The notes under the pieces: model-generated | Database searches by the model: none | Told to the model about the DNA's origin: nothing | What the model saw: the letters and a program-made list of their open reading frames with translations, nothing else | Source: Candidatus Latescibacterota bacterium | GTDB lineage: Bacteria; Latescibacterota; CBDEFO01 | Direction: 5' to 3' | NCBI GenBank assembly: GCA_965237525.1 | Contig: CBDEFO010000003.1 | Location: 55,468-119,467, forward strand | Length of the DNA stretch: 64,000 nucleotides | Program-made: the position numbers and the translations under genes | Part shown: positions 1-64,000 of the stretch, piece after piece | How the letters are laid out: every line of letters starts with the position of its first letter | How positions within the stretch are numbered: position 1 is the stretch's first letter

Positions 1-400
1 GGTTCTCTTTGGTCACCAGAATCCGATCGCCGGCCGGTGCCCATAGCAACTTTTTACCGTTTTCGAGTTGAAAGTGCTTGGGCCACATCAGCAGGCGCTG
101 GCCTCCCGTCCAAGTCTTGCCTTCATCCTCTGAGCGCCAGATGCGCGTGTCGCCGCCCTGAATGAACAGTTCCTTACCGCGCCGAGCAATCGCTTCAATA
201 CCACCCTGCGGCCACGTGCTGATATCCGGCCAATCCTGCCAGGTTCGACCCTCATCGCCGCTGGCTATGGCGGATCCGGAGCCTATCAGAACTAGCTCTC
301 CATCCACACTGCGGTGAAAGTTCCACTGGCTCTTCCAGACATCGACTTCTTCTATGTAGAGTTCAAACACCGGCTGGATCGCTTGATCAGCGCTAGGCAC
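1..400 (-). CDS. BNR/Asp-box repeat protein (sialidase-like beta-propeller), C-terminal part runs off the window
   Basis: Hand translation of the reverse strand is open from about 436 down to base 1. It contains two Asp-box motifs S-x-D-x-G-x-T-W (ASGDEGRTW, RSEDEGKTW). It is absent from the ORF track because no stop lies inside the window. Start codon not fixed (GTG near 400 or 370). Confidence 0.5.
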   Translation of the reverse strand, partial: MPSADQAIQPVFELYIEEVDVWKSQWNFHRSVDGELVLIGSGSAIASGDEGRTWQDWPDISTWPQGGIEAIARRGKELFIQGGDTRIWRSEDEGKTWTGGQRLLMWPKHFQLENGKKLLWAPAGDRILVTKEN

Positions 401-692
401 ACCTACAGCCCCACGCTGTAAAACCCACCACGAAACTCAATACCATTAGCTGGATTATCATGAGATCACCTCACCTTGCAGAGAGGTTTGGTAGCTGGTC
501 ACAAGCGGAACCCCAAACCTTCCTTATTTACCATAATACAATAGCCTCAAGCATTTCCTCCGTCGCGGGAGTAATTATGCCCAGCTTTCAGCCCCCGTCC
601 ACCAACCATAGATATGCATCTGTGTGTGGCATCTACTTCTCTGTCCCGAGATAACGGGGACCAATCACTATCCTGACCCGCACTGCGGCAAA

Positions 693-2324
693 TCAAACAC
701 CTCGCAGCCCGATGTCAAACGACTCGCCCTTTGCACGCGCCTTGCAGTACTGATCACAATGCATCAAGGCGGTGTTCGCGCAGGCATTGTAACCCGGCCA
801 GTTCAGCCTGGACAGGGGCCGATCGAAGCGAAGATCGAATCCCCAAGTGGAAAACGCCCCGCTTTCCTGCTGGCCCCGAACGATCGCATTGGCCGCAGCG
901 ACGGCCTTATTGAAATACTCTTCCTTCTGCGTCGCCCGATGCAACGCAAGCAGCGCCAGCAGCCAGTTGCCGTTATGCGCCTCCATCGGGAACGGGCAGA
1001 CATATTGCTCGAGCACCATAGGCGTCGGCGTGATCAAGTTGGGACGCAGCGCCGAATTGCCAATATGGCCGTCGCCGACCGCGTACGAATCTCCCTCTTG
1101 CCAGATGACAAACTGGTCCTCGACCCATCGGTTCAGCTCCTCGGACGTCTCCAGGTAAGCCTGATCGTCCTCGCGATAGTGTACTAGGTAATTGATCGTC
1201 TCGTTGACAGCCCAGTTTTCCAGGTTGGAGTAAGGTGGTGCTTCCGGCATGTCCTCGAACATGCCCTCCCAGCGCCGCGTCTTTACCGGATTATTCATGA
1301 TCCACTGAATCGCTTTGCGCCGCGCCTTTTCGTACGCACTTTGCGGCTCGATCGCTTCAAGCAGGCCAAAGAAGCGAGCCTGCGTCGCCATATTCGAGGT
1401 GTACTCATGAACAATCGAACCATCTGCCGGATCGACGCGGAATGGCCATGACCCGTCGTCGCGCTGAATCTTCGCCAGCACGTTGGCCAGGTGCCGGGCA
1501 TATTCCAGGTATGCCTCGTCGCCGAAAGTCTCAAACAGGGCGATCATCACGATGCCAAGACGCGCTGCGCGGAAGATTGTATTTCCGTAGCCCTCTTCTT
1601 TCAGTACTCCGCCTTTAAGCACCGAGTATGGAAACAGGCTGCAGTACGACTCTTTCGGATGGCGACTGACCAAGAACCAATCACCAAACACTTTCGCCTG
1701 ACGTCTGGCTTCGCTTGCCATCTCATCATCGGGGAAATATTCACAGAAAGTCAGAAACGACCTGATGTGTCCAGCGCCGTTCAGGCAGGGACACGCCACG
1801 CTTGACCAACGCTGCCCCGTCACACTGTCCTCCATGCACGACCAGATGCCTCGCGGTAAACCTTTTTCGAAATCCTCTACACGATCCCGCGGCGGCGCCA
1901 GCAAATACTCCATGTTACGCCGCACGGCCGCAACCCAATCCAGCGGCTCGGCCCTGCGACCATCGTAGCCCTGCACCTTGTAGAAACTCTTCGTCTGAGA
2001 ATTGCACACTTCCGTTCCGTCAGCTCCGACGCCCAGGATCATCGCGTCGATCGGCCCGATCGGCAGTTGATCCCAGATATCTGACATATCAAACTGCGGC
2101 TGATCAACCTTGTAATCCTTCGCCTTCTGTTTCCCGATCGCCAGCTTTACAACATAGCCCGCAGCGTCCGGAATGGCGCCCCACGTCCACGTGGGCGCGG
2201 AAACAAAACGCGAAGACCAGACGTTCCAGCCTTCCAGCACGATGTTCACAATATTTCGGGCCGTAACTGGTCGGACGGTTGGAGCGCTTGTCCTTGTACC
2301 CGGTGCCTCCATCTGTGATTCCAT
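693..2324 (-). CDS. hypothetical protein, possibly (alpha/alpha)6-toroid glycoside-hydrolase-like
   Basis: 543-aa track ORF in a high-GC block with protein-like composition; overlapping ORFs in other frames are Arg/Pro/Ala-rich GC artefacts. Trp/Tyr/Asp-rich text (GSWPFRVDPADG, GNWLLALLALH) hints at a toroid fold, but I recognise no diagnostic motif. Confidence 0.5.
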   Translation of the reverse strand: MESQMEAPGTRTSAPTVRPVTARNIVNIVLEGWNVWSSRFVSAPTWTWGAIPDAAGYVVKLAIGKQKAKDYKVDQPQFDMSDIWDQLPIGPIDAMILGVGADGTEVCNSQTKSFYKVQGYDGRRAEPLDWVAAVRRNMEYLLAPPRDRVEDFEKGLPRGIWSCMEDSVTGQRWSSVACPCLNGAGHIRSFLTFCEYFPDDEMASEARRQAKVFGDWFLVSRHPKESYCSLFPYSVLKGGVLKEEGYGNTIFRAARLGIVMIALFETFGDEAYLEYARHLANVLAKIQRDDGSWPFRVDPADGSIVHEYTSNMATQARFFGLLEAIEPQSAYEKARRKAIQWIMNNPVKTRRWEGMFEDMPEAPPYSNLENWAVNETINYLVHYREDDQAYLETSEELNRWVEDQFVIWQEGDSYAVGDGHIGNSALRPNLITPTPMVLEQYVCPFPMEAHNGNWLLALLALHRATQKEEYFNKAVAAANAIVRGQQESGAFSTWGFDLRFDRPLSRLNWPGYNACANTALMHCDQYCKARAKGESFDIGLRGV

Positions 2325-2611
2325 GTCAGTCTCCTGTATTCCTGGATCCCGCGCATACCCCGGTGGCGAGCACCTCGTCGTAGCGCCAAGTGAACCGCCA
2401 GCTACTGGTGGGGCTTGTCAACGGTGGCGATCAGCAGCAGACGATTGTTCGCGGGAATGCAAAGTGTCCGATGGTTGCCGCCAGGATCATGCTTGAAAAT
2501 TGCAAAATGAAAGATCGGGCCAGCCGTCGTGGTTGAAAGCAGCCACCATCATCCCGAGCGCTGACGCCTACAGGGCAGAGAACGTCGGAATAGAAGTCCG
2601 ATACTTAGGGC

Positions 2612-3088
2612 TCAGACCTTCAGGTCCACCCCAGTAGATGAAACCCTAACCACAGGATCGGGCACCCACATATAATTGAGTATGATAACGTCTGTATAAC
2701 CCTCACCATCCAAGTCGCTTACGCACTGTGAAGATGAATGCCGCGTGGGCAACATTAATCTTGCGTCAGGACTCGGCTTGCCATCTGGCTGAAGATAGAC
2801 CCATGATGGCTCGTATTCTATCAGATCGTGCGAGTTACCGAAATACAGATCGATATCCCCGTCGTTATTGACGTCCCACGTGCGTATCATCTGAGCGCGC
2901 TCACCGCAAGACACATAGAAGTTCGCACCCGCCGCGTCAAAAGCACCCTTCGAGAAGTCCTCCCCGATTGAACCTATCGGGGAAGCCGCTAGTAACCCAA
3001 GAGGCTCTCTCGGACCTGAGATATTGCGGCGCAGAGCAGCAGTGACGTCAAGACAAGTGTATTTTTCAGCCTTTTGTGTCCTTGCCAA
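2612..3088 (-). CDS. FG-GAP/VCBS (ASPIC/UnbV-type) repeat protein, probably a fragment
   Basis: WDVNNDGDIDLYFGNS and DLDGEGYTDVII are FG-GAP-type Ca-binding loops. The ORF is only 158 aa, and downstream reverse frames still read repeat-like text (IFKHDPGGNHR), so truncation or a frameshift is likely. Confidence 0.45.
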   Translation of the reverse strand: MARTQKAEKYTCLDVTAALRRNISGPREPLGLLAASPIGSIGEDFSKGAFDAAGANFYVSCGERAQMIRTWDVNNDGDIDLYFGNSHDLIEYEPSWVYLQPDGKPSPDARLMLPTRHSSSQCVSDLDGEGYTDVIILNYMWVPDPVVRVSSTGVDLKV

Positions 3089-3167
3089 ATTCCCGTCTGG
3101 TCAAGGCACCCAGCCGATCGTTAAGCGTTCGCTCTGGTTTGCGTCGACCATGTGGGAAGACGATCAC

Positions 3168-4040
3168 CTACTGCATTGCATGCACCTCGTCTGCAATGGT
3201 TTTGGCACCGTCAAAGATGTGGCCGACTTCTTCGCCCAGCGCGAACCACTTCATGCCCTTTGCGCGCCACTCCCTGACTTGATCCAGATCGGTCCCGATC
3301 GAGCAGCCGACATGCAGTCCAGCCTCGACTCCTTTCGTGATGACAGTGTCAATCGCTTCGAGAACTTCAGGGTCGGTGTGCTGGCCGAGCTTGTTCAGCG
3401 TCCCGGAGAGGTCGTTGCGGCCAAGGCTGAGCCCGTCGAGCCCCGGTATACGCGTGATCGCATCCAGATCCCGCACGGCTTGAATCGTCTCGATGTGTGC
3501 GAAGACCATGATCTGTTCGTCGGCCGTCTCCAGGTGTTCGGCCATGGAGTTCTTCCCGTACATGTTGCGGATCGGCCCGAATCCGCGGTTGCCCTTCGGT
3601 GGATACTTGCATGCCTTAACCATCTCCGACGTCTGGTCGGCTGACTCGAGCATGGAAACGATGATTCCCGCCGGCGCCAGGTCCAGGAACGGCTTGATCA
3701 GATTCCGATCGGGATGGGAGATCCGCACAAGCGGAGCCGTTTGCGTACCGCGACAGGCCATGATATGTCCCATCGCGTCCGAAAGGCCCATGTGGGAGTG
3801 TTCCATCTCGATCCAGAGAAAGTCGTTGCCGGCCTCCGCAGCCAGCTCGCTTACTAATGGATCACACAGTTGCACCGACGTGCCGACGCAGATCTTGTTT
3901 TCGTCGAGCCTCTTACGGAACCGCTCGACATTATTAACGGAACTCATCAGGGGTGCCTCCACTGGAATGGGTTTGAATTTGACGACATAAGAGCAGGCTT
4001 TACGGAGCCGAATGAGCTGACCTCCTGGATCATAGGGCAC
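3168..4040 (-). CDS. HpcH/HpaI family aldolase (2-keto-3-deoxy-acid aldolase type)
   Basis: The track ORF reads WIEMEHS, KYPPKGNRGFG, FAHIETIQAV and GLDGLSLGRNDLS, typical of HpcH/HpaI-CitE fold aldolases. The real start is more likely the internal Met at about 3947 (MSSVNNVERF). Confidence 0.8.
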   Translation of the reverse strand: MPYDPGGQLIRLRKACSYVVKFKPIPVEAPLMSSVNNVERFRKRLDENKICVGTSVQLCDPLVSELAAEAGNDFLWIEMEHSHMGLSDAMGHIMACRGTQTAPLVRISHPDRNLIKPFLDLAPAGIIVSMLESADQTSEMVKACKYPPKGNRGFGPIRNMYGKNSMAEHLETADEQIMVFAHIETIQAVRDLDAITRIPGLDGLSLGRNDLSGTLNKLGQHTDPEVLEAIDTVITKGVEAGLHVGCSIGTDLDQVREWRAKGMKWFALGEEVGHIFDGAKTIADEVHAMQ

Positions 4041-4852
4041 CCGCGGCTAACAGCTCGTTGATAGCTGATGTGTCCTCTGCCTTGCTTACGCGGCGGAGCC
4101 ACCGCTCGTACAGAGTTGTGACGTCATATGCCTTGCCTACTTAGCTAGACTATAGTTGGACTTCTGTGCTTGAATGGGATCCACCCTGTGGCAGCAGAGA
4201 TGTTTGAGGGCAGCGTCTCAATAGGTATCAGGTAAGGACTTAGATGTGCGGGATTGAATCCTTGGCCTCTCCGCCACCGACATCAGGACCTCCTGCGAAA
4301 GCTCTTACTTTTGGGCACAGTTTTGAGACAACGCTTTCAAACCGTTGAGACGTGAGAACCTCTGTGTGTAAGAAATCTATTTTAACTATGTTAGGTAAGG
4401 TAATCTTAGCAAAGCTGTTTCTACTAGTTCGTATACATTTATGCGCTTTTCGATGGTTTTCCAAACGATTTGGGAACTGTGTGGGCAATGTATTAGGTAT
4501 CTTGTCAGATCTCATCTGGTTTTTCATGCCTGAAAAAGATAGAGATTTGCCTTTGAGAAGTCAAGCTAAAATTTGTTCTTCCTCCTCAAAGTCCACCAAG
4601 TCTCTCCGAGCAAGTACTCATTCAAGTTTACGCACAGACTTACATACTACCCCAGGTTGTTTAGTTGTTGTCGAAATCGAAGGGAGCGACAGTCCATATT
4701 AGGTTCTATCCGGTCATCATGTTTGGAGTGCGCGGCCGTTAGTTAGCGTTCAACGCACGGGGAATAGATGAGAGTCCAGTACAGACTACCTGCCAGGTTA
4801 AGTCCATCAGCAGGGCGAAGACGTTTTCTCGGATGTCTCTGATGAAAAAGTC

Positions 4853-5242
4853 TTGAAAGGGGCTCTGTACGCCTGGTCTGAGGTAGTTGCCAGGGGACTC
4901 AGGCGAAAGCGACTGACGTGTCGCACAGTCAGATTGAAGTTGCGCTGGCCCGATTTTTCGACCCTGAAGAGGCAAGCTACCATGAGAGATCCTACCGATC
5001 TGGATGAGGTGATCTATGCTGAAGTGGTTCGTCTCTTTGAACGATATTGGATTCCGGGACAGCCAGTGAGGTTGTTAGGCGTAGGTGTAAGAAACTTGAG
5101 TGGAGATACGCGTCAATTGAAGCTGTGGGATGAGGAGATAGAAAAGAAAGAGCGCTTGCAAGAAGCAGTCGACTCACTACGTAAGCGATTTGGGGAAAGG
5201 GCAGTTAGGTCATGTAGAGCAATGATGAGAGGAGACATTTGA
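4853..5242 (+). pseudogene. dinB: DNA polymerase IV (DinB) C-terminal little-finger fragment
   Basis: The 129-aa ORF reads CRTVRLKLRWPDFSTLKRQATM...PVRLLGVGVRNLSGDTRQLKLWD. This matches the DinB C-terminus pattern (GRTVTLK..DF...R...VRL.GV.VS.L...QL.LF). No catalytic palm/finger region lies upstream, and the frame is closed by stops. Confidence 0.6.
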
Positions 5243-5385
5243 CATCTGTCTATCTTCCTTGAATCATCGCTATACTAGGTTACTTCTATACTCGTTTGAG
5301 TCTCTGTCATTAGGGGTTTCGGCACTTCCGGCTAACCCAAAGCTATCCGACTATCCAAGCGCACCTTTTGAAACTCCTAAAAGCC

Positions 5386-6418
5386 CTAATCCCGCCAGTC
5401 GAAAATGACGCCCAACATGGACTTCTCTCTGCGGTAGGCCATCTCGTAGACCTGGGCCATCTCCGTATAGTGGAAGCGGTGAGTGATCAGGCGTTTGGGC
5501 TCCAGGCGACCCTCTTCCATCAGGGAGAGAATATAGGCACAGTCCCGATCCGCTGCGAAGCGGTCTTCCACCATAGTAGCGTATTGGGTGTCGTTCGGGT
5601 ATAAATAACCCGCTGATCCCGAGACAGCGATCAGTGAAATACCTTTGATATAGAAAAGATCCATAGCCAACGGATTAAAATCCAGCGGGGTCTCTCCGCG
5701 ACCGAGGAGGCTGACGATGGAAACGCGACCGTTTGGCCGCACGATCTGCAGGGCTGTACGGTAAGCAGGCCAGGGATTCGCAGTGAGGATAACCAGGTCG
5801 AGGCCCACGCCGTCAGTAAAGGTGTCCAGCTTTGCTTCGAGGTCAGGATCGTCGGACATGTAGGCGGCATGAGCACCCATCCGATCTGCCATTTCCAGGC
5901 GGATGGGGCTATTGCCAAGACTCACCACACGGGCTCCGAAGAGCGGGCCGAGAGCAACCGCACCCAGACCGAGCACACCCCAGACCGACGACCGCTACAT
6001 TTTCCCCCGGTTGGAAATGGGCTTTACGATAACAGAGGGAGCTGAGAGCGTAGAGGTGGGCAAAGACAGCATCCTCTGAATCCACGCCATCCGGGACTTT
6101 GACCATGCTGGCTGCCTGGTCGGTTATGTATTCGGATTGATGAGGCTGCCTGGTCACCACTCGATCTCCCACCTGAAAACGGGTGACCTGTTTGCCCACA
6201 TCCTTCACAATGCCCAGATTGCTGTCGCCGACCCATCTGGGGTAGTCGGGTGCGCCCGGGACCCTTTCGGCTCCTTCGTAGTTGCCGCGGTCGGTACCGA
6301 TTTTAAAAGCGGAAATCTGAGTCTTGATCCAGATTTCGTCTGGCTTCAGATTGTCAGTGTTCAGGGACTGCTCCTCAAGGCGAAGGTCTCTCGGACCGTG
6401 AAGAATAGCAATTTTCAT
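5386..6418 (-). pseudogene. Zn-dependent medium-chain alcohol dehydrogenase, single-base frameshift
   Basis: Track ORFs 5909-6451 and 5386-5976 are the N- and C-halves of one MDR dehydrogenase (MKIAILHG...GENVAVVGLG | VLGLGAVALGPLFGARVV...). They join at a C4/G4 run near 5978-5981, where one extra base shifts the frame. AAGGAG lies 7 nt before the ATG at 6418. Confidence 0.7.
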
Positions 6419-6467
6419 GGGGGATCTCCTTAGCCCGAATAATTCACACAAAAAGGCCGTGTATTAA

Positions 6468-7986
6468 AAGCCTTGTGAAATAGTTATGTCCCAGGCAGCG
6501 TCTGAAGCGCCGATTATGGGTCAAAGAGTAGCATATCGTATCGTTTTGCTGTGGAATAAGCAAAATAGTCTTATCAGAGTTCTGGTCAGCAAGGAACAGG
6601 AGCTGTTTGAAGAACAGGATGCACTGTCTTTGACAGACAGGGCACACATAGACGCTTTCCCCCTTCTTATGAAAGATACAAGCCTCTTGAGATTCTGTAC
6701 TGTTGCAACAAGATTCAACTGTTCATTCAGTGAGGCTGGTCCTCTGTAACGGGCTCGTCCCATACCGTATTGTTGCCTGGCTTCAGCAAAGATATGTTCA
6801 CTGCGTTTACGGAGTCTCCGGGAGAGTTTGTAGTCAGCTGTTAATGAGATAGACCGTGCATGATTTCTGGCTTTCGCCTCTCGCACTTTTCTATCCCGTT
6901 CGGCCTGAATATGTGCTGAATTTGTCTTGTTTTTCCATGTAGGAATCGGTTCAATCTTCTCATCGGCTCGCAGAGGAATATGGGGTATGATTCCCCGGTC
7001 AAGTACATCAGCGATAAAATTACCAGAACCGTAACCGGTATCGGCACTAAGTGTCTGAATGTCTTTGGGCATGGTCTATGTTTCAAGGTCATCTACCATC
7101 TTAAGGGCACTTTCGGGCTCTGCTGTCCCTGTCGCCTGCGTGCCCTGAGTCTCAAGGATTACTCTGCTTTTTGTGTCGATCAGATCATGGCCCATAAACG
7201 AGAGAAAAGCCCCTTTGCCCTTCGATTTGCTGTATAAGCGCGCGTCGGGGTCTGTAGTCGAACGGTGTGTTTGGTTCGTCCACTTTTCACCATGAAAGTC
7301 TTTATCCTGAGGATGCCCGGACCTACCCTTTGTCTTATCACCTTCAAAACCGATTCCCTTGAGATAATCATCAAGAGAAAAAGGGGGTTCTATCGGCTCA
7401 ATACTTTTCACTGAAGCATCAGCTTGTATCTGAGTGCCGTCGACACTAAGGTGTTTACCGCTCACAACACCGACATCTATGCAACACTGGACTACCTGAC
7501 GCATTATCCGTTCAAACAACCCACTGGATGCCCACTTGTGATTGCGAAGCTTGTTGATCGTGCTCCTATCCGGAACCGCATCATCAAATGTCTGATGACA
7601 AAACAACCGATATGCCGCATGCATCCCCACTTCCTGACAGAGCCGATTCTCACTCAAATTATACAGATAGCCAATAAGGATCATTCGAACAACTAATTCA
7701 GGATCAATACCGGGTCTGCCATTGTCAGGGCAATAACAATCTGATACAACGTCTCGTACAAATGAAAAATCAACTGCCTCATCAATCTGACGAAGGATAT
7801 GATCCTCGGGAACTAAATCCTCCATCTGAAAATAGTGAAACATCGGATTTGTCTGTTCCTGCTTTTGTGGGGTCATTGTTTCCTCCATGTATAATATTAT
7901 CAATAACATAATATAATACATCGGAGCTGCTTTATCAATGCTTGTTCTATACTACTTTCTGAATCTAAGGGTTTTTCACAAGGCTT
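6468..7986 (-). mobile_element. IS element copy 1 (1519 bp, IS1182/IS5-superfamily-like)
   Basis: Perfect 13-bp terminal inverted repeats AAGCCTTGTGAAA / TTTCACAAGGCTT. Flanked by a TTAA direct repeat (6464-6467 and 7987-7990). Same unit as 23418-24936, 32652-34170 and 37599-39117. Confidence 0.9.
6521..7921 (-). pseudogene. IS transposase with premature stop
   Basis: Same frame as the 466-aa transposase of the other copies. C at 7076 (G in the other copies) changes Tyr TAC to TAG (DDLET* then TMPKDIQ). This splits it into the 281-aa and 183-aa track ORFs. Confidence 0.85.
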
Positions 7987-8033
7987 TTAATTAAGGGATT
8001 GTATTATAGTTATGCCGTTTAACCACGTTCGGT

Positions 8034-8154
8034 GTCATTGCGAGCCGAAGGCGAAGCAATCTCGATTCTGTGGTAGATGTAATACTCTCGGGCTCTCATA
8101 GGAGACCACTATAAAACCTTGAGATTGCTTCGTCGCTTTGTTCCTCGCAATGAC
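8034..8154. repeat. GTCATTGCGAG...AAGCAATCTC inverted-repeat element
   Basis: GTCATTGCGAGCCGAAGGCGAAGCAATCTC at 8034 pairs with GAGATTGCTTCGTCGCTTTGTTCCTCGCAATGAC at 8121. Related copies occur at 9394-9500 and 58439-58482. Confidence 0.6.
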
Positions 8155-8935
8155 TCCACTAAGTTTATGAATTAATCGGGTTAGGGTCTCTACTCCATCG
8201 GGCCCTTCTTTAACTCATCTGATACCAGCATTGCCACCGCGTGTTGATACAAAGGCTATCTTACTCCCGTCCGGGACCAAGAAAGGTGGCAGTACATGTA
8301 ACCCTCCATGTAGTCGGCAATCGGGCCTGGCGTGCCCCTTCAGCGCTCATCACATAAATTACCCTTTTTCCAGCATAGCATGACACAAAAGACGATCTTG
8401 GTTTTGAAAAGATTCTGTGCAAGGCAGATGCATTCAAAGGAACTCGCAGGATCATAATAGTATAGAAGACTTTCCATATCATCATTAGAGATTCCCTTTC
8501 TTCGACAAACTATATAGTGAATCTATGGCAGGGTGAGCTTATGTTCGAGAGGAAAGATACAAAGGTACGATACCGATCAATTTGGTGGGATGATACAAAA
8601 TAAGACGGCGGACGTCAATCAAATTGTTCGGTGAAGGGCTCACAACAAAATCCTACTCTTTACAGTGAAGCACATGCCTTGTACCGTAGTTACCACCGCT
8701 GGTGTCCAAATAGTGTCCATACCCTGCAAAAAGTGGTTCGGACAAACCAGTTACTTCACCCACAATCGTTCTGTTTATCCGTGCACTAATTTTTCAAAAG
8801 AATCGGAGCAGATGCGAGGCAATGTTGACCTTGCATTTCCCACTAGTTTCTACGAGATCTCTACTGTAACAGGCTGGAACATCACAAAGTAACACGAAAC
8901 AGGAAGGAAAACCCTGAGCAGTCTGGCAGACAATA

Positions 8936-8967
8936 GGTCAGGGGTTCGATCCCCCTCAGTTCCACCA
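8936..8967 (+). other. orphan tRNA/tmRNA-like 3' end (T-arm, acceptor 3' strand, encoded CCA)
   Basis: GGTC-AGGGG-TTCGATC-CCCCT-CAGTTCC-A-CCA gives a 5-bp T-stem, a canonical 7-nt T-loop, a 7-nt acceptor strand, a discriminator and CCA. I find no matching 5' acceptor strand, D-arm or anticodon arm in the preceding 400 nt. Confidence 0.4.
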
Positions 8968-9072
8968 ATTGACAATGATGACTGAACTTTATACCCCTTT
9001 TCGGACACAGATAATATAAGCTGTCCGATCGGGGGGGGTACTTTGCCCCTACGTTTATCAGAACTTACCTTT

Positions 9073-9284
9073 TTATCTACTATTTTTCATCTCGAAATAT
9101 CCCACGGTCCAGCTTCCCAGGATGCCAAAGATTGTGGTGACTGTGCTACCCAGGGATAGGAGGGGCAGGCCTACAAAGCGTGGCCCACAGTACATCCTCC
9201 CGCCAGAGATCCACTAACACCTAAAAAGAGCCCGTCCGTAAACGCCTGCAACGCCTCCTTTCCCGTGATCTCATTGAAGGACAT
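9073..9284 (-). pseudogene. YeeE/YedE (sulfur-transport)-like C-terminal fragment with frameshift
   Basis: Hand translation gives MSFNEITGKEALQAFTDGLFLGVSGSLAGGCTVGHAL*. After a 1-nt shift it continues VGLPLLSLGSTVTTIFGILGSWTVGYFEMKNSR*. The GGCxxGH...G..LLS.GS pattern is as in YeeE/YedE repeats. The rest of the gene is absent. Confidence 0.35.
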
Positions 9285-9393
9285 CTTTCTCTTCGCCTTG
9301 TGCTACTATATGCCCCGTTTGAGTAGTGGCCCTACCTAGCTGCTGACTACTGGGCGAGTGAACCTAGCTCCTGCATTCTGTATACTCAAAACC

Positions 9394-9500
9394 GAGATTG
9401 CTTCGCTTTTCTCGCAATGACAGATGGCAGAAGGTGTCATTGTGAGGAGGTTCACCCGAGGGGCTCGGCTCTTACCTTTCGTCATTGCTCGTTTGCTGGG
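9394..9500. repeat. GTCATTGCGAG-type repeat cluster
   Basis: GAGATTGCTTCGCTTTTCTCGCAATGAC (9394), GTCATTGTGAGGAGG (9435) and GTCATTGCTCG (9481). The 85-aa track ORF 9336-9593 is just a translation of these repeats. Confidence 0.55.
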
Positions 9501-9960
9501 AGCTTCACAATTGCCCTCGGTATCCGTTCCGTGACGATAGCCAATGGGATGGGTCTTCAAAACCTCTGAGGGTAGCCGGTGAAGCCATATCACTTGAGGC
9601 GCCCGGTCACGTGGAAATCCATAACTTACAAGTCAAGTCAGCGTGAGAGGAACACTTAACTTCTTCCAACGCCTTCTGTCAACTCTGAGCCAGAAATACG
9701 GGATCGCGATGGAGCCTCGACGGTTGAGGCTGGATTCACCTACCGTGTTTCTTGGTGCTGAGAAACGCAAACACCACTCCGAAGGTTCTATCTATGTTAC
9801 TTGCTTGGGGTGAGAAATGGTTCGCGGTTACACTTCAAGAACTCAGTATAGCGGTCATTCAAGTCACAAAGACCAATACTTCTTCGGGCTCCATCTTGTA
9901 GCTTTCAGTGTGATCAACCTCTGCTATTGCTCCCGTGACACAGTCTCGCTTATCAGGTAT

Positions 9961-10379
9961 TCACTTGTCCATAGATCTGATTCTTGCGGACAGGACTGTT
10001 GCTATGTTTGTCATGACTTTAAGTGCGGCCTTCGGCTCCTCTTGGGCGAATTTGTCGTATTCTTCCTATTGAATATAAGGATCTGGGAGTCCACAGCAGC
10101 TTTTGCTTTGCCACTGCGGGCTCGGGTGTCTACGAACGCCATATCTCCGAACATATGCCCTTGGTGCATTGAAATCACAAACTTCATGCCTTCGCCTCTA
10201 TTTATCTGTATGTCCACAACCCCTGATCTAACAATAAAGAGGGCGTCATTTAGCTCTCCCTGTTCGAAGACTTTTTCGCCCGCAGTGTATTCCACGTCCC
10301 TTGCTAGTCCTGCTAACTTATCCGCTTCTTCATCGTTCAGGCCTCGGCCTAAATCTGTGGCTCTCAGAAATTCAGTCAT
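9961..10379 (-). pseudogene. cyclic-nucleotide-binding domain protein, single-base frameshift
   Basis: Track ORF 10011-10424 carries a cNMP-binding beta-roll (FEQGE..DALFIV.SG.V, FGDMAF...RSG.A.A). Near 10060 a missing base shifts the frame. The restored frame reads RKEYDKFAQEEPKAALKVMTNIATVLSARIRSMDK* and ends at 9961. Likely start is MTEFLRATDL at 10379. Confidence 0.6.
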
Positions 10380-10622
10380 GTCGTTCACATGTACCCCCAG
10401 TTTGAAAGAGGAGACTTGTACCATTTTCTCATCTGGGAGGGGAACACCTACTAAACCATCTCCTCAAATTTTGAAAATATTGACCTCCTCACGTGTCCGT
10501 CACGCTTCACTACTAAAACTTTCAATATGTTATTCAACTGCGATATACAAAAGACTTTTCAAGTTCAAGAGCTAAATCTTACTTTGGTATCCCTATTCTT
10601 CAGGCATTACTACATTCTTCCC

Positions 10623-10902
10623 TCAAGTTGCGATAAAGCCCTGACGTTCTAATCTCTTCAGGACTCTGGAGAATATCTTTCTCGTCGTTGCTGACATATT
10701 AGCTAGTTCCTGATGGATCGGACGGTTCTATAGCATTATCCCATCTTGAACGCTCACTCGGTGGACACAAGCCAATTGTGTCGGTTCTACTCCGTTCGGC
10801 AAGTACGATAATTGTAGCATATATCTCTGCTTCTATAAATACTACAGCAGTATACAAGAAATCCAGAATACTGTCAAGTCTTTTTTGTCGGAGCAGTATC
10901 AT
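10623..10902 (-). pseudogene. Crp/Fnr-type regulator C-terminal (HTH) remnant
   Basis: A short frame at 10623-10697 reads MSATTRKIFSRVLKRLERQGFIAT*, the recognition-helix text of Crp/Fnr HTH domains. The adjoining track ORF 10699-10902 lies in another frame. No intact N-terminal sensor domain is attached. Confidence 0.35.
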
Positions 10903-11081
10903 TTGAACCGCCGTAATTGACTCTCAATCTTTCTTTATAAAGATTATGGCAGAACACCGCCACTCGTGCGTGGCGGATGAATACCACTGGAGGAGGAGGG
11001 CATCTTCCAAGGGTGAGGTTTGAAGCCCCGCCCGCGGAGTGCCGATGTCGAGCCGCGCCGTAGGCGGTAGGCGACGTGGTT

Positions 11082-12023
11082 TCACTCTGTCACCTGCTTG
11101 ACGAGTCGGAACTTCTGAATGCGGTTATTCCCCCAATCTGTTACGTAGACGTTGTCGTCTTTGTCTGTTGCCACATCTGTCGGACGTTCGAACTTTCCGT
11201 CGCCGTTCCCCTTCCTTCCCCACTGGAGAAGGAAGTGTCCATCGCTGCCAAAGACCTGGATGCGGTGATTGTAAAAATCCGCTACGTAGATCCTATCTTC
11301 TCCGTCTAAGCCTATACCGGTGGACACGTTGAACCTGCCTTCATCTGTTCCGTAACCTCCCCAGCTCGTAAGAAGTTGCCCTTCACGCGTGAACTTGACA
11401 ATCCTATGATTGTAGGCGTCAGCCACGTAGACAGTACCGTCAGAACCGACAGCTAGATCGGTGGGGTAATTAAATTGTCCGTCGCCTTCTCCGTGCTCTC
11501 CCCATTGACGGACGAATTCGCCATTTCTATCAAACTTTTCTATCCTGTAGTTGTAGAAATCAGCTACATAGATATTCCCCTGGCTGTCCACAGATACGCC
11601 CGCCGGGGCGTCAAAATAAGTGTCCTCCTCTTGCCGCCGGCCAATAGTCCCGATAGAACTCCCGGAGGGGTTGAAGACCTGTATCCTGTCGTTGAAATAT
11701 TCTGCTACATAGAGCTTACTATCCTTCATTTCAATATGCATGGGACGCGCAAGCTCTCCACGGGCATTGCCCTCTTTTCCCCATTCGGCTAGGAAATTGC
11801 CCAGTATGTCAAACTTTTGAATGCGATTGTTCCCACTATCGGAGACATAGACACTTCCGACATCGTCAACAGCGATCCCTATAGGGCCCTGGAACTGCCC
11901 TGGCATTTCTCCTTCTGTTCCCCATTTCTGGACGAAGACGAATTGCAGTTTGTCCTCTTTGGAACAGTAAAGATGGCCTGTCGAAAGGATCAATATTATC
12001 AGCGACAAGATTGGTTGTCTCAT
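11082..12023 (-). CDS. secreted NHL-repeat six-bladed beta-propeller protein
   Basis: 313-aa ORF with a signal-like N-terminus. It has six repeats of the NHL signature (YV.D..N.RIQ.F: YVSDSGNNRIQKF, YVAEYFNDRIQVF, YVADFYNYRIEKF, YVADAYNHRIVKF, YVADFYNHRIQVF, YVTDWGNNRIQKF). Confidence 0.85.
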   Translation of the reverse strand: MRQPILSLIILILSTGHLYCSKEDKLQFVFVQKWGTEGEMPGQFQGPIGIAVDDVGSVYVSDSGNNRIQKFDILGNFLAEWGKEGNARGELARPMHIEMKDSKLYVAEYFNDRIQVFNPSGSSIGTIGRRQEEDTYFDAPAGVSVDSQGNIYVADFYNYRIEKFDRNGEFVRQWGEHGEGDGQFNYPTDLAVGSDGTVYVADAYNHRIVKFTREGQLLTSWGGYGTDEGRFNVSTGIGLDGEDRIYVADFYNHRIQVFGSDGHFLLQWGRKGNGDGKFERPTDVATDKDDNVYVTDWGNNRIQKFRLVKQVTE

Positions 12024-12036
12024 ATTTTCCCTCTTG

Positions 12037-12315
12037 TCAAAGTATCCTCGGCAACCACATGACGATCACCAAGGCGGTGGAGACCCATACTACAAGCACG
12101 CTCAGTCTGTGCCCGTGCCGCTTTACGTACACCAGATAGTGCGCTCTTGCCAAAAGCAGGACAGACAGAGTAAGCAAGAAAGGATAAAACTTTATCGCAA
12201 GGAACCTTGCAGTAGCTACCCCTGCTAACCCGAGCAGGGCAAAGATCGCCGGGACTATTCAACACCAGGGCAGTGCCGCAAGAAGGGCCATCAGGCTCGA
12301 TGCCTTTGTCTTCAT
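12037..12315 (-). CDS. MerT/MerF-like three-TM metal-transport membrane protein with in-frame TGA (Cys-Sec candidate or nonsense mutation)
   Basis: Hand translation gives MKTKASSLMALLAALPWC[TGA]IVPAIFALLGLAGVATARFLAIKFYPFLLTLSVLLLARAHYLVYVKRHGHRLSVLVVWVSTALVIVMWLPRIL*. The TGA (12259-12261) stays in frame and occupies the second position of the MerT CC..P....LG..G motif. The gene sits 12 nt after the HMA gene and 13 nt before the NHL gene. Not in the ORF track. Confidence 0.55.
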
Positions 12316-12327
12316 TGTTCTAATACC

Positions 12328-12867
12328 TTACTTAGTAGCAGAGGACAACATCTTAAACTGTCCAATAGACAGGACATAAGGATGCCCCGCATGGCCTTCG
12401 ACTTTTTCCTTGGAGAGCGTGCCAGTTATCCGAAGGAGCTTGTCCTCGCCTTTGAGCGCCTCTTTGACCTTCTTCAACTGCTCGTTCTGAGCGATCAGAA
12501 AGACGTTCGCGTTCTTTGCAAACTTTAAAACTGTTCTGCCATTATGCTCGGATATACGGCCTTTAACCGTAATCGCGATGTCTCTTGGGGTAAAGCCGCC
12601 GTCCACCACAGCCTTCTTTACATCTTCGATGGAGAGGTTCTTTTTCTCCTTCACAGTCAGTTTGGCTACTCCCTGATCCACTTTGATCTCTAACTTCTCA
12701 ACCCCTTCTACTCTCTTGAGCTTCTTCTCCAAGCCGTAGGCGCAAAAAGGGCACGAAAGACCGTCCACCTTAACTGTAGCCTCTTCTATCTGAGCCGGAC
12801 TCTCCACAGGTACAGCCGACACAATAATAACTGAGAGCAACAAAGAAAGAATTCTTTTTATCGTCAT
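12328..12867 (-). CDS. periplasmic heavy-metal-associated (HMA, MerP/CopZ-like) domain protein
   Basis: Signal peptide, then VKVDGLSCPFCAYGLEKKLKRVEGV, the GMxCxxC-type HMA metal-binding loop. AGGAGG Shine-Dalgarno upstream. Confidence 0.85.
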   Translation of the reverse strand: MTIKRILSLLLSVIIVSAVPVESPAQIEEATVKVDGLSCPFCAYGLEKKLKRVEGVEKLEIKVDQGVAKLTVKEKKNLSIEDVKKAVVDGGFTPRDIAITVKGRISEHNGRTVLKFAKNANVFLIAQNEQLKKVKEALKGEDKLLRITGTLSKEKVEGHAGHPYVLSIGQFKMLSSATK

Positions 12868-12917
12868 CTTGAAACGACCTCCTTTTAACTTTACAGGTTA
12901 ATATTGAGACTTTAGGA

Positions 12918-13863
12918 CTAAAAGATCAGCCATCGAATCCCGCTTACAAAGGCAAAGTCCCTCCCAAGTTGGGTGCCGTTCAGGTCCTGGAGCAGGGGGA
13001 TCTGTATCGATGTATCGATGATTAATGTGCTCAGAGGGATGTATTGTATCCCGGGAGAGAGACAAAATGTGTCCGCCGGAGTCCTCGACTGTCTGTCCAC
13101 TTGCCTCGTTCCTCCGGTTGAACTGCCCGTTTGCCTCTAAATAAAGAGTGGCACAAGACGATGGATAGGTCTCATAGACCGAAGGATATATTCTGTATCC
13201 GACCGCAAGATCGTAATTTAAAGCATCTCCGAATCTGTATTCGTCCTCCTCCCTTTTGAATGTGTAGATGGCGTCTGTGTTGATCCCGAGTCTTCCTACG
13301 CTGTGGGTTAAGATAAGTCCGGCTGAGTAATCTATGGAGCCTGTTCCCAATTGTAGCCCTCTGGGTAGAGGTTCGCCCAACTCATCGATCTCGTCGTGGT
13401 CTCCGATGGGAAGTTTCAGTCCTCCCTTAAACGTAATTCTGGTCGTCTTTCGATGAGCGTCCCGTTGAAGGAGTTGATATTTGAATAAGAGAGAAAGATC
13501 CCCAAAGCCGCTGTCAGACAGAGTGCGTCTTATCCCGCCCTGAACGAGACTCATCTCCTTATCCAGATACGGGATCGCTGCGGCGACTACCATTCTGTTT
13601 GGAATCAATTCGTAGGGAATTATAATAGGAACAGCCACAACTTGTACCTCACGGTCCAAAGGATCAGAGACTTTCGTACTACCCTTTAAGAGCTTCGATT
13701 TCTTTGTCGTTTTAACGAACGTCCTGAGCGCAGCACCCTGGAGGCCGACCACGAACGCTGTCTCAGTGTTGATCGGTGGCCCCTGAGCAAATGTCCCATT
13801 TGGATAAACCATATGAAGAACAACAGAGCACATAACAGATAACAAAACGATGTATCTTCTCAT
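12918..13863 (-). pseudogene. outer-membrane beta-barrel protein (MetA/phenol-degradation-type transporter family), single-base frameshift
   Basis: Track ORF 12898-13905 reads SDSGFGDLSLLFKYQLL and GTGSIDYSAGL, typical of this OMP family. Near 13050-13072 the conserved C-terminus continues in the frame of track ORF 12918-13100 (LSPGIQYIPL...QDLNGTQL...GIRWLIF*, terminal Phe). Likely start is MRRYIVLL at 13863, with AGGAAGGAGG upstream. Confidence 0.65.
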
Positions 13864-13909
13864 AGACACCTCCTTCCTAAGATTACTCCTAAGACCCTCT
13901 GACATTTCG

Positions 13910-14206
13910 TTATCTTGCGAACTTATAGATGATGTCCATCAATTGGTCGTATATTCTATCAGCCTCTTGGCTGTCTTGCGACCTGATGGAATTGGTGACA
14001 CAATTTTCCAGGTAGTTTCTCATCATAATCTTTCCCACCTGCTTTAGACCCTCCTCTGCCGCTGCTATTTGGGTCAGTACCTCCACGCAAGGGCGCTCCT
14101 TTTCTATCATGCCCTGTAATCCTCTCATCTGGCCTTCAATAGATTTAAGGCGTCTGACTGTCTGGTCCTTGCGATCTTGTGAGATTAGCTTGATTTCTAC
14201 GATCAT
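13910..14206 (-). CDS. csoR: CsoR/RcnR/FrmR-family metal-sensing transcriptional repressor
   Basis: 98 aa. RLKSIEGQMRGLQGMIEKERPCVEVLTQIAAAEEGLKQVGKIMMRNYLENC is the DUF156 helical-bundle text, with the conserved Cys (PC...) and C-terminal Cys. It is the first gene of the minus-strand metal operon. Confidence 0.85.
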   Translation of the reverse strand: MIVEIKLISQDRKDQTVRRLKSIEGQMRGLQGMIEKERPCVEVLTQIAAAEEGLKQVGKIMMRNYLENCVTNSIRSQDSQEADRIYDQLMDIIYKFAR

Positions 14207-14223
14207 CTTGTCTCCTTTCGTTT

Positions 14224-14248
14224 ACACCCCCACCCCCTGAGGGTATAT
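14224..14248. promoter_or_regulatory. candidate CsoR operator (GC-rich pseudo-palindrome)
   Basis: On the minus strand, ATATACCCTCAGGGGGTGGGGGTGT lies 18-42 nt upstream of the csoR start. It resembles TACCC-N-GGGGGTA type CsoR boxes. Confidence 0.4.
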
Positions 14249-14674
14249 AGAATATAAGAAACAACTTTAGCGATGTCAAGAAAGATTTTCACGTTAACTC
14301 CAAAATAGTGATCATCTGAGTTCCTGTGATCTTTGGACTCTTACAATGTATCAGGTCAAAACAGTCTGCACAAAATTGTAGAGATCCAAAAGGCAGCCAA
14401 CATACAGGGAGATGAATCCAATTGAGAATGCCTCGCTGTTCCCCACAAGAAGAAGTCGCGAAGCGGGACCAATCGCACCTTTCCACCGACTTAGCATGTA
14501 CGAAAAGTTTTGTCAAATTACTTAATAAAATCAAAATTGTAGTGAAGCGATATATCCTGATTGCGGTAAGACAATGTCGTCTCGGAGGGTTTTCCTCCCC
14601 CGAGCTGTGGCTGATCAGGCTCCCCTACCGTAAGGCTCATTGACGATCTCTTCTGTTTTGCACACTCGTTTGGC

Positions 14675-14703
14675 TTGACATTCTGGGGTGAGTATCGTAT
14701 ATT
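14675..14703 (+). promoter_or_regulatory. near-consensus sigma70-type promoter
   Basis: TTGACA (14675-14680), a 17-nt spacer, then TATATT (14698-14703). No annotated gene follows within 250 nt. Confidence 0.4.
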
Positions 14704-14743
14704 ACGGGTGAATATTATCCCCTAAAGTCCTTGTTGCTTGCTG

Positions 14744-14779
14744 CCCCCGCGGCGGCCCATGCTCCGCGCTTTTCTTTTT
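14744..14779 (+). terminator. possible intrinsic terminator
   Basis: CGCGG (14748-14752) pairs with CCGCG (14764-14768) across an 11-nt loop, followed by CTTTTCTTTTT. The stem is short, so this is weak. Confidence 0.35.
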
Positions 14780-14958
14780 AGACGAAGGTAGATATAGCGA
14801 TTTAGCTTTCTAGATAGCGACCTCATTCCTTCAATCGGGAGGGGTAAAATCCATCTTATGACGGTAGAAAGCTGATGCGTTTCGAGACGTGGAGTTGAGG
14901 AGAGGATCTCGAATACGTTGCGCGGTAGGGATGATCGTTCTTATAGATCCTTAGTAGC

Positions 14959-15609
14959 TTGCCACGTCTGGGTGTGTATATGGACAGGGAGAACACCAGA
15001 AAGCGTCACGAGAAGGCCCGTGAAAGAGAAATCCTGGTGGGTTACGAGATTTCGCGGGAAACTCCAAAGCCGGGCACACCCCTCGAAGAGCGGATAGTCG
15101 AATTTATCCAGAAAAAGCGGAAAACAGGGCATTGCTACATCACATCAGCTAGATATGTTCTGAACGGGTGGATATTCATCGGGCTCTGTCTATGTGTGTT
15201 GCTGCTCATCACCTTCTTTTCGGGATTTGGACGAGCGGTAGTCCTATTCGGGATCGTTACGTCGGTGCTATTCTTCTATTCTCTCCGTAAGCACAGCGGC
15301 TTGAGGGCTGCATTCTGGCTCTTATCTTTCCTGCCGGGCATATGTGTTTTAGCATACTACGGATCTGTGTGGTCGACGGAGCGGTTGCTGACGGCAACCC
15401 TTGGCCCAGGGGGCAAAGGTCCGACTATGGAAGCGTGGCGCCAGATGGCTACGCAGTTGCTCCTGCCGAAGGTGATTCCCATCGACCGTTTGGTGCCGGT
15501 ATGGCTGGGATACCTGACAGGGGCCGGCGCTCTGATGGGCTTGTGGATTGGTGTCCGGCTGGTCCGCTACGGTGCGTCGCTGCAACAGGCGGGTTCCGCG
15601 CGCAGATAA
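14959..15609 (+). CDS. hypothetical membrane protein
   Basis: 216-aa track ORF with a charged N-terminus and 4-5 hydrophobic segments (WIFIGLCLCVLLLITFF, VVLFGIVTSVLFFY, FWLLSFLPGICVLAYY, LGYLTGAGALMGLWIGV). No family recognised. The start may be the Met at 14980. Confidence 0.5.
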   Translation: MPRLGVYMDRENTRKRHEKAREREILVGYEISRETPKPGTPLEERIVEFIQKKRKTGHCYITSARYVLNGWIFIGLCLCVLLLITFFSGFGRAVVLFGIVTSVLFFYSLRKHSGLRAAFWLLSFLPGICVLAYYGSVWSTERLLTATLGPGGKGPTMEAWRQMATQLLLPKVIPIDRLVPVWLGYLTGAGALMGLWIGVRLVRYGASLQQAGSARR

Positions 15610-15628
15610 AAAAGGAAAGTGGGTGTAT

Positions 15629-16498
15629 ATGCAGATTATGCGGTCTTGGATGTTCGTGCCCGGGAATCGGAGTAGGATGATCGATAAGGCTCTCGGCCTG
15701 AAGCTGGATGTCGCGATCTTTGATCTGGAGGATGGTGTGCCGCCAGCCGAGAAGGATGCCGCCCGGGATCTGGTGGCTGCGGCCCTTGGGCGTCCTCTAG
15801 GCGGGCCGTCCCGCTATGTCCGCATCCACGCCGCCCGGAGCGCTGAGATGGATGCGGATCTGCAGACCGCCGTTAGACCCGGGTTGGATGGATTGACATT
15901 GTCGAAGGTGGGATGTCCCGAAGACGTGGTTGCGGTTGACGCGACTCTGAGAGAACGGGAATCCAGGTCCGGACTCCAACCTGGAAGCGTTCGACTGCTG
16001 GCTACAATTGAAAGTGCCCGCGGGCTCATTCAGGCGTCCGCTATCGCGGCCTCCTGTCCGCGACTGGTCGGGCTGATGTTTGGAGCGGAAGATTTCGCCC
16101 TGGATCTGGGGATTTTTGCCCTCCGGGATGGTGAAGCCACAGATATGGTCTACGCCCGCTCGGCCCTCGTCGTCGCGGCGGTCAGCCAGCGACTTCAGGT
16201 TGTGGACAGGATATACGCGAATATCCAGAATCCCGACGGGCTCCTTGCGGATGGGCGCCGGGCCCGCCAGCTCGGCTTTACGGGCAAAGCTCTGATTCAC
16301 CCGAGCCAGATCGAGGCCGTTCACGATGTCTTCTCTCCGACCGCCGATGAGGTGGAATACGCCCAACGTGTGGTGGAGGCCTTCGCGAAGGCGGAGGCCG
16401 CAGGACAAGGGGCGATCGTGGTGGAAGGCCAGATGGTCGATCTGCCGATCGTGGAGAGGGCCCGACGAGTTCTCAGATTGCACGAGATGATGAGATGA
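15629..16498 (+). CDS. CitE-like acyl-CoA lyase (citryl/malyl/citramalyl-CoA lyase family, HpcH fold)
   Basis: MQIMRSWMFVPGN...DVAIFDLEDGV...LLATIESARGL...GLMFGAEDFALDLG...GKALIHPSQI are CitE family hallmarks. The track ORF starts at 15548, but the Met at 15629 follows AAAGGAAAG. Confidence 0.85.
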   Translation: MQIMRSWMFVPGNRSRMIDKALGLKLDVAIFDLEDGVPPAEKDAARDLVAAALGRPLGGPSRYVRIHAARSAEMDADLQTAVRPGLDGLTLSKVGCPEDVVAVDATLRERESRSGLQPGSVRLLATIESARGLIQASAIAASCPRLVGLMFGAEDFALDLGIFALRDGEATDMVYARSALVVAAVSQRLQVVDRIYANIQNPDGLLADGRRARQLGFTGKALIHPSQIEAVHDVFSPTADEVEYAQRVVEAFAKAEAAGQGAIVVEGQMVDLPIVERARRVLRLHEMMR

Positions 16499-17694
16499 GA
16501 CTGCTCGAACATCAAAGCAGGAAACTGCTCTCAAGCTTCGGTCTGGTCTTCACCGAACAGAAGGTGATCGAATCCCTTCAGGAGGCGCAGGCGGCCGTCG
16601 AGGGCGTCGGGCTGCCCGCCGTTCTCAAAGCGCAGGTGCCTTTCGGCGGACGCGGTAAAGCCGGGGCGGTGAAGTTCGCGGAGACCTTGGACGAAGTCGA
16701 AGCCGGAGCCGGGGAGCTGCTTAGAATGGAATTGCGCGGCACCAGGGTGGGGAGGGTTTCGATTGAACCCAAGCTGGATTTTGATCAGGAGTTCTACGTC
16801 GGCATCGCCTGGGACACGGTAGAAAAGCTGCCCCTTGCCCTGTTGAGTCCCAGCGGCGGGGTCGATGTCGAATCCTCCCAGACAGATCGTCTTGTACGCC
16901 GTTCGTTTCATCCGTGGAGGGGGCTTGCGCCGTATGAAGGACGAGGGATGGCGTCCCAACTCGGCCTGAGGGGGAAAACGCTCGTCCGGTTGGGAGAGGT
17001 CCTCGCAACGCTGTCCGAAGCCTTCCTGGCATGCGATGCGGTCACTATGGAGATTAATCCTCTGGTTATTGCCGAAAATGGCGCTTCGGTGGGCCTCGAT
17101 GCGCACGTGGAAATTGAGGACGACGCTGCATATCGGCAGAATAAAAGATTAGAACCGTTAGGTGATCTGACGCAGAGCGCAACGGGCCACCCTCCAACGC
17201 CTCTGGAGCTTGAGGCACAGCGTATCGATGCAATGGATCACCGAGGTGTTGCGGGCCGCCTTGTGGAATTTGACGGCGACTTGGCCCTGCTTATCGGTGG
17301 GGGCGGCGCCAGTCTGACCGTTTTCGACGCGATCAAGCTCTATGGGGGGAGACCCGCCAACTACTGCGAGGTGGGGGGAAACCCGACTGAGGAGAAGGTG
17401 GCCGCTTTAAGTGCGCTTTTATTATCCAAACCAGAAGTTAAGCGGATGGCCGTTATTATGAATGTGGTCAACAACACTCGTTCAGACGTCATGGCCCGCG
17501 GGGTTCTCATGGGAATTGAGAGGGCGGGGAGAAACCCTTCCGATACCATCAGCGTCTTTCGCGTCCCCGGCTCGTGGGAACAGGAGGCGCGGGAGATCAT
17601 GGCCACGGCTGGGGTCGAGGCGCAGGGGCGCGACGTATCGTTGAATGAGGCCGCCAGATTGGCCGTAGAAGGAAATATGGCTCATGTTGCTTGA
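16495..17694 (+). CDS. succinyl-CoA synthetase beta-subunit-like ADP-forming CoA ligase (ATP-grasp subunit)
   Basis: MRLLEHQSRKLLSSFGL...VLKAQVPFGGRGKAGAVKF is the SucC/MtkA N-terminal signature. Its start overlaps the CitE-like stop by 4 nt. Confidence 0.85.
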   Translation: MRLLEHQSRKLLSSFGLVFTEQKVIESLQEAQAAVEGVGLPAVLKAQVPFGGRGKAGAVKFAETLDEVEAGAGELLRMELRGTRVGRVSIEPKLDFDQEFYVGIAWDTVEKLPLALLSPSGGVDVESSQTDRLVRRSFHPWRGLAPYEGRGMASQLGLRGKTLVRLGEVLATLSEAFLACDAVTMEINPLVIAENGASVGLDAHVEIEDDAAYRQNKRLEPLGDLTQSATGHPPTPLELEAQRIDAMDHRGVAGRLVEFDGDLALLIGGGGASLTVFDAIKLYGGRPANYCEVGGNPTEEKVAALSALLLSKPEVKRMAVIMNVVNNTRSDVMARGVLMGIERAGRNPSDTISVFRVPGSWEQEAREIMATAGVEAQGRDVSLNEAARLAVEGNMAHVA

Positions 17695-18562
17695 CCCACA
17701 GGCGGGAATTGTGGTGCAGGGCATTACGGGCAGAGAGGCGAGGGGGATGGTGGAGGACTCGCTGGCCTACGGGAGCAGAATTGTGGCCGGTGTAACGCCC
17801 GGAAAGGGCGGACAGAGCGTTCATGGGGTGCCTGTGTACGATACGGTTGCGGAGGCCGTCGATCGGTGGCATCCGACCGTCAGCATCATCTCCGTGCCGG
17901 CTCCCGCCGTGCTGGACGCAGCATTAGAAACCCTCTCAGCTGGTATTCGGCTCTGTCTGATCATGACCGAACGGGTACCGCGCCTGGACACGAGCAGATT
18001 ACTGGCAGCGGCAGGGGCAGCGGGCTGCAGAGTCATCGGCCCCAATACGCTTGGGCTCATCCGTCCGGACATCGTCAAACTGGGCACCATCGGAGGGCGC
18101 GTGGACAATGTGCGCCGTTCGTTCACTCCGGGTCGTGTAGCCATCCTCTCCCGCAGCGGGGGCATGACTACGGAGATCGCCAGCTACTTATCGAGTCGCG
18201 GCATCGGCCAGAGCATAGCGATCGGTGTGGGTGGGGACTCGATTGTCGGTTCCGATTTCAGAGATCTGATCGAACTGCTCGAAGACGATCCGCGCACGGA
18301 CTCCGTCGTCATCTATGGGGAACCCGGCGGCTCCGCGGAGGAGGAGCTGGCAGAGCGGCTAAGGAAGAAGCCGAGTCGACTGCACATCATCGCATTTTTG
18401 TCCGGCCGTTTCGTGGATGATCTGGAAGGCATGCGGTTCGGACATGCTGCAGTGATTGTCGAAGGAGGACGCGGCTCCGTTCGAGGCAAGGCGAAGGCCC
18501 TGCGTGAGGCGGGAGTATTCGTAGCGGACACCTTTGAAGAACTCTGCGAAGCGCTTCGCTAA
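17684..18562 (+). CDS. succinyl-CoA synthetase alpha-subunit-like CoA ligase subunit
   Basis: VVQGITGREA, GVTPGKGG, GPNTLG, SRSGGMT, and a phosphohistidine loop MRFGHAAVIV. Overlaps the beta-like gene by 11 nt. Confidence 0.85.
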   Translation: MLLDPQAGIVVQGITGREARGMVEDSLAYGSRIVAGVTPGKGGQSVHGVPVYDTVAEAVDRWHPTVSIISVPAPAVLDAALETLSAGIRLCLIMTERVPRLDTSRLLAAAGAAGCRVIGPNTLGLIRPDIVKLGTIGGRVDNVRRSFTPGRVAILSRSGGMTTEIASYLSSRGIGQSIAIGVGGDSIVGSDFRDLIELLEDDPRTDSVVIYGEPGGSAEEELAERLRKKPSRLHIIAFLSGRFVDDLEGMRFGHAAVIVEGGRGSVRGKAKALREAGVFVADTFEELCEALR

Positions 18563-18703
18563 GAACTAAGACGATGAAACGTAATTCCGCGCTGGGAGAT
18601 TCCTGCCAGGCTCGAACTCAGACGTAAAGATACGACGTTTTGTCAAGATGGCACCCGCTTTATCCGGGCCCTTTTTGAACGCTTATGTGACTATGGAACT
18701 TGT

Positions 18704-18743
18704 CCCCGATTGAAGCCCCAATAGATTCAATTGGGGGTCGGGG
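18704..18743. repeat. CCCCGATT-type palindromic element (compound copy)
   Basis: CCCCGATTGAAGCCCCAATAGATTCAATTGGGGGTCGGGG has an outer pairing CCCCGA/TCGGGG and an inner pairing CCCCAAT/ATTGGGG. It is intergenic, at the edge of the high-GC block. Confidence 0.6.
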
Positions 18744-18980
18744 AAACCCAGAGCCTTCAGCCGAGAGCGAAGCAAAGTGCTGCGCAGGGTCCGCCAAGTG
18801 ATCTCGTAGACAGTGCGGTTTCCCATGGTAAGCTGACTACCCTCTATGATCTTGTCAAAACTATTTTGAACCGATACTTAATCCACGGGATCCCGTGTGT
18901 AGATCAGAATACGGAGAGAAAATGTGCAGGAAGACCTGAATATGAATAGAAATAGAGGAAGGATAATCTGGGCAGAGCTC

Positions 18981-19568
18981 CTACCAGTAAATATAGCGGG
19001 TCAGTTTCCGTAAATCCTCTCGAGGAAGTTTTTCAAGATCGGGAATTACGTAGCGATTATCGAGGACATCCAGAAGAATCTTGCCTTTATCGCCGTGATC
19101 TTGAGTCTTATTGTGCTGCCAGAGCATCTCAAACTGTCTTCTGCCACTTTCGTGGCTTGTTTGCTCCCCATCAAAGCGGCCGCGCCGCCCCTGCTGTGTC
19201 TCCGCATCGAAAAAGAGGAGTCCATATTTCCATTCTACGTTGTAAATCTTTGTTATTTCATACTCAAAGTAGTGACGCGATAAGGACTCAAGGAGGAGTT
19301 CCTCAGCCTCCCTTGAAAAGGGTTTAGGGTCTATTATAACCCCTATCTCATTTTCTTTATTGTTCTCGTCGTGATAACGCAGAGAAATATAACGATCAGG
19401 AGAGGACACGGGAAAGGCCAAGACAGCAAAGACCCCTCTGTAGAGTTCTCCCTGACCATCCTCATCCTTGACGTGGGTGTGAAGAAGACTGAAGATGCCC
19501 TTGAAAATTTCGCAGTTTTCGGGGGTTAGTATGTACACCCCCGTCCTCGGTCGGTGGCTTTCTATCAT
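18981..19568 (-). CDS. DUF1854-like protein associated with the upstream ABC exporter
   Basis: 195-aa ORF 27 nt downstream of the ABC gene. It ends in RYIYW and matches my recollection of the small DUF1854 proteins that accompany ABC exporters. This assignment is from memory only. Confidence 0.45.
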   Translation of the reverse strand: MIESHRPRTGVYILTPENCEIFKGIFSLLHTHVKDEDGQGELYRGVFAVLAFPVSSPDRYISLRYHDENNKENEIGVIIDPKPFSREAEELLLESLSRHYFEYEITKIYNVEWKYGLLFFDAETQQGRRGRFDGEQTSHESGRRQFEMLWQHNKTQDHGDKGKILLDVLDNRYVIPDLEKLPREDLRKLTRYIYW

Positions 19569-19594
19569 CTCCCTTTTTCTCCGATTCTTTGGTC

Positions 19595-21826
19595 TTAATC
19601 AGATTCAATAGCCGCAAGCTCAGTCTGGATTCGAACCAATCTACTGTAGATGCCCTCCTTTGCCATAAGTTCATCGTGATTGCCGTGTTCGGCTAATGTC
19701 CCGTCGTCTATGACGTAGATACGATCGGCACCTCTTAAAGTGGAGAGTCTGTGAGCAATAGCTATGGTCGTACGACCTTTGGAAAGGACCGCTAAAGCCT
19801 CCTGTATCTGTCGCTCCGACTCTGTATCCACGCTGGAGGTGGCTTCGTCCAGAATAAGGATGGCGGGATCGCAGAGAAGGGCGCGAGCGATTGAAACGCG
19901 CTGACGCTCTCCCCCTGAAAGCCCCGATCCTCTTTCCCCCAACATAGTGTCGTATCCGGATGGGAGACGCATAATAAAGTCGTGGGCGTTGGCGGCTTTG
20001 GCAGCGTTTATTATCTCCTCCGGAGTTGCGCCCGGCTTGCTGTAGGCGATGTTTTCCGCCACGCTTGCCCGGATCAGAAAAGGCTCCTGGAGCACAAGCC
20101 CAACGTGGCTTCTGAGGTCATGACTTGATACGTCTCTTACATCCTTGCCGTCTATGCGCACGGAGCCCTCCTGCACATCGTAAAATCTGCACAAAAGGTT
20201 TATGAGCGTAGTCTTGCCGCTTCCGCTCTTGCCCACTATTCCTATCATCGCTCCTGACTCTATGGAGATGGAGACACCTTTTATAACGGGACTGTAGGGA
20301 TCGTATCCGAAGACGACGTCGTCAAATTCTATGTCGCCTTTGACCTCCGGCATAGGTTCGGCATCTGGATCGTCTTTGATTCCTGGTTCTGTATCTAATA
20401 TCTCAAAGATGCGCTGGCTTGAAGTCATAAAGGACGTCAGCCAGTTGGAAAAGAACGTAAGTCTGGATAGGGGACTGTAGAACATCCCTATGTAACCTAA
20501 AAACGCCATCAGGGTCCCCAGCGTTATCTTATCCCCGAGGACGTCTTTTCCGCCGACGTACCATACGATGAGTCCACCGAGACTGAATACAAAAGCCATC
20601 ATAGGGTAGAACGTCCCACTGCTCATTTCCACTTTACGGCTGCTATCCCTCAGATAGCCGATTCTATTTAGAAAGCGACTCTTTTCCCTGTCTTCCTGGG
20701 CAAACGCCTTGACCAGACGGATCCCGGAGAGGACGCCGTACAGCATCGAGGAAAACTTAGACCGGCTGTCCCTGATCTTGAATTGTTTGGGATAGATGTA
20801 TCGCCAGAAGACTACCGTCCCAAGTATGACGAACGGGATGGGGATCAATATGTAGAAAGCAAGGCTCGCATTGAGATGAAAGAGCATCCCTCCTATGGCA
20901 AAGATAAGGATTATATTGACGAGGAACCCCTGAGTTGCTTGATCTATAAATCCCCGCAGTTCCTCTACATCCTGACTTACGCGGCTCATTAAGTCTCCCG
21001 CCTGCATCTTGTCGTAGTAGTCCACGGACATCCTCTGGAGCTTGTCAAAAAGCTGTCTCCTGACATCGTATGCAATCTGCGTCCCCACCTTGCTCGAAAG
21101 GCGGTTTATGAGGATATTTACAGAGTTTCTGAAAACATGCGCCCCGGCCAGCGCCGCCACTATGAGCAGTAGCCACTCCGTGTGAGTCTGCTCTGTCAGA
21201 ACGTCATCTACCAGTATCTTCGTCAAATATGGAGGGAGCATATCCATACCGACTCCTGCAAACACCAACAGGAAAAGGACAATTGCCCACATCAGGTGTC
21301 CCCGCATCATCTTTATGATCCTGAACAGAACCGCTCCCTGCTTTATGCATTTCGGACAGGGAGCGTTAGGATCGGGAAGCGTTAAGCCACATTCGGGACA
21401 GACATTTGGATCGGGTGCAAGCAGAGCCTCCTTTTGAATATCCCTGTTATCTTTGAGACGTTTAAGCTGTGAAAGGACCCTACCGAATCGCTCCCGATAG
21501 CCGTTGGAGAAGCGAACCAGATCCAGGTGAAGGCCGTCCACTGAAGTCTGAAGGCAGGTACTCCCCACAGTGCTTCGAAGTTTAAAGTTCTCTGTCTCTT
21601 TGAACTTGAAGGGTCCGACTATGGGAACTTCTGGGGATTCTGCTATAGCGGCCACGTGTTCCGAGGTAGCCACAAGCCAGACGCAGGTCATCTGGCCGTG
21701 CTGGCTGAGGTCTCCCTCTGCGGCGATAAGGATGTCGTCCTCTTTAATCTGGGCTTGGTCGAGGCGCTTCCGGATGGCCTTGGGGATTCCATCTTGAGAA
21801 GAGAGGACTATAAGATCGTTGTTCAT
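19595..21826 (-). CDS. ABC exporter (fused TMD-NBD, MsbA-type) with about 170-aa N-terminal extension containing a zinc ribbon
   Basis: Walker A GKSGSGKTT, signature LSGGERQR, Walker B ILILDEATS, with six TM segments before the NBD. The N-terminal extension carries CPECG...CPKC. Confidence 0.9.
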   Translation of the reverse strand: MNNDLIVLSSQDGIPKAIRKRLDQAQIKEDDILIAAEGDLSQHGQMTCVWLVATSEHVAAIAESPEVPIVGPFKFKETENFKLRSTVGSTCLQTSVDGLHLDLVRFSNGYRERFGRVLSQLKRLKDNRDIQKEALLAPDPNVCPECGLTLPDPNAPCPKCIKQGAVLFRIIKMMRGHLMWAIVLFLLVFAGVGMDMLPPYLTKILVDDVLTEQTHTEWLLLIVAALAGAHVFRNSVNILINRLSSKVGTQIAYDVRRQLFDKLQRMSVDYYDKMQAGDLMSRVSQDVEELRGFIDQATQGFLVNIILIFAIGGMLFHLNASLAFYILIPIPFVILGTVVFWRYIYPKQFKIRDSRSKFSSMLYGVLSGIRLVKAFAQEDREKSRFLNRIGYLRDSSRKVEMSSGTFYPMMAFVFSLGGLIVWYVGGKDVLGDKITLGTLMAFLGYIGMFYSPLSRLTFFSNWLTSFMTSSQRIFEILDTEPGIKDDPDAEPMPEVKGDIEFDDVVFGYDPYSPVIKGVSISIESGAMIGIVGKSGSGKTTLINLLCRFYDVQEGSVRIDGKDVRDVSSHDLRSHVGLVLQEPFLIRASVAENIAYSKPGATPEEIINAAKAANAHDFIMRLPSGYDTMLGERGSGLSGGERQRVSIARALLCDPAILILDEATSSVDTESERQIQEALAVLSKGRTTIAIAHRLSTLRGADRIYVIDDGTLAEHGNHDELMAKEGIYSRLVRIQTELAAIESD

Positions 21827-22091
21827 TTTTTTATTCTTGTCCCTATTAAAAAACAGTTTCGCACATAACCCGTCGGGGAACTCCCAATGTAGGATAGTTC
21901 CCTACTTTGTGCCGAAACTGTCAAATTAACGCAAACAAAACAATATGTTGGTGAATTTCTAGCCGACAATTAATATGAAAATTAAGCAAAAGTCGTCTCT
22001 TCGTCAAGCTGAAAGTGCAGATAGACTTAAAATTGGTAATACAGAACACAGACAGTTCAAACTTTAGATCTCAATACCAGCAGTCGCATTA

Positions 22092-22418
22092 TTACTGAAA
22101 ATGAACGATCTTTGAGAATGACTCGGGGTCAAGTGAGGCTCCTCCTAACAGCCCGCCGTCTATATTATCCTTCTCCATCAAGTCCGATATATTATCAGGT
22201 TTGACAGAGCCGCCGTATATTATTCTCACGGAGTCGGATGTACAGCTATCGTACATGTCCAAGCAATACCTTATGCAGGAGTGCACCTCCTCGGCCTGTT
22301 GGGGCATCGCTCCCCTGTTATAATCCATCAGGGATTCAAAGAGAATTTTCAGTAGGTGGAAAGCTTCGGCCGTTAGGTCGGAGCTTTTACATTTGGTGTT
22401 ACCTATATGCTCCACCAC
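22092..22418 (-). pseudogene. chimeric ORF: duplicated 3' end of tpiA fused to unrelated sequence
   Basis: 22085-22297 is about 85-90% identical by eye to the tpiA 3' end (25472-25690), reading PQQAEEVHS...[42 protein letters not shown]. 22297-22425 matches 24996-25115, the tail of the small-peptide gene plus the convergent intergenic region. Confidence 0.7.
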
Positions 22419-22838
22419 ATAAAATGCTAACTGACAGCCGACTGGGAGACGAAATTGTTACTTGCTGCCTTGGAAAAGCTTCCGCTTTCGACAAGATCAC
22501 AGAAGATCTTCAGACTCTCTGGAAGCATCTTTAGGTGCGAATTCCAATATGAAATGTACAGTGCCGTCATATTTTCATAATGAAATATTTCTATTGCATT
22601 GCGCATCTACAAGCGCGGTATAACTCGATATTCAGGCGATCACTATAAGTAAACTAAAAGGCTGTAACTCTATGTTATTACACTATTTACTCTGACGAGA
22701 TATGAGGACTTTAATATGACCTTTTACGATTAGAGGTTGCTGTTCAACTGTTGGCACAAATGTTGCACTAATACTATTATGAACGGCACGAAACACAGAC
22801 AATTCAAACTTTAAATCATATAAGGGAGGTGAAAGACC

Positions 22839-22934
22839 GTGAAATTACTAATGCTGATAGAAGGTATAAGTCTGATTGTGGCAGTAGCAGCGTTTGAGAT
22901 GTATGCCTACAACAGCCTCGCTGCCCTGTTCTAA
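22839..22934 (+). CDS. 31-aa hydrophobic peptide, array copy 1 (MKLLMLIEGISLIVAVAAFEMYAYNSLAALF)
   Basis: GTG start 7 nt after GGGAGGTG, TAA stop. The ORF is identical in copies 1-3. It is below the track's size cutoff. Confidence 0.55.
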   Translation: MKLLMLIEGISLIVAVAAFEMYAYNSLAALF

Positions 22935-23024
22935 CCCATCAGGGTTGTAGATTGCTGAAATATTATTGAGCGGCACGAAACACAGACAATTCAACTTTAA
23001 ATCATATAAGAGAGGTGAAAGACC

Positions 23025-23120
23025 GTGAAATTACTAATGCTGATAGAAGGTATAAGTCTGATTGTGGCAGTAGCAGCGTTTGAGATGTATGCCTACAACA
23101 GCCTCGCTGCCCTGTTCTAA
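23025..23120 (+). CDS. 31-aa hydrophobic peptide, array copy 2
   Basis: 96 nt identical to copy 1. The SD is AGAGGTG, 7 nt before the GTG. Confidence 0.55.
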   Translation: MKLLMLIEGISLIVAVAAFEMYAYNSLAALF

Positions 23121-23210
23121 CCCATCAGGGTTGTAGATTGCTGAAATATTATTGAGCGGCACGAAACACAGACAATTCAACTTTAAATCATATAAGGGAG
23201 GTGAAAGACC

Positions 23211-23306
23211 GTGAAATTACTAATGCTGATAGAAGGTATAAGTCTGATTGTGGCAGTAGCAGCGTTTGAGATGTATGCCTACAACAGCCTCGCTGCCCTG
23301 TTCTAA
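23211..23306 (+). CDS. 31-aa hydrophobic peptide, array copy 3
   Basis: 96 nt identical to copy 1. The SD is GGGAGGTG, 7 nt before the GTG. Confidence 0.55.
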   Translation: MKLLMLIEGISLIVAVAAFEMYAYNSLAALF

Positions 23307-23417
23307 CCGATCAGGGTTGTAGATTGCCCAATATTATTGAGCGGCACGAAACACAGACAATTCAACTTTAAATCGTATAAGAGAGGTGAAAGACTGTGAC
23401 AACTGTGACATTACTAA

Positions 23418-24936
23418 AAGCCTTGTGAAATAGTTATGTCCCAGGCAGCGTCTGAAGCGCCGATTATGGGTCAAAGAGTAGCATATCGTATCGTTTTGCT
23501 GTGGAATAAGCAAAATAGTCTTATCAGAGTTCTGGTCAGCAAGGAACAGGAGCTGTTTGAAGAACAGGATGCACTGTCTTTGACAGACAGGGCACACATA
23601 GACGCTTTCCCCCTTCTTATGAAAGATACAAGCCTCTTGAGATTCTGTACTGTTGCAACAAGATTCAACTGTTCATTCAGTGAGGCTGGTCCTCTATAAC
23701 GGGCTCGTCCCATACCGTGTTGTTGCCTGGCTTCAGCAAAGATATGTTCACTGCGTTTACGGAGTCTCCGGGAGAGTTTGTAGTCAGCTGTTAATGAGAT
23801 AGACCGTGCATGATTTCTGGCTTTCGCCTCTCGCACTTTTCTATCCCGTTCGGCCTGAATATGTGCTGAATTTGTCTTGTTTTTCCATGTAGGAATCGGT
23901 TCAATCTTCTCATCGGCTCGCAGAGGAATATGGGGTATGATTCCCCGGTCAAGTACATCAGCGATAAAATTACCAGAACCGTAACCGGTATCGGCACTAA
24001 GTGTCTGAATGTCTTTGGGCATGGTGTATGTTTCAAGGTCATCTACCATCTTAAGGGCACTTTCGGGCTCTGCTGTCCCTGTCGCCTGCGTGCCCTGAGT
24101 CTCAAGGATTACTCTGCTTTTTGTGTCGATCAGATCATGGCCCATAAACGAGAGAAAAGCCCCTTTGCCCTTCGATTTGCTGTATAAGCGCGCGTCGGGG
24201 TCTGTAGTCGAACGGTGTGTTTGGTTCGTCCACTTTTCACCATGAAAGTCTTTATCCTGAGGATGCCCGGACCTACCCTTTGTCTTATCACCTTCAAAAC
24301 CGATTCCCTTGAGATAATCATCAAGAGAAACAGGGGGTTCTATCGGCTCAATACTTTTCACTGAAGCATCAGCTTGTATCTGAGTGCCGTCGACACTAAG
24401 GTGTTTACCGCTCACAAGACCGACATCTATGCAACACTGGACTACCTGACGCATTATCCGTTCAAACAACCCACTGGATGCCCACTTGTGATTGCGAAGC
24501 TTGTTGATCGTGCTCCTATCCGGAACCGCATCATCAAATGTCTGATGACAAAACAACCGATATGCCGCATGCATCCCCACTTCCTGACAGAGCCGATTCT
24601 CACTCAAATTATACAGATAGCCAATAAGGATCATTCGAACAACTAATTCAGGATCAATACCGGGTCTGCCATTGTCAGGGCAATAACAATCTGATACAAC
24701 GTCTCGTACAAATGAAAAATCAACTGCCTCATCAATCTGACGAAGGATATGATCCTCGGGAACTAAATCCTCCATCTGAAAATAGTGAAACATCGGATTT
24801 GTCTGTTCCTGCTTTTGTGGGGTCATTGTTTCCTCCATGTATAATATTATCAATAACATAATATAATACATCGGAGCTGCTTTATCAATGCTTGTTCTAT
24901 ACTACTTTCTGAATCTAAGGGTTTTTCACAAGGCTT
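23418..24936 (-). mobile_element. IS element copy 2 (1519 bp)
   Basis: Same inverted repeats as copy 1, with CTAA direct repeats at 23414-23417 and 24937-24940. Confidence 0.9.
23471..24871 (-). CDS. IS1182/IS5-superfamily DDE transposase (466 aa, intact)
   Basis: The N-terminus (NPMFHYFQMEDLVPEDHILRQID) matches the DUF772-type transposase N-domain. The C-half carries LSADTGYGS and SEHIFAEARQQHGMGRARYRG, a DDE/YREK-like region. Confidence 0.9.
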   Translation of the reverse strand: MYYIMLLIILYMEETMTPQKQEQTNPMFHYFQMEDLVPEDHILRQIDEAVDFSFVRDVVSDCYCPDNGRPGIDPELVVRMILIGYLYNLSENRLCQEVGMHAAYRLFCHQTFDDAVPDRSTINKLRNHKWASSGLFERIMRQVVQCCIDVGLVSGKHLSVDGTQIQADASVKSIEPIEPPVSLDDYLKGIGFEGDKTKGRSGHPQDKDFHGEKWTNQTHRSTTDPDARLYSKSKGKGAFLSFMGHDLIDTKSRVILETQGTQATGTAEPESALKMVDDLETYTMPKDIQTLSADTGYGSGNFIADVLDRGIIPHIPLRADEKIEPIPTWKNKTNSAHIQAERDRKVREAKARNHARSISLTADYKLSRRLRKRSEHIFAEARQQHGMGRARYRGPASLNEQLNLVATVQNLKRLVSFIRRGKASMCALSVKDSASCSSNSSCSLLTRTLIRLFCLFHSKTIRYATL

Positions 24937-25099
24937 CTAATGCTGATAGAAGGTATAAGTCTGATTGTGTGTACATCGTGTATGGTGTATGTCAACAGCA
25001 ACATCGTTGCCCTGTTTTAATCCCTCAGGGATTCAAAGAGGATTTTCAGTAGGTGGAAAGCTTCGGCCTTTAGGTCGGAGTTTTTACATTTGGTGTTAC

Positions 25100-25464
25100 C
25101 TATATACTCCACCACAGAAAATATGGATAATCAACAATTAGATTGTAAATGAAGCCTACCACTATTCCCAGTATCACAAAAGCCGCTACTCCCGATATGA
25201 ATCCTGCGGGCTTTCCGAATCTGTTGGTGACCTTAGATACAATTTTTATCTGTCCAAGAATACTACCACTCCCGGAAGAAAGAGAAAAACCCGTTCAGAG
25301 GCTGTACACCACGGACAATTCGGTGTCTGAGGATGGTTGATATTACAGCAAGACACTGCCCCTGACCAGAGCCAGGTGCATCCGCACCTGAAGATAAACA
25401 CGCACAACGGAGTAATAAAGACTAAAGTGAAGACACCCCAGAATAACTTTTCTATAACTGTCAT
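25100..25464 (-). pseudogene. Cys-rich small membrane protein, apparent frameshift
   Basis: Track ORF 25246-25464 (FRCGCTWLWSGAVSCCNINHPQTPNCPWC) stops at 25246. A 1-nt shifted frame then continues IVSKVTNRFGKPAGFISGVAAFVILGIVVGFIYNLIVDYPYFLWWSI* to 25100. Family not recognised. Confidence 0.4.
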
Positions 25465-25478
25465 CCGCGCAGGTCGCC

Positions 25479-26255
25479 TTATTGCTGAAAATGAACGATC
25501 TTTGAGAAAGATTCGGGGTCGAGTGAGGCTCCGCCTATCAGCCCGCCGTCTATATTATCCTCCTCCATCAAGTCCGATATATTATCAGGCTTGACGCTCC
25601 CTCCGTAGATTATTCTCACTGCGTCGGCTGTCTCGCTGTCGTACATGTCCAAAAGCAAGTACCTTATGTAGGAGTGCACCTCCTCGGCCTGTTGGGGCGT
25701 CGCTGTCTTGCCCGTTCCGATAGCCCAGACCGGCTCGTAGGCTATCGCAAGCTTTTTGACCTCATCAGAGGAGATCCCTGCCAACCCGTTCGATATGTGA
25801 TCCCTCACCACATCGAACGTTTTTCCTTCTTCTCTCTCCTCCAACTTTTCGCCGATGCACATAACAGGGGTCAGGTTATGTCTCAATATAGCCATAACCT
25901 TCTTATTGACCTCATCATTGCTTTCTTTGAAATATTGTCTCCTCTCGCTGTGACCCGCTATCACATAGCTACATCCAATATCTTCAAGCATAGACGGTGA
26001 CACTTCTCCTGTGAAGGCTCCTTCGTCCTCCCAGAACAGGTCCTGGGCTCCTAAACCGATGTTTGATCCCTTTATTACCTTGCCTACCGCATCCAAAGCC
26101 GTAAAGGGGGGGGCAATGAAAACCTCTGCATTGTCACTTACATCCTTCACTAAGTCCACGATCTTTTTTGATGTCTCTACTGCCTCTCCCACAACCTTAT
26201 TCATCTTCCAGTTCCCGCCTATTACGGGGATCCTTGACATGCCTTTTCTCCTCAA
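25479..26255 (-). CDS. tpiA: triosephosphate isomerase
   Basis: [54 protein letters not shown]. The likely start is MSRIPV at 26240. Confidence 0.9.
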   Translation of the reverse strand: MRRKGMSRIPVIGGNWKMNKVVGEAVETSKKIVDLVKDVSDNAEVFIAPPFTALDAVGKVIKGSNIGLGAQDLFWEDEGAFTGEVSPSMLEDIGCSYVIAGHSERRQYFKESNDEVNKKVMAILRHNLTPVMCIGEKLEEREEGKTFDVVRDHISNGLAGISSDEVKKLAIAYEPVWAIGTGKTATPQQAEEVHSYIRYLLLDMYDSETADAVRIIYGGSVKPDNISDLMEEDNIDGGLIGGASLDPESFSKIVHFQQ

Positions 26256-26264
26256 ATTTTCCCT

Positions 26265-26390
26265 TTATCTGGAGTTAGATCGCTGAGTCTGCATCCTCAC
26301 AGCGCCGCATCTTCGACATATCCACTTTCTACGCTTGTGGAAGCTGCGCTTTTGCTCCGTCATCTTATATCCGCATCTTTTGCAGTACAA
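26265..26390 (-). CDS. candidate 41-aa basic zinc-ribbon peptide
   Basis: Hand-found ORF with a TTG start 7 nt after GAGGTG. It reads MYCKRCGYKMTEQKRSFHKRRKWICRRCGAVRMQTQRSNSR* (CxxC...CxxC) and lies between the PP-loop gene and tpiA. It is short, so uncertain. Confidence 0.3.
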   Translation of the reverse strand: MYCKRCGYKMTEQKRSFHKRRKWICRRCGAVRMQTQRSNSR

Positions 26391-26406
26391 TCTTTCGCAC
26401 CTCGAT

Positions 26407-27102
26407 TTAGGAACGTTCAGGGGCGGGTAAAGGAGCCTTGTGGAGCAACTGATACTTGCGAATATCCAAAAACCAGTAACCGTCTATTAGAACTTTCTGG
26501 AATTCACAAATGTCTATTCTCTCTCTGAACAGCGGTCCGTCGGTCACGAACGTATGATATTCGCCGTTTTCTCCACAGGCATCGATATCTTTGTATTCTT
26601 TTATGTCTTCAAGGAATGCTTTGTCCAGTCTGCGTCCGATCCACTCTTTTCCGAGGAGATTAGCTTGAGCGCTGACGACAATCGCTTCAAAGCCTGAGTC
26701 TATAAAGTCTAAAAGAATTTCATCAGGACTCAGGCCCCAGAGGGGTTCGATAGCGCCAACGCCGAGTTCTCCACAGATTTTCTTGGCCCACTGTAGGCAG
26801 TGCTGCAGGTGGATGTCGCCAAAGACCACGCCATCTATACCTTCGGGGATGACGCTTCCAAGGGTCTCCTTAAACTCTGCTTCATAGCCACAAGCGGTGG
26901 TTTCTCTTTGCAAGAGAGGAATGCCGATTGCTCCTGCCTGTTTCTGGATAAGTATGTCCTGTGTACCGTGAAATCGCACTCGCCGAAATTCTTGGGAGAT
27001 CGTATTTACAAGATAGGAAACCTTGCAGCCCTTGAGCATCGCTTTATAGCAGGCTAAACAGCTGTCTTTCCCACCGCTCCACGATGCAATGACTTTGCTC
27101 AT
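26407..27102 (-). CDS. PP-loop ATP pyrophosphatase, MJ0570/Dph6-related family
   Basis: The N-terminal SWSGGKDS PP-loop, about 230 aa length and the ...GENGEYHTFV motif are typical of the diphthamide-synthase-like (Diphthami_syn_2) family. Confidence 0.7.
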   Translation of the reverse strand: MSKVIASWSGGKDSCLACYKAMLKGCKVSYLVNTISQEFRRVRFHGTQDILIQKQAGAIGIPLLQRETTACGYEAEFKETLGSVIPEGIDGVVFGDIHLQHCLQWAKKICGELGVGAIEPLWGLSPDEILLDFIDSGFEAIVVSAQANLLGKEWIGRRLDKAFLEDIKEYKDIDACGENGEYHTFVTDGPLFRERIDICEFQKVLIDGYWFLDIRKYQLLHKAPLPAPERS

Positions 27103-27108
27103 AAGTCG

Positions 27109-27708
27109 TTATCCCCCTTGAGACATTATCTTATTCCACACCCTGGATACCTCTTTTCCCAAATCCTCCAAGGATCCATTGTTGTATATGACGCAGTCCG
27201 CCACTTGAAGTTTCTCTCTCAGGGGTAGCTGTGCCCTTAATCTTTCATCTACCTCCTCGGCAGATAACCTGGTATCTTCGAGGAATCGTTCTTTCACCTT
27301 ATCCTCATCCGCCGCGACTACTACCAGAACATCGAACCTTTCCAACTCTCCCCATTCGACTATGAGCGCAGCATCTATAACCACAGGCCTGTGTGGGTTT
27401 TCGTCTAACGCCTTTTCGACCGTCTTCCATAACCTGTTTACGAGCGGCGGATGGACTATCTCGTTGAGCTTCTGATGCCTCTTGGGGCTGGAAAAGGCCA
27501 GACGACCCAACTTTCTCCTAACAAGCTTTCCGTCTTGATCTAGGATGTCAGGGCCGAAGGCTTCGACAAGTTTCGACAGAACCTTTTGATCCTCGGCCAC
27601 TTCCCTTCCGACTCGATCAGCGTCCACCGTAAACGCAGACATCTTCTCAAAGAGGCCAGATACTGTCGTCTTCCCCGAACCTATCCCTCCCGTAACACCT
27701 ATAATCAT
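27109..27708 (-). CDS. coaE: dephospho-CoA kinase
   Basis: MIIGVTGGIGSGKTTVS P-loop, 199 aa, with a ...DAALIVE... core. Confidence 0.9.
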   Translation of the reverse strand: MIIGVTGGIGSGKTTVSGLFEKMSAFTVDADRVGREVAEDQKVLSKLVEAFGPDILDQDGKLVRRKLGRLAFSSPKRHQKLNEIVHPPLVNRLWKTVEKALDENPHRPVVIDAALIVEWGELERFDVLVVVAADEDKVKERFLEDTRLSAEEVDERLRAQLPLREKLQVADCVIYNNGSLEDLGKEVSRVWNKIMSQGG

Positions 27709-27737
27709 CCTTCCTCCTGATAGACAGTAGACAGTAG

Positions 27738-28664
27738 TCAGGAGGGAGGGGAGGTGCCCTGTCTACTGTCTACTGTTTGCTGTCCACTGCTCTTCCACCT
27801 TCTGTGCATCCACAGCCAGTGATCTGGATATTTCCTTATGTACTCCTCCAGAACAGATGTATATTTCTGCGTTAGTTCCCTTATGCCGTGCTTTGACCCT
27901 GCGAACTCAGACGGATATATCGGGCCTTCGACTATTACCCTGTGTCTCCCCCCTTTCTGTCTTATCGGAAAACAGAGCACAAGAGGGATATTTCTCTTCA
28001 GAGCTATTGCCGCCGGTCCGGGAGGGGCCGATGCGCACTTATCAAAAAAGTTCACGAACACACCATCGGGACCGGCGTCCTGATCGGACAGAAAGCCCAC
28101 GAACTCTCCACGCCTTAAGGCCTTAAAGACCTCCTTGACCGAACTACTCCCCCTCGGAATCACCTTTAACCCGACCGCCTCTCTATGGTGTACAACGATA
28201 CGCTCAACCAATTCGTTCTTCATGGGAGCTGTCAGTGCAGAAAGGCGATAACCTAAATTACAGATCGCCGCTCCCGTCATCTCCCAATTCCCGAAGTGCC
28301 CTAGCACTAAGATGACCCCTCTTTTTAAGCTGGCAGCTTCCTTTGCTTTTTCAAAATTGATGAACCTGACAGACCTATTGATCTCATCCTTACCCATATA
28401 CGGGAGCCTCAGGAATTCGATCAGAGTCCGGCCGAAGTTCCTGTACGTGCCCCTTGCTATATCTTTCAGTTCCCTGTCGCTCTTCTCAGTTTCGAACGCC
28501 CTTTTTAGGTTCTGAAATACGATCTTCTTTCTGATTCCTATCACATAGAACGAGAGGTCTCCCAAGATCGCTCCGAAGAACAGGGCCGCTTTGAGTGGGA
28601 GGACATTCGCCAAGACTTTTAGAACTTCGACACCTGTATATTCGGCCAAATATTTTACAGACAT
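27738..28664 (-). CDS. LpxL/HtrB-type lysophospholipid (lipid A) acyltransferase
   Basis: About 300 aa with an N-terminal TM segment. Carries the HFGNWE catalytic motif, then FLSDQD and a PDHWLWMHRRWK C-terminus. Confidence 0.8.
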   Translation of the reverse strand: MSVKYLAEYTGVEVLKVLANVLPLKAALFFGAILGDLSFYVIGIRKKIVFQNLKRAFETEKSDRELKDIARGTYRNFGRTLIEFLRLPYMGKDEINRSVRFINFEKAKEAASLKRGVILVLGHFGNWEMTGAAICNLGYRLSALTAPMKNELVERIVVHHREAVGLKVIPRGSSSVKEVFKALRRGEFVGFLSDQDAGPDGVFVNFFDKCASAPPGPAAIALKRNIPLVLCFPIRQKGGRHRVIVEGPIYPSEFAGSKHGIRELTQKYTSVLEEYIRKYPDHWLWMHRRWKSSGQQTVDSRQGTSPPS

Positions 28665-28713
28665 GGTTGAACGGCGGTCTGCAGAGACCCGATCTCGTCT
28701 TTCGTCTTAATCT

Positions 28714-29682
28714 TTAGTATCCCGCTTCTCTATTATCCTCGATCTCCCACCCTTTCATAATCCTTTTTGCTCTCATTTTTTTCAGCGCATATACCAGTAT
28801 AAAGAGCAGACTTATGCCTACCCACAGCGTGAACGAATCTGTAGCCAAGGACACGAAGCCGAATCTGTCTTCCACATATCTTCTCCATCCTCGTTCAAAC
28901 TCATCGAGCGATATGCGTAACACACTTACTATCGCGAGCTCGAACGTAGCTCCAGCGGTCATCTCTGCCACAAGTCGCCTGAAGACATCTTCATCTGAAA
29001 GCTTTACAAGATATAAGGCGGCAAGGAAGCTTTGCATATAAGCCTGTTGTGCTTTGGAGGATGAAAATGTCAGAACCGAATCTATCTTGTCCAGTGGAAT
29101 AATGCCCCCGGTCAGGGCAGCGAAAGCCATACTAACACTCTGACCTAACCTCCATTCCCCTGAAAGGTACATAGCCAGGCCCTCGTTGAACCAACGTGGG
29201 ACTCTCACCGAGTGGTCGGACCATTTTTCTTTGAGGGTCCGTTCCAGCACTACGTGCGTTAGCTCGTGAGTCAAAATTTCTCTCATATTTCCTGCACCTA
29301 TAGCCTTGGGCTTTAAGATGATAAGGCTATCTTGGGGGAATGCGCAACCTGCTCCCCACTCGGGTATGGCTCCGCCTGTTACCTTCTCGAATTCCTCGTC
29401 GGACGAGGGGAGATATATCTTAGTATATCCGTATGAGTCTGTCCCTATCCTTTCAGATACGTCTATCAGACTCAACTTTGCTTCATCGAGCACCCTTTTT
29501 GCAAGAGTAGGGTCCGCTCCGTGGTAGAATACACCTATCAGTTCGGACTCCTCCCCTTTCCACACGGAATCGCCCCCGATTAAATCGGGGATCGACTTTG
29601 AAGATTGGTCGGTCACCGACTCCGTGGAGGAGCCCGGGACAGTAAGGAGAAGTGTCGCTAAAAGTGCCTTTGCGATCCTCAA
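28714..29682 (-). CDS. secreted zinc metallopeptidase (peptidase MA-like, HExxH) with C-terminal TM anchor
   Basis: Signal peptide, THELTHVV (HExxH), and a downstream NEGLA that may supply the third ligand. Hydrophobic C-terminal segment WVGISLLFILVYAL. Contains an in-frame copy of the CCCCGATT palindrome, coding IPDLIGG. Confidence 0.6.
   Translation of the reverse strand: MRIAKALLATLLLTVPGSSTESVTDQSSKSIPDLIGGDSVWKGEESELIGVFYHGADPTLAKRVLDEAKLSLIDVSERIGTDSYGYTKIYLPSSDEEFEKVTGGAIPEWGAGCAFPQDSLIILKPKAIGAGNMREILTHELTHVVLERTLKEKWSDHSVRVPRWFNEGLAMYLSGEWRLGQSVSMAFAALTGGIIPLDKIDSVLTFSSSKAQQAYMQSFLAALYLVKLSDEDVFRRLVAEMTAGATFELAIVSVLRISLDEFERGWRRYVEDRFGFVSLATDSFTLWVGISLLFILVYALKKMRAKRIMKGWEIEDNREAGY
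29574..29590. repeat. CCCCGATTAAATCGGGG palindrome inside a coding region
   Basis: Perfect 8-bp arms around one central base. It lies in frame within the peptidase gene. Confidence 0.6.
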
Positions 29683-29684
29683 GC

Positions 29685-30551
29685 CTACCTCGGGCTTATA
29701 CCGTCTGCCAAGTACCGGAAGAAATCGGATTCGGGCGGAAGCACAAGTACAGTGTTGGCGTCTATCGACACTTCGTACGCCTCGAGAGTCCTTACAAACT
29801 CGTAGAAAGCAGGGTCCCGTTGATACGCCTGGGCGTATATCTTGAGCGCCTCAGCGTCTCCCTGTCCCTTCATCTCCTGAGCCTTTTTGTATGCCTCCGC
29901 GCTGATCGTCGCCGCGTCCAGATCTGTCTGGGCACGTATCTTGAGAGCCTCTTCTTCACCTTCGGATCTGTACTGCTTGGCCTGACGGCTCCTCTCCGCC
30001 TTCATCCTGTCGAAGACCGACCTTTCGTTCTCCGGCGGAAGGTCCGCTCTCTTTATTCTCACATCTATCACCTCTATCCCGTAGTCCTGGGCATTCTTTC
30101 TAGATAGAGTCGTTACAGTCTCCATGATGTTCTTACGCTCTTCGGAGATCACTTCTATCAACGTGTGCTTTCCCAATTCCTCCCTTAAAGCTGCATAGAC
30201 TATATCGTCCAATCTGGGCTGGGCGGATCTTTCGGTCCTTATCTTCTCTAGGAACGTCTTGGGATCTGCGATCCTCCAACGCGCATAATTATCTACTATC
30301 AGGTTCTTCTTATCCTTCGTGTAGATAACCTTAGGATCGGCATCGTACTCTAAGATCCGCTTGTCGAACAGGTTCACCTTCTGCATCGGGAACGGGAGCT
30401 TAAAATAGAGTCCGGGCTCTTTGACCACCCTTACAACCTCTCCGACCTGAGTTATGACGACCTGCTCCTTCTCATCCACAGTGTAGATGACGAAGCTTGA
30501 GGCTATGATCAATACGATCAATATCACCAGTGTAACTACAGCGCCTTTCAT
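29685..30551 (-). CDS. hflC: SPFH/band-7 protein HflC
   Basis: 288 aa with an N-terminal TM segment and an SPFH domain. It follows the hflK-like gene with a 4-nt overlap. Confidence 0.8.
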   Translation of the reverse strand: MKGAVVTLVILIVLIIASSFVIYTVDEKEQVVITQVGEVVRVVKEPGLYFKLPFPMQKVNLFDKRILEYDADPKVIYTKDKKNLIVDNYARWRIADPKTFLEKIRTERSAQPRLDDIVYAALREELGKHTLIEVISEERKNIMETVTTLSRKNAQDYGIEVIDVRIKRADLPPENERSVFDRMKAERSRQAKQYRSEGEEEALKIRAQTDLDAATISAEAYKKAQEMKGQGDAEALKIYAQAYQRDPAFYEFVRTLEAYEVSIDANTVLVLPPESDFFRYLADGISPR

Positions 30552-31528
30552 CTTCCTCCTCCTTCTCCTATTGCTCTTTCCAGCGGCAGAACGTTCAAAA
30601 TTCCGCTATTTCCCTCCGCCTTAATCACGTACTTCTGGAGGCCGGGGAGCACCTTCTCCATCGTCTCTAAATACAATCTGGTCTTTGTGACCTTTTTGGC
30701 CTTCTTGTACTCTGCCAGAACTTGGAGGAATCTGTGGGCGTCGCCCTGGGCTCTGTTTACCCTCTCCACTTTGTAGGCTTCGGACCCCTTGATCAGCTTT
30801 TCTGCATTTCCTCTCGCTTTAGGGATGACATCGTTCTGGTAGCCCTCGGCTTCTCTTTTTAGCCGCTCCCTGTCCTCCCTTGCCGAAGCAACATCTTTAA
30901 AGGCCTGATCTACCTCTTTGGGGACGAACACCTCCTGCAACTTCACGGTTACTACCGCTATGCCTGACTCGTATATGTCCAGGATCCTCTGGAGCTCCTG
31001 CTCGGTCTCCGTCTGAATCAGGGCTTTCCCCTCTGTGAGCGCCTCGTCAATTTTGTGATTCCCTACCACCTGCCTCAGCGCCGCCTCAGCTGCGACCTTT
31101 ATCGTAATCTCAGGATTTTTGATCTTGAACAGATAGTTCGCTGCGTCCTTTATCCTGTACTGAACTGCGATCCAAATACCTACGATATTCTCGTCGCCTG
31201 TCAGCATCTCCGCCTCACTTGGAACATTACGGTACCGAGCAGGTGGCCCTTGGGATATTGTCCTGAAGCCTACCTCGATCCTCCTGATGCGGTCCACAGT
31301 CGGCGTATCCACTGTCTCTATCGGGGACGGAAAGTGCCAGTGCAGTCCCGCATCCACGGGTACACCTACCATCTTCCCGTACCTCCTTACGACCCCCTGC
31401 TCACCAGGGTCGACTATATATATCCCGCTGGCCAACCAGATAAACACCAATATTCCCAATCCGATGTAGATCTTACTGGCTGTCAGCTCGAAGTTGAACG
31501 GATTCCTTGGAAAATCGTACTGCTGCAT
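30548..31528 (-). CDS. hflK: SPFH/band-7 protein HflK
   Basis: 326 aa with a TM segment and an SPFH domain (VVRRYGK..., AEGY...A.G.A..F). It lies upstream of the hflC partner. Confidence 0.8.
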   Translation of the reverse strand: MQQYDFPRNPFNFELTASKIYIGLGILVFIWLASGIYIVDPGEQGVVRRYGKMVGVPVDAGLHWHFPSPIETVDTPTVDRIRRIEVGFRTISQGPPARYRNVPSEAEMLTGDENIVGIWIAVQYRIKDAANYLFKIKNPEITIKVAAEAALRQVVGNHKIDEALTEGKALIQTETEQELQRILDIYESGIAVVTVKLQEVFVPKEVDQAFKDVASAREDRERLKREAEGYQNDVIPKARGNAEKLIKGSEAYKVERVNRAQGDAHRFLQVLAEYKKAKKVTKTRLYLETMEKVLPGLQKYVIKAEGNSGILNVLPLERAIGEGGGR

Positions 31529-31571
31529 AGTTTAAAACACTCCCTTCTGTGCTGGAGAGCTCTACGTTTTC

Positions 31572-32561
31572 TTACTCTCCTGCGTTTGTTGTTAAAGTCA
31601 GATAATCTCTGATCTTGTATGTCTCCTCGATGCCTCTCAGACAGCAGTTGGATCCTGCTGCCTTGTTTGCAAAGACCGATGCAGACGGGAAATCCCCGGT
31701 CTTGAGATACTCCCAGGCAAAGGCTGCAAAAAACACATCTCCACAACCTGTCTGGTCAAGAAGTGGTGCGACCACTCCGTCCTGCTCAAATTTGAACGCA
31801 TCGGTCTTTTCTAACTCCATCTTGCCCCCCACACCCCTATACATACATATTGAGCCATCACCTCCATGCGTAATTATGACTCCATCAGAGCCAAGATTTA
31901 ATAGTTTCCGACCGAACTTTACAAAGTCCTCTTTTGTCTCTATCTTTGACCCATATAGGAGCTCCGCTTCGGTCTCGTTCATCTGAACAACATCTGTCTT
32001 TGAAAGCCACTCTTCCCACAAATCGGGCTTTCTTTGAAATCTCTTGCGATTGCTGTCTATCCCCAGGGTAAGACTGTGAACATCCATAAAGATGAGTGCA
32101 TCAGTAAATCTCTTTACTTTCTTTAAATCATCAATGCTGATCTCAAATCCCGATATAAAGTTAAAGCAGAGGGCGTCGCAGTCCAAAAATGGCTCCAATC
32201 GTTCGAACGTAAGGGCAGGCACACCTCCCAACAGCGTTTCGTCCTTATGCCCATCCTGGTAGTACTGTATGATACAGTGGTTGTTCTTTTCTGCCACCAC
32301 TTCAACGCCGCTTATATCAATAGAGTCGTACCTTTTTAGGAAGCCTAATACCTTTTCGGAGACATCCTCTCCCAGGTTGCACAGGGGAAATATGACGGCA
32401 TCGGACTCAGATATGGTAGCCAAAGGCAGGACACTGTACAATAGACCTCCATAGCTTTCAGTTACAACTCCGTCTGCCGCCCGTATCGTATCCCTGTTGA
32501 CCGTGCCGACGACTGCAATTTTCTTAGACATAAACTTTTTAGGCATAAGCTTTTCAGACAT
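31572..32561 (-). CDS. PfkB-family carbohydrate/nucleoside kinase
   Basis: DQTGCGDVFFAAF is a variant of the PfkB DTxGAGD motif. An N-terminal GG dipeptide region (ESYGGLLY) is also present. Confidence 0.75.
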   Translation of the reverse strand: MSEKLMPKKFMSKKIAVVGTVNRDTIRAADGVVTESYGGLLYSVLPLATISESDAVIFPLCNLGEDVSEKVLGFLKRYDSIDISGVEVVAEKNNHCIIQYYQDGHKDETLLGGVPALTFERLEPFLDCDALCFNFISGFEISIDDLKKVKRFTDALIFMDVHSLTLGIDSNRKRFQRKPDLWEEWLSKTDVVQMNETEAELLYGSKIETKEDFVKFGRKLLNLGSDGVIITHGGDGSICMYRGVGGKMELEKTDAFKFEQDGVVAPLLDQTGCGDVFFAAFAWEYLKTGDFPSASVFANKAAGSNCCLRGIEETYKIRDYLTLTTNAGE

Positions 32562-32651
32562 AAGCTTTAAAGCCGCACCTTGTGAATATGCCGATTAAGT
32601 CTGATCCACCCACTTCAGCTAGCCCAATTTTCCCTATATACCTTTCTTTAA

Positions 32652-34170
32652 AAGCCTTGTGAAAAACCCTTAGATTCAGAAAATAGTATAAAACAAGCAT
32701 TGATAAAGCAGCTCCGATGTATTATATTATGTTATTGATAATATTATACATGGAGGAAACAATGACCCCACAAAAGCAGGAACAGACAAATCCGATGTTT
32801 CACTATTTTCAGATGGAGGATTTAGTTCCCGAGGATCATATCCTTCGTCAGATTGATGAGGCAGTTGATTTTTCATTTATACGAGACGTTGTATCAGATT
32901 GTTATTGCCCTGACAATGGCAGACCCGGTATTGATCCTGAATTAGTTGTTCGAATGATCCTTATTGGCTATCTGTATAATTTGAGTGAGAATCGGCTCTG
33001 TCAGGAAGTGGGGATGCATGCGGCATATCGGTTGTTTTGTCATCAGACATTTGATGATGCGGTTCCGGATAGGAGCACGATCAACAAGCTTCGCAATCAC
33101 AAGTGGGCATCCAGTGGGTTGTTTGAACGGATAATGCGTCAGGTAGTCCAGTGTTGCATAGATGTCGGTCTTGTGAGCGGTAAACACCTTAGTGTCGACG
33201 GCACTCAGATACAAGCTGATGCTTCAGTGAAAAGTATTGAGCCGATAGAACCCCCTGTTTCTCTTGATGATTATCTCAAGGGAATCGGTTTTGAAGGTGA
33301 TAAGACAAAGGGTAGGTCCGGGCATCCTCAGGATAAAGACTTTCATGGTGAAAAGTGGACGAACCAAACACACCGTTCGACTACAGACCCCGACGCGCGC
33401 TTATACAGCAAATCGAAGGGCAAAGGGGCTTTTCTCTCGTTTATGGGCCATGATCTGATCGACACAAAAAGCAGAGTAATCCTTGAGACTCAGGGCACGC
33501 AGGCGACAGGGACAGCAGAGCCCGAAAGTGCCCTTAAGATGGTAGATGACCTTGAAACATACACCATGCCCAAAGACATTCAGACACTTAGTGCCGATAC
33601 CGGTTACGGTTCTGGTAATTTTATCGCTGATGTACTTGACCGGGGAATCATACCCCATATTCCTCTGCGAGCCGATGAGAAGATTGAACCGATTCCTACA
33701 TGGAAAAACAAGACAAATTCAGCACATATTCAGGCCGAACGGGATAGAAAAGTGCGAGAGGCGAAAGCCAGAAATCATGCACGGTCTATCTCATTAACAG
33801 CTGACTACAAACTCTCCCGGAGACTCCGTAAACGCAGTGAACATATCTTTGCTGAAGCCAGGCAACAACACGGTATGGGACGAGCCCGTTACAGAGGACC
33901 AGCCTCACTGAATGAACAGTTGAATCTTGTTGCAACAGTACAGAATCTCAAGAGGCTTGTATCTTTCATAAGAAGGGGGAAAGCGTCTATGTGTGCCCTG
34001 TCTGTCAAAGACAGTGCATCCTGTTCTTCAAACAGCTCCTGTTCCTTGCTGACCAGAACTCTGATAAGACTATTTTGCTTATTCCACAGCAAAACGATAC
34101 GATATGCTACTCTTTGACCCATAATCGGCGCTTCAGACGCTGCCTGGGACATAACTATTTCACAAGGCTT
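32652..34170 (+). mobile_element. IS element copy 3 (1519 bp)
   Basis: Same inverted repeats, with TTAA direct repeats at 32648-32651 and 34171-34174. Confidence 0.9.
32717..34117 (+). CDS. IS1182/IS5-superfamily DDE transposase (466 aa, intact)
   Basis: Differs from copy 2 at one residue (FSFIRDVV versus FSFVRDVV). Confidence 0.9.
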   Translation: MYYIMLLIILYMEETMTPQKQEQTNPMFHYFQMEDLVPEDHILRQIDEAVDFSFIRDVVSDCYCPDNGRPGIDPELVVRMILIGYLYNLSENRLCQEVGMHAAYRLFCHQTFDDAVPDRSTINKLRNHKWASSGLFERIMRQVVQCCIDVGLVSGKHLSVDGTQIQADASVKSIEPIEPPVSLDDYLKGIGFEGDKTKGRSGHPQDKDFHGEKWTNQTHRSTTDPDARLYSKSKGKGAFLSFMGHDLIDTKSRVILETQGTQATGTAEPESALKMVDDLETYTMPKDIQTLSADTGYGSGNFIADVLDRGIIPHIPLRADEKIEPIPTWKNKTNSAHIQAERDRKVREAKARNHARSISLTADYKLSRRLRKRSEHIFAEARQQHGMGRARYRGPASLNEQLNLVATVQNLKRLVSFIRRGKASMCALSVKDSASCSSNSSCSLLTRTLIRLFCLFHSKTIRYATL

Positions 34171-34174
34171 TTAA

Positions 34175-34562
34175 GGATCTCTTTTAAATGCCGGTTTTCG
34201 GAGTTCTCCAACCTGGGTTCACTTTCTATCAGATCAAACGCCTCTTTACTGGCTCTAAAACGCCCGTTTTACGTAGTCGATGCCCCCAAACGACACACAG
34301 CTTAAATAGGCCATTCCGTCCCCTGAGGTCATGACGAATTGCCTTCCATTACCGCCGAAATCTGTTGCTTTTCCACCTGTCTTATTCCTGTGACCTGCTT
34401 GTGGAAGGGCAGATCGGATATTGATATGATCAAACTCCTGTCTATATACCTTCTGGGGATGTAATAGAGAAGATCTTCGACGGTCTCGACGCCGAGCGAG
34501 CCTAAGGCCTTCGCGCGCGTAATGCCTATTCCGTTTTGAAATCAGCGGTGTCGAGTGTCCAT
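34175..34562 (-). pseudogene. recG: recG N-terminal remnant, decayed and cut off by IS copy 3
   Basis: Hand translation gives MDTRHR*FQNGIGITRAKALGSLGVETVEDLLYYIPRRYIDRS..., the RecG N-terminal pattern (GIG.K.A..L...GI.TV.DLL...P.RY.DR). It is followed by stops and frame changes. It abuts the IS end, and the helicase domains are absent. Confidence 0.45.
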
Positions 34563-34682
34563 CTATTCCCTGATCAACCGACAGTTTCTATCCTTCCTTA
34601 AGATCAAAATCAGTGAGGTCTCCAATATAAATATAAGCGAAGTTATATAAAAAAACCAAAGCTTTTTCTATTGTATATCTTA

Positions 34683-37091
34683 TCAGCCGGGTTCTGCTCC
34701 TTTTGGCTGGAGACTTATCTCTATGTGTCTTTGCTCTCCCCTCTCCACATTTACTTCTACCTGAGCACCTTTATATCCTCCTCTGCTTGCTCTGATCTTA
34801 TGGCTTGCACCCTCAATATAACCGAATGAAAACGCCCCGTCCTTTTCTGTTTGAAGCGGAAGATAATCGTCTAAAACTACTAAGGCGTCCCCTAACGGCC
34901 TGGATAGATTGTCTAATACCTTACCTGAGATAGTAGAAGAATCGGGTGTATCGTAGTGCCGTAGTACTCCTTTATAGATAGCGTACGCCGTCTTTTTAAG
35001 CCGGGAGGGCTCCATGAGGATATACTCTTCCTGTGGGTCGGAAAAGAAAGATGGAGTGATCAACACCGCCGGGCAAGATGTCTGCTGAACCACGTAGCTT
35101 GCGTCCTGATATGTCCCACCGTCCTGAGTTTTTAGGGCCGATACTACCTCCTCTTGAATAGCCTCTGCCAGGCTTTTACCCTCCGTACTTTGGGGATAGT
35201 GTCCTGTCCGGGTGGTTCGACTACTCCGGGCTGGATTTTCCTTTCCATAAGCTTCGTATGAGATTGAGATAAAAAGGTCAGCAGATGCACGCGAGGCGAC
35301 CTGAACTCTCTGAAGAGGTGTCGCGCTTTTGTCGCCATCCCTCGTCAGATGATCTATCGCGCCTGCCTTTCTAAGATATTCCGCTACGAACCGCGCTACG
35401 CCTAAATTTATGTCCGAAGCCCGCGTCCCCCAAAAACCCGTCGGACCTGTCTCTTCGCCTCCGAAAGCGGGGTCTATCACTATCTTTCGACCCAAAAGGA
35501 CTCCGCCTGATACCGGAGAAAGTTCAACTTTCAAAAAAGACGATTTGCCGTCGTCTATATTTATATTCAGACTCTGAGGTACGTATCCATCTTTTTCCAC
35601 GAAGACCCGATGCATCCCCGACTCAAAATCCTCTATGATCAGATAGCCCTCTGCATTTGAGAAGGTGGGTCGCTCACTCCTTGAAGGCATGTCGGAGTCT
35701 ACAGTTATCCTTGCTCCCTTTAACGGGCGATTATCTAAGTCGTCTTTGACCCTTATGGCCAGAAGTTCCCCGATCGAGTCGAAACTCGCAATAATGTGAT
35801 TTTCTATATTCCCATAGGAAGCAGTTATCTGCACATCGCCCGGCCGGTACGAAAAGAGATACGCCCTGGCAATTCCGTTCTCCGTCGTGAGCGTATCCAA
35901 TTCAAATCTCCCCAACGTTGAAGCAAAAACAACCTCGGTGCCATCCACGACAGGTATCCTGTCTTTATCGGTTACAAAAGCCCGTATCATAAGGGGGATT
36001 CCACTCTCAGGAGGAGCCATCTCCGGTCGGACAGAAAGGTCGATCCGGGCGGGAGGAAGAGATACGTAGAAGCTGGCACTGGCAAGATTTGAAGAATTTC
36101 CACGCAGATTCCTTGCAGACAAAGATATTGTATGAAGAGAATTGGAGAGTCTATCAGGATGCCTGTAGCTGACTGTCCCTCTTTGAGGATCGAAGATGTG
36201 TGCGATCCTTTCCCCGTCCAGCGTCATAACTATTGTCTGAGGGTCAATCCCCGCTCCTCCTTCTCCGTCTGTGACAAATCCTTCTATTGTGGGTCTTACA
36301 TCCGAAATGGTGGTATCCCGGGGAGAGAGGTTAAGGACCCGAGGAACTTGCCGCGCAAAATAGTCCAAGATCCCCAGAAAATAGCTCTGCGCCTCAAGCA
36401 ACTGTGCATCCTGTGTTTTCAGCTTCTTTTCAATCTTGGGGTTGGATATATATGAAGATTCCCCCAAAATAGCCGGGGCCTTGTTGTTTCTGAGAACAAA
36501 GTAATTTCCCGGGAGGACCTTGTTGTCCGGGCTTGTGATCCTTAAGTTCTGCACCAAATGACGGTGTATGTCCCTGCCCGCGTCTAAAGATGGCCCTTCG
36601 TCCGACATCTTGTAAAAGACCTTTGTATTGTTGACGTCCCTGTTCGTCTTTGCATCGGCGTTATGGTGTATGGAGATGAAAAGATCGGGCTCTATATTGT
36701 TGGAAATATCCACCCGCACCTGAAGGTCTTCCTTCAAAACGGGGGTATCCACATCTTTTCCTCCAAGCGGCAAGAGATCTCCTTTGCTGTACCTCGTCAG
36801 AACAACGTAAGTCCCGCCTTCCAAGAGGAGGCGAGCTAACTTCAAAGCCACCCCTAAATTTACGTCCGCCTCCTTCAGGTCCTTCTTGCCCACAGCGCCT
36901 GAGAACCTGCCTCCGTGTCCGGGGTCTATGACTATGATCTTCCCCTTAAGCGCGGACACATCCAGATCATCCAGAGATTCTGCAAGAAGACTGTAGGCGT
37001 CGTCCCGCCGGGACAAGAAGGGCACGATAGAGCACCCTGAGATCAGAACCGTCAACAGAAAGAGAGGGATTATGAGATTTGACTTTGGCAC
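34683..37091 (-). CDS. N-acetylmuramoyl-L-alanine amidase, large multidomain (two Amidase_3-like domains)
   Basis: IVIDPGHGGRFSGAVG...EADVNLGVALKLARLL...FISIHHNA is the Amidase_3 signature. A second, degenerate copy is IVIDPAFGGEETGPTG...INLGVARFV...FISISYEA. Signal/lipoprotein-like N-terminus (LISGCS). Confidence 0.85.
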   Translation of the reverse strand: MPKSNLIIPLFLLTVLISGCSIVPFLSRRDDAYSLLAESLDDLDVSALKGKIIVIDPGHGGRFSGAVGKKDLKEADVNLGVALKLARLLLEGGTYVVLTRYSKGDLLPLGGKDVDTPVLKEDLQVRVDISNNIEPDLFISIHHNADAKTNRDVNNTKVFYKMSDEGPSLDAGRDIHRHLVQNLRITSPDNKVLPGNYFVLRNNKAPAILGESSYISNPKIEKKLKTQDAQLLEAQSYFLGILDYFARQVPRVLNLSPRDTTISDVRPTIEGFVTDGEGGAGIDPQTIVMTLDGERIAHIFDPQRGTVSYRHPDRLSNSLHTISLSARNLRGNSSNLASASFYVSLPPARIDLSVRPEMAPPESGIPLMIRAFVTDKDRIPVVDGTEVVFASTLGRFELDTLTTENGIARAYLFSYRPGDVQITASYGNIENHIIASFDSIGELLAIRVKDDLDNRPLKGARITVDSDMPSRSERPTFSNAEGYLIIEDFESGMHRVFVEKDGYVPQSLNINIDDGKSSFLKVELSPVSGGVLLGRKIVIDPAFGGEETGPTGFWGTRASDINLGVARFVAEYLRKAGAIDHLTRDGDKSATPLQRVQVASRASADLFISISYEAYGKENPARSSRTTRTGHYPQSTEGKSLAEAIQEEVVSALKTQDGGTYQDASYVVQQTSCPAVLITPSFFSDPQEEYILMEPSRLKKTAYAIYKGVLRHYDTPDSSTISGKVLDNLSRPLGDALVVLDDYLPLQTEKDGAFSFGYIEGASHKIRASRGGYKGAQVEVNVERGEQRHIEISLQPKGAEPG

Positions 37092-37230
37092 CGTTTTTCT
37101 TTATATTGCAGCTAGCAGATCAGGGCAACCTTGCTCCCTATCGGGCGTTACACTAATAAATAGACATATTTCTCGCTATACAATATTACCAATCGCAACC
37201 TGAAGGTGCAAGCAATTTTTACCAGGACGC

Positions 37231-37620
37231 TTGAATATGTCCCGCAAGAGTCATAAGAACCTTGTATTATCGCTTACTGCCTCTGTGATCTTACACTCCA
37301 TAGTGTTTTTTCTCGCCTATATATTGAGAGGTGAAAGGGAGGATCAGGTATATAAGGTGCAGTTCAGACCTTATGGGCCTGCTCCTGCAAAGCCTCTATA
37401 TCCTGCGGAAAAACCTTCAATCCCCAAAGTGGCTGTTGAGATGCTCCCTAAAAAGGGAAAACCCGAACTGCCCCCGGAGGGATTTGCGGCTATTGATGAT
37501 ACTAGCAGATGGAAGGATGAACTCCGAGAAAGCGCCTTGAGTGCCGTCGAGGCTGAGGGACTTGTGGAGACCGCAGGCTCAAAAAGAGGGATCATTAAAA
37601 GCCTTGTGAAAAACCCTTAG
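37231..37620 (+). pseudogene. TonB-like protein N-terminal part, 3' end replaced by IS copy 4
   Basis: N-terminal TM segment (LVLSLTASVILHSIVFFLAYIL) and a Pro/Lys-rich linker (RPYGPAPAKPLYPAEKPSIPK...KGKPELPPEGF). There is no C-terminal TonB domain. The last residues (KSLVKNP*) are read from the IS inverted repeat. Confidence 0.45.
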
Positions 37621-39117
37621 ATTCAGAAAGTAGTATAGAACAAGCATTGATAAAGCAGCTCCGATGTATTATATTATGTTATTGATAATATTATACATGG
37701 AGGAAACAATGACCCCACAAAAGCAGGAACAGACAAATCCGATGTTTCACTATTTTCAGATGGAGGATTTAGTTCCCGAGGATCATATCCTTCGTCAGAT
37801 TGATGAGGCAGTTGATTTTTCATTTATACGAGACGTTGTATCAGATTGTTATTGCCCTGACAATGGCAGACCCGGTATTGATCCTGAATTAGTTGTTCGA
37901 ATGATCCTTATTGGCTATCTGTATAATTTGAGTGAGAATCGGCTCTGTCAGGAAGTGGGGATGCATGCGGCATATCGGTTGTTTTGTCATCAGACATTTG
38001 ATGATGCGGTTCCGGATAGGAGCACGATCAACAAGCTTCGCAATCACAAGTGGGCATCCAGTGGGTTGTTTGAACGGATAATGCGTCAGGTAGTCCAGTG
38101 TTGCATAGATGTCGGTGTTGTGAGCGGTAAACACCTTAGTGTCGACGGCACTCAGATACAAGCTGATGCTTCAGTGAAAAGTATTGAGCCGATAGAACCC
38201 CCTGTTTCTCTTGATGATTATCTCAAGGGAATCGGTTTTGAAGGTGATAAGACAAAGGGTAGGTCCGGGCATCCTCAGGATAAAGACTTTCATGGTGAAA
38301 AGTGGACGAACCAAACACACCGTTCGACTACAGACCCCGACGCGCGCTTATACAGCAAATCGAAGGGCAAAGGGGCTTTTCTCTCGTTTATGGGCCATGA
38401 TCTGATCGACACAAAAAGCAGAGTAATCCTTGAGACTCAGGGCACGCAGGCGACAGGGACAGCAGAGCCCGAAAGTGCCCTTAAGATGGTAGATGACCTT
38501 GAAACATACACCATGCCCAAAGACATTCAGACACTTAGTGCCGATACCGGTTACGGTTCTGGTAATTTTATCGCTGATGTACTTGACCGGGGAATCATAC
38601 CCCATATTCCTCTGCGAGCCGATGAGAAGATTGAACCGATTCCTACATGGAAAAACAAGACAAATCCAGCACATATTCAGGCCGAACGGGATAGAAAAGT
38701 GCGAGAGGCGAAAGCCAGAAATCATGCACGGTCTATCTCATTAACAGCTGACTACAAACTCTCCCGGAGACTCCCTAAACGCAGTGAACATATCTTTGCT
38801 GAAGCCAGGCAACAACACGGTATGGGACGAGCCCGTTATAGAGGACCAGCCTCACTGAATGAACAGTTGAATCTTGTTGCAACAGTACAGAATCTCAAGA
38901 GGCTTGTATCTTTCATAAGAAGGGGGAAAGCGTCTATGTGTGCCCTGTCTGTCAAAGACAGTGCACCCTGTTCTTCAAACAGCTCCTATTCCTTGCTGAC
39001 CAGAACTCTGATAAGACTATTTTGCTTATTCCACAGCAAAACGATACGATATGCTACTCTTTGACCCATAATCGGCGCTTCAGACGCTGCCTGGGACATA
39101 ACTATTTCACAAGGCTT
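37599..39117 (+). mobile_element. IS element copy 4 (1519 bp), flanks do not match
   Basis: Same inverted repeats. The left flank is TTAA (37595-37598) but the right flank is CTAA (39118-39121). Confidence 0.9.
37664..39064 (+). CDS. IS1182/IS5-superfamily DDE transposase (466 aa, intact, most diverged copy)
   Basis: Several substitutions relative to copies 2 and 3 (NKTNPAH, RRLPKRSEH, DSAPCSS, SSYSLL). Confidence 0.9.
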   Translation: MYYIMLLIILYMEETMTPQKQEQTNPMFHYFQMEDLVPEDHILRQIDEAVDFSFIRDVVSDCYCPDNGRPGIDPELVVRMILIGYLYNLSENRLCQEVGMHAAYRLFCHQTFDDAVPDRSTINKLRNHKWASSGLFERIMRQVVQCCIDVGVVSGKHLSVDGTQIQADASVKSIEPIEPPVSLDDYLKGIGFEGDKTKGRSGHPQDKDFHGEKWTNQTHRSTTDPDARLYSKSKGKGAFLSFMGHDLIDTKSRVILETQGTQATGTAEPESALKMVDDLETYTMPKDIQTLSADTGYGSGNFIADVLDRGIIPHIPLRADEKIEPIPTWKNKTNPAHIQAERDRKVREAKARNHARSISLTADYKLSRRLPKRSEHIFAEARQQHGMGRARYRGPASLNEQLNLVATVQNLKRLVSFIRRGKASMCALSVKDSAPCSSNSSYSLLTRTLIRLFCLFHSKTIRYATL

Positions 39118-39670
39118 CTAATGCCCGGTCGAATTCTTCTCTGGTCTCCACCTTCTCCGCCAGAAATTCGACTCCCCGGGAACTGAACTCTTGAACAAGG
39201 GATTGAATTTCTTCAGCTTCTAAATTTGCAAGTTCGACCTTGATAATATCGGCCATTTCGATTAAGGGTTGAAACTTTTCCTCGAAGACAAAATCATCCA
39301 GGACCATAAGATAACCCGATTGCTTCAAACTCTTACAGGCGGCTATAACCTCTTCATCGGGTTCCACATTTTCCAGAATCTCCACCGCTACCAATTCTTT
39401 TGGTATAGCACTGATAAACTCACCGACCAACAGATTGCGCGTAAAATTGATAAAAGCCCTCTTCCCCTCGGTAAGCTGATCCATACCGATCAAAAGAAAG
39501 CTGTCAGTGATAACCCTTGATGAGGCTTGGTCCCCGTCCAGGTTCTCATAAAAGTTGTCAAGCCCGGAGCGAAATAGTAGCTCATAAGCCCAGACCTCTA
39601 GTTTTTTATCGAAGATCGGCTGTCTGGCCACAAAAACTTCCATAGCTATACTCTCTGTCCTTCGTACCAC
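39107..39670 (-). pseudogene. EAL-domain (c-di-GMP phosphodiesterase-type) protein truncated by IS copy 4
   Basis: ARQPIFD...YELLFR, FINFT, EILE, VLDDF and IIKVE are the successive EAL-domain motifs. The frame runs into the IS end (…EEFDRALEAL*), so the last part of the domain and any C-terminal domain are missing. Likely start is MEVFVARQ at 39643. Confidence 0.65.
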
Positions 39671-39924
39671 AAGATTTTGCCAGCAAGGCTTTCGGTGAAT
39701 CCCAAGAGCAACAAATTAGAAAGCTTATATAGGAACAAAAATAACACACATTATCCACAAAGTCAAGTAAAAACACAATCTTCTATATCCTGATATTTTA
39801 TAATATGTTAGCTAAAGTTACATAGGTCTACACGTACAGGCACCGTCTCGGCGTTCCTCTTGAATCAAGAGGACACTTTGGAAATCTGTGCATGTCCGCT
39901 CTATAACAGGGCAATAAAATTTCC

Positions 39925-39953
39925 TTGACAAAAGCAGTTTTCCCCATTATCAT
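39925..39953 (+). promoter_or_regulatory. near-consensus sigma70-type promoter for the arsR-ATPase operon
   Basis: TTGACA (39925-39930), a 17-nt spacer, then TATCAT (39948-39953). It lies 45 nt before the arsR ATG. Confidence 0.45.
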
Positions 39954-39998
39954 ATTCATGAGGAAAGTTCAATTTTACAGATTGGAGTCCCTAATAAG

Positions 39999-40367
39999 AT
40001 GGATATAGTTGAGGAAAAAGAGATAGATACTTGCGATGTGGTGTTTGTGGACGAGGAGAGGATCAACAGCATAAGAGCCAATATGAAGTCCCAAGAGATA
40101 ATAAACAGCCTCTCGGAGACGTTCAGTGTGCTGAGCGACCCGACGAGACTGAAGATTGTGCTGGCTCTTTCCGATGCTGAACTCTGCGTCTGCGACATTG
40201 CGAACCTTTTGAGCATGAGCAATTCTGCCATATCACATCAGTTGAGGATTCTGAGAAATCTCAGGCTGGTAAAGTATGAAAAAAGGGGTAAAATGGTCTA
40301 TTACTCACTGGATGATTTCCACATCGAAAATCTGATAGGCGAGGGATTGAAACACATGGAGGAGTAG
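39999..40367 (+). CDS. ArsR/SmtB-family metalloregulator
   Basis: FSVLSDPTRLKIVLALSDAELCVCDIANLLSMSNSAISHQLRILRNLRLV is the winged-helix core, with the CVC metal site typical of CadC/ArsR. Confidence 0.85.
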   Translation: MDIVEEKEIDTCDVVFVDEERINSIRANMKSQEIINSLSETFSVLSDPTRLKIVLALSDAELCVCDIANLLSMSNSAISHQLRILRNLRLVKYEKRGKMVYYSLDDFHIENLIGEGLKHMEE

Positions 40368-40382
40368 TTTTTTTATAATTAC

Positions 40383-40404
40383 CGATTGAATAGTTGTTCA
40401 ATTG
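40383..40404. promoter_or_regulatory. candidate ArsR/SmtB operator (10-2-10 imperfect inverted repeat)
   Basis: CGATTGAATA-GT-TGTTCAATTG has 8/10 complementary arms and resembles the TGAACA/TGTTCA-containing 12-2-12 boxes of SmtB/CzrA/CadC. It lies just upstream of the ATPase start. Confidence 0.35.
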
Positions 40405-40422
40405 ATTTTGTATGGAGATATT

Positions 40423-42792
40423 ATGATGTCTCTATCAGATGTCTGTGATTTGCGCCTTAAGATTAAGGGCATGGACTGTCCCGCTTGCTCCTCCAAGATA
40501 GAGCGTGGTGTTTTGTCTTTGGATGGCGCCGAGTCCGCCAGAGTCGATTTTGTGAAGGGAAGTCTAGAGGCGAAAATAGATGAGGCAAAAATCGATATGG
40601 GCAAGATCGCCTTTCAGATCCAAAAGTTGGGTTACGATGTGATTAAGGAGGGCGATTTTTCACAGAGTGGTAGCACCACAACTTCCGTATTTAAGGTGGA
40701 GGATATGGACTGTGCAGATGAGGCCTTTCTGATAGAGAGAAAATTGAAGTCTTTGGAAGGTGTAGAGGAATCTAGCTTCAATTTTGTGGCTCGGACGATG
40801 ACGGTGAAGCACAAAATAGAGGATGAGGACATAGAAAGGGCTTTAGCTGAAATAGGTTTCCAGGCGACAGTTCAAAGTGATAAGGAAGATGAAGGAGCGT
40901 TTTGGGAGAAGCATAAAAAGACGGTTTTAACAATCGGATCTGGGATATTTACCCTTTTGGGGTTTGCGCTTTGGTACTCCGGATTCGAAGAAAACATAGT
41001 TCTTCCGATATATGTCCTGGCTATGACTTTGGGAGGACTGCAAATTGCAAAGAAGGGATTGGCTGCGGTGAGGAATCTTTCATTGGATATGAACTTCCTT
41101 ATGACAATTGCCGTGATAGGAGCCGCTGCATTAGGGGAATGGCTTGAGGGTGCGATGATTATATTCTTGTTCTCTTTAGCTCAGCTGCTTGAGAGTCTCA
41201 GCATGGACAAAGCAAGAAATGCCATCGGTTCGCTGATGGACCTGTCGCCGGCTGAGGCTACGGTCAAGAGAAACGGCGAACAGATGAAGCTTGCGGTTGA
41301 GGACGTGCAGATAGAAGATGTAATGGTGCTAAAGCCCGGTGAGAAGATAGCCCTGGATGGAGTTGTTCTGTCTGGAACTTCGGCTGTGAATCAGGCACCG
41401 ATGACGGGGGAGTCGATCCCTGTCGAGAAGTCAAAGGGACATGAAGTCTATGCGGGGACCATAAATGAGGGAGGATCCCTTGATGTTAAGGTGACTAAGC
41501 TATCGAAGGATACTACCCTAAAAAGGATTATTCATATGGTGGAGGAGGCGCAGAGCAGAAGGGCTCCATCTCAGAACTTCGTGGATAAGTTCACAAAGTA
41601 TTACACTCCGACTGTGATAGCGGGGGCCGTAGGAGTGGCAACAGTGCCTTGGCTCTTTTTCGAAGCACCTTTTGGCCACTGGTTTTACAGGGCCTTGGTG
41701 CTTCTGGTTATATCGTGTCCGTGTGCCTTGGTGATCTCGACTCCGGTGTCAATAGTCTCAGGCATTATGAGCGCGGCAAAAAGAGGCGTGCTGATCAAGG
41801 GAGGGCTACATTTAGAGAACACAGGAACAATAAGGGCTTTAGCCTTTGACAAGACAGGTACGCTGACCGAAGGAAGACCGTACGTAGACGAGATCATTTC
41901 GATAAATTCTTTCTCCCACGAGGAGATAATAGAGATCGCGGCTTCTGTGGAGTCGAGGTCTGAGCATCACCTAGCACAGGCTATCGTAGAGAAGGGTAAA
42001 GAAATAGGCATAGACATTAAGGAGGGCGAAGATCTCCAGATCATATCGGGTATGGGGGTTCAAGCCGAAGTTAAGGGATGGGATAAAAAGGGGGGATTCT
42101 TCATTGGAAATCACCGTCTCGTAGAGGAAAAAGGACTATGCAACCCCGAGGTAGAGGCTCATTTGAATCGGTTGGAATCGGAGGGTAAGACGGCTGTGAT
42201 TTTGGGAGATGAGGAGGGAGTGATAGGGATTATGTCTATTTCTGATAGGGTCAGAAAGGGGATTAAGGAGGTTATAGAGGAACTCCACAAGAGCGGAATC
42301 CAAAAGATTATCATGCTAACTGGAGATAACAAAGGGACCGCTGATGCCATCGCCAAAGAATTGGGGATAGATGAATATAAAGCTGAGCTTCTGCCGCAGG
42401 ACAAGGTTGATGCAGTTGAACAGCTAAGAGTTAAGTACAGTAATGTGGCCATGGTCGGGGACGGCGTGAACGACGCTCCTGCTTTAGCGGCCTCGACCGT
42501 AGGGATAGCTATGGGAGCAATAGGGACAGATACGGCCTTAGAGACGGCTGATATAGCGCTCATGTCGGACGATCTTTCCAAACTGCCTTACACTGTGGAA
42601 CTTTCAAGGAAGACAGTCACCACTATAAAGGAGAACATATTCCTTTCGATTCTGATCAAAGCCCTCTTCTTGGCTCTTGCAATAGGCGGGATGGCGACCT
42701 TGTGGATGGCTGTAGCTGCGGATATGGGTGCGTCGCTCTTGGTGATCTTCAACGGCTTGAAAGTGCTTAGGTTTCGGGCTAAACAAGAGTAG
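40423..42792 (+). CDS. P1B-type heavy-metal (Cd/Zn/Pb-type) translocating ATPase
   Basis: N-terminal HMA domain GMDCPACSSKIE plus a second, degenerate HMA. CPC in VISCPCALVISTP, DKTGTLT, and GDGVNDAPAL. The track ORF begins at 40402, but the ATG at 40423 follows GGAG. Confidence 0.9.
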   Translation: MMSLSDVCDLRLKIKGMDCPACSSKIERGVLSLDGAESARVDFVKGSLEAKIDEAKIDMGKIAFQIQKLGYDVIKEGDFSQSGSTTTSVFKVEDMDCADEAFLIERKLKSLEGVEESSFNFVARTMTVKHKIEDEDIERALAEIGFQATVQSDKEDEGAFWEKHKKTVLTIGSGIFTLLGFALWYSGFEENIVLPIYVLAMTLGGLQIAKKGLAAVRNLSLDMNFLMTIAVIGAAALGEWLEGAMIIFLFSLAQLLESLSMDKARNAIGSLMDLSPAEATVKRNGEQMKLAVEDVQIEDVMVLKPGEKIALDGVVLSGTSAVNQAPMTGESIPVEKSKGHEVYAGTINEGGSLDVKVTKLSKDTTLKRIIHMVEEAQSRRAPSQNFVDKFTKYYTPTVIAGAVGVATVPWLFFEAPFGHWFYRALVLLVISCPCALVISTPVSIVSGIMSAAKRGVLIKGGLHLENTGTIRALAFDKTGTLTEGRPYVDEIISINSFSHEEIIEIAASVESRSEHHLAQAIVEKGKEIGIDIKEGEDLQIISGMGVQAEVKGWDKKGGFFIGNHRLVEEKGLCNPEVEAHLNRLESEGKTAVILGDEEGVIGIMSISDRVRKGIKEVIEELHKSGIQKIIMLTGDNKGTADAIAKELGIDEYKAELLPQDKVDAVEQLRVKYSNVAMVGDGVNDAPALAASTVGIAMGAIGTDTALETADIALMSDDLSKLPYTVELSRKTVTTIKENIFLSILIKALFLALAIGGMATLWMAVAADMGASLLVIFNGLKVLRFRAKQE

Positions 42793-43259
42793 GAATTCTT
42801 TTTTGTTCGGCAAAGAAAGACTATGTTTTTGGCTTAAGTAGTATTCGGAGCAAGGTGCTTGAAATGAAAGCAGAGAAGTAGATTTCAACATCTGGTAAGT
42901 TCACTTAATCCACGAGACCTGAACCACCATCACTGATCAAGATCGATCCCAGCGATCTGTTGTCCGCTACGCCTCCTGCCTACACTCCGACCTATACACT
43001 CACTGTCCATCGAGGAATACACGGCATCTGCCCATGCGCGGCAGAGTAGTCACGAGCCACGTTTTGAACCCCTTCTGTGTCGTTGTGACGCAAAAGGCGA
43101 TCGATACGCTGAATCCGTTTGGGAAGTCGATCTCTGCAAGTCTGCGCGTCGCGCCGAATGTGTTATATGATGTTACCAAAACTTGATAGCCGAGTTGACT
43201 TATGACTGGCGAAAATTTCGATCTTGGACTTCAGATATCCTTAACCTACGGAGCGAGTA

Positions 43260-44297
43260 ATGAAAGCCTTAGTCCTCGAAAGAGACCTGAAGTTGAACCT
43301 GAGGGATATTGAACTGGACCAACCGCTTGGGCCGCGCGATGTGCGGATCAAGGTCCATACCGTCGGCATCTGCGGTTCGGACATACACTACTACCAGCAC
43401 GGTCGGATCGGGCCATTCGTGGTCAACGCCCCGATGGTGCTTGGTCACGAGGCATCGGGTGTGGTGGTCGAGGTCGGATCAGAGGTGACCAACCTCCAGG
43501 TCGGAGATCGGGTGACCATGGAACCGGGCATCCCCGATCCCAACTCCAGAGCTTCGCGTTTAGGTATGTACAACCTCGACCCGGCTGTGCGCTTTTGGGC
43601 AACACCGCCGGTCCATGGGGTCATTCGACCGACAGTTGTACACCCTGCGGATTTCACGTTCAAGATTCCGGATAACATCAGCATGGGTGAAGCGGCTATG
43701 GTCGAACCGCTGGCCGTGGGCATGCATGCGGCGGAGGTGGCCCGGATCAATCCCGGCGACGTGGCGGTGGTGGTCGGGGCCGGTCCAATCGGCATGGTTA
43801 CTGCTATGTCGGCTCTGGCCGGTGGATGCAGCAGGGTCATCATGTCTGACATAAAGCAGCCCAGGCTGGATCTGGCCGCAAGACTCGGTCCCATCACGCC
43901 GGTCAATGCTATACAAAAGAATCTGGGCGAGGTGGTGCTGGACACAACCGAAGGTTGGGGCGCCGATATCGTGTTTGAGTGCAGCGGTAGTTCGGAGGTT
44001 GCTGCGGGCATTTTCGAACTGCTATGCCCCGGTGGATGCCTGGTGTACGTGGGCATGCCAGTCGAACCGATCCGGATAGATATGGTCGCTGCTCAGGTCA
44101 AAGAGGCACACATCCAGACGATCTTTCGCTACGCCCACGTCTACCCGCGCGCCTTGGCTTTGATGGGGAGTGGTCAGATAGATGTGAAGCCGTTGATTAC
44201 AGACAAATTCAAGTTTGAACAGTCAATCGAGGCATTTGGTTTTTCATGCGATATGCGCGTAACTTCTATCAAGACGCAAATAGAAATGGCAGGATAA
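43260..44297 (+). CDS. Zn-dependent polyol dehydrogenase (sorbitol/L-iditol dehydrogenase-like MDR)
   Basis: [30 protein letters not shown]; 345 aa. Confidence 0.8.
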
Positions 44298-44485
44298 AGA
44301 CAACTACATGGAGTGGGCGGCACGTCCGCTTTGCTTGGGGCGCCGTGGGCGCTTTTCTGGGGAGTGGAGGCATCAAAGCACAAAGTGCCAACAAGCCACG
44401 CAGTGGGCGGAGCGGAGGATGCGTCCGCAACAAGCCACGAGGTGGGCGCACCACCTATATTCAAAAATAATCTTGGAGGCAGTCA

Positions 44486-45235
44486 TTGGAAATAAACTTA
44501 AATAATAAGCGTGCATTGGTCACCGGTGCGGGCAAAGGGATCGGCCGAGTCGTCTCAAAGATGTTGATCGAAAGCGGCGCTTCGGTGGTCGCAATCAGTC
44601 GCACATCTGCAGATCTGGAATCGTTGAAAGATGAAATCGGCTGCCAGACCATCCAGGCCGATTTATCGGATGCCGACCAGGCAAAATCCGCAGCAAAGAA
44701 GGCTGGAGCGATCGATCTGTTGGTGAACAATGCCGGGATCTCCATCCCGCAGCCATTTCTTGAAACCACAGTCGAGGTGTTCGATCAGACTTTGGCCGTC
44801 AACGTGCGCGCGGCGATGATTGTTTCACAGGTGGTATCACGAGGCATGATTAAACGAGGAAGGGGCGGTGCAATTGTGAATATCTCCAGCCAAGCATCTA
44901 AGGCCGCGCTGCCCGACCACACGACCTACTGTACCTCAAAGGGCGCATTAGACCAGCTGACACGCATGATGGCTTTGGAACTTGGAAAGCACAACATCCG
45001 TGTCAACGCGGTAAATCCGACTGTGACGATGACACCGATGGCCAAGATAGCTTGGGGTGATCCGGCCAAATCGAAGGATATGCTCGCCAAAATTCCCCTG
45101 GGGCGCTTTGCACAACCGCAAGATGTGGCACATACAGTAGTCTATTTGCTGAGCGATAAGGCAGACATGATCCACGGCGCTACGCTTCTGATCGACGGTG
45201 GGATTCCTGTCCAGCTAACTCCGCACTGCCGTTGA
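44486..45235 (+). CDS. short-chain dehydrogenase, L-xylulose reductase (DCXR)-like
   Basis: ALVTGAGKGIGR, LLVNNAG, IVNISSQ, YCTSKGALD and IRVNAVNPTVTMT run colinear with my recollection of DCXR. TTG start after GGAGG. Confidence 0.8.
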   Translation: MEINLNNKRALVTGAGKGIGRVVSKMLIESGASVVAISRTSADLESLKDEIGCQTIQADLSDADQAKSAAKKAGAIDLLVNNAGISIPQPFLETTVEVFDQTLAVNVRAAMIVSQVVSRGMIKRGRGGAIVNISSQASKAALPDHTTYCTSKGALDQLTRMMALELGKHNIRVNAVNPTVTMTPMAKIAWGDPAKSKDMLAKIPLGRFAQPQDVAHTVVYLLSDKADMIHGATLLIDGGIPVQLTPHCR

Positions 45236-45282
45236 TCCGCATCAGATACATAGGCAGTCGAACCTGGCGACACCTCCTTCCA

Positions 45283-45495
45283 TTAACTCATCCACTCGTC
45301 ATGCTGGTACCGCTCGAGGTGCAGGCCCCGGGGCATGTATTTGTGGATGCAAACGACAATAACTAGTTTGATTCCGGCGAACGCTGTCTTGGTGGTGCGC
45401 CTGTCAACGAGGTGAGAGGGTCTGTCGAACGAAGATAGATTGACGAGGGTCGTTGATGGGTTCGCGGAACGACCCAGTTCGCTAGAAATCCGCAT
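45283..45495 (-). pseudogene. possible IS5-family transposase C-terminal remnant
   Basis: The track ORF reads ...FDRPSHLVDRRTTKTAFAGIKLVIVV..., loosely like the F.R(I/V)ATRYDKTA..F.AGI.L C-terminus of IS5/IS427-group transposases. The match is weak. Confidence 0.3.
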
Positions 45496-46283
45496 CAGTC
45501 ATCCTTTGCAGGCATATAATCTCTCTTGCGAATCATCCGTAAAACCCAATATACGGCTGCAGCAGCAAAGAGATGCTTTGCAGTATGACCGCTGACTATC
45601 TCCTCTAAAGCGAAGATCTGCCTATCCAGTATCTCACCTGTCTTTGCTAACGCGTAACATGCCAATACTCCCCAAATATCTCCACCCCTGGTGTATTTAG
45701 GGGAGAAAAAGAATAAGAGTAAGGGAATAAGCAGCAAAGGATAGAATTGGACTAGGATGTAGGGACGCAGATCGCCGGCACCTGTTTGCTCGCTCATATG
45801 CCAATAAATCACACTGGAGGTGCCTAAAATCAACAGAGGGAGGAGTGAGAACAAGCCGGTTTTTAGGCTAATCCTTTCGGCTATGATTGACGTTAGGAAA
45901 GACATAAAGATAATGGCCATCGGCAGGCGGTCCCAGACCAGTCGTCCGTTGTTTGGCAACAGATGATAATAGGCCGATCCAAAGCCGGTGAGAAATGCCC
46001 CGAAGAAAAACCCCACATAGGGCCAGTATACCCATCTATCGGCGGAGGTTTTGCGATCACTCGATAGAATTCGCCCCCATACAAAACATAAACCGAGCCC
46101 GCCGACTAAAACAAAGGGAGCATTGGAGACAACGTTGAAGAAATTAGGAAGGCCCAAAAAGGTACGTCGGTCGGCAAATTGGTGATATTCCGGGTCTTGA
46201 GGAATACGCGGCAGAGCTGCAACGCTCACTACAACTGCTAAACTCAGACCCCCTACCAACAGCAGGCCTGTGCGACGATTCAT
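45495..46283 (-). CDS. seven-TM membrane protein, alkaline-ceramidase-like family
   Basis: 262 aa with multiple TM segments. Reads NVVSNAPFVLVG, SAYYHL.PNN..LVWDRLPM and GHTAKHL, as in bacterial ceramidase/PAQR-like hydrolases. Family call from memory. Confidence 0.5.
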   Translation of the reverse strand: MNRRTGLLLVGGLSLAVVVSVAALPRIPQDPEYHQFADRRTFLGLPNFFNVVSNAPFVLVGGLGLCFVWGRILSSDRKTSADRWVYWPYVGFFFGAFLTGFGSAYYHLLPNNGRLVWDRLPMAIIFMSFLTSIIAERISLKTGLFSLLPLLILGTSSVIYWHMSEQTGAGDLRPYILVQFYPLLLIPLLLFFFSPKYTRGGDIWGVLACYALAKTGEILDRQIFALEEIVSGHTAKHLFAAAAVYWVLRMIRKRDYMPAKDD

Positions 46284-46335
46284 GCTTATTCATCTCCCTT
46301 TAAGACCTCAGCCAAGCCTCAGCGGAAAATTAAGA

Positions 46336-48042
46336 TTAGCCGGACAATTCGTGTGCTTCACCGGCACCTCGGGGAATGCGAATCTCCTCTACAAGCTCCT
46401 GTATCTCTTTAGGCGGCGCGTGCGATGCCAGAGATACAACACCCGCCACCAGGAAGTTCAGCACCATGCCGAGTGTCCCGATACCCTCGGGTGATATGCC
46501 CAACCACCAGTGTTCTTTTGAGTTAAGTTCAGGACTTATAAACTTGAAAGTGATGATGTAACCTGCCGTAAACGTAATCCCGGCGATCATCCCACTGATG
46601 GCGCCGTATTTGTTAATGCGTTTCGAGAAGATGCCCATTACGATCACCGGGAAGAATGAAGAAGCAGCCAGACCGAATGCAAACGCAACCACCTCTGCGA
46701 CGAAGCCGGGTGGGTTCATACCGAAGTAACCGGCAATGCACACAGCAATCCCTGCTGATATTCGTGCAGTAATCAACTCCCCCCTCTCGCTAATCTGTTG
46801 ATAAATCTCCTTTTTGAACAGGTCGTGCGCGATAGATGTGGCAATCACCAGCAGTAATCCTGCAGCTGTCGAGAGCGCTGCAGCCAGTCCTCCCGCTGCA
46901 ACAAGACCCACAACCCAGTTCGGGAGCTTGGCGATCTCGGGATTTGCAAGCACCATGATGTCTCGATCTATCGTCAGTTCATTTTCGACATCCGATCCGG
47001 GACCACGATATTGGATAACATTGTCCCCGTTCTTATCATCGAATCGGATTAGACCGGTCTTCTCCCAATTTTCAAACCAGTCCGGAACCTCCTCATAGTG
47101 TATATTTGAGATCGTTGTGAGCAGATTAGTCCGGACAAATGCAGCCACTGCAGGTGCCGTCGTATACAAAAGCGCGATGAACACCAATGCCCAACCGGCA
47201 GAACTGCGCGCCTGAGCGACCTTCGGCACGGTGTAGAAACGTACAATTACGTGTGGCAATCCGGCTGTTCCGACCATCAGTGCCGCAGTAATGAAGAAGA
47301 TGTCGATCGTGCCCTTGCGACCATCCGTGTACGCGTTGAAGCCGAGCTCGCGACTGAGTCCATCGAGCCTGTCGAGCAGGTATTGACCCGAGCCGTCAGC
47401 CAACCTCCCACCGAAACCGATCTGCGGGACGATTTCTCCTGTCATCAGAAGGGAAATAAAGATTGCCGGCACAAGGTAGGCAAAGATCAATACGCAGTAC
47501 TGTGCAACCTGCGTGTAAGTTATGCCCTTCATTCCTCCCAGCACAGCGTAGAAGAACACAATCCCCATTCCGATCAGCACACCCGAGGCAATATCAACGT
47601 CCAGAAACCGCGAAAATACGATCCCCACCCCGCGCATCTGTCCCGCAACATACGTGAACGACACAAAGATAGCGCAGACGATCGCAACCAAGCGAGCCGC
47701 TCGAGAGTAATACCGGTCGCCGACAAAATCCGGCACGGTATATTTGCCGAATTTGCGCAGATACGGTGCTAACAGCAGCGCCAGCAATACATAACCGCCA
47801 GTCCAACCCATAAGATAGACGGATCCATCCCGGCCCATAAACGAGATGAGGCCGGCCATCGAAATAAACGAGGCAGCGCTCATCCAGTCCGCTGCTGTCG
47901 CCATGCCGTTCATAACCGGAGGTACGTTGCTGCCTGCGATGTAGAACTCGCTTGTGGATCTGGCCTTTGACCAGATCGCAACACCGATATAGAGCGCAAA
48001 CGACAAACTAACCAACAAGAATGTCCAGGCCTGTACGTTCAT
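46336..48042 (-). CDS. sodium:solute symporter (SSS family, ActP-related, VC_2705-type large subunit)
   Basis: 568 aa. GMATAADWMSAASFISMAGLI, YTVPDFVGDRY and many TM segments. It overlaps the small-subunit gene by 4 nt. Confidence 0.85.
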   Translation of the reverse strand: MNVQAWTFLLVSLSFALYIGVAIWSKARSTSEFYIAGSNVPPVMNGMATAADWMSAASFISMAGLISFMGRDGSVYLMGWTGGYVLLALLLAPYLRKFGKYTVPDFVGDRYYSRAARLVAIVCAIFVSFTYVAGQMRGVGIVFSRFLDVDIASGVLIGMGIVFFYAVLGGMKGITYTQVAQYCVLIFAYLVPAIFISLLMTGEIVPQIGFGGRLADGSGQYLLDRLDGLSRELGFNAYTDGRKGTIDIFFITAALMVGTAGLPHVIVRFYTVPKVAQARSSAGWALVFIALLYTTAPAVAAFVRTNLLTTISNIHYEEVPDWFENWEKTGLIRFDDKNGDNVIQYRGPGSDVENELTIDRDIMVLANPEIAKLPNWVVGLVAAGGLAAALSTAAGLLLVIATSIAHDLFKKEIYQQISERGELITARISAGIAVCIAGYFGMNPPGFVAEVVAFAFGLAASSFFPVIVMGIFSKRINKYGAISGMIAGITFTAGYIITFKFISPELNSKEHWWLGISPEGIGTLGMVLNFLVAGVVSLASHAPPKEIQELVEEIRIPRGAGEAHELSG

Positions 48043-48314
48043 GATTCATTAGGCTCCTGCTCGTCCACGCTGTACTTTCTATCCAGGCGATTCATCAGTT
48101 GAACATAGATGAAAATCAGCACGACGAAGACATAAATCGAACCCTGTTGCGCAAACCAAAAGCCGAGATGAAAACCGCCAATTCTAATTCGATCGAGGTG
48201 TTCAACAAAGAGTATCCCGCATCCGTAAGACACGATAAACCACACAGCTAAAAGGATACCCAGATAATGGAGATTCTTCCTCCAATATGCCGCTTTCTTA
48301 TCATTTGTCGCCAT
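48039..48314 (-). CDS. solute:sodium symporter small subunit (DUF4212)
   Basis: 91 aa. YWRKNL...LLAVWFIVSYG...GGFHLGFWFAQQGSIYVFVVLIFIYVQLMNRLD matches the DUF4212 pattern. It lies immediately upstream of the symporter. Confidence 0.75.
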   Translation of the reverse strand: MATNDKKAAYWRKNLHYLGILLAVWFIVSYGCGILFVEHLDRIRIGGFHLGFWFAQQGSIYVFVVLIFIYVQLMNRLDRKYSVDEQEPNES

Positions 48315-48383
48315 GCTGTTCCTCCACTATACTCTTGTTGCATGCAGATGTGTTCTGCGTGCTGATGTGATTAAGCAAGTGTC

Positions 48384-48412
48384 TTGACAAAATTTATGGT
48401 ATATATTAAATT
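48384..48412 (+). promoter_or_regulatory. near-consensus sigma70-type promoter upstream of the kinase-HPS-PHI genes
   Basis: TTGACA (48384-48389), a 17-nt spacer, then TAAATT (48407-48412). Confidence 0.4.
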
Positions 48413-48535
48413 TGTGGTGAATCCCTGGAAAGGGAGTGAACACAGATCATAAAGACAATATATGAAACTCATATTACGAAAGTCAACGTTTATTTTAACA
48501 GATTAAAATGGAGGAAAGGAGCGAATTCTTCGCAC

Positions 48536-49459
48536 ATGATGGACATACAAGCCGTTGCCTTTGGAGAGATCGTCTTCGACTGTTTCGAGGACAGCAGCTG
48601 TATAGGAGGTGCTCCGCTGAACTTTGCCTGGTATCTTCGCCAGTTTGGCATTTCAGTGGCCATAGTGAGTGCAGTCGGCCGGGATAAGCTCGGAAATACC
48701 GCGCTGCGCCTGCTGCATGAGGCGGATATCGACCCATCCTGGGTCTCTCGTAGATCAGAGCCCACAGGTACCGTGGATATCCAGCTGTTGGATGGCCAGC
48801 CAAGATACACGATCAACGAAGGTACAGCTTGGGAATACATAGAGCTTCCGAGTGACCTGGGAAAGATTCAGCCAACGCTGCTCTATTTTGGTACGGCAGC
48901 GCAGAAGACCCAGGTGAATCGTTCTACCCTTAGAAGACTGTGGACGCTCAAACCCCGCCATTCTTTCTTCGACGTCAATCTGCGCCAGGACCACTATTCT
49001 GGTGAAATCGTCCTGGACGGGCTCAGAGCGGCCACCATTTTGAAACTCAACCACAAGGAGTGGAGAGTAATCCAACAGCTTACCTCTCTGGAGGCGCCGG
49101 ACCAGATCTTGGAGACCTTCGGTCTGGAGATCATAGCCCTGACCCGGGGCAGCCAAGGGGCGGTTCTGTATGTACCCGGCAAAGGGTACGAGGCGGAAAG
49201 TACCCAGGTAGATGTGGTGGACACTGTCGGCGCCGGAGATGCTTTCAGCGCAGCTCTGGCTTCCGGGGTGATCTTGGGCGCCGATCTGAAGTATACCTTG
49301 CAGGTCGCCTGTAAAGTGGGCACCTATGTGGTGCAGCGCCGGGGAGCGCAAATCCAGCTAGCGAAAGAGTTGCACGGTGCTTTCAAGCACAAATCTCCTC
49401 CTTTGGATAGAAGAAAACATCAGAGTCCGCCAAGAAGGCCCAAAGTTCCGAGAGAGTAG
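48536..49459 (+). CDS. PfkB-family sugar kinase (fructokinase/ketohexokinase-like)
   Basis: GEIVFD..........GGAPLNFA N-terminus and the VVDTVGAGDAFSAAL signature. Confidence 0.75.
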   Translation: MMDIQAVAFGEIVFDCFEDSSCIGGAPLNFAWYLRQFGISVAIVSAVGRDKLGNTALRLLHEADIDPSWVSRRSEPTGTVDIQLLDGQPRYTINEGTAWEYIELPSDLGKIQPTLLYFGTAAQKTQVNRSTLRRLWTLKPRHSFFDVNLRQDHYSGEIVLDGLRAATILKLNHKEWRVIQQLTSLEAPDQILETFGLEIIALTRGSQGAVLYVPGKGYEAESTQVDVVDTVGAGDAFSAALASGVILGADLKYTLQVACKVGTYVVQRRGAQIQLAKELHGAFKHKSPPLDRRKHQSPPRRPKVPRE

Positions 49460-49546
49460 ATTCTTTTCGATCTTAGCCCCTCCTTTGTGCCCTTTGCGGT
49501 TCAAGTAATAGCCCGGTCAAGACGAAATTGGGAAGGAGAGAACGCA

Positions 49547-50173
49547 GTGAAGCTACAACTTGCTTTAGATCTTGTCGATATCCAGGGGGCAAGATCCCTG
49601 CTTGAAAAGGTCGCTGATCTGATAGACATAGCTGAAATAGGGACCCCCTTCGTTATAAACGAGGGCGTGAACGCTGTTACGGAGATCAAGAAGGCCTATC
49701 CTGAACTTGAAGTGCTGGCCGACCTCAAAATCATGGATGAAGGAGCGCTTGAGTCAAAGATAGCGTTTGAAGCCGGAGCCGATATCGTAACCGTGCTTGG
49801 TGTGACTAATGACGTCACGATTCAGGGCGCCGTAAATCAGGCCCGCGCATATGATAAAAAGGTGATGGTGGATATGATGGCGGTCATTGATTTACCCGAG
49901 CGCGCCCGTCAAATAGACGCTATGGGAGCCGATTATGTCTGTGTCCACACCTCCACCGATGTTCAGAAACTGGGCCTGAACCCTTTGCACGAACTTGAAC
50001 TTGTGCATCCGCTCTTGGAGCATGCTGGGTTGGCGGTAGCTGGTGGAGTAAAACCAGAGATACTATCTCAGATTGTGACTTTTCGTCCGGAAATCGTAGT
50101 TGTGGGTAGTTTCATAACCGGTCATCCGGATCCACGCGAGGCCGCCCTTGCAATAAGGGAAGGGCTGAACTAG
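49547..50173 (+). CDS. hxlA: 3-hexulose-6-phosphate synthase (OMP-decarboxylase-fold; KGPDC-type alternative not excluded)
   Basis: KLQLALDL...IDIAEIGTPF...ADLKIMD...VCVHTSTD...GLAVAGG. It is followed directly by a PHI gene. GTG start after GGAAGGAG; the track ORF begins earlier, at 49487. Confidence 0.75.
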   Translation: MKLQLALDLVDIQGARSLLEKVADLIDIAEIGTPFVINEGVNAVTEIKKAYPELEVLADLKIMDEGALESKIAFEAGADIVTVLGVTNDVTIQGAVNQARAYDKKVMVDMMAVIDLPERARQIDAMGADYVCVHTSTDVQKLGLNPLHELELVHPLLEHAGLAVAGGVKPEILSQIVTFRPEIVVVGSFITGHPDPREAALAIREGLN

Positions 50174-50186
50174 AGAGGAAGATGCG

Positions 50187-50747
50187 GTGAGCATACAAAC
50201 ATACATCGATCAGATACTCGACGAGCTAAGAAGAACCCTGGCTCACGTATCCAACGATCAGGGGGAAAAACTTGCCAGGGCTATCGTAGATGCCGGGACT
50301 GTCTTTGTTGCAGGGGCAGGCCGGTCGGGTCTGGCGATGAAGAGTTTTTCTATGCGTTTGATGCACCTGGGTTTTGACAGCTATGTGGTGGGAGAAACCA
50401 TAACACCTAATATAACGGACAAAGATCTGCTGTTGATCGGCTCAGGTTCCGGTGCAACTGAAAGCATAGTAGTAAATGCCGACAAAGCCCATAGAATTGG
50501 CGCTACAGTTGGCCTCATAACTATTCAGGAGGACTCACCTATCGGTCGGGTGGCAGATCTGATCCTCACTATACCCGCCCCTACGCCCAAGATAGATAGA
50601 GACCTCGGCTTTATGTCGCTCCAACCCATGGGGTCTCTGTTTGAACAGAGCCTCCTGTTGACCCTGGATGCGATCATCCTTATGCTGATGGACAAAACCC
50701 GGAGAGACAAGGATGCCATGTTCGAAAGACACGCCAATCTGGAATAA
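50187..50747 (+). CDS. hxlB: 6-phospho-3-hexuloisomerase (SIS domain)
   Basis: 186 aa. VFVAGAGRSGLAMKSFSMRLMHLG, LLLIGSGSGAT and SLFEQSLLL, as in PHI/SIS proteins. Confidence 0.75.
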   Translation: MSIQTYIDQILDELRRTLAHVSNDQGEKLARAIVDAGTVFVAGAGRSGLAMKSFSMRLMHLGFDSYVVGETITPNITDKDLLLIGSGSGATESIVVNADKAHRIGATVGLITIQEDSPIGRVADLILTIPAPTPKIDRDLGFMSLQPMGSLFEQSLLLTLDAIILMLMDKTRRDKDAMFERHANLE

Positions 50748-51310
50748 CGGAGTATGAACATAGCGCGTATTCTGGTCGTCTGCATGAACAGAACAGCAAG
50801 ATTCACATTTTAGATTACGGGCATGCGACCGCGATAGGGAATCCAGGCGGTGCGGAAAACAGATTAATCAGTGCAACTTTAGCTATGCATTACAATATGA
50901 AAAAATCATATTCGTAAAGCCAACGTCTATCGTAACAGAACAAAAATAAGGAAAGTCCGGAATCGTTCCAGCAGAAACGCAGCAGACAATAGTCAGTCAG
51001 TAGAGGTTGAATGCCAAATGAAATGAGAGCGCTAGACAGTTGTTCAGTTGTGATTCGGAAAGGTTGCTCTTCTCAAGAATTTGTCACACGTTGGACGACC
51101 TTCTTGCCCTTACAACCTGAAATTAAATGTAGGGGCGCGGTTGACTCGCCCCAAGAGCAGGGTTACCCTGCCCCTACGAATACGCATGTGGGGGGCAAAG
51201 CGTTCCTGGAAAAACTGAGACCAAAATGTTTTGCCTTTCCGAATCACAGCTAAGATCTATTTTATCAGGCAAGTTAAAGAGGACACACAACAAGCAGATA
51301 AAGCCGTGAT

Positions 51311-51331
51311 CCCCGATTGATTCTATCGGGG
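51311..51331. repeat. CCCCGAT-N7-ATCGGGG palindromic element
   Basis: CCCCGATTGATTCTATCGGGG, intergenic, at the low-GC side of the 50.8-kb composition boundary. Confidence 0.5.
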
Positions 51332-51583
51332 ATGTCTTAAATGACAAAGTGTTTCTTCCCTCCTTTTACATCAACTACTTTGTCCTGGCTGAATGGAACC
51401 TAAAAGAAGAACAATTATACATCCATTTTGAAAAGGAGCAAAAACCAAAGGTTATCAGAAAGCTATCATTCAAGATTAATCAAAGATCCAAAGAGAAGTG
51501 TTCTCATTTCATATGACCAATAACCAGTAGATACTGCACCTCCTTCTACTTTAGCCGTCCTTGCAGGGCGACGCAGGAGCAAG

Positions 51584-51607
51584 CCCCCCATAGATTCAAT
51601 CGAGGGC
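51584..51607. repeat. degenerate copy of the CCCC..ATAGATTCAAT..GGG element
   Basis: CCCCCCATAGATTCAATCGAGGG; compare CCCCAATAGATTCAATTGGGGG at 18715-18736. Confidence 0.45.
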
Positions 51608-51700
51608 AAGCCACGAAGTAGGGTAAGCAATCTGCGTTATACTGCCTCCACCTTTGTGCTGTCCAATGTGTGCTGACTGCTTGTCCTACGACTATAGCTT

Positions 51701-52747
51701 CTATGTTACAGGAAGTTCGACTTCCGCCTCCCTTAAGTACCTTGCGGCGTCTTCAGGCAGAGTGGGATTGATGTAAAATCCGGTTCCCCACTCAAAGCCT
51801 GCTACCTTTGTCAGCCTCGGGATGATCTCAATATGCCAGTGGAAATCGAACTCCAGAGTTCCCCAGTAGCCGGGTCTTCTGGGTCCTGCCTCCGTGTTCG
51901 GAGCCGTATGCAGCATAAAATTATACGGCGGATCTGAAAGACTTACCTTCAATTTGGCTAACACATCCTTCAGACTCTCACATAGTGCCCCTATTTGGTC
52001 CTCTTGTATATCCCCAAAATCGTGAGAATGCCGGGTTGGAGCTAAAAAGACCTCAAAGGGGAACCTGGACGCGTAAGGGGCTATCGCCACAAAGTCGCCG
52101 TTTTCGAAGATAAGCCTCTCTCCTGACGAGATCTCCTGATCTATCACATCGCAGAAGAGACATCTTTCCTTTAACATGTAGTGATTCTTTGCCGAATCGA
52201 GCTCTTGAGCAACAATCTTAGGAGTAACTGGAGTTGCTATCAGTTGAGTGTGAGGGTGAGAAAGCGACGCTCCGGCAACTTCCCCGTAGTTTTTGAATAT
52301 CAGGATATACCTGAACCTTGGATCCTTCTTGAGGTCGTTCAATCGGAGCTTGTAAGCTTTCACCACAAGTTCTAGATCCTCTACAGGCATATCTGCCATA
52401 TTCACAGTGTGGTCAGGCGTCTCGATCACCACCTCATGTGCACCAACGCCGTTCATAACATCGAATATACCGACGCCCCTTCGGTCCAGATCTCCTTCGA
52501 TTCTCAAAGCTGCAAACTTATTGGGAACTACCCTCACCTTCCACCCCGGAGAGTTAGGTTCTGTCCCTTTATCCCTGAAGGCGAATATCTCGGGAGGCGT
52601 CTTATCCTCATTTCCACCGCAGAATGGACAGAAATCCGGTATCGGTTCCTCGGCGGTTATATTGAAGTCTGAGGGTCTCCTTGCCCTTTCTGTAGATATT
52701 ATAACCCATCTTCTCTGTATGGGGTCGTGCCTCAATTCTGGCATATT
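51701..52747 (-). CDS. galT: galactose-1-phosphate uridylyltransferase-like (class I GalT / HIT-superfamily nucleotidyltransferase)
   Basis: RHDP...RWV..S..R..RP, CPFCGGNE, and the HPHTQL histidine-triad motif. The likely start is MPELRHDP at 52747; the track ORF extends to 52795. Confidence 0.75.
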   Translation of the reverse strand, partial: NMPELRHDPIQRRWVIISTERARRPSDFNITAEEPIPDFCPFCGGNEDKTPPEIFAFRDKGTEPNSPGWKVRVVPNKFAALRIEGDLDRRGVGIFDVMNGVGAHEVVIETPDHTVNMADMPVEDLELVVKAYKLRLNDLKKDPRFRYILIFKNYGEVAGASLSHPHTQLIATPVTPKIVAQELDSAKNHYMLKERCLFCDVIDQEISSGERLIFENGDFVAIAPYASRFPFEVFLAPTRHSHDFGDIQEDQIGALCESLKDVLAKLKVSLSDPPYNFMLHTAPNTEAGPRRPGYWGTLEFDFHWHIEIIPRLTKVAGFEWGTGFYINPTLPEDAARYLREAEVELPVT

Positions 52748-52759
52748 AACACCTCTGAT

Positions 52760-52783
52760 CCCCGACCCCTGATTTAATCGAGG
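52760..52783. repeat. degenerate CCCCGA..GATTTAATCGAGG element
   Basis: CCCCGACCCCTGATTTAATCGAGG spans the stop of the GH57 gene and the short spacer before galT. Confidence 0.4.
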
Positions 52784-54936
52784 ACCAAAACACAAAACTC
52801 AAAGTTGCATTCCCATCTATCTTTAGGACCTATCCCTATCTTCCAATTGGGAAACACAACGGAGCTTTGATATGTCCTTTCAAAGCCTTTTTCCGATTGC
52901 GAAACTGTCTCCACAGGAAAACGCCATACGTCTGTCTTTCTATCGAATTTTAACGACACAGTCAAATTCCGATCATCGTCGTCTAAATCTATCCTATCTA
53001 TTCCTTCAACAGCTCCTGTGCTCCCTAAACTGCAATCCTTTAAGTCCACTTGTAAATTTCGACTACGGATCTCGTAGTGCCTTGCTGGTCCCTCTCCTGA
53101 TAGAAATGAAAAATTAAACTCCACGCCGAACCAGAGTTCTACGTCCGCATCCAGAGGGTTTTCAATAACGTAGCGCACATCCACTTGGGCGTTAGATTTA
53201 GACATCTTAAGCTTCTTGGACACCGTCAAAGGTTGTTTCTTTTGTCCGTATATCCCCCCATCTCTTCGCATTGATACCTCTTTGCCACCATTTTGATCCT
53301 TAATATCGTACAAATAAGGCTGATTCACAAAATCTCCCAACTCCCGGTACTCGCACGCCTTGAATCCTTCAAGTGAGGTCCCTTCTCCCAGGAAATGATC
53401 CAGAAAGCACACTCTGTTGTACCAGTCATATTTGAGATAACGCTCGATTCCCTCCTCCGTCACCTTAGCCAGGTCGTGAATACTGCCAGGCCCTTCATAC
53501 TGTTTGCCCTCCACTTCTACCTCATACCTGCCCTCTATGATATCCCTGTGATAGCTTTCAGGCCTCCTTGACAGAGTGTTCACCAGATTGAAATCTCTCG
53601 GCTTGTAGTCCAATTCAAAGAGTGACCCGCCGTAGGAAGGATCAAGATACAGATTCAGCAGGCCGTTGCTCAAGATAATCTCATCTTTTCCGTCCCCGTC
53701 AAAATCCAACTCCTCGGACTCAATCCAATCTCCTGAACCTTTTTCCTCTTCATCGGAGATCCTTTCGGCCCTTATAAGGTGTCTGTAAACGGTGTCCCTT
53801 AGATGAGGCAGATAGAGACCTCCGAACACGCCGTGCCAGTAAGCACAGTTACACTGTCCTTTCCATAGCTCGCTTATAGCTTCTCCCTCCCCTTTTAAAT
53901 CGACTTTCCTGCTCACAGAGAGCATCTTTTTGTGCATATTGTTGCTCTCATCATACTTGGCCAGGAACCCCCTCCAGAATCCGCCCTTTAAGAACACCTT
54001 ATACTTTTCTATCTCTCCTTTGTCCTTCAAATCCTCCACAATATCCTCAAGCTCCGCTCCCTTTTGAGATGGGAGAGTCCATTGGCTCATCTCAAAATAA
54101 GAGGCTGTCGGGAGGTATGCCCTGCCTGAAGCCGGGTGCTTATCGGTGAAGTCCGAAAAGGTAGTGGTATTAATCCAATCGCTGTTCTCCTCCAGAGCAC
54201 AGAAGAACTTCTCCAGCCACTTCTCCTTATAGACCCAATCGTAAGTCTTGGGCCATAGGCCGAACTTCTCTCCGTCGTCAACGATCACCGATAACCTGTC
54301 TCGATTCAGAGAGGTCGGATCGTTCTCAGTGCCCATGTCTCGTAGATAATCGATTGTAAATTCTGGTAACTTGAACGGAATTCCGTATCTCAGCCTTTCG
54401 CTTATCGGAAAGATAGAGAGCACATACCCCTGTTCTTCAGTATTGAAATATCCGTAGAGTTCCTCTTCGTTGAATCCGGCGCTTTTGAAGTGATAATCGT
54501 CGAGGGCTACATACTTTATCCCCGCCTCAGCCAGCGGCTTGGGTAGGTGAGGCTCCCATACCCTTTCAGGCAGCCACATCCCCCTTGCCTCGTACCCGAA
54601 TCTATCCTTGATGTAATCTGTCAACATCTCTATTTGACCTATCTTATCCCTGTCGGGGATAATAGGCATAATAGGCTCGTAGAATCCCCCGGTCATCATC
54701 TCGACCTGTCCTCTATCTACTAACTCTTTCAGCATAGCGATAAACTCAGGTCTCTTTTGCTCTATCCATTCCAGAAGACAGCCGGAATAGTGCAGAACCA
54801 TCTTTATAGAGGGGTGCCTTGAAAGGATCTGGATAAAGGGCAGATACGACTTTTTGTAGGCCATTTGAAAGACAGAGTCAAAATTCCCCACTGGTTGATG
54901 GCAGTGTATCCCGAATATAAGATTTATCCTCTTCAT
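52774..54936 (-). CDS. GH57-family alpha-glucan enzyme (4-alpha-glucanotransferase/amylase type with C-terminal beta-domains)
   Basis: GIHCHQPVGNF, GGFYEPI, WLPERVWEP and ALDDYHF are the GH57 conserved regions. The start MKRINLIF at 54936 overlaps the upstream stop (ATGA). Confidence 0.85.
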   Translation of the reverse strand: MKRINLIFGIHCHQPVGNFDSVFQMAYKKSYLPFIQILSRHPSIKMVLHYSGCLLEWIEQKRPEFIAMLKELVDRGQVEMMTGGFYEPIMPIIPDRDKIGQIEMLTDYIKDRFGYEARGMWLPERVWEPHLPKPLAEAGIKYVALDDYHFKSAGFNEEELYGYFNTEEQGYVLSIFPISERLRYGIPFKLPEFTIDYLRDMGTENDPTSLNRDRLSVIVDDGEKFGLWPKTYDWVYKEKWLEKFFCALEENSDWINTTTFSDFTDKHPASGRAYLPTASYFEMSQWTLPSQKGAELEDIVEDLKDKGEIEKYKVFLKGGFWRGFLAKYDESNNMHKKMLSVSRKVDLKGEGEAISELWKGQCNCAYWHGVFGGLYLPHLRDTVYRHLIRAERISDEEEKGSGDWIESEELDFDGDGKDEIILSNGLLNLYLDPSYGGSLFELDYKPRDFNLVNTLSRRPESYHRDIIEGRYEVEVEGKQYEGPGSIHDLAKVTEEGIERYLKYDWYNRVCFLDHFLGEGTSLEGFKACEYRELGDFVNQPYLYDIKDQNGGKEVSMRRDGGIYGQKKQPLTVSKKLKMSKSNAQVDVRYVIENPLDADVELWFGVEFNFSFLSGEGPARHYEIRSRNLQVDLKDCSLGSTGAVEGIDRIDLDDDDRNLTVSLKFDRKTDVWRFPVETVSQSEKGFERTYQSSVVFPNWKIGIGPKDRWECNFEFCVLVLD

Positions 54937-55640
54937 ACGTACCACATCCTCTCCAGAAAATCCTTCCCGGGGACCTCTACTGTCATGGCTCCGTGCAGAG
55001 GCCACACCTCCATCTGTGAACCACCCTTCACAACGTATATCCTTACCCCAACGCTCTCTCCCTTCGACGCTCCCAGGGTGTCAAACGGCACTTTTACCTC
55101 GAACACCTTATCTACTCCTACTTCGATATCTGGGAAGTTCTTATTGTTGTTCTCAAGGGACATATCGAGTCCCAATCTATCTTTTCCCACAACCTCTATC
55201 GCGACAGAGATGCCTTCATCTCTCATCTGGTCGGGACTTATTGTCGTATCCGCTCTCAGATAGAGATTCTCTAGATCGAAGCCGTAATGCACGTTCTTTA
55301 AGATCGTTCCTCCTCGATGCGTCGAACCCCTTTCGCCACCCATGCTGTGGCATCCTGCGCTCAACCACTCATAGTACCCTGTCACCTTTCCATCTATAAC
55401 GGGGCATATGAAATCCACAGGCTCCTTGAAAGGCAGTCGCTTCTCCACCTTTGTAAGAGGAACATCCAGATATCCCGGCGGTTCTTTGCCTATCAACTGG
55501 TAGAAATTCTTCAGATGACCTCTGAAGAGACTGTCGAACTGCTCATCGTGTGATGACGAATGATCTGCCCCGTACCACCAGAACCAGTCGCTTCCCTGGG
55601 CCATATAGATCTCATCTTGCGCTCTTCTTACTGCAGGAGA

Positions 55641-55665
55641 TCCCACCCGATTTAATCGGGAGGGA
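55641..55665. repeat. TCCCACCCGATTTAATCGGGAGGGA palindromic element inside coding sequence
   Basis: It lies in frame in the GH57 gene, coding ...DPSRLNRVGS... Confidence 0.5.
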
Positions 55666-56098
55666 TCCTCTTTTAGACTGTCCAGTTCATCACCAGCCAT
55701 CTTTAGATACTCCCAGCCCCTATTCTCCTCTTCGTCGCCTATCCAGGTCCCGAAATTGGCGTCTATCCACGAACCCGGAAAGATCCTCTTCAAACGCGTC
55801 CCTTCAGGGTGCATCTTTAGAAAAGAATTAAAAGTTATAGTCTTTAATCCTTTGGTGTTACTCAACTTCTTGTACAGCGCCCTTAGAAACTCGGCTCCAT
55901 TTTCCCTGTAATTCTCCCAGGCGTTCTCACCATCCAATATTATCGAAACTATGTGCGCTCCACTGTCTGCCTCAATGCCGTCTCTTATATTCAAAAGGCG
56001 CCCCACGAAGTCCTCCGCCGCTTTTTTGGCATCCCATGTTTGATACACAAACCCTATAAGGTCGGACAATCTGTGGTCTCTGAAGAAGAGCTTTATGT

Positions 56099-56138
56099 CC
56101 CCGATTGAACCCCCCCCCGATTAAATCGGGGGGGGGGG
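56099..56138. repeat. CCCCGATTGAA + C9-GATTAAATC-G11 palindromic element inside coding sequence
   Basis: On the plus strand, CCCCGATTGAA-CCCCCCCCC-GATTAAATC-GGGGGGGGGGG. This is the site of the GH57 frame change. Confidence 0.7.
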
Positions 56139-57127
56139 ATTTGTCTCCATCTCCGAAGCTGTACATCCGAAAGGGCGTTCCACTTTTTCCGCTTAGCTTG
56201 AGAGACTCCCTCAAAACTCCGTCGTCGCTTGCCATCCAATCTATCCCCAAACCGGCGGCGATATTCCCAACTTCCTGGCTTATCGAACCTTCAGATGGCC
56301 ACATTCCAGAAGGAGTTTTTCCAAGAATCCTATTGTGAAACTCTAAAGCTTCCACAATCTGAGCCCTGGCATCCCCTGGCCTTTTTAACTTCAAGCGGGG
56401 GAGATTAGCTTGCGGAAGACCCTCCCTTGCTGAATCAGTATCGCACAAAAGCGGCAATATGGGATGATGAAAGGGACTAGTAGATATTTCGATCCTTTCT
56501 TCATCCCACAATCTTCTGTAAATCTGGGTTATCTTGCCTATAATCTCTCTTTCCAACTCAAGGAGGACCCTCTTATTGTCCTCAGAATAGCCCCTTCCCT
56601 TCCTCAAAAGTTCCACTATCTGATCTTTCTCTTTCAGACTATTCCCGCACCACGCCAGATTGAAGCAGACCTGAAGGTCCAGAAAATCCTCCTTCTTAAA
56701 CCTCTGTACTGCCCTTTCCAGATTATCCCCGTCTCTACGTCTCATCGCGTAGAGTTCATAATATCTCTTAAAGGGTTTTATCATATTTTCAAAATTTGCG
56801 TGGAAGAAATTTTCCAAGATAAAGACCTTATCATCCAAAGAGAGTTCTTCGGCTTCCTTTTTCGTCAGCTCCCAGAATTTATCGCTGGCCTTTCCCTCAG
56901 CGTAATCCTTCAACTGGACTAAAAGCGATGGGACCAAATTAAACGTCACCCTCACCTCCTCGCATTCATCCACGATAGCTGCCATATCGTAATAATCCTT
57001 AATACCGTGCAGATACACCCATGGCAGAATGTACTCCCCTGAGGAAAGGTCCTTATAAAATGGCTGGTGCATGTGCCACAAAAACGCCACATAGAGCGGA
57101 TGCCCCGATTTTGTCGAAGCATCCACG

Positions 57128-58465
57128 CTATTTCCCCCTCCTGACTTCCACCTTCAAAACCCTCCTGTCGGTCGCATCCACAACCCTGAACCATACGCCC
57201 TCTTGTGACATAATCTCCCCTACCTTGGGTAGCCTTCCGAAAAACGAGATGAGCATTCCGCCTATCGTCTCGTAATCCTCCTTTTCAATCTTCAAGCCAA
57301 GTTTTTCGTTCAATTCATCTATCTCCATCCTACCTTCTACGACTACTGCATCCCTTGTGAGCTCAATTCCACTTGATCTATCGTATTCATCCTCTATTTC
57401 TCCCACGACTTCCTCTACAATATCTTCCAAGGTTACTATCCCGGAGATTCCCCCATACTCATCCACGACCGTGCCCACATGCTTCCCGTTGGCCCTGAGA
57501 TCGGCCAGTACTTCCTCGGCGCTTTTCGTCTCAGGCACGATATAGACATCGTCCATGACCTCTTCAACAGGGGCATTTTCGTCCAACCCAATTAGATCGA
57601 CGGCGTGAACCATGCCCACCACATTATCCACTCTGTCTCTATAGACCGGAATCCTCGAATGTCCTGTCTGGATCATCAGTTTTGCAGTATGACCAACATT
57701 TTCAGACACAGACACAGCCACAATATCTATCAGGGGGACCATAATCTCCCTAGTTCTGAGCTCCCCAAAGTGGAATATATGGTGGATCATTCTTCTTTCA
57801 TCTCTGTGCAGAGCTCCGTGCCTTTCACCCTCCCTTACGAGTATCTGAATCTCATCTCTGGTGACAAAGGGGCTTTCATTTTTGACATCGCCGCCAACTA
57901 TCTTGGCAATAAGATTTGAAATAGAAGTAACAATCGCCACAATGGGGAGCATCGCAAAATACGACACCTTCAGAGGAAAGATTGTTACGAGGACCAACCT
58001 GTCGGCATACTGCCTTGCCAGGGACATCGGCACTATCTCGCCGAAGATAAGGATCAGAGGCCACATAATCGCCGCAGAGACTATAGCCACAAGGTCCTTG
58101 CTCACCCATTCGACCGCCAGGCTCGCAGCGACTGCAGACCCTGCGACAATAGGCAAGTTCACTCCCACCATCGTAGCTGCCAAGAATTTCTGTGGCTCAT
58201 CCAAAAAATCCACGGCAACCTTTGCCAGCTTGTTACCGCTTTCGGACAGATGGCGCAATTTTAGCCTGTTGCAGGAGAGCATAACCATTTCAACTCCGCT
58301 AAAAAACGCCTGTGCTCCCAGGCACATAAGGATGATGATTATTCCTGTAAGTTCACTCAAAGTATCCGGCGCTCTCCTTTTTAACAAGTAAGTGGACAGG
58401 CGTGCCCCCGCCGCTAAGATTGCTTGGGTCTTAGGTCCCCTCGCAATGACCCAAGTGAAAGCCAA
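57128..58465 (-). CDS. DUF21(CNNM)-CBS-CorC_HlyC membrane protein (CorC/TlyC family)
   Basis: N-terminal multi-TM DUF21, a CBS pair (…REIMVPL.DIV…, …VVDEYGG.SGIVTLEDI.EE.VGEI.DE), and a CorC_HlyC tail. The true start is probably downstream of 58465. Confidence 0.8.
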   Translation of the reverse strand: MAFTWVIARGPKTQAILAAGARLSTYLLKRRAPDTLSELTGIIIILMCLGAQAFFSGVEMVMLSCNRLKLRHLSESGNKLAKVAVDFLDEPQKFLAATMVGVNLPIVAGSAVAASLAVEWVSKDLVAIVSAAIMWPLILIFGEIVPMSLARQYADRLVLVTIFPLKVSYFAMLPIVAIVTSISNLIAKIVGGDVKNESPFVTRDEIQILVREGERHGALHRDERRMIHHIFHFGELRTREIMVPLIDIVAVSVSENVGHTAKLMIQTGHSRIPVYRDRVDNVVGMVHAVDLIGLDENAPVEEVMDDVYIVPETKSAEEVLADLRANGKHVGTVVDEYGGISGIVTLEDIVEEVVGEIEDEYDRSSGIELTRDAVVVEGRMEIDELNEKLGLKIEKEDYETIGGMLISFFGRLPKVGEIMSQEGVWFRVVDATDRRVLKVEVRRGK

Positions 58466-58482
58466 ACGATGTCATTGCGAGC
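58439..58482. repeat. TCGCAATGAC ... GTCATTGCGA inverted repeat
   Basis: Perfect 10-bp arms separated by 20 nt. It has the same core as the 8034 and 9394 elements and lies between the two CBS genes. Confidence 0.55.
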
Positions 58483-58539
58483 AACAGCTAAGCTATTTCT
58501 TAAACAGGACATCACCATCCCTGCGTACTGTCTACTTGT

Positions 58540-59814
58540 TCAATCTGTGTCCTCTGAAGAAAGTTCCCCCTGATCTTTTAGCTTTCTGACTTCAACCACA
58601 TGTATCCTGTTTGCCTCTGCCTCTGTAACCACAAACTCCATATTATCGTGCACTAACTTATACCCTACATCAGGTATCTTTCCCAGGCGACCAATTATAA
58701 ATCCTCCAATTGTCTTATGAGCCTCGTCCTGAAGATTCGTTCCAAATACCTCGTTGAAGGCGTCAAGCTCTATTTGGCCGGCTACCCTCACGGTCATCGA
58801 ATCAATCCTTTCAAACAAAGTATCCGTTTCCTCTTTATCAGCTACCTTGCCGAATATTTCCTCCAAAAGGTCCTCCATAGTGACTAAACCCGACACAGAG
58901 CCGTACTCATCCACCGCCAAGGCGATGTGGATTCTATCCCGCCTGAATTCCCTCAGAATCTCTCCTGCCCGCTTTTGCTCAGGCACGAACGACACAGAGC
59001 GCAGTCTCCTGCTCATATCAAAGTCATCTTTGCCCTTAGCTCCTAAAAGATCCTTAGCGTACAGGATCCCGACCACATTGTCAAAATCACCCTTGTAGAC
59101 CGGTATCCTGGAATATCTTTTCTCCCTTATCGAACTTATAACTTCATCTATAGGGGAGTCTATATCCAGCGTGAACATCTGAGCCTTGGGACTCATCACG
59201 TCCGCGGCCCTTTTTTTTCCCAGGTCTATCACCCGTTGCATCATCTCTTTTTCCTTTAGATCGAGCACACCTTCCTGCCCTCCCGCCTCAAGAGCAACCT
59301 TCAATTCCTCCTCCGTAATTCCCGATTCAGGGGGAGGTTCCCCCATGCTTGCCAGCCAGATTATAAGGTCCACAATCGCTCTTACCAATCTCCTCACCGG
59401 AAATATGACTTTCGACACTGTGCTTATGATGGGTGCCACTATAAAAGAAATTCGCTCGGCATTATGAATTGCTATTGTCTTGGGGGCGATCTCGCCGAAC
59501 ACTAATATCAAAAAGCCCATAACGACGATAGATATTTCCAGCCCCATCTCGCCTAAAACCCGCTCAGCTATACGCTCGGCTATAGTTGCAGAATAGATAT
59601 TTACAAACATGTTCACCGACAAGATAGAGATCAAGAGTCTCCGTGGGTTCTTTAAAAGTTCCACTATGAGCTTACCCTTCTTATCCTCCTCCTGTTCGAA
59701 CCTTTCCAATCTCACCTGGCTCAAAGAGAAAAGCGCTGTCTCAGAACATGAGAAGAACGCTGACAAAAAAAGCAGGATTACCAACATCAATAATGGAAGC
59801 CATAGATATTCCAT
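58540..59814 (-). CDS. DUF21(CNNM)-CBS-CorC_HlyC membrane protein, paralogue
   Basis: Same architecture as the preceding gene: FFSCSETALFSL, AVDEYGSVSGLVTMEDLLEEIFG, and a C-terminal CorC_HlyC domain. Confidence 0.85.
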   Translation of the reverse strand: MEYLWLPLLMLVILLFLSAFFSCSETALFSLSQVRLERFEQEEDKKGKLIVELLKNPRRLLISILSVNMFVNIYSATIAERIAERVLGEMGLEISIVVMGFLILVFGEIAPKTIAIHNAERISFIVAPIISTVSKVIFPVRRLVRAIVDLIIWLASMGEPPPESGITEEELKVALEAGGQEGVLDLKEKEMMQRVIDLGKKRAADVMSPKAQMFTLDIDSPIDEVISSIREKRYSRIPVYKGDFDNVVGILYAKDLLGAKGKDDFDMSRRLRSVSFVPEQKRAGEILREFRRDRIHIALAVDEYGSVSGLVTMEDLLEEIFGKVADKEETDTLFERIDSMTVRVAGQIELDAFNEVFGTNLQDEAHKTIGGFIIGRLGKIPDVGYKLVHDNMEFVVTEAEANRIHVVEVRKLKDQGELSSEDTD

Positions 59815-59914
59815 CTTCGGAACCTATGATAAAAAAAGGCGTTAAAAGGCCGACGGACTCTGTCAAAGATTATATCGACTCTTCAAACACCTCCACCAAC
59901 AAGAGTTCAGCCCT

Positions 59915-61030
59915 TTAGAAAAATACGTGAAGTTCAAAGGTTAACCGATCTTCACTTTCCCGGGGTCTCTGAGGGACACTATCGTTGATGTGGTAAAACA
60001 CGCTCAACTGAAGAAACTGGGTTATGAAGGGTTCCAAGCCAATAGTTACCCTTTCGCTTTCGTCCTCATCAACTTGGGGATCGGCATCGAAAAATCGGTC
60101 CCAGAAATCGTAAGTCACCTTGAGGTTGATACCCTTTGTAATCAAAAAGTCAAGTTCCCCCAAAAAGGCAAGTTCCTTTCCAAAACGGTCGTCCCTGTCA
60201 CTATCTATAAAGTCTAACTCGCTTAAAAGAGTCAATCTTCCGAAATTTGCTCCTGCAAAGTGTCCATATACCTTCCTGGTCGTTCCGGGAAACTTGTTCC
60301 TTGAAAACGATCCTCCGAACCTGAAATGTCTGAAAACAACATAACCTATCAAGGACACCTGCTTACTCCTGTTGTCATCAGATAATCCCCGTCCGGACCC
60401 GTTGCTTAGAGCTACGCTAAAAGAAAAAGGCCCGGGCTCTATGCCGCCTTCTATACCGAAGTCTTGTATATTGTAGTTAAACCCCGTCTTCTCCCTTATA
60501 AATGCAGCATTGTCCAGGAGTCTTAATCCGAACGGGAGCAGCATCCTTCCCGCCTTGAAATAGCCCCTCAAGGGCAGATTGTATAAGATCCCGTATGCCT
60601 CCCTGTTGCTTGCCCCAGACGGACCTAAGTTCTCATCAACATACAAAGTTAGCAAATCCTTTATGAGCTCCATCTCCACATAAGCGTTCGCGGTTCTGAT
60701 CTCTATGCTGTTATCGTTTTCTCTATCCACTCCGAATATCGTCTGGTTATTAACCCTCAAATCCGCGCCTAGAGATATATAATCGTTTAGCCTGTTGTCA
60801 AAAAGGGCTTCGTTAGAACGTTTGACGAATCTGTGGGGGAGACGCGTGTAGCTGTACATCAGGCCGAAATCGGTCCTTTTTCCTCCTCCCGTCGGATTCA
60901 CATGGCACTGGCTGCACTTGTATCCCGTCCTCGCTGCCAGATAAGGCTCAGCGCGGCAGAACTTTGGAAGAACTACAGCTCCTGAAACTAGTATCCAGAT
61001 CAGACACACAGCCTTTAACTTTTTTTTCAC
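59915..61030 (-). CDS. outer-membrane beta-barrel protein with N-terminal CXXCH haem motif (Cyc2-like fused cytochrome-porin candidate)
   Basis: Signal peptide, then YKCSQCH (about 60902-60916) some 12 residues after the predicted cleavage site. About 320 aa of alternating beta-strand-like text follows, ending ...TFELHVFF (terminal Phe, an OMP signature). Confidence 0.6.
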   Translation of the reverse strand: MKKKLKAVCLIWILVSGAVVLPKFCRAEPYLAARTGYKCSQCHVNPTGGGKRTDFGLMYSYTRLPHRFVKRSNEALFDNRLNDYISLGADLRVNNQTIFGVDRENDNSIEIRTANAYVEMELIKDLLTLYVDENLGPSGASNREAYGILYNLPLRGYFKAGRMLLPFGLRLLDNAAFIREKTGFNYNIQDFGIEGGIEPGPFSFSVALSNGSGRGLSDDNRSKQVSLIGYVVFRHFRFGGSFSRNKFPGTTRKVYGHFAGANFGRLTLLSELDFIDSDRDDRFGKELAFLGELDFLITKGINLKVTYDFWDRFFDADPQVDEDESERVTIGLEPFITQFLQLSVFYHINDSVPQRPRESEDRLTFELHVFF

Positions 61031-61057
61031 CTTCCCGCCTGTGACTCGTAGAAGAGT

Positions 61058-62161
61058 TCAATCGTTATTGGCTCCCCTTAATATCCACTCCTTTATCACA
61101 TCTATTTGCTCCTGGGGCAGGGGTGGCTCACCGGAAAAGAAAGGCGGCATCTGGTCTCCCACGATTCCGTTCCTGCCTTCCAACTTCCAGATCATATAGC
61201 TGTTCTCAGGGTCGCCCGGATCTACTCTCGGGATTCCTATCGAACTGTCGACCCCGACCAAATTATCGAAGGACTCGCCCTCCTCAAGGGTGAAAGGCCC
61301 TGTCCCTCCTGGGACGTGGCAATTTATACATATTGCGCTAAATACATTTTCCTGAATAGCTGACAGCGTGGGCGGGAAGGGTCCGGACATCTGGACGCTG
61401 ACCATGATATTGACCACCACACTCGACTCGTCGCTGTCATTGCTTATAATCTCTACCGCACCCTCAGCTGAGGTGGCTTGGAGGAGGGATGTGTTGATCA
61501 GCAGCTTAAGGAACACTGACCCACCCGGTGGCACTGTTTCATCAGATAGCGCCAGGGGGGTGATCCAGTCGACAGTTGAGACCAGACTGCTCAACGCCAG
61601 ATCGGCGCTTCCCAGGTTCTGGATAGTCACAGTAAGAGTGTCCGACTCTCCCTCCACTATCTCTGCGCTGAGATCAAGGGGGGTAACATTTATCTCCGGC
61701 AGCGGCATCTCTGTGACGGTCAGGACGATTGCGATTGTCTCAGATGGACTCTCTGCGTCGTCGCTCAGGATCGTAAGCGTCCCCTCTGATGAGCCAAGAG
61801 GGATATCGGTTGCATCAATCCTAATGAGGATCTCCAGCGACTCGTCTTGGCCCAGAGCTTTGGAGGCCACAAGCGTCGTGGCCCACGGCACGTCCGAGCT
61901 GACACTCAAGACAGTCAGCGGAAACCCTCCCACGTTTGTGACCGTCACCGAGACTGTGTCGACCGTTTCCTGAGTCAGCGAAAGGCTGACCTGCCCAGGC
62001 GCCACCTGGATCTGAGGCGGACCGAGGGGATTCCCCTGCGGATCCAAAGTGCTGCCGTCTCCGGCGCAGGACAGAACAGAAATAGCGAACCCCAACAAAA
62101 GACATAAAATCCAAACTACCCTATTTTCCGCCTTGATAGTCCCCGTCCTTCGTCTTCTCAT
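61058..62161 (-). CDS. lipoprotein with two Ig-like beta-sandwich repeats and a C-terminal monohaem cytochrome c (Planctomycete PSCyt-like) domain
   Basis: The N-terminus MRRRR...ILCLLLGFAISVLSC contains a lipobox. There are two about 100-aa T/S/V-rich repeats (VSVTVTNVGGFPLTVLSV..., LTVTIQNLGSADLALSSL...). The C-terminus reads IQENVFSAICINCH...VDPGDPENSYMIWKL...MPP...L..EQIDVIKEWI. Confidence 0.65.
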   Translation of the reverse strand: MRRRRTGTIKAENRVVWILCLLLGFAISVLSCAGDGSTLDPQGNPLGPPQIQVAPGQVSLSLTQETVDTVSVTVTNVGGFPLTVLSVSSDVPWATTLVASKALGQDESLEILIRIDATDIPLGSSEGTLTILSDDAESPSETIAIVLTVTEMPLPEINVTPLDLSAEIVEGESDTLTVTIQNLGSADLALSSLVSTVDWITPLALSDETVPPGGSVFLKLLINTSLLQATSAEGAVEIISNDSDESSVVVNIMVSVQMSGPFPPTLSAIQENVFSAICINCHVPGGTGPFTLEEGESFDNLVGVDSSIGIPRVDPGDPENSYMIWKLEGRNGIVGDQMPPFFSGEPPLPQEQIDVIKEWILRGANND

Positions 62162-63089
62162 TATCCTCCCAGAACAGCTTGTAAAAGAATCCCTTTTTCT
62201 CTGTAAGAGACTGAACGTAGTGAACCAAAGACCACTTCCTACTCACCTCTATAGCGGTCTTCTCCTCATCTGACATAGTGTCCCTTTCCTGCCTTGTAAT
62301 CAGACTCTTTATGTAATCCTTAACCCCTTTGATTTCATCATCAGAGTAATAACCCTCAAAGGTCACAAGGTCCTGATAGCTTTCTCTCGTAAAGAGAAAA
62401 CTCCTGGCGTAGGAGGGCATGGGAGTTCCGCTCAAGCCCGTATTAAACACCCTGTAGATGTCCTTATTCGCCCGACCGCCTTTGTACTCTCCCTTTGTAA
62501 AATCATAAGCCTCTATCGGATTTCCCCAGCTGTCTTTGAGATTATCGGAAGAGGGGCCATCGCCTTTTCCCCTCTTGCCGTGACATTTCCAGCACTGCAT
62601 GAGCATGTATATCTTTTCACCCTGGGCTATCGTCTCCTGGGTGACCGGCATCTCCTGTGGTATATCTATCGGCGCTTTAGGCCTTCTTTTTTCAAACTTA
62701 CTTGAAAAGGTCTTGATGTACTGAATTACAAACATCCGCTCGTCCTCCGAGAGAATATCTCCCCAGGCGGGCATGGAAGTACCCGGAATTCCCCTGGATA
62801 TAGTCCTGAATATATCCTCATCTGCAGGAAGAGATCCCGATGGCGTAGAGCGGAACTTGTAAGCCCCCTTGGTAAAGTCTCTCGGCTTGGGATCAAGATA
62901 CTTCGCAGCGGGTCCACTTCCGTTCCCGCTCTGGCTGTGACACGCTGCGCACGCCTTATTGTATATCCTCTCTCCCCTGAGGGCTGAGACGCTCCATTCC
63001 TTGCTTGATTGGCTGTCAGAGGAAAAGGCGCAGCCAGGAACGCAGAGCCACAAGACGTTGACAGTCCAGAAAATAGGAATTGACCTCAT
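62121..63089 (-). CDS. periplasmic dihaem cytochrome c
   Basis: Signal peptide and two haem motifs, CAACH and CWKCH, each followed by a Met-containing distal region (GIPGTSMPAW, LSGTPMPSY). Its stop overlaps the next gene's start by 41 nt. Confidence 0.8.
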   Translation of the reverse strand: MRSIPIFWTVNVLWLCVPGCAFSSDSQSSKEWSVSALRGERIYNKACAACHSQSGNGSGPAAKYLDPKPRDFTKGAYKFRSTPSGSLPADEDIFRTISRGIPGTSMPAWGDILSEDERMFVIQYIKTFSSKFEKRRPKAPIDIPQEMPVTQETIAQGEKIYMLMQCWKCHGKRGKGDGPSSDNLKDSWGNPIEAYDFTKGEYKGGRANKDIYRVFNTGLSGTPMPSYARSFLFTRESYQDLVTFEGYYSDDEIKGVKDYIKSLITRQERDTMSDEEKTAIEVSRKWSLVHYVQSLTEKKGFFYKLFWEDNEKTKDGDYQGGK

Positions 63090-63267
63090 TCTTAGCTCCC
63101 GTAATCATCCTTCTCAAATAAAAAGCGACAGATGCTGTAACCCATCGCCTGAAGGTCTACTCTTTCGCCCCCTCGATAACACAAGCAATTTAATACATAA
63201 AATATCAAATGTCAAGGAAGATTTGACGCACATATAGATAGCCCTACGCATAAGCTTAAGTTTATAG

Positions 63268-63296
63268 TTGACAATCATCTTTTGCTGTTTTATCTT
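63268..63296 (+). promoter_or_regulatory. near-consensus sigma70-type promoter
   Basis: TTGACA (63268-63273), a 17-nt spacer, then TATCTT (63291-63296). It lies 85 nt before the following ATG. Confidence 0.4.
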
Positions 63297-63381
63297 TCGT
63301 GATGAGTAGAACCTTGGCTATAGGCACTGCAAATCGCAGATTAAACTATTTTATGCGATAACCCTAAAGAAGGTGATAAGA

Positions 63382-64000
63382 ATGAAAGTATCAAAAGATA
63401 AAATCAGGAGGCCTGCAGTTGCGGGTCAGTTCTACTCTGGCGACCCTGAGGTCCTAAAAAGAGAGGTTGTGGAACTTTTAGAGCACGCCGATGACGCCGA
63501 TGTCAAGGGACAAATCACTGCCCTTATGTGTCCACACGCGGGATACCCCTACTCAGGCAGGATAGCCGCATCAGCCTACAAACAGATCCAGGGACAGGAC
63601 ATAGACACAGTCGTAGTCACAGCGCCAAGCCACAGGGATGTCTTCCAGGGGGCCTCCATCTACAACGGAGGAGCCTACCAGACCCCATTGGGGACTATTC
63701 CTGTGGATGTGGAACTTGCTTGTGCCATGGCCCAGCAAGATCCTGACATATTCCGTCTCGGAGACGACGGGCACAAGGATGAACACTCCTTAGAAGTTCA
63801 ACTTCCCTTTTTGCAGGAAACCCTAAAAAACTTCAGGATCGTCCCCATAGTCCTTTGCGAGCTTTCTCTTGATCTTGTAAAACGCCTCGCCGACGCTGTT
63901 GCCTCCGCTATAAAGGGCAGGAAACTCCTCATCGTCGCAAGCTCTGACCTCTATCACGGTTACTCATATAAAGAGTGCTTACGATCCGATTCTAAGACCC
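63382..64000 (+). CDS. AmmeMemoRadiSam system protein B (MEMO1 family), 3' end outside the window
   Basis: MKVSKDKIRRPAVAGQFYSGDP, CPHAGYPYSG, APSHR and HSLEVQLPFLQ are MEMO-family hallmarks. The frame is open to base 64000. Not in the track because it has no stop. Confidence 0.75.
   Translation, partial: MKVSKDKIRRPAVAGQFYSGDPEVLKREVVELLEHADDADVKGQITALMCPHAGYPYSGRIAASAYKQIQGQDIDTVVVTAPSHRDVFQGASIYNGGAYQTPLGTIPVDVELACAMAQQDPDIFRLGDDGHKDEHSLEVQLPFLQETLKNFRIVPIVLCELSLDLVKRLADAVASAIKGRKLLIVASSDLYHGYSYKECLRSDSKT

Follow-up and report, generated by a model that had tools for sequence, protein, structure and literature searches.

A MerT-like membrane protein gene in a Candidatus Latescibacterota bacterium with an in-frame TGA as probable selenocysteine codon

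The stretch of DNA under study, called the window in the following, comprises 64,000 nucleotides. On its minus strand lies a string of genes for an outer-membrane beta-barrel protein (OMP), an HMA-domain protein, and an NHL-repeat beta-propeller, headed by a repressor gene (Table 1). A preliminary description of this DNA had claimed an unlisted frame of 92 codons with three helices between the HMA gene and the NHL gene. Translation of the minus strand from 12315 to 12037 bears this out, the helices being taken from a low-confidence model of a Cys-bearing homologue. The translation reads MKTKASSLMALLAALPWC, a stop, IVPAIFALLGLAGVATARFLAIKFYPFLLTLSVLLLARAHYLVYVKRHGHRLSVLVVWVSTALVIVMWLPRIL, and a second stop, the frame thus starting with MKTKASSLMALLAALPWC-TGA-IVPAIF and finishing with LPRIL and its terminator. 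It begins 12 nt past the stop of the HMA gene and ends 13 nt short of the NHL gene. The motif around codon 19 is LPWC-TGA-IVPA, and the clean continuation of 73 sense codons which had been noted after this TGA, up to the frame's own stop TGA, is found on translation as well.

Table 1. Position of the MerT-like gene, its internal TGA, the hairpin, and the adjacent genes in the window
Feature	Coordinates	Strand	Remarks
MerT-like gene, 92 codons	12037-12315	minus	three predicted transmembrane helices; predicted Cys18-Sec19 pair in helix 1; own TGA stop 12037-12039
In-frame TGA, codon 19, probable Sec codon	12259-12261	minus	corresponds to second Cys of the MerT-type Cys-Cys pair
Candidate SECIS hairpin	12220-12239	minus	7-bp stem CCCUGCU/AGCAGGG, loop CGGGUU
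HMA-domain protein (MerP/CopZ-like, CPFC motif)	12328-12867	minus	Pfam HMA 3e-7; NCBIfam MerP/CopZ models under cutoff
NHL-repeat beta-propeller	11082-12023	minus	Pfam NHL 1e-48; N-terminal hydrophobic segment; directly downstream
Outer-membrane beta-barrel, Phenol_MetA_deg type (OMP)	12898-13905	minus	Pfam 4e-11; frameshifted; conserved neighbour
CsoR/RcnR-family metal-responsive repressor	13910-14206	minus	Pfam Trns_repr_metal 4e-23; NCBIfam RicR 3.5e-17, under cutoff; heads gene string

A close relative of this region is a locus on the complete and independently assembled Ca. Latescibacterota chromosome OZ252149.1 (L001). Its nucleotide identity with the window is about 94% over the region, and the two do not have the same set of genes. 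The HMA protein has a signal-peptide-like N-terminus, and its gene, located directly upstream of the MerT-like gene, adjoins it in most related loci. As had been described before, the OMP gene is frameshifted; comparison with the intact 315 amino acids orthologue of L001 (2792-3739) traced this to a 2-bp deletion in a CT run. The CsoR-family repressor is 96% identical between window and L001. By inspection its ligand pattern in the window is Cys40/Tyr65/Cys69, the canonical pattern being Cys-His-Cys, and as a tyrosine takes the place of the histidine ligand of Cu(I)-CsoR the effector of this repressor may not be copper. Between the HMA and the MerT-like genes, where the window has only positions 12316-12327, L001 carries two extra genes (4335-5907) for a second MetA-type barrel of 272 amino acids and a double-HMA protein of 257 amino acids. 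The first 15 or so codons of this extra barrel are similar to those with which the MerT-like gene begins, and the joint may thus have undergone recombination or duplication.

Several other features of the window were recorded. Genes for a zinc alcohol dehydrogenase (5386-6451) and a GH57 glycoside hydrolase (54933-57126) are split like that of the MetA-type barrel, which may represent real decay or indel errors of the assembly; gene decay or indel errors thus do occur in this DNA. Four copies of an IS of about 1.53 kb (6462-7991, 23412-24941, 32648-34173, and 37593-39117) encode a DUF772 plus DDE_Tnp_1 transposase of 466 amino acids and share 99.5-99.7% mutual identity, the ORF of the first copy being split into 6521-7072 and 7076-7921. 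A 186-bp tandem repeat (22775-23399; 3.4 copies, 97% match) lies in a low-GC stretch, directly adjoining one of the IS copies. A P1B ATPase of the CopA type, with two HMA domains at its N-terminus, is encoded at 40402-42792, 28 kb away from the genes of Table 1, and CopA-like ATPases adjoin the MerT-like gene in L011 and L101.

The relationship to MerT was examined with alignments and profile models. The window protein is 34% identical over its full length to the Bacillus-type MerT of a merR-merT-merP-merA plasmid operon, and the end-to-end alignment sets the Cys-Cys pair of MerT opposite Cys18 and TGA19, which confirms that the TGA occupies the position of the second MerT cysteine. When a cysteine was placed at codon 19 the NCBIfam model merT_RC607 matched with E=1e-13, under the model cutoff, and the score of the window protein with NF033560 was 51.3 bits compared to a cutoff of 130. 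Pfam MerT (PF02411) gave no match to the window protein at E<=1. For the nearest Cys homologue, AlphaFold gave a model of low confidence (pLDDT 67, pTM 0.32) with helices extending over residues 3-39, 45-65, and 71-93. A profile search of the PDB yielded chance matches to membrane proteins only and no relative of solved structure. All four database homologues found by a word-indexed search and all 15 Cys forms examined as DNA have PWCC at the site in question, and the signature of the family can be written as PW-C-C/U-I-x-P ... R-A-H-Y, with an invariant Pro22 and with Gly29 and Gly32 kept in close homologues. In the alignment of orthologues the Cys forms thus carry PWCC, and L001, the metagenomic forms L136 and L141, and others keep the TGA.

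These conserved residues bear on the possibility that translation truly ends at the TGA and re-initiates further on to yield a shorter product. Gene callers do predict N-truncated proteins in many relatives. The next in-frame start past the TGA in the window, however, is the TTG of codon 47; a fragment begun there would have 46 residues and lack helices 1 and 2, and the codons in between, including those for Pro22, Gly29, and Gly32, are conserved as protein. Re-initiation is therefore highly improbable.

The locus L001 has the same TGA as the window. Codons 20-92 differ between the two by five synonymous and two nonsynonymous changes and by no indels, corresponding to a dS of 0.089, a dN of 0.013, and a dN/dS of 0.14, the neighbouring genes ranging from 0.09 to 0.37. 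With only seven substitutions the departure from neutrality after the TGA reaches a binomial p of about 0.02. The sequence 3' of the TGA is under purifying selection. Of the two readings offered in the preliminary description, a selenocysteine candidate or a fresh nonsense mutation, the second is excluded, as the TGA is also found in L001, L136, L141, and at least seven more lineages and dN/dS downstream of it is 0.14; the first is supported. An error of base calling or assembly at codon 19 might be suspected in view of several apparent indel lesions elsewhere in the window. The same TGA is present, however, in the independent assembly L001 and in two sequencing runs (L136 and L137), and the lesions elsewhere that could be resolved are indels, not substitutions, which leaves such an error a practically negligible probability.

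The distribution of the TGA was followed in metagenomes, where at least nine further TGA forms were found, eight of them with intact continuation. A DNA-pattern scan with L-[PS]-W-C-TGA-I-x-P-[AG] gave at least 120 matches. Among the matches listed five are true members of the family (L018, L036, L078, L101, and L071) and most others occurred by chance; the run after the TGA is mostly about 17 codons in chance matches as compared to 74-88 codons in L018, L036, L078, and L101. In L071 (minus strand) an in-frame TAG also stands about 38 codons past the TGA at the conserved arginine of G-R-A-H-Y, the frame otherwise continuing. This sequence may be decaying, a pseudogene, or affected by a sequencing error, and it follows that not all TGA forms need be functional. 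The search pattern also matches a highly conserved human-gut sequence, FPWC-TGA-IHPAVPRL, with a stop 17 codons on (L016, L017, L019, and about 50 other human-gut contigs). This sequence does not belong to the family and probably represents a conserved gene read in another frame.

A profile search over 1.84 billion cluster representatives gave 186 matches, and the best 150 of these were classified. They comprise 55 full-length PWCC proteins and about 51 gene calls which begin 1-30 residues after the Cys-Cys position. Where such late-starting gene calls were examined as DNA, a TGA was present in four out of five. P0032 reads VPWC-TGA-VAPAIFALLGLAG (L136 and L137, two independent sequencing runs) and P0026 reads LPWC-TGA-VAPAVF (L141). 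P0049, with LPWT-TGA-MAPAIW, is a Thr-Sec form (L138, about 1140-1175, on the ENA contig ERZ27297344), and P0078 has a double TGA, EW-TGA-TGA-LLP (L139). P0083 (L140) was not counted as a TGA form because its upstream frame is ambiguous. In L139 (positions 140-150 of a Logan SRR16971108 contig) the sequence GAA TGG TGA TGA TTG CTG CCG has adjacent TGAs at the Cys-Cys site, followed by a strong hairpin (66 nt with -37.6 kcal/mol). As judged from this one short contig, two Sec may be encoded there in tandem. Neighbour-joining placed the window and L001 in a cluster with L141 and L136, all of them TGA-bearing, and the remaining TGA clades were scattered among Cys clades. The nearest TGA-bearing relatives of the window, L136 and L141, are about 50% identical to it. 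Because the TGA is spread over interleaved clades it represents a recurrent and conserved state of the family. Every TGA form found is either missing from the protein databases or truncated just past the TGA.

A GC hairpin 19 nt past the UGA had been pointed out in the preliminary description as a potential SECIS element. Bacterial SECIS models of the bSECISearch type require an apical loop about 16-37 nt 3' of the UGA and a G early in the loop. The hairpin of the window spans 20 nt and does start 19 nt past the UGA, its loop beginning at 26 nt. In L001 the stem is unchanged and the loop has one change, in L136 the stem is retained, U-A being replaced by U-G, and in the distant TGA form L138 the entire 20 nt are identical base for base. 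Comparison of the codons which encode the same residue in the window and L138 revealed identity in all six inside the hairpin and in 5 of 21 elsewhere (hypergeometric p of about 0.002). The Cys form L142 has the same FALLGLAG residues encoded by other codons, and the hairpin is absent.

As regards folding energy, the window hairpin by itself is not statistically unusual. The 75-nt window region has a z of 0.09 against shuffled sequences. For the central 42 nt, compared to synonymous recodings, z is -1.1, about 15% of the recodings folding equally well. The hairpin is thus present at the position claimed and is conserved, but it is short, and taken alone it folds no better than synonymous recodings do. 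For the family as a whole the comparison with synonymous recodings gave a mean z of -2.0 for TGA forms (n=10) and of -0.6 for Cys forms (n=14), a difference with p=0.005 in the Mann-Whitney test. In several TGA forms the hairpin is strong, 63 nt folding with -30 to -36 kcal/mol, and in the seven TGA forms folded the apical loop begins 21-28 nt past the UGA. According to our reading of the folds two compensatory pairs distinguish the stem of L036 from that of L078. RNAalifold placed a common element at the same columns of six TGA forms, with little covariation for the window-type stem, and a scan of the whole window with Rfam gathering thresholds gave no match. The authors of bioRxiv 10.1101/2022.07.06.499078 note a failure of the public SECIS prediction server they used to recognise genuine bacterial selenoproteins, so a weak prediction is not disqualifying.

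With these data it can be asked if the gene is an old pseudogene, inactivated by a nonsense TGA before window and L001 diverged and no longer functional in either. Next to it the OMP gene is frameshifted, the genes for alcohol dehydrogenase, GH57, and one IS transposase are split in the window, the window hairpin is not statistically exceptional, and further stops are possible in TGA forms, as L071 demonstrates. On the other hand L136 and L141, about 50% identical to the window, and several further clades share this TGA, the dN/dS is 0.14 with 73 codons free of indels and stops, and the nucleotides of the hairpin are kept at synonymous sites. In addition the OMP gene, broken in the window, is intact in the TGA-bearing L001, so the TGA does not track that decay. 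An old pseudogene is thus very unlikely.

TGA is an ordinary stop in the window, terminating 14 of its 37 genes, and among these an in-frame TGA was seen only in the gene discussed here. A reassigned genetic code was therefore rejected as the explanation. Neither selA, selB, and selD nor a tRNA-Sec was detected within the 64 kb by ARAGORN and by a Pfam scan of 40 window ORFs; ARAGORN reported no tRNA of any kind in the window. The Pfam scan showed no other selenoproteins among these ORFs, a scan for other TGA-interrupted frames across the window gave nothing convincing, and a literature search for Latescibacteria and selenocysteine gave nothing relevant.

The comparative data show translation of the UGA, not the identity of the inserted residue. 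The codon might hence be read or recoded with no selenium involved, by a Cys-charged tRNA-Sec-like tRNA with UCA anticodon or by near-cognate tRNA-Trp or tRNA-Cys, which would result in a Cys-Cys or a Cys-Trp product. A precedent for recoding of Sec to Cys exists, as natural recoding of this kind via SelB-dependent tRNAs has been reported from uncultured bacteria. Against this the site is that of a metal-ligand cysteine, the hairpins are typical of SelB-dependent decoding, the known MerT-like selenoproteins share the Cys-Sec motif, and no such tRNA was seen in the window. A selenium-free product is, altogether, quite unlikely.

Judged from sequence comparison, the TGA at codon 19 is with high probability a selenocysteine codon, and the gene would encode a 92-residue inner-membrane protein of the MerT type with three helices and with Cys18 and Sec19 in the first of them. 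SelB loaded with Sec-tRNA(Sec) would be recruited by the hairpin (12239-12220 in reading direction) and Sec would be inserted in place of termination. By homology to MerT and from the gene context the thiolate-selenolate pair may then accept from the CxxC motif of the HMA protein a soft metal ion, for example Hg(II), Cu(I), or Ag(I), and the metal could be passed on across the inner membrane in the direction suggested by the same homology. This scheme is modelled on the delivery of Hg(II) from MerP to MerT. Sec would offer a softer and fully ionised ligand with faster exchange. A hand-off of the MerP-to-MerT type to the thiolate-selenolate pair of helix 1 is, by analogy, the most likely function. 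Alternatively, the Cys-Sec pair may have a redox role and form a selenenylsulfide, as happens in thioredoxin reductase.

Selenocysteine as a metal ligand within a membrane transporter is rare, and such genes are overlooked by gene callers. Recognition of the family would correct dozens of gene models, and the few selenoproteins so far listed for metal handling would be joined by a transporter. The family would also provide a natural series of Cys and Sec variants of the same protein at the same site with which the part of selenium in soft-metal transfer might be probed.

The gene context of the family gives further hints to its function. Genes for the MerT-like protein, the NHL propeller, the MetA-type barrel, and the periplasmic HMA protein form a recurrent cassette, an arrangement also seen around the TGA form L136. 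Loci of this cassette were found in Spirochaetia, Nitrospira, Desulfobacterota, Dadabacteria, Myxococcota, Binatia, Omnitrophota, and Gemmatimonadota. The NHL gene is a neighbour in 10 of 13 Cys-form genome loci (L002-L014) as well as in L136. The 15 Cys-form loci stand for 14 lineages, L004 and L005 being near-duplicates. In 12 of these 15 a full-length MerR gene with 31-47% identity to Bacillus MerR1 is located nearby, half of these twelve genes retaining all three Hg-ligand cysteines; a thirteenth locus, L003, has a MerR fragment at the contig edge. A MerA ending in the C-terminal SCCA motif is encoded at L014 and L010, the former also showing the active site CVNVGC. MerR and MerA beside the Cys forms argue that the family acts as the transporter of mer operons in those lineages. 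The cassette sits inside recognisable mer operons in many phyla (L002-L014 and L143), and within the library of papers searched none names both 'mer operon' and 'NHL repeat'.

The loci with a TGA which have usable flanks contain neither MerR nor MerA. In the 64-kb window no match to MerR or MerA was obtained; there, as in L001, a CsoR-family repressor is present instead. Close to the MerT-like gene of L101, a further TGA form, a CopA-type ATPase and an HMA-MerC fusion are encoded. As only two or three TGA lineages are informative the contrast of MerR/MerA with CsoR/CopA is a lead and not a result.

A broader picture can be drawn tentatively, and we consider it somewhat less probable than even. 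It comprises an unannotated MerT-like family spanning phyla, with about a third of its clusters in the Sec form and with Thr-Sec and possible Sec-Sec variants, which would be part of an undescribed envelope-spanning module of OMP, HMA, MerT-like, and NHL proteins. The Cys forms would be found under MerR/MerA of the mercury type, the Sec forms with enough flanking DNA together with genes of the CsoR/CopA type, which would point to a selenium-dependent route for a soft metal which is maybe not mercury. Within mer operons, the conserved association with an NHL protein and an outer-membrane barrel suggests that the handling of mercury or soft metals involves a component not described so far.

Among known systems the closest is the Bacillus RC607-type MerT (WP_031536987.1, on the Priestia flexa plasmid NZ_CP040365.1). 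Like the window protein it has about 95-100 residues and three helices, with the vicinal cysteine pair of helix 1 at the aligned position and a gene for an HMA (MerP-like) protein next door. The Cys-type relatives of the window protein resemble the RC607 mer context, many lying beside MerR-type regulators and two beside a MerA with a Cys-Cys tail. The window protein differs from RC607-type MerT in that it scores below the curated cutoffs and that Sec replaces the second cysteine. In addition, in contrast to the RC607-type operon, the window is devoid of merR and merA, and an NHL propeller and an outer-membrane barrel are the constant partners.

Selenoproteins with related modules have been described in two forms. 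A 'putative mercuric transport protein' selenoprotein with the PF02411 domain and the motif C/SxxU is exemplified by ABB16073.1 (PMC9312934, PMC13188914), and NCBIfam provides with NF045683 a model for a MerT/CopZ fusion-like heavy metal transport selenoprotein. These resemble the window in combining MerT-like and HMA modules for soft metals. In the window, however, the two modules are separate genes, and the predicted Sec is part of a membrane Cys-Cys pair and not of a CxxU motif. NF045683 had no match at E<=1 to the MerT-like protein of the window and matched L078 with E=0.011. The HMA protein of the window matched it in the C-terminal part only, with 36 bits compared to a cutoff of 375.

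A small group of MerT-family selenoproteins with a Cys-Sec motif has also been described, for example WP_250634603.1 (bioRxiv 10.1101/2022.07.06.499078). These NCBI-curated proteins share the Cys-Sec dipeptide predicted for the window protein, a comparison made by description only. Members of the present family are named 'hypothetical protein' at NCBI, which suggests that the family lies outside the NCBI reference set of MerT selenoproteins, and none of them has a Pfam match; the family remains under the cutoff of all curated MerT models. MerT-like selenoproteins with Cys-Sec are thus already known and the window gene is probably another member, while the family it belongs to and its cassette of four genes, OMP, HMA, MerT-like, and NHL, appear to be undescribed.

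Follow-up and report, generated by a model that had tools for sequence, protein, structure and literature searches.

The window, a stretch of 64,000 nucleotides from a contig of a Candidatus Latescibacterota bacterium, carries eight loci of a family of short hairpins, all built on the stem CCCCGAT/ATCGGGG, with unit lengths of 17–44 nt. Three forms are present in the window: a 23-nt hairpin with the loop TGAWYCT, a 17-nt hairpin and a 44-nt nested hairpin. The family core is an 8-bp stem, YCCCCGAT/ATCGGGGR, which is closed by the conserved 7-nt loop TGAWYCT in type A units (21–23 nt) and by a 3-nt loop in type B units (17–19 nt); units nest one in another to give compound forms of 43–55 nt, a sister-lineage form included. 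The bases flanking the hairpin at position ±1 form a complementary pair in 96% of cases. When hairpins that repeat only through their location inside four IS copies are left out of the ranking, this family is the commonest short hairpin of the window, and extrapolation from ~85 kb gives a density of roughly one copy per 8–10 kb. A first-pass annotation had listed seven copies, all of which are present at, or no more than 5 nt from, the positions it gave; its total misses an eighth, the type A hairpin TCCCCGATTGAACCTATCGGGGA at 2961–2983 (+), with an 8-bp stem and a 7-nt loop. The window copies occupy variable loops and linkers of two enzymes, one of family GH57 and the other an MA-family peptidase, supply one stop codon, and are intergenic at three loci.

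The first intergenic copy (18701–18744, +; family D20) is a compound element, in which an outer type A hairpin (TGTCCCCGATTGAA...TCGGGGA) holds in its loop a reversed type-A-like hairpin, CCCCAATAGATTCAATTGGGG (18716–18736), carrying a compensatory G-C to A-T change in the stem. It is predicted to fold in two tiers (−12.8 kcal/mol, z −4.0) and is bordered by convergent succinyl-CoA-ligase-like and DUF1854 genes. The second, the type A hairpin TCCCCGATTGATTCTATCGGGGA at 51310–51332 (+), sits within a high-depth repeat, in one copy only, the others being free of the hairpin; comparison with the paralogous empty site ...TTTATC^GATGTC... points to a 19-nt insertion in TC^GA. The third, a degenerate type A hairpin on the minus strand at 51584–51606 (CCCCCCATAGATTCAATCGAGGG on the plus strand), forms an inverted pair with the second, 274 nt apart. 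The suggested clustering of intergenic copies at high-GC block edges is weak, holding at 18.7 kb and failing at 51.3–51.6 kb, where the GC content is 0.46–0.51. A truncated compound at 52759–52784 (−), whose minus strand reads CCTCGATTAAATCAGGGGTCGGGGA, does lie at a gene junction, as had been noted, and it also overlaps coding sequence: the gene upstream, a GH57-family 4-alpha-glucanotransferase (52774–55005, −), takes its last codons and its TAA stop from the element, which also forms part of the 30-nt spacer ahead of a GalT-like gene. The 2961–2983 copy reads SPIGSIGED in the unmatched N-terminal part of the mechanical ORF 2612–3088(−); the Pfam match of this ORF begins only at residue 72, and the copy may instead lie upstream of the true start.

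Three copies lie inside genes for conserved enzymes. The type B hairpin CCCCCGATTAAATCGGGG(A) at 29573–29591 (+) is located in the Peptidase_MA_2 gene 28714–29682(−), where it encodes IPDLIGG in a linker segment just after the signal peptide; the alignment shows that orthologues lack this segment. The other two are hosted by the GH57 glycoside hydrolase gene (54933–57126, −). At 55641–55665 (+), a type B core (ACCCGATTTAATCGGGA) with an extended stem, GATCCC/GGGATC, encodes PSRLNRVGS in a segment that varies in length among GH57 orthologues; in the sister lineage it reads PPRFNRRGS, with four substitutions in 17 nt, including a flipped central base (55653). Both peptides had been read correctly in the first-pass annotation, and the alignment check it had proposed finds PDLIGG and SRLNR non-conserved in orthologues. 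The mapping onto structure that it likewise proposed places the coded segments of an AlphaFold2 model in one low-confidence loop (element-coded residues 330–343, pLDDT below 50) and one inter-helix turn.

A third reading, PPPDLIGGG for the copy at 56099–56138, does not apply to the window, since the reading frame is broken there by a frameshift. This copy (56096–56139, +) is a 44-nt compound (outer TGTCCCCGATTGAA..., inner CCCCCCCCCGATTAAATCGGGG...) with C9 and G11 runs, and the frameshift falls exactly on it, splitting the GH57 gene into two overlapping ORFs (55972–57126 and 54933–56069); on a 461,973-nt contig with the window's own proteins, GH57 is annotated as products of 384 and 357 aa. 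Sister assemblies (X2, X4 and L122) carry a 43-nt in-frame form that encodes SPTPDLIGGGSIGD and has one C fewer and TC in place of GG, and the sister lineage has a 55-nt form, also in frame. The three linked changes in the window (+C, TC to GG) lengthen the inner perfect stem and give a 12-bp hairpin fold. In the window's strain, a frame-breaking variant of this copy appears to have divided GH57 in two.

We compared the number of hairpins with that expected by chance. The pattern CCCCGATN{1,9}ATCGGGG has four exact matches in the window against 0.01 expected, a number attained in none of 100 shuffles, and CCCCGATTNAATCGGGG with up to three mismatches has four matches against 0.29 expected. The family is real, and a chance origin is largely refuted.

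The hairpins also turn over quickly between close relatives. Against the sister genome (~95–96% identity), six sites show a hairpin gain, loss, expansion or flip and two show no change: the 2961–2983 copy is identical in the sister lineage (X7), and the DNA at 29573–29591 is identical in the sister genome L123. Between two assemblies that are 99.8% identical, 6 of the 42 strain differences fall within the 141 nt that the hairpins occupy, against 0.31 expected; two of the 42 are located in the 51310–51332 copy, and position 52781 shows an A/G difference. The inner hairpin at 18721–18739 is confined to the window lineage; L123 has a 19-nt gap there and only a degenerate 25-nt version of the compound. 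Conversely, two type A copies belong to the sister lineage only. One is at ~27778, in the C-terminal tail of the acyltransferase gene 27738–28664(−), where the window has the element-free TCTACTGTCTACTGTTTG (27757–27785, −) and the sister genome the in-frame hairpin CCCCCGATTGAATCTATCGGGGG (APDRFNRG); the other is at ~4412, where X7 has ~27 extra nt, including a 23-nt type A copy, at a site that is element-free in the window (4405–4417). Expansions or contractions of 12 nt occur at 52775 and 56130; at 52759–52784, X7 has 12 additional nt (AATCGGGGGTTC) that complete the compound and give a TGA stop from GATTGAA. Most pairs of filled and empty sites look less like a clean insertion than like an exchange of 8–17 nt, often those of another small hairpin, and both ~27778 and ~4412 are cases of replacement. 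One site can moreover carry the hairpin in either orientation between identical flanks. Template switching or strand exchange would account for these patterns no less well than classical transposition would.

The family extends to unrelated lineages. A metagenome scan with the exact 21-mer CCCCGATTGANNCTATCGGGG found it at 120 loci or more, and it is absent from 852 kb of unrelated genome loci. The matches listed comprise 125 instances in 52 distinct flank contexts and two GC classes, and 24 of 91 distinct instances among them lie in long ORFs, with hosts that include GAPDH, RelA/SpoT, FtsK, a CobD-like aminotransferase, an M81 peptidase and an IS630 transposase. For GAPDH, solved structures have a gap of 6–7 residues exactly at the element. 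Rifle ‘Deltaproteobacteria GWx_42’ MAGs account for the low-GC hosts, and the best JGI homologues of the window lineage's proteins are only 34–44% identical. Pairs ~200 nt apart occur at three loci (L126, L166 and L179), and most copies are single or nested, not doublets. The 150 ORFs that neighbour the metagenome copies are ordinary, unrelated genes, as would be expected if the elements were mobilized in trans. The window, L122, L123 and these 150 ORFs yielded no Y1/RAYT gene (PF01797), and the sampled DNA holds no transposase candidate linked to the hairpins. The idea that an IS recognizes the element ends finds no match in the window, where the IS ends are TTAAAAGCCTTGTGAAA and unrelated to the hairpins.

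The first-pass annotation likened the family to the Rickettsia palindromic elements (RPEs), and the likeness holds for behavior. RPEs occur in frame in unrelated housekeeping genes at apparently permissive positions, and also between genes (PMC10969869); here, GH57, Peptidase_MA_2 and the tail of an acyltransferase hold in-frame copies, as do GAPDH, RelA, FtsK and others elsewhere, in conserved enzymes and in segments that orthologues lack or vary. Membership is rejected on length and tags. RPEs are about 100–150 bp long and encode a conserved peptide of ~30–50 residues, and the short RPE-4 and RPE-6 end in CGTC (PMC10969869, PMC3733652), whereas the units described here measure 17–23 nt, the compounds 43–55 nt and the peptides 6–18 residues, and the hosts are free-living environmental lineages. 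CGTC is absent at the window copies; across 76 instances, no more than two on each side have CGTC or GACG 9 nt or less from the hairpin end, none has GTAG and one has CTAC. MITEs (Correia, ERIC, Chunjie and others) are non-autonomous and can likewise fuse in frame with host ORFs (PMC10969869), but they are 50–500 bp long, bear terminal inverted repeats that match an IS, and have target-site duplications; we rejected this class for the hairpins, given the unrelated IS ends and the lack of any target-site duplication or flanking direct repeat beyond palindromic GC. Intrinsic terminators were rejected as well, since no window copy is followed by a T-run on either strand.

REPs and the 21–27-nt small dispersed repeats (SDRs) of cyanobacteria are closer analogues than RPEs. 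SDRs of heterocystous cyanobacteria are reported by Elhai and colleagues to be hairpin-forming units of this size that nest one in another and in longer repeats, differ precisely in presence or absence between relatives, and lie mainly outside genes; they are not known to have a transposase. The nested compounds, the copies within longer repeats and the presence/absence differences seen here resemble SDRs by that description; the host group is different, and the SDR sequence is not known to be related. With REPs and REPINs, the hairpins share the character of dispersed, imperfect palindromes of 20–40 nt with GC-rich stems of 6–9 bp, often between convergent genes, perhaps sometimes in inverted pairs, occasionally in frame within genes and sometimes donating stop codons; intragenic in-frame and stop-donating REPs are already documented (PMC3733652), and REPs are non-autonomous and thought to be mobilized in trans (PMC3116915). 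They differ from REPs in having no GTAG/CGTC terminal tag, a conserved 7-nt loop and nested units. REPIN–RAYT systems are described as mostly vertically inherited (bioRxiv 10.1101/2022.05.22.493013), whereas here identical copies occur in very distant lineages and no RAYT gene was seen in the sampled DNA. We propose, with a probability of roughly 0.6, that the hairpins are very small, non-autonomous mobile DNA elements that resemble REPs and SDRs and behave like RPEs without being RPEs.

Alternatively, the hairpins could spread and be exchanged through errors of replication or repair, with no dedicated transposase: template switching at stalled forks, or break repair copying an ectopic hairpin via microhomology in the GC-rich stem, followed by quasipalindrome correction in situ. 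The hairpin-for-hairpin replacements, including those at ~27778 and ~4412, the two orientations between identical flanks and the failure to find a transposase near the copies all speak for this possibility. So do the three linked changes in the GH57 copy and the central-base flip in the sister lineage. Template-switch mutagenesis at quasipalindromes, known from the work of Ripley and of Lovett, produces clustered multi-base changes that perfect a hairpin, as well as loop inversion, and accounts for the changes at 56096–56139 and 55653; it is a local process that alone creates no new dispersed copies. Local errors could hardly produce exact 21-mers with a conserved 7-nt loop, common to lineages of at most 44% protein identity, unless horizontal input or sequence-specific recognition played a part, and at least one clean 19-nt gain occurred at the center of TCGA. 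We regard such an origin as rather unlikely.

A role as host signals under selection, rather than selfish DNA, seems improbable to us. The hairpins would then act, as proposed for some REPs, as DNA- or RNA-binding sites for proteins, mRNA stabilizers or decay barriers, attenuators or terminators, or nucleoid or topoisomerase sites. The conserved loop and the complementary flanking pair suggest recognition of some kind; the copies at 18701, 51310 and 51584 lie between convergent genes and that at 52759 at an operon junction, and those at 2961 and 29573 are conserved in the sister lineage. Signals of this kind are difficult to reconcile with the lack of terminator T-runs and of any Rfam match, with copies within unrelated proteins in several frames and both orientations, with quick gain, loss and sequence turnover, and with the inactivation of a host gene by one copy in the window's strain. 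Finally, an artefact, whether of palindromes arising by chance or of GC homopolymers wrongly assembled, can practically be dismissed: the perfect 17-mer does occur singly in many unrelated genomes, often as an ordinary terminator-like hairpin, and De Bruijn contigs break at the 56096–56139 compound, whose C9/G11 frameshift variant could be a mis-assembly, but the family is enriched over shuffled sequence, the same window copies were recovered in independent assemblies (two ENA contigs and Logan contigs of several runs), and different projects yielded genes that hold copies in frame.

If the hairpins are REP/SDR-like mobile elements, transposition would proceed in trans, by an enzyme encoded elsewhere than nearby, most plausibly, in line with what has been proposed for REPs, a HUH/Y1-type transposase that acts on single-strand DNA and recognizes hairpins. 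New copies would arise at short palindromic sites, in the window lineage often TC^GA or pre-existing small hairpins, and a settled copy would change quickly through slippage, template switching within the hairpin and inversion of its loop. Within genes, only frame-keeping copies would survive, with four of the six frames open, and the survivors would be those in loops, linkers and termini, where they would be translated as short Pro/Gly-rich peptides such as PDLIGG, SRLNR, SPIGSIG, PDRFNRG and PRLNLSG.

The window holds eight loci of a family of mini-hairpins with the stem CCCCGAT/ATCGGGG. The seven copies listed in the first-pass annotation were all recovered, and a mismatch scan together with a repeat finder added an eighth locus at 2961–2983 and resolved three forms. 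Type A, with a 7-nt loop, is TCCCCGAT-TGAWYCT-ATCGGGGA (23 nt); the copies at 2961 and 51310 have this form, and the one at 51584 is a degenerate version in reverse orientation. Type B is the 17-nt form CCCCGATT-W-AATCGGGG, which makes up the 29574 copy and the core of the 55645 copy. In the compound form one unit is nested in another: the 18701 and 56096 copies (44 nt, 80% alike) are compounds, and the 52759 copy is a truncated, reversed one. Folded as single-stranded DNA, the compounds give a hairpin in two tiers, with an outer stem of 7–8 bp, a 5' bulge and an inner stem of 7–8 bp (folding energies −12.8 to −15.4 kcal/mol, z about −4). At 18716–18736 the inner unit is type A in reverse, its stem carrying a compensatory change from G-C to A-T. 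Allowing up to three mismatches, CCCCGATTNAATCGGGG has 4 matches in the window against 0.29 expected, and CCCCGAT...ATCGGGG with a loop of 1–9 nt has 4 exact matches against 0.01 expected. When every 6- and 7-mer hairpin in the window was tallied without bias, this stem came first, and the only comparable hairpins are repeated because they lie within four IS copies.

Three known sources of short hairpins were rejected on anatomy: intrinsic terminators (there is no T-run), CRISPR repeats (the spacing is irregular) and tRNA arms (the loop violates the rules for T-loops and anticodon loops).

Several copies touch genes on the minus strand, assigned by Pfam as a Peptidase_MA_2 protein (28714–29682), a GalT-like gene (51701–52795), a GH57-family 4-alpha-glucanotransferase (52774–55005) and a GH57 hydrolase (54933–57126). 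The readings IPDLIGG in the peptidase and PSRLNRVGS in GH57 are correct. The second GH57 copy, previously read as an in-frame PPPDLIGGG, does not hold up in the window, where GH57 consists of two overlapping ORFs and the frameshift coincides exactly with the element at 56096–56139; on a 461,973-nt contig bearing the window's own proteins, the gene is called as products of 384 and 357 aa. An in-frame GH57 is present in several independent assemblies, namely Logan contigs (runs X2 and X4) and L122, a near-identical 1.95-Mb ENA contig of this lineage, ERZ25067264 ctg836448. Relative to the window, these lack one C and have TC in place of GG, which gives a 43-nt element, the peptide KSPTPDLIGGGSIGDIKLFFRD and an intact protein of 730 aa. 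The three linked changes in the window's element, by which the inner perfect stem grows to 12 bp, are of the kind that template switching within a hairpin would be expected to leave. Assembled contigs also break at this repeat, and the frameshift may instead be a mis-assembly. The glucanotransferase takes its last codons and its TAA stop from the 52759 copy; in run X7, a view of the sister lineage, this copy is 12 nt longer and the stop is TGA.

The closest GH57 orthologues outside the species share only 44% identity with the window protein. In an alignment of 20 GH57 sequences the two element-coded segments fall in the two most length-variable stretches, and window-type proteins are longer than most there by about 10 and about 5–13 residues. 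An AlphaFold2 model of the intact protein (mean pLDDT 75.7) places residues 330–343 in coil with pLDDT below 50, directly before the strand 345–348, and residues 488–496 in a helix-helix turn. The peptidase's element occupies a linker following the signal peptide, and the orthologues have no such linker. Since these segments are variable or absent in orthologues and fall at such places in the model, neither PDLIGG nor SRLNR is conserved; their conservation was the outcome that the first-pass annotation had named as refuting its reading.

The window and L122 are 99.78% identical across 19,069 nt, and 6 of their 42 differences fall within the 141 nt of hairpin, against 0.31 expected. The sister genome is represented by the syntenic locus L123, from the 4.54-Mb ENA contig ERZ26167216 ctg495883 (94.7–96.1% identical), and by run X7 as a second view. 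All that the sister carries at 18701 is a degenerate type A of 25 nt, with a 19-nt alignment gap at 18721–18739, the position of the window's inner hairpin. Where the window has 17 unrelated nucleotides in an acyltransferase's C-terminal tail (about 27778), the sister carries an in-frame type A (APDRFNRG), and near 4412 X7 is longer by about 27 nucleotides, a type A copy among them. The lineages further differ by 12 nt in length at 52775 and 56130, and at 55645 by four substitutions in 17 nt, among them a flip of the central base (PSRLNRVGS in the window, PPRFNRRGS in the sister); the 2961 and 29573 copies are the same in both. About 17 kb aligned to L123 shows four indels of 6 nt or more, two of which involve the hairpin family. 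Two further indels relative to the sister lie in a PfkB-family kinase ORF (31572–32561, minus strand): an 18-nt GTGGTGCGACCACTCCGT at 31763–31780 with the small palindrome GTGGT-GCG-ACCAC, in the window only, and a 30-nt tandem duplication at about 32534, in the sister only.

In the intergenic stretch 51225–51530 the window carries a diverged copy of a sequence present at 12–80 times the depth of the genome contigs. The abundant version is without a hairpin (...AAAGCCTTTATC/GATGTC...), and the window version at 51310 reads ...AAAGCCGTGATC + CCCGATTGATTCTATCGGG + GATGTC.... By this comparison of sequences, the window's hairpin is a clean gain of 19 nt at the centre of TCGA. The same TC^GA flanks recur at 2961, at 55641 and at the outer ends of 18701 and 56096. 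Within the intergenic region 50750–51700, the high depth was seen for 51331–51525 in four runs (about 90% identity); this segment is part of an abundant contig roughly 1 kb long. It is either a high-copy repeat or a shared element, matches no Rfam family and holds no long ORF.

The family also occurs outside this lineage. A scan of JGI metagenome contigs with CCCCGATTGANNCTATCGGGG, which has 19 specified bases, returned at least 120 loci, with at least 125 instances in at least 52 distinct flank contexts; by our arithmetic, more than 10^13 bases would have to be scanned for chance alone to give 120 matches. Among the matches listed there are two GC classes (0.39–0.48 and 0.56–0.68), 27-nt tandem arrays and, in L187, L209, L226 and L241, nested compounds like those of the window. 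Position ±1 is complementary in 96% of the 76 non-redundant instances listed (C..G in 60, T..A in 14), which extends the stem to 8 bp; around the instances listed there is no target-site duplication except a palindromic GC. The low-GC hosts are Rifle groundwater MAGs labelled 'Deltaproteobacteria bacterium GWA2_43_19 / GWF2_42_12 / GWC2_42_11'. The best JGI homologues of the window lineage are only 34–44% identical, and identical 21-mers are thus common to very distant organisms.

Among the distinct instances listed, 24 of 91 sit in ORFs reaching at least 150 nt to either side. Metagenome hosts include RelA/SpoT (element peptide TPDRFNRG), GAPDH (FTDAN-PRLNLSG-AKAHIE), an FtsK linker (SPIGSIGD), a CobD-like aminotransferase (PPIDSIGG), an M81 peptidase with two tandem copies, a LolA-like protein and an IS630 transposase. 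Compared residue by residue, the two closest solved GAPDH structures have a gap of 6–7 residues at the element. Empty sites were sought in near-identical RelA and aminotransferase orthologues, and the element was present in both; a database search with the concatenated element-encoded peptides gave no match at E ≤ 10.

For the shorter 17-mer CCCCGATTNAATCGGGG in genome contigs, the matches listed are mostly single unrelated hairpins, terminator-like or belonging to other repeat families, and the window's own genome is not among them. As control DNA, 852 kb of these unrelated genome loci contain no type A copy. The 17-mer also forms the centre of other, longer palindromic repeats: MAGs of Nitrospirota, Nitrospinota and Methylomirabilis carry a ctggatt...aatgaca repeat, a Cloacimonadota MAG has a palindrome of roughly 60 nt, and Microgenomates and Gottesmanbacteria have stacked CCGATT units (genome loci L003, L007, L008, L021, L030, L111; L055, L121; L099, L109).

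Four IS copies of 1.53 kb lie in the window, at 6464–7993 (minus, transposase ORF split), 23415–24943 (minus), 32645–34174 (plus) and 37592–39121 (plus). They are more than 99% identical, encode a DDE_Tnp_1/DUF772 transposase of 451–466 aa and end in TTAAAAGCCTTGTGAAA. The first-pass annotation had asked whether an IS recognizes the hairpin ends; because these terminal repeats are unrelated to the hairpins, an origin of the palindromes from IS ends was rejected. The syntenic stretch of L123, which covers the 23415, 32645 and 37592 sites only, is without IS, and L122 has one more copy just past the window end. None of five transposase copies compared matches their consensus, and an exact look-up of copy b returned no record. 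Near one IS, three tandem 186-nt repeats (22807–23364) accompany duplicated fragments of a triosephosphate isomerase region (22083–22425 and 25002–25704), where the sister has one 186-nt unit and an intact single tpiA region. Other genes also look broken: a zinc alcohol dehydrogenase beside an IS is split into two overlapping ORFs (5386–6451, minus), an impB/mucB C-terminal fragment stands isolated at 4853–5242 (plus), and an EAL-domain fragment (39107–39670, minus) abuts an IS end. The window's strain looks IS-ridden and rich in pseudogenes.

As for what moves the hairpins, no Y1/RAYT gene was found in the window, L122 or L123, and no family is enriched among the 150 ORFs nearest the metagenome copies, which form an unbiased housekeeping mix. 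The hairpins carry no GTAG or CGTC tag and so belong to neither of the two REP superfamilies that Di Nocera et al. described (PMC3733652); intragenic REPs and REPs that donate stop codons are already on record in that paper. In the Rifle 'Deltaproteobacteria GWx_42' lineage, a longer multi-copy repeat, CCCAAAAATAGnCATTGATTTTTGGGGAAAC...GGAGGCCATTTTTGCGA..., hosts interchangeable small hairpins (L126, L134, L153, L164, L179, L193 and others); its units are about 240 nt apart in L179, and it has no Rfam match. Its paralogous copies occur in four states: (i) without the hairpin; (ii) with the hairpin substituting for a native small hairpin; (iii) with the hairpin at that same position in either orientation; and (iv) with the hairpin substituting for an upstream small palindrome. 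Taken with the replacements near 27778 and 4412, these states suggest that the hairpins may move by strand exchange or template switching directed by the hairpin itself, and not by simple cut-and-paste.

The first-pass annotation was essentially right in what it observed. Its likening of the family to Rickettsia palindromic elements is apt for behaviour, as the copies sit in frame at permissive sites, but membership of that group is not supported. We propose, with a probability of roughly 0.6, that they are REP/SDR-like minimal hairpins: non-autonomous elements that evolve fast, are tolerated in frame where a protein permits an insert, occasionally break a gene, and are common to distant uncultured bacteria. 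The main rival is that copies spread by template switching during replication or repair with no dedicated enzyme; the GH57 changes speak for it, the identical 21-mers in very distant organisms speak against it, and we regard it as rather unlikely. That the hairpins serve a host function appears improbable; they match no Rfam family, and the one known RNA that the search returned was an unrelated tRNA. An artefact is scarcely credible, with none of 100 shuffles yielding four stem matches.

Beyond the REP/SDR-like reading, we suggest tentatively, as a rather doubtful possibility, that YCCCCGAT-TGAWYCT-ATCGGGGR (19–23 nt) could be an undescribed class of horizontally spreading minimal mobile elements that move by hairpin-for-hairpin strand exchange. 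Such a hairpin would substitute for existing small hairpins or split short palindromes such as TCGA, catalysed by a hairpin-specific enzyme or by no enzyme, and would seed Pro/Gly-rich inserts of 6–9 residues in core enzymes of several bacterial phyla. Identical 21-mers at no more than 44% protein identity, without tag, duplication or linked transposase, make tag-less REP-like hairpin movement a testable question.

The copies are fast-evolving markers that separate very close strains, and a source of gene inactivation, as in the GH57 frameshift. They also break assemblies, contigs ending at the 31-mer, and split genes and odd peptides of the PDLIGG or SPIGSIG type become recognizable as element-derived. 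If the proposal is true, the family would be among the smallest known mobile or copy-spreading DNA units, and would show that units of this kind reshape conserved proteins such as GAPDH, RelA, FtsK and GH57 in uncultured bacteria as well as in Rickettsia.

Follow-up and report, generated by a model that had tools for sequence, protein, structure and literature searches.

Within the 64,000-nucleotide stretch of Candidatus Latescibacterota DNA analysed here (the window) we identify what is, in our judgement and by a modest balance of probability, a small operon encoding peptides of 30–34 residues, each a predicted membrane-spanning helix, whose pepA and pepB units recombine with one another and whose products would be inserted in the cell's own membrane. 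Judging from the alleles in four assemblies, the locus is a strain-variable operon, and its peptide genes have so far been found in only one Latescibacterota species. In the proposed mechanism, transcription would begin ahead of unit 1, with ribosomes loading separately at the exposed Shine-Dalgarno of every cistron. Each peptide is predicted to form one hydrophobic alpha-helix, slightly acidic, non-amphipathic and long enough for a membrane span, and would then enter the cytoplasmic membrane of the producer as a small membrane protein, with copy number setting the peptide dose; in the window, three pepA copies are followed by a pepB inactivated by an IS.

The array, the interrupted pepB gene and their surroundings

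The array (22775–23399, plus strand) consists of 3.4 tandem copies of a 186-bp unit with 97% matches and is reported by TRF as one array with a score of 1171; the repeat finder detects three 186-nt unit copies (family D1). The ORF listing places an identical 31-aa ORF with a GTG start, pepA, in each of three units (plus strand, 22839–22934, 23025–23120 and 23211–23306; product MKLLMLIEGISLIVAVAAFEMYAYNSLAALF), and these three sources bear out the tandem unit and the triplicated ORF described in the sequence-only reading. A Shine-Dalgarno site ends 6 nt before the GTG of each copy, being GGAGGTGA in copies 1 (22825–22832) and 3 and GAGGTGA in copy 2. These sites comprise 7–8 nt of the anti-Shine-Dalgarno complement and equal the best in the window, a survey of which reveals that the genome visibly employs sites of this type; the strength attributed to them from sequence inspection is thus justified. 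It had also been suggested that the ORFs were overlooked by annotation, and indeed the public gene calls of two ENA contigs leave the interval from tpiA to the lysR fragment described below empty, skipping every unit. An antisense 48-aa ORF was rejected as a candidate gene, as it has a TTG start, lacks a Shine-Dalgarno and is only 20 aa long in unit 3; an integron cassette with attC was rejected too, since the spacer has a mere 3-bp hairpin and Pfam finds no integrase among the 10 genes adjoining the array.

The fourth peptide gene, pepB, is interrupted. Its 5' part (GTG ACA ACT GTG ACA TTA CTA A…; 23396–23417, plus strand) ends in the left CTAA (23414–23417), which is followed by a 1519-bp IS of the IS1182/IS5 type (23418–24936, minus strand), and the right CTAA (24937–24940) begins the 3' part of the gene (24937–25020, plus strand, ending …MLIEGISLIVCTSCMVYVNSNIVALF with the stop at 25018–25020). 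The IS carries the features of its type, namely a DDE transposase, terminal inverted repeats (13 bp, AAGCCTTGTGAAA; inverted-repeat pairs I1–I4) and a short target duplication. The 466-aa transposase (23471–24871) contains Pfam DUF772 and DDE_Tnp_1 domains, and in NCBIfam scores 264 bits to IS1182, just below the cut-off of 270, and 151 to IS5_4, above the cut-off of 140. There are four copies of this IS within the window, three of them with a 4-bp target duplication of either CTAA or TTAA, and the element targets YTAA. Two other assemblies of the species (L005 and L001, see below) have an intact, IS-free pepB with a single CTAA, encoding a 33-aa product (MTTVTLLMLIEGISLIVCTSCMVYVNSNIVALF), which confirms the proposal that a diverged fourth paralogue was split by an IS with a CTAA duplication.

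A promoter-like site (TTGGCA-18 nt-TATTAT; 22751–22780, plus strand) precedes unit 1 and is the sole 10/12 plus-strand match near the array in a promoter scan; the internal units retain TATTAT only. This agrees with the earlier assignment of a promoter to unit 1 alone, as a consensus match, and in L001 the patch containing the site is absent. An intrinsic terminator (GAAAGCUUCGGCC-UUUA-GGUCGGAGUUUUU; 25047–25095, plus strand) lies beyond pepB; folding of 25015–25095 gives -28.2 kcal/mol (z -4.43, with none of 200 shuffles as stable), and with an A-run upstream it is potentially bidirectional. A terminator scan and folding of the array found no terminator between the units, and this, together with the strong one after the last gene, is what the suggested polycistronic layout would predict.

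The surroundings are rich in gene debris. To the left there is a remnant of a further unit, 'unit 0' (22037–22070, plus strand), in which the conserved leader of the peptide genes (GAACACAGACAGTTCAAACTTTAGATC) has no ORF behind it; blastn-short of the units against the window matches 22045–22066 at 95%, the leader regular expression matches at 22045, and in L001 the corresponding upstream sequence runs directly into pepA. Next are a pseudogene piece corresponding to the 3' end of tpiA (22083–22311, minus strand; families D4 and D6), which matches the genuine tpiA 3' terminus at 25473–25704 with 88% identity and is called in the public L005 annotation as a 108-aa ORF with a Pfam TIM match, and a second pepB 3' end (…ATCGCTCCCCTGTTATAA) with terminator region (22305–22425, plus strand; family D5), 93% identical to 25002–25122. 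A 59-codon N-terminal fragment of a LysR-type regulator follows (22427–22606, minus strand; Pfam HTH_1, E 2.4e-7), and its upstream region (22607–22775) now precedes unit 1. To the right of the operon is a convergent gene for a Cys-rich small membrane protein (25100–25464, minus strand), which ORF comparison shows to be frameshifted (GGG to GG near 25246) in the window, L005 and L007 alike, and intact at 126 aa in L001. These tpiA and lysR fragments, the frameshifted neighbour and the IS would also be compatible with relaxed selection.

Alleles in four assemblies

We compared the window with three other assemblies of the same species (L001, L005 and L007; 96.5–99.3% identical), and the four alleles differ in copy number, having 1, 2, 3 and 4 units, the window being the largest. 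L001 (OZ252149.1; 96.5% identical and collinear) has a two-gene pepA-pepB operon with an intact pepB and a strong terminator at its end. The IS-free L005 (99.3% identical) has three units, these being pepA, a chimera of the pepB N-terminus and pepA C-terminus, and intact pepB, and the likewise IS-free L007 has a single unit, a chimera with the pepA N-terminus and pepB C-terminus. The pepA and pepB genes share an identical stretch of about 100 nt covering the leader and N-terminal coding sequence, and their C-terminal halves differ. All four combinations of N- and C-terminal parts occur among the four assemblies, and the units therefore recombine unequally; the shared stretch offers the homology for unequal crossing-over, so that the copy number shifts quickly.

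The three pepA copies of the window were amplified very recently. Whole units are 97–99% identical with their spacers included, and the copies are therefore simply young. The sequence-only reading had taken the perfect conservation of the ORFs as an argument for translation, and this we do not sustain, because the spacers share in the similarity and the identity of the three copies reflects only recent duplication; furthermore, the L001 orthologues differ by 2 synonymous and 4 non-synonymous changes over the two ORFs. The intact reading frames of the chimeras are also weak evidence, because crossovers between stretches that are identical and in the same frame leave the ORFs open in any case.

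The disagreement in copy number among the assemblies could suggest that the count in the window derives from a mis-assembled short repeat, an explanation we find scarcely credible. The array is shorter than 700 bp and within the span of single long reads, and its copies have unit-specific spacer differences (GGGAGG vs AGAGG, CCCATC vs CCGATC and GCTGAAAT vs GCCCAAT). The other assemblies have clean recombinant junctions, and the IS is present or absent with a proper target duplication, as in real alleles. A more elaborate interpretation is that of a recombination-driven cassette or contingency locus, in which the shared leader and N-terminal module would let C-terminal modules and copy number be reshuffled at high frequency, and co-existing strains would differ in the dose and combination of a membrane-active peptide that has no sequence relative in described families and would act as a toxin on the cell itself or on competitors; we regard this as quite improbable.

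Coding potential and homology searches

Translation of the peptides, as the small-membrane-protein operon would have it, is moderately supported by the Shine-Dalgarno sites, in-frame indels, frame hydrophobicity and a helix predicted by AlphaFold. In a MAFFT alignment of 10 units, the only indels separating pepA from pepB are one of 9 nt and one of 3 nt, and neither shifts the reading frame. Of the six possible frames, that of the peptide is the most hydrophobic in both diverged halves, with GRAVY-type values of 1.16 and 1.36 and all other frames at 0.51 or less. The leader of 52 nt is A-rich and unstructured (MFE -7.6 kcal/mol, z 0.07), leaving the Shine-Dalgarno unpaired in the centroid structure. 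Whole-peptide GRAVY is 1.5–1.7, the hydrophobic moment 0.02–0.09 and the net charge about -1, and AlphaFold2 predicts one helix over residues 2–30 (29 residues) with a mean pLDDT of 94.5. The peptides have neither a leader nor a GG site.

The main challenge to this is that there is no functional product, and that these are incidental or very young frames in a drifting, recombination-prone intergenic repeat under weak or no selection, which we think rather unlikely. The changes between the window and L001 are near neutral in their ratio, and in pepB they include a Glu-to-Lys charge reversal within the hydrophobic stretch. The insertion of the IS into one copy, the collapse of L007 to one chimera and the pseudogene debris point to relaxed selection. 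The chance that 17 diverged codons stay open is about 44% by our own arithmetic, (61/64)^17. In contrast, the 7–8-nt Shine-Dalgarno is found, properly spaced, in all units and in each of the two old paralogues, the two indels preserve the frame, frame-specific hydrophobicity is retained in two diverged halves, and a dedicated terminator closes the operon. By our own count the ORFs differ by about 3% between the window and L001 and the spacer by 7–10%; within the unit alignment the density of variable sites does not differ significantly between ORF and spacer (approximately 4 of 96 and 5 of 67 columns, also our own count). A structured RNA was considered and rejected, as there is no Rfam match at E up to 1 in 18–30 kb of the window, and folding of the unit against shuffles gives z-scores of -1.2 and -0.3 on the two strands, with no excess structure.

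The confinement of the sequence to one species is likewise compatible with the absence of a product. No match to the peptides was found in Pfam, NCBIfam and PADLOC at E up to 1–10 or among PDB sequences, and PHROGs gave nothing significant, with one match at E 0.14 that we treated as chance. There were no matches at E up to 0.001 among 1.84 billion representative proteins, a search in which a 31-aa query has little power, and none for a concatenation of pepA and pepB (made to reach the 40-aa minimum) among 5.8 billion proteins. A tblastn search of plasmids and a motif scan of viral contigs found none, and exact-product look-ups of the peptide and of TpiA returned no record. In motif scans of genomes (596 Gb), L001 was the sole match among GTDB species representatives, and three matches in JGI metagenomes were discarded as unrelated chance hits, lying inside larger ORFs or differing in composition. 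For the neighbouring genes, the next-best TpiA homologue is 64% identical and the next ABC transporter homologue (in L006) 67%. The claim that the peptides belong to no described family thus stands, and they appear to be a new orphan small-peptide family, no homologue having been found outside the species.

Comparison with known small-peptide systems

The array had been likened to tandem type I toxin loci. In ibs-sib, ldr-rdl and zorO/zorP-orz, very hydrophobic and unannotated peptides of approximately 19–35 aa are encoded head to tail in one intergenic region (PMC2887945, PMC9860968), and the array resembles these further in its strain-variable copy number and in similarity extending beyond the ORF (PMC2887945, PMC9860968). 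Its peptides would accordingly be membrane-depolarising self-toxins, checked, as in Sib/Ibs, by an antisense RNA from the spacer downstream of each ORF; we consider this unlikely. The generic part of the analogy stands, as the ORFs are short (below about 60 aa), encode a hydrophobic segment predicted to span the membrane, lie in tandem within a single intergenic region and are unannotated, and their C-terminus abounds in aromatic and polar residues (YAYNS…F), in keeping with the generic search criteria of PMC2887945. Under the Fozo 2010 rule, 12 of the 15 residues of LLMLIEGISLIVAVA are hydrophobic. The pepB knockout by the IS and the collapse of L007 to a single unit could reflect selection against a costly gene.

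On the regulatory side the analogy is weaker. The spacers have minus-strand promoter-like sites aimed back across the ORF (TTGTCT-16-AATAAT and TTCACG-17-TATGAT), but these are weak 9/12 matches in a region with 13 promoter-like matches against 8.1 expected by chance, and there is no minus-strand terminator, no Rfam match and no excess structure on either strand; the sequence itself reveals no antitoxin RNA. Translation of ZorO and TisB is repressed by a long 5' UTR (PMC9860968); no long structured 5' UTR was found here, the predicted leader being short with its Shine-Dalgarno exposed. The 186-bp units are apparently co-transcribed and lie 90 nt apart, in contrast to spacings of >400 and >250 nt typical of such loci (PMC2887945). 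The peptides are acidic, their C-terminus has no charge cluster, and they have no homology in Pfam, NCBIfam and PADLOC to Hok, Ldr/Fst, Ibs, TisB, ShoB, Zor, TxpA or other known toxin families. An unrepressed toxin would also hardly be expected in three identical, strongly translatable copies.

A second analogy was with PSM-alpha, aureocin A70 and, we add, enterocin L50, in which several paralogous leaderless peptides of 20–45 aa are encoded back to back on one transcript. By this account the two paralogous leaderless peptides of about 30 aa would be secreted antimicrobial or cytolytic agents comparable to two-peptide bacteriocins or to the PSM and aureocin A70 peptides, with the ABC transporter next to the array as their exporter. 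We hold this to be highly improbable, and the analogy fails on the physical properties of the peptides, which are uniformly hydrophobic and acidic whereas those of the known systems are amphipathic and cationic; the hydrophobic moment and charge given above compare with 0.44–0.60 and +1 or +2 for PSM-alpha3 and delta-toxin.

There is indeed an ABC exporter gene upstream, as the earlier reading noted, but nothing connects it to the peptides. It is on the opposite strand and divergent from the array, with about 720 bp of gene fragments between them in three of the four assemblies, and its linkage and that of the Cys-rich gene to the array is broken or frameshifted in three of the four. The 743-aa protein has only ABC_membrane and ABC_tran domains in Pfam, and neither a C39 peptidase domain in the transporter nor a GG leader in the peptide, as expected of double-glycine-leader bacteriocins, was found. 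It resembles the cyanophycin-associated ABC family, which is accompanied by a DUF1854 partner; homologues of 730–790 aa with 50–67% identity are widespread in other phyla, occurring in MAGs labelled Omnitrophota, KSB1, Planctomycetes and Zixibacteria. A synteny walk reached one more distant contig (L006), in which the ABC and DUF1854 pair has other neighbours and no peptide ORF upstream or nearby. PSM-alpha, aureocin A70 and enterocin L50 have dedicated export and immunity; at this locus neither a dedicated exporter nor an immunity gene is evident, and the only candidate for the latter is the neighbour that is frameshifted while the peptides are intact.

We return to an operon of small membrane proteins. 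A single transmembrane helix in fewer than 50 aa, as in KdpF or AcrZ, is predicted for the peptides, and they resemble KdpF, AcrZ, MgtR/MgtS and sarcolipin-type proteins, which serve as accessory or regulatory subunits, in having a similar length, a single continuous helix and an ordinary Shine-Dalgarno; GRAVY and hydrophobic moment are in the same range as those of KdpF and sarcolipin. Genes of the KdpF, AcrZ and MgtR/MgtS type are usually part of their partner's operon or adjacent to it, are single-copy and are conserved across genera. In contrast, this operon contains peptide genes only, the ABC, DUF1854 and Cys-rich neighbours being on the other strand, and it has no partner gene, is restricted to one species and varies in copy number.

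Annotation routinely overlooks small hydrophobic proteins, and next to nothing is known of them in candidate phyla. The four natural alleles show a micropeptide family expanding, contracting, forming chimeras and losing a member to an IS insertion within one species. Should the peptides prove untranslated, the locus would serve as a caution that recent duplication is by itself enough to generate strong Shine-Dalgarno sites together with identical tandem ORFs. If they are translated, they would add a new family to the few known from outside the Proteobacteria and Firmicutes, and the alleles would provide a natural series in which the dose of a membrane micropeptide and the combination of its modules could be related to fitness.

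Organisation of the array and its insertion sequence

The window contains one tandem array at 22775-23399, for which Tandem Repeats Finder reports a period of 186, 3.4 copies and 97% matches (score 1171), and a repeat finder returns three 186-nt copies in register. Each of units 1-3 (a unit being a leader, a Shine-Dalgarno sequence and a small-peptide ORF) carries a copy of pepA, and a mechanical ORF list gives three identical 31-codon ORFs with GTG starts (22839-22934, 23025-23120 and 23211-23306) encoding MKLLMLIEGISLIVAVAAFEMYAYNSLAALF. Their Shine-Dalgarno sequences, GGAGGTGA or GAGGTGA, end 6 nt 5' of the GTG. Comparison of the regions upstream of 38 long ORFs in the window shows that Shine-Dalgarno sequences are used in this genome, and those of the peptide genes, with a 7-8 nt match to the complement of a generic 16S 3' tail, equal the best site in the window. 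Unit 4 carries a paralogue, pepB, with its GTG at 23396, which is broken after CTAA (23414-23417) by a 1519-bp insertion sequence (IS) at 23418-24936; beyond the IS, CTAA is repeated (24937-24940) and the reading frame extends to a stop at 25018-25020. The sequence-only reading had described both the identical 31-aa ORFs, each with its own Shine-Dalgarno, and a fourth paralogue split by an IS with a CTAA duplication, and both descriptions hold. It had also placed a promoter before unit 1 only; TTGGCA (22751) and TATTAT, 18 nt apart, are the best plus-strand promoter-like match near the array, TATTAT alone is retained in the internal units, and the site falls within the upstream region of a lysR fragment. 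The observation on the array is confirmed and extended, and its interpretation is supported in part.

The IS is bounded by perfect terminal inverted repeats of 13 bp (AAGCCTTGTGAAA), and the copy in unit 4 encodes a 466-aa DDE transposase on the minus strand. There are four copies, 99-100% identical (6468-7986, 23418-24936, 32652-34170 and 37599-39117), and TTAA duplications flank two of the three outside the array which, with the CTAA duplication at pepB, indicates that the element targets YTAA. The transposase of copy 1 is broken into two ORFs (6521-7072 and 7076-7921), and the flanks of copy 4 differ (TTAA versus CTAA), suggesting recombination between IS copies. In L005, a same-species contig, an IS end adjoins the site that corresponds to position 10647 of the window, which is IS-free at that point; IS insertions or IS-adjacent deletions therefore vary between strains.

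Allelic variation and the array surroundings

With each GTDB species represented by one genome, a scan with a degenerate motif identified a single locus, L001, in the 4.54-Mb chromosome OZ252149.1, labelled Candidatus Latescibacterota bacterium. It is collinear with the window, with 96.5% nucleotide identity on both flanks of the array, and is therefore essentially the same species. From the start of the divergent ABC exporter gene, L001 has ~270 nt, the leader, pepA (MKLLMLIEGISLIVAVAAFEMYAYNSVATLF), a 90-nt spacer of the same design as the inter-unit spacer of the window, an uninterrupted pepB (MTTVTLLMLIKGISLIVCTSCMVYVNSNIVALL), the terminator, the intact gene of a 126-aa membrane protein, and tpiA. 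Two ENA contigs were found via exact or near-exact ABC and TpiA proteins. L005 (ERZ25072054 contig_131) is 99.3% identical, with the same patchwork as the window and an IS-free array of three units: pepA, a chimera with a pepB N-terminus and pepA C-terminus, and an intact pepB. L007 (ERZ25067264, a 483.7-kb contig) has one unit, a chimera with a pepA N-terminus and pepB C-terminus. The unit number across the four assemblies is 1, 2, 3 and 4, and all four module combinations are present. Unit alignment places the chimera breakpoints within a stretch identical in all units (…ATTACTAATGCTGATAGAAGGTATAAGTCTGATTGTG), which is the hallmark of unequal homologous recombination. The array evolves fast and its copy number is variable, the window containing the largest, partly broken allele.

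A 720-bp patchwork separates unit 1 from the start of the ABC gene (21826). It comprises a peptide-gene leader remnant (22037-22070), a 229-nt copy of the tpiA 3' end (22083-22311; 88% identity to the real gene at 25473-25704), a further copy of the pepB 3' end and the terminator (22305-22425; 93% identity), and the first 59 codons of a minus-strand LysR-type regulator (22427-22606; Pfam HTH_1, E 2.4e-7). The three pieces after the leader remnant fall within 22071-22606. The tpiA fragment has diverged from tpiA by 12%, compared to only 3.5% between strains, which dates the patchwork to before these strains separated. The patchwork is absent from L001, where recombination between the two copies of the leader probably removed it. 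Its junction of tpiA and pepB resembles one left by tandem duplication of 25002-25704.

Downstream of unit 4 there is a terminator, a strong hairpin and U-run at 25047-25095 (-28.2 kcal/mol, z -4.43), followed by two convergent minus-strand genes, one for a Cys-rich small membrane protein (25100-25464) and the real tpiA (25479-26240). The Cys-rich protein (…CGCTWLWSGAVSCCNINHPQTPNCPWC…) is 126 aa and intact in L001 (6397-6777, plus strand), and has no significant match in Pfam, PADLOC or PHROG. An identical 1-nt frameshift (GGG to GG near 25246) is common to the window, L005 and L007, and the gene is therefore a real lineage-specific pseudogene.

The divergent exporter and neighbouring features

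The ABC exporter (743 aa, with a ~165-aa N-terminal extension) and the DUF1854 protein that follows it occupy 18981-21826 (minus strand). A functional tie between the exporter and the peptides is unsupported: the ABC protein has no C39 peptidase domain, metagenome-assembled genomes carrying the labels of several other phyla encode proteins of the same 730-790-aa architecture at 50-67% identity, and in L006, the one more distant contig read, the ABC and DUF1854 pair is present without any peptide ORF. The ABC protein matches the NCBIfam cyanophycin-metabolism-associated ABC model over its full length, but at 605 bits it falls short of the cut-off of 880, and no cyanophycin synthetase is among the 10 array-adjacent genes scanned with Pfam.

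Two intergenic GC-rich palindromes of 44 nt (18701-18744 and 56096-56139; TGTCCCCGATTGAA…GGGGGTCGGGGA; 80% alike) may represent a REP-like element or a terminator that occurs at both sites. At 15548-18562 (plus strand) there is a gene cluster for an HpcH/HpaI-type lyase, an ATP-grasp_2 subunit with weak citrate-binding matches, and a CoA-ligase alpha-type subunit; these could be malyl-CoA lyase and malate thiokinase, or citryl-CoA lyase and citryl-CoA synthetase, and either assignment, if true, would be relevant to how this uncultured lineage metabolises carbon.

Translation and nature of the peptides

Perfect ORF conservation had been offered as an argument for translation, but this is weak because entire units including spacers are 97-99% identical, and the pepA copies are merely young. 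A main alternative is that these are non-functional young ORFs. The old paralogue pair is more informative: only two indels, of 9 nt and 3 nt, separate pepA from pepB, and neither shifts the frame; in each of the diverged C-terminal halves, none of the other five frames is as hydrophobic as that of the peptide. A strong Shine-Dalgarno with the same spacing is present in every unit of every strain, the leader lacks structure, and a proper terminator closes the operon. Comparison with the L001 orthologues reveals only six substitutions in the two ORFs, two synonymous and four non-synonymous, one of which replaces Glu by Lys within the hydrophobic stretch; divergence is ~3% in the ORFs and 7-10% in the spacer, numbers too small to demonstrate purifying selection. 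The collections searched contain no relatives at intermediate distance: the next-best ABC protein (67% identical) has other neighbours and no peptide ORF, and the next-best TpiA is 64% identical. On these sequence features, translation of the peptide ORFs seems moderately likely.

The other main alternative is a type I-like toxin, a comparison drawn earlier from the tandem organisation. Fozo et al. 2010 (PMC2887945) found new type I toxins via short ORFs that contain a hydrophobic stretch and recur in tandem within one intergenic region, and the locus passes these generic filters. The defining type I features are not recognised in the sequence. No antitoxin RNA is discernible: antisense promoter-like matches reach only 9/12 (the array region has 13 promoter-like matches, compared to 8.1 expected by chance), and neither an antisense terminator nor excess RNA structure was found at the array. 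The leader is short and open, unlike those of ZorO and TisB, which have long repressive UTRs (PMC9860968), the spacing between units is only 90 nt, and the peptides lack a charged C-terminus.

AlphaFold2 predicts one unbroken helix (residues 2-30, mean pLDDT 94.5). The peptides have a GRAVY of 1.5-1.7, a helical hydrophobic moment of 0.02-0.09 and a net charge of about -1, and pepB has in addition a CTSC motif. A suggested likeness to PSMs is not borne out, as PSM-alpha3 and delta-toxin are cationic with moments of 0.44-0.60; the profile is instead like that of KdpF and sarcolipin. The most economical reading is a predicted single-pass membrane micropeptide that would stay in the membrane of its producer. 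The locus is a real unannotated small-ORF family that has no detectable relative, is known only from this species and is probably translated, and we favour a membrane-resident micropeptide whose dose would be set by copy number.

Follow-up and report, generated by a model that had tools for sequence, protein, structure and literature searches.

Two neighbouring open reading frames of the window (the whole 64-kb stretch of DNA analysed here) are annotated as "GH57 fragments", and their frames meet within a 40-nt palindromic sequence carrying long C and G tracts. The locus raises the question of whether the broken frame is an error, a dead gene or a switch, and of where the palindromic sequence within the coding region came from.

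The divided GH57 gene and its extra loop

The N-terminal half of the gene is an ORF of 384 aa on the minus strand (55972-57126) with the HQP motif and E279 (WPSEGS), and the C-terminal half, lying on the same strand in the other frame (54933-56069), carries D398 (DGEN) and the C-terminal domain. Compared with the PF03065 profile, the first ORF covered positions 1-190 (E 6.8e-33) and the second positions 203-283 (E 1.7e-11), identifying a GH57 catalytic domain whose relatives in the PDB matched at E 1e-92, in agreement with an earlier note that had read both ORFs as halves of one GH57 gene. E279, which we take to be the GH57 nucleophile of conserved region 3, and D398, presumably the acid/base Asp of conserved region 4, were invariant in 55 sequences. 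The same note had placed the frame switch inside the palindrome and predicted that deletion of one G from a run of nine would restore the protein, and both claims were borne out; the reading of the element and the ORF positions locate the switch there, and removal of one coding-strand G from the G9 run (one plus-strand C from C9) yields a continuous protein of 730 aa containing FGDGDKSPPPDLIGGGSIGDIKLFFRDHRLSD, with the junction FGDGDK-SPPPDLIGGGSIG-DIKLFF. Apart from the frameshift, neither half of the gene shows damage. Since the insert sits between both residues, the frameshift leaves E279 and D398 on two polypeptides. Judged from the sequence, the annotated "GH57 fragments" are a single enzyme gene, apparently hit by a single-base slip. 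A GH57 paralogue adjoins the split gene.

The compound palindromic insert occupies 56099-56138 of the gene (40 nt, out of frame; gene on the minus strand) and reads CCCCGATTGAA-C9-GATTAAATC-G11 on the plus strand. The C9 tract (56110-56118; G9 on the coding strand) holds the frameshifting base and is C8 wherever the closest strains have an in-frame allele, and the G11 tract (56128-56138; C11 on the coding strand) is G5TCG4 in the sister strains. These two tracts are the longest G/C homopolymers of the window, followed by two G8 runs. The 13-nt arms 56110-56122 and 56124-56136 are 100% complementary around a 1-nt spacer, thus forming a perfect palindrome with a 13-bp stem, and CCCCGATTGAA and CCCCGATTAAA constitute a direct repeat 16 nt apart. 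In the sister strains the outer hairpin CCCCGA...TCGGGG is intact and encloses the inner hairpin CnGATTAAATCGn, and their allele folds as a two-tier hairpin with TCCCCGA/TCGGGGA as the outer and C5GATT/AATCG5 as the inner stem. The peptide encoded by the insert consists of PDLIGG followed by SIGD.

The earlier note also held that about 13 residues had been inserted at a spot that is normally contiguous in GH57 proteins, and alignment with the family upheld this. The 13 residues were missing from 54 of 54 aligned homologues (approximately 44% identity), one of which (P0080) has a shorter extra of 7 residues in the same loop, and they were also missing from the closest solved GH57 structures, 9jlq and 8zyi (E about 1e-92). 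AlphaFold modelled the intact protein with a mean pLDDT of 85.7 and placed residues 331-343 as coil between strands 322-324 and 344-349, the block 331-340 (pLDDT 51) having the lowest confidence within the catalytic domain; the extra residues are thus modelled as a floppy surface loop between the catalytic Glu and Asp. A lineage-specific insertion is supported by these comparisons. Around the GH57 copy no convincing target duplication was seen (AAAT versus ACAT on the coding strand), and no orthologue without the insert was closer than 44% identity. Hence, the proposed insertion origin of this copy is based on its likeness to the family and on the lack of the insert in distant homologues.

Insert alleles in related strains and the origin of the frameshift

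Four alleles of the insert were found in lineages diverged by at most 5%; the frame is open in three of them (39, 51, and 51 nt) and broken in the window allele (40 nt), the differences consisting of slips of a 12-nt repeat unit and changes in homopolymer length. The closest intact protein (P0001, 730 aa) is one residue off the repaired protein and is encoded on a 1.95-Mb ENA contig (locus L001), which shares 99.77% nucleotide identity with positions 49932-62126 of the window over 12.2 kb. The 90% protein cluster had five members, comprising two intact 730-aa forms (L001 and L242), a third intact form (L241; 734 aa, contig of 4.54 Mb) with 95.5% nucleotide identity to the window, and a pair of 384 and 357 aa on one 462-kb contig, in which the gene is split as in the window. 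An intact protein is thus present in three other assemblies (L001, L242, and L241). On the coding strand L001 and L242 have the identical sequence AAAT CCCCGACCCCC GATTTAATC G8 TTCAATCGGGGAC (45 nt between anchors) and L241 has AAATCCCCGGCCTCGGATTTAACCCACGATTTAATCGGGGGGGAGTCAATCGGGGAC (57 nt), and the window reads AAAT C11 GATTTAATC G9 TTCAATCGGGGAC (46 nt).

The same alleles recurred in assembled contigs from individual sequencing runs. Runs X2-X6 had the L001 form with C8 and G5TCG4, runs X7-X9 had the 51-nt in-frame form resembling that of L241, and a marine sediment metagenome contig of run X16 had the other 51-nt in-frame form, with the 12-nt unit inside the C run, as reconstructed from the listed differences. 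Contigs of runs X1 and X12, from two samples of one study, were identical to the window with C9/G11, and this study is that of the best-matching run of the window. The 12-nt differences between alleles are most simply read as slips between CCCCGATT(T/G)AA direct repeats. The runs carrying the GH57 locus include marine and sediment metagenomes, and SucC of the window shares 74% identity with a Candidatus Poribacteria protein; as a lead more than a classification, the host is consistent with a marine or sponge-associated lineage.

Changes between strains cluster at the palindromes. Of the 28 differences that separate the window from L001, 6-7 fell within about 85 nt of the elements, and the only two indels over 12.2 kb were both in homopolymers (56118 and 50905). 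Relative to L241, length differences over 12.5 kb were confined to the two hairpin sites, one complex patch (61234-61295), and two indels of one base each. By these alignments the palindromic elements are mutational hotspots. Since length changes that keep the frame recur, we argue that the gene together with its insert is probably functional and under selection, and with all three other alleles in frame, such selection makes a fixed frameshift somewhat surprising.

Sequencing error, pseudogene formation and phase variation, the three options put forward in the earlier note, are still the right ones and can now be weighted. Based on the assembled contigs, we consider it likely that C9/G11 is a distinct allele and real, and not an artefact of assembly. 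The frameshift is probably real because two runs agree on it, with the limit that both belong to a single study, probably that of the window itself, and are independent only to a limited degree. The strongest competing explanation, which we regard as unlikely though not lightly dismissed, is that the true tract is C8, that the gene is intact, and that the extra base is a homopolymer-length error of sequencing or assembly. The exclusively homopolymeric nature of the two indels relative to L001 agrees with this explanation, as do the position of a 9-long and an 11-long tract inside a perfect hairpin, where assemblies err, the in-frame state of every other allele, and the fact that the C9 length is known from contigs only. 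An error would however have to be reproduced exactly, at both C9 and G11, in different samples at assembly depths of 7.8 (X1) and 4.5 (X12), and it does not account for the two substitutions by which the allele also differs (G5TCG4 versus G11), which are not a length error. Moreover, C8 was assembled without trouble in five other runs, showing that the site is not generally mis-assembled. If the C9/G11 allele is real, as we prefer, it would represent either a young pseudogene or a reversible off-state of the enzyme.

A palindromic repeat family inside and outside the window

The window holds about eight copies of the family to which the GH57 insert belongs, built from two units, CCCCGATTWAATCGGGG of 17 nt and C5GATTGAATCTATCG5 of 21-23 nt (more generally C5GATTGAWYCTATCG5). 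Hairpins of the form CCCGAT..ATCGGG occur seven times in the window versus 0.73 expected, indicating that the element is more than chance, and CCCCGATTGAA with up to two mismatches has 41 matches in the window versus 21.6 expected, a number exceeded in none of 100 shuffles. A further member lies in the same GH57 gene on the minus strand (55639-55667, with the 17-nt hairpin at 55646), where GATCCCACCCGATTTAATCGGGAGGGATC encodes DPSRLNRVGS; it varies among relatives by substitutions only (C7GATTAAATCG7 in strain X7), and an origin by insertion was not demonstrable for this copy, which maps to helices modelled with confidence and to a part of the protein that varies in length across the family. 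Another minus-strand member (52760-52783, 17-nt hairpin at 52767) ends the neighbouring 743-aa gene, which is GH57/4-alpha-glucanotransferase-like, and supplies its last codons and TAA stop. At the 52767 site L241 carries the full compound, CGCCGATTGAA-C5GATTAAATCAGGGG-TCGGGG, which is 12 nt longer.

The remaining copies lie further along the window. A 21-nt unit, CCCCGATTGATTCTATCGGGG (51311-51331), is located within a copy of a 523-nt MITE, of which a high-depth variant without this unit exists; the copy itself, at 51005-51527, is a classical MITE. Next to it is a decayed 21-nt unit, CCCCCCATAGATTCAATCGAGGG (51584-51606), whose orthologue in L241 is nearly perfect (CCCCGATAGATTCAATCGGG). In a Peptidase_MA ORF on the minus strand, the 17-nt unit CCCCGATTAAATCGGGG (29574-29590) encodes IPDLIGGD, in the linker that follows the signal peptide; a clean 21-nt insertion was rejected for this unit, as the ATCG repeat on its two sides is out of register by one base (22 nt). 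The intergenic compound at 18704-18743, CCCCGATTGAAG [CCCCAATAGATTCAATTGGGG] GTCGGGG, has the architecture of the GH57 element, both following the plan CCCCGATTGAA(G) [inner hairpin] (G)TCGGGG, and a 21-nt unit, CCCCGATTGAACCTATCGGGG (2962-2982), lies in or near the start of an FG-GAP repeat ORF. Run X6 has the compound in unrelated flanks as well. Target duplications were not visible around most family copies of the window. The GH57 insert looks like a nested pair from a dispersed, mobile-looking palindromic repeat family and not like a one-off, and the long homopolymers are by-products of the GC clamps and of slippage of the 12-nt repeat unit.

Outside the window, the 21-nt core CCCCGATTGANNCTATCGGGG was present in at least 120 metagenome stretches, where a rough estimate gives a few expected by chance. 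Among the matches listed, 56 of 70 unique sites had C...G flanks, which sets the full unit at 23 nt, and 18 of the 70 were flanked by an exact direct repeat of 4 nt, none having a longer one; in 1000 permutations the mean was 2.0 and the maximum 8 such sites. The repeated tetranucleotides include CCAG/CTGG, TTAG, CCTG/CAGG, TAAA, CAAG, and CCAA. The 17-mer CCCCGATTWAATCGGGG was found in at least 119 stretches of species-representative genomes against about 70 by a rough chance estimate, a count not far above chance and including many matches that resemble ordinary terminators. Nevertheless, among the matches listed, 20 of 120 17-mer sites had a direct repeat of 4-5 nt (19 of exactly 4) versus 1.3 expected, mostly TCAA/TTGA and CTGA/TCAG, in MAGs of Patescibacteria and uncultured Gammaproteobacteria. 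Only 15-25% of the copies elsewhere have the 4-bp duplication.

One clean pair of filled and empty sites was obtained from metagenome regions of about 92% identity (L153 and L139). The filled site reads ...GTCCCCGA TAAA [C5GATTGAATCTATCG5] TAAA CGGGGG... and the empty site ...GTCCCCGA TAAA CGGCGG..., giving a difference of 27 nt with TAAA duplicated, in the loop of a hairpin, CCCCGA-TAAA-CGGGG. The 17-mer is nested likewise in L074, as CTCCGA TTGA [unit] TTGA ATCGGAG. The net additions are 21 nt (17+4) and 27 nt (23+4), both multiples of three, so that no frame is shifted. Each unit has four open frames out of six, the 23-mer encoding peptides such as PRLNLSG, PDRFNRG, and PPI(E/D)SIGG, and the 17-mer PDLIG, PRFNRG, PRLNRG, and PIKSG. 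Intragenic units, flanked or surrounded by Pfam domains, were found in conserved genes, namely those for GAPDH, RelA/SpoT, a class I/II aminotransferase, FtsK (in its linker), ResB, a PMT_2 glycosyltransferase, and two transposases; the units in GAPDH, RelA/SpoT, and FtsK are in-frame 23-mers, copies in the aminotransferase, ResB, and transposase genes are in frame as well, and PDB homologues have a gap of 6-7 residues at the position of the GAPDH unit. Loci with the 21-nt core range from 38 to 68% GC, suggesting diverse hosts, and the 17-mer occurs in many named phyla, from Patescibacteria to Nitrospirota.

Several possible carriers and relatives of the units were considered. No recurrent protein family that might mobilise them was found within 600 nt of units at 240 loci (484 ORFs in 402 clusters), nor was a longer element with CCCCGATT ends that could be the parent IS. 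A link to the insertion sequences of the window was rejected, since its four IS5-family copies (DUF772 + DDE_Tnp_1) have unrelated ends, AAGCCTTGTGAAA; these copies also make a 4-bp duplication, YTAR. Carriage by phages was likewise rejected, as the 21-nt core was absent from viral contigs and the 17-mer had 14 matches there, about the number given by a rough chance estimate. A known RNA was set aside too; no Rfam family reached its gathering score over the window and ARAGORN predicted no tRNA. In the open-access literature, searches with the exact motifs and encoded peptides returned only human p16 primers, and keyword searches only papers on REP, RPE, and MITE.

The palindromes might instead be immobile functional motifs, such as terminators or binding hairpins, that originated or were retained independently, with the GH57 loop being an ordinary lineage-specific loop. 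We consider this improbable. It would fit the many genomic 17-mer matches that are terminator-like, with stem extension and T run, and near-identical cores across phyla could mean a conserved binding partner; inverted flanks are enriched too (10 sites of at least 4 nt versus 1.7 expected), and no transposase link was found. Such motifs do not, however, predict the sharp peak at direct repeats of exactly 4 nt, made up of at least 15 different tetranucleotides, or the filled and empty pair with its duplicated target, or the nested copies, and terminators could not be tolerated in frame within GAPDH, RelA, and FtsK.

Putative origin of the broken frame and comparison with known systems

Taken as a whole, we find it fairly probable that nested repeats of a mobile type were inserted into a loop of the GH57 enzyme and that slippage subsequently broke the frame. 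The repeats would belong to a dispersed REP/MITE-like family whose insertion, where it can be tracked, makes a 4-bp target duplication, may often hit the loops of existing hairpins, and would be tolerated in genes when it falls in loops of the protein. In the GH57 gene, nested GC-clamped palindromes would have been inserted in frame, as 39-51 nt, into the surface loop between Glu and Asp. The direct repeats CCCCGATTGAA and CCCCGATTAAA, together with the inverted repeats and the G/C runs, would make the compound a hotspot of slipped-strand mutation, since its clamps and internal repeats introduce extended G/C runs, together with slippage units of 12 nt, into the coding region. Loss of a 12-nt unit in the lineage of the window may then have fused two C runs of the coding strand into C11, an X16-type allele minus its 12-nt unit giving C7+C4 = C11, and a slip of +1 from G8 to G9 on the coding strand would have broken the frame; the order of these two events is our inference. 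With Glu and Asp divided between two polypeptides, the enzyme would be off in the population represented by the window. A change from G5TCG4 to G11 by quasi-palindrome (template-switch) correction was set aside because deletion of the 12-nt unit of X16 gives C11 directly, neither route being proven. For the insertion itself, the simplest mechanism would be a staggered 4-nt cut in the loops of hairpins or cruciforms, made by a nuclease of the DDE type or of another kind; to our knowledge, HUH/RAYT (HUH/Y1) enzymes, by which classical REPs are moved, make no target duplication.

G/C tracts of at least nine in ORFs are the classic slipped-strand switches of Neisseria, Haemophilus, and Campylobacter, and the contingency loci of these genera and of Helicobacter resemble the GH57 tract in carrying poly-G/C of at least nine in an ORF with the length setting the frame (tracts of about eight or more qualify; here C8 is open and C9 broken), and in that close strains are one unit apart. 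The tract could thus be an adaptive switch by which the GH57 enzyme is turned on and off reversibly within populations, in keeping with the existence of both C8 (on) and C9 (off) among strains of about 99.8% identity and with gene halves that are otherwise undamaged. We rate this as even a little less probable than immobility of the palindromes. No length heterogeneity was seen within samples, each run being represented by one contig in which minor variants are hidden, and the states follow samples and studies, with no mixing. A cytoplasmic carbohydrate-metabolising enzyme with an adjoining GH57 paralogue is moreover an unusual class of phase-variable gene, and the tract differs from those of contingency loci in being a side product of an inserted palindrome that varies likewise at non-coding sites. 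Recoding, with full-length enzyme arising through slippage of RNA polymerase or of the ribosome on the G9 of the message, is highly improbable; the required loss of one G falls exactly in the G9 run and long homopolymers promote transcriptional slippage, as established for A/T runs of at least nine, but slippage is weaker on G/C runs, and the relatives' alleles are all in frame, so that the gene does not need recoding.

Returning to insertion followed by slippage, the split GH57 pair is better regarded as one gene lost very recently, or reversibly, than as two genes, and an in-frame palindromic insertion, harmless at first, would have become a mutational liability. More speculatively, and with less confidence than in the account of the GH57 gene, the 17- and 23-nt palindromes might together represent an undescribed class of minimal mobile DNA consisting of just 8-11-nt arms and a loop, inserted enzymatically into YYRR-type tetranucleotides with a preference for hairpin loops, adding 21 or 27 nt and never shifting the frame, and such units might have colonised housekeeping genes (GAPDH, RelA/SpoT, FtsK, and GH57) from Patescibacteria and Nitrospirota to Poribacteria, seeding hypermutable tracts. 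If true, they would be the smallest mobile DNA with target duplication known to us and common to several phyla, raising the questions of what enzyme could mobilise a hairpin of 17 nt, why insertion favours hairpin loops, and what share of protein loop diversity in uncultured bacteria is owed to such insertions. The units also matter for the annotation of MAGs, because split-gene calls and spurious low-complexity loops result from them.

Among the known systems, REP/BIME sequences, which are associated with RAYT/TnpA-REP tyrosine transposases, are similar to the present family in being multicopy, imperfect palindromes of 20-40 nt, rich in GC, that occur singly, in pairs, and in clusters. Some REPs lie inside genes and encode loop peptides, some give stop codons, and some are located within small target palindromes (PMC3733652). 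The family described here is likewise a dispersed, short, GC-rich palindrome, but its units have the form CCCC...GGGG with flanks lacking the fixed GTAG or CGTC end tag. It further differs in its exact 4-bp flanking duplication, in its frequency in coding regions, and in that no RAYT gene was seen beside any copy at the 240 loci, and whereas REPs are species-specific, the core of this family recurs in loci that differ widely in GC content and, in the case of the 17-mer, in named phyla from Patescibacteria to Nitrospirota.

RPEs are approximately 100-150 nt long and confined to Rickettsia, whereas the units of the present family are 17-23 nt and the compound 39-51 nt, with target duplications and an occurrence in many phyla. 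Both share in-frame insertion into ORFs; the part of the REP account that deals with RPEs describes palindromes inserted in frame in functional genes at loop positions (PMC3733652). MITEs such as Correia/NEMIS, RUP, ERIC, and Nezha resemble the family in being non-coding, dispersed, and polymorphic between strains, and in having terminal inverted repeats and short target duplications. Inverted repeats with a target duplication of fixed length were also found for a subset of sites of the family, the duplication not being seen at the GH57 copy. Known bacterial MITEs measure roughly 50-500 nt and are traceable to a parent IS. The units of the family, in contrast, consist only of two 8-11-nt arms and a 1-7-nt loop, and no parent element was found for them, the IS5 ends of the window (AAGCCTTGTGAAA) being different.

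A more distant parallel is provided by the G+C clusters of yeast mitochondria, which are short, mobile, GC-rich palindromes in an AT-richer genome and duplicate a short target. Like the present units, they form tandem arrays and can sit in a coding gene (var1), but they are organellar, have different sequences, and duplicate a di- or trinucleotide and not a tetranucleotide. In conclusion, compared with the systems described in the open-access literature, the family appears to be a variant of the small-palindromic-repeat kind, without the REP tag or a parent IS and far shorter than MITEs and RPEs.

The GH57 gene pair and its neighbourhood

The broken GH57 gene (54933-57126), whose frame changes within the 40-nt compound palindrome, is of a 730-aa type and is followed head to tail by a second, different and intact GH57 gene (52774-55005), whose 743-aa product carries the AmyA/4-alpha-glucanotransferase middle and C-terminal domains. 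A galactose-1-phosphate uridylyltransferase-like gene comes after the pair, and together these genes resemble a cluster for glucan metabolism, where the intact paralogue may cushion the loss of the broken gene. When the window was compared with the locus of the related species (L241, 95.5% nucleotide identity), most indels outside the hairpin elements were found in one patch, where seven small indels are located at 61234-61295 inside the DUF1573-like ORF 61058-62161(-).

Insertion sequences and a MITE in the window

Four copies of one and the same IS5-family insertion sequence are present at 6521-7921, 23471-24871, 32717-34117 and 37664-39064, with ends of AAGCCTTGTGAAA and 4-bp target duplications of TTAA, TTAG and CTAA. 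The transposase is a 466-aa protein with DUF772 and DDE_Tnp_1 domains, and in the copy at 6521-7921 its ORF is in two pieces (6521-7072 and 7076-7921). A stretch at about 8941-8968, GGGGTTCGATCCCCCTCAGTTCCACCA, resembles a tRNA T-arm and acceptor 3' half with CCA; no tRNA was called there by ARAGORN or Rfam, and the stretch may be an attachment-site remnant adjoining the IS copy.

A 523-nt MITE (51005-51527) has a GTAG target duplication and terminal inverted repeats, GGTTgAaTGcCaAATGAAATGAGA, that are imperfect and about 27 bp long; it is missing from L241, where the empty site reads ...TCAATAGATAC... In X2 and X7, two public runs whose assembled contigs carry the GH57 locus, the segment 51225-51530 reached 14-60x the depth of the flanking genome, indicating that this MITE segment is multi-copy or shared; the high-depth copies were variants of about 90% identity.

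Palindrome units at other sites

Two G8 tracts were also observed in the window. One (9031-9038, context CCGATCGGGGGGGG), in a 1.9-kb stretch without long ORFs, resembles an arm of the family's palindromes, and the other (26106-26113) is within ORF 25479-26255(-).

The filled and empty metagenome regions, L153 and L139, have a second polymorphic site (L139 4835-4857 versus L153 around 7580), which reads TG[C5GATTGAATCTATCG5]CTAT in L139 and GGGATCTAC in L153. Here the length differs by 19 nt rather than 27, which may reflect imprecise loss or a footprint.

At four metagenome loci (L155 343-436, L184, L217 and L238), the 21-nt unit forms tandem arrays with a period of 27 nt, made up of the unit and GCCAGC/GCTGGC, within long open frames of high-GC contigs. 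If translated, the arrays would give PPIGSIGGQ or APDRVNRGL repeats, and they may be either coding repeats or products of repeated insertion into one tetranucleotide. The 17-mer was found within a longer common context, CTGGATT-CCCCGATTAAATCGGGG-AATGACA, at L003, L022, L076, L103 and L116, and reversed at L006, in MAGs of Nitrospiraceae, Nitrospinota, Methylomirabilis, Nitrospirota, Uhrbacteria and Thermodesulfovibrionales, a shared sequence suggestive of a larger repeat that these lineages conserve.
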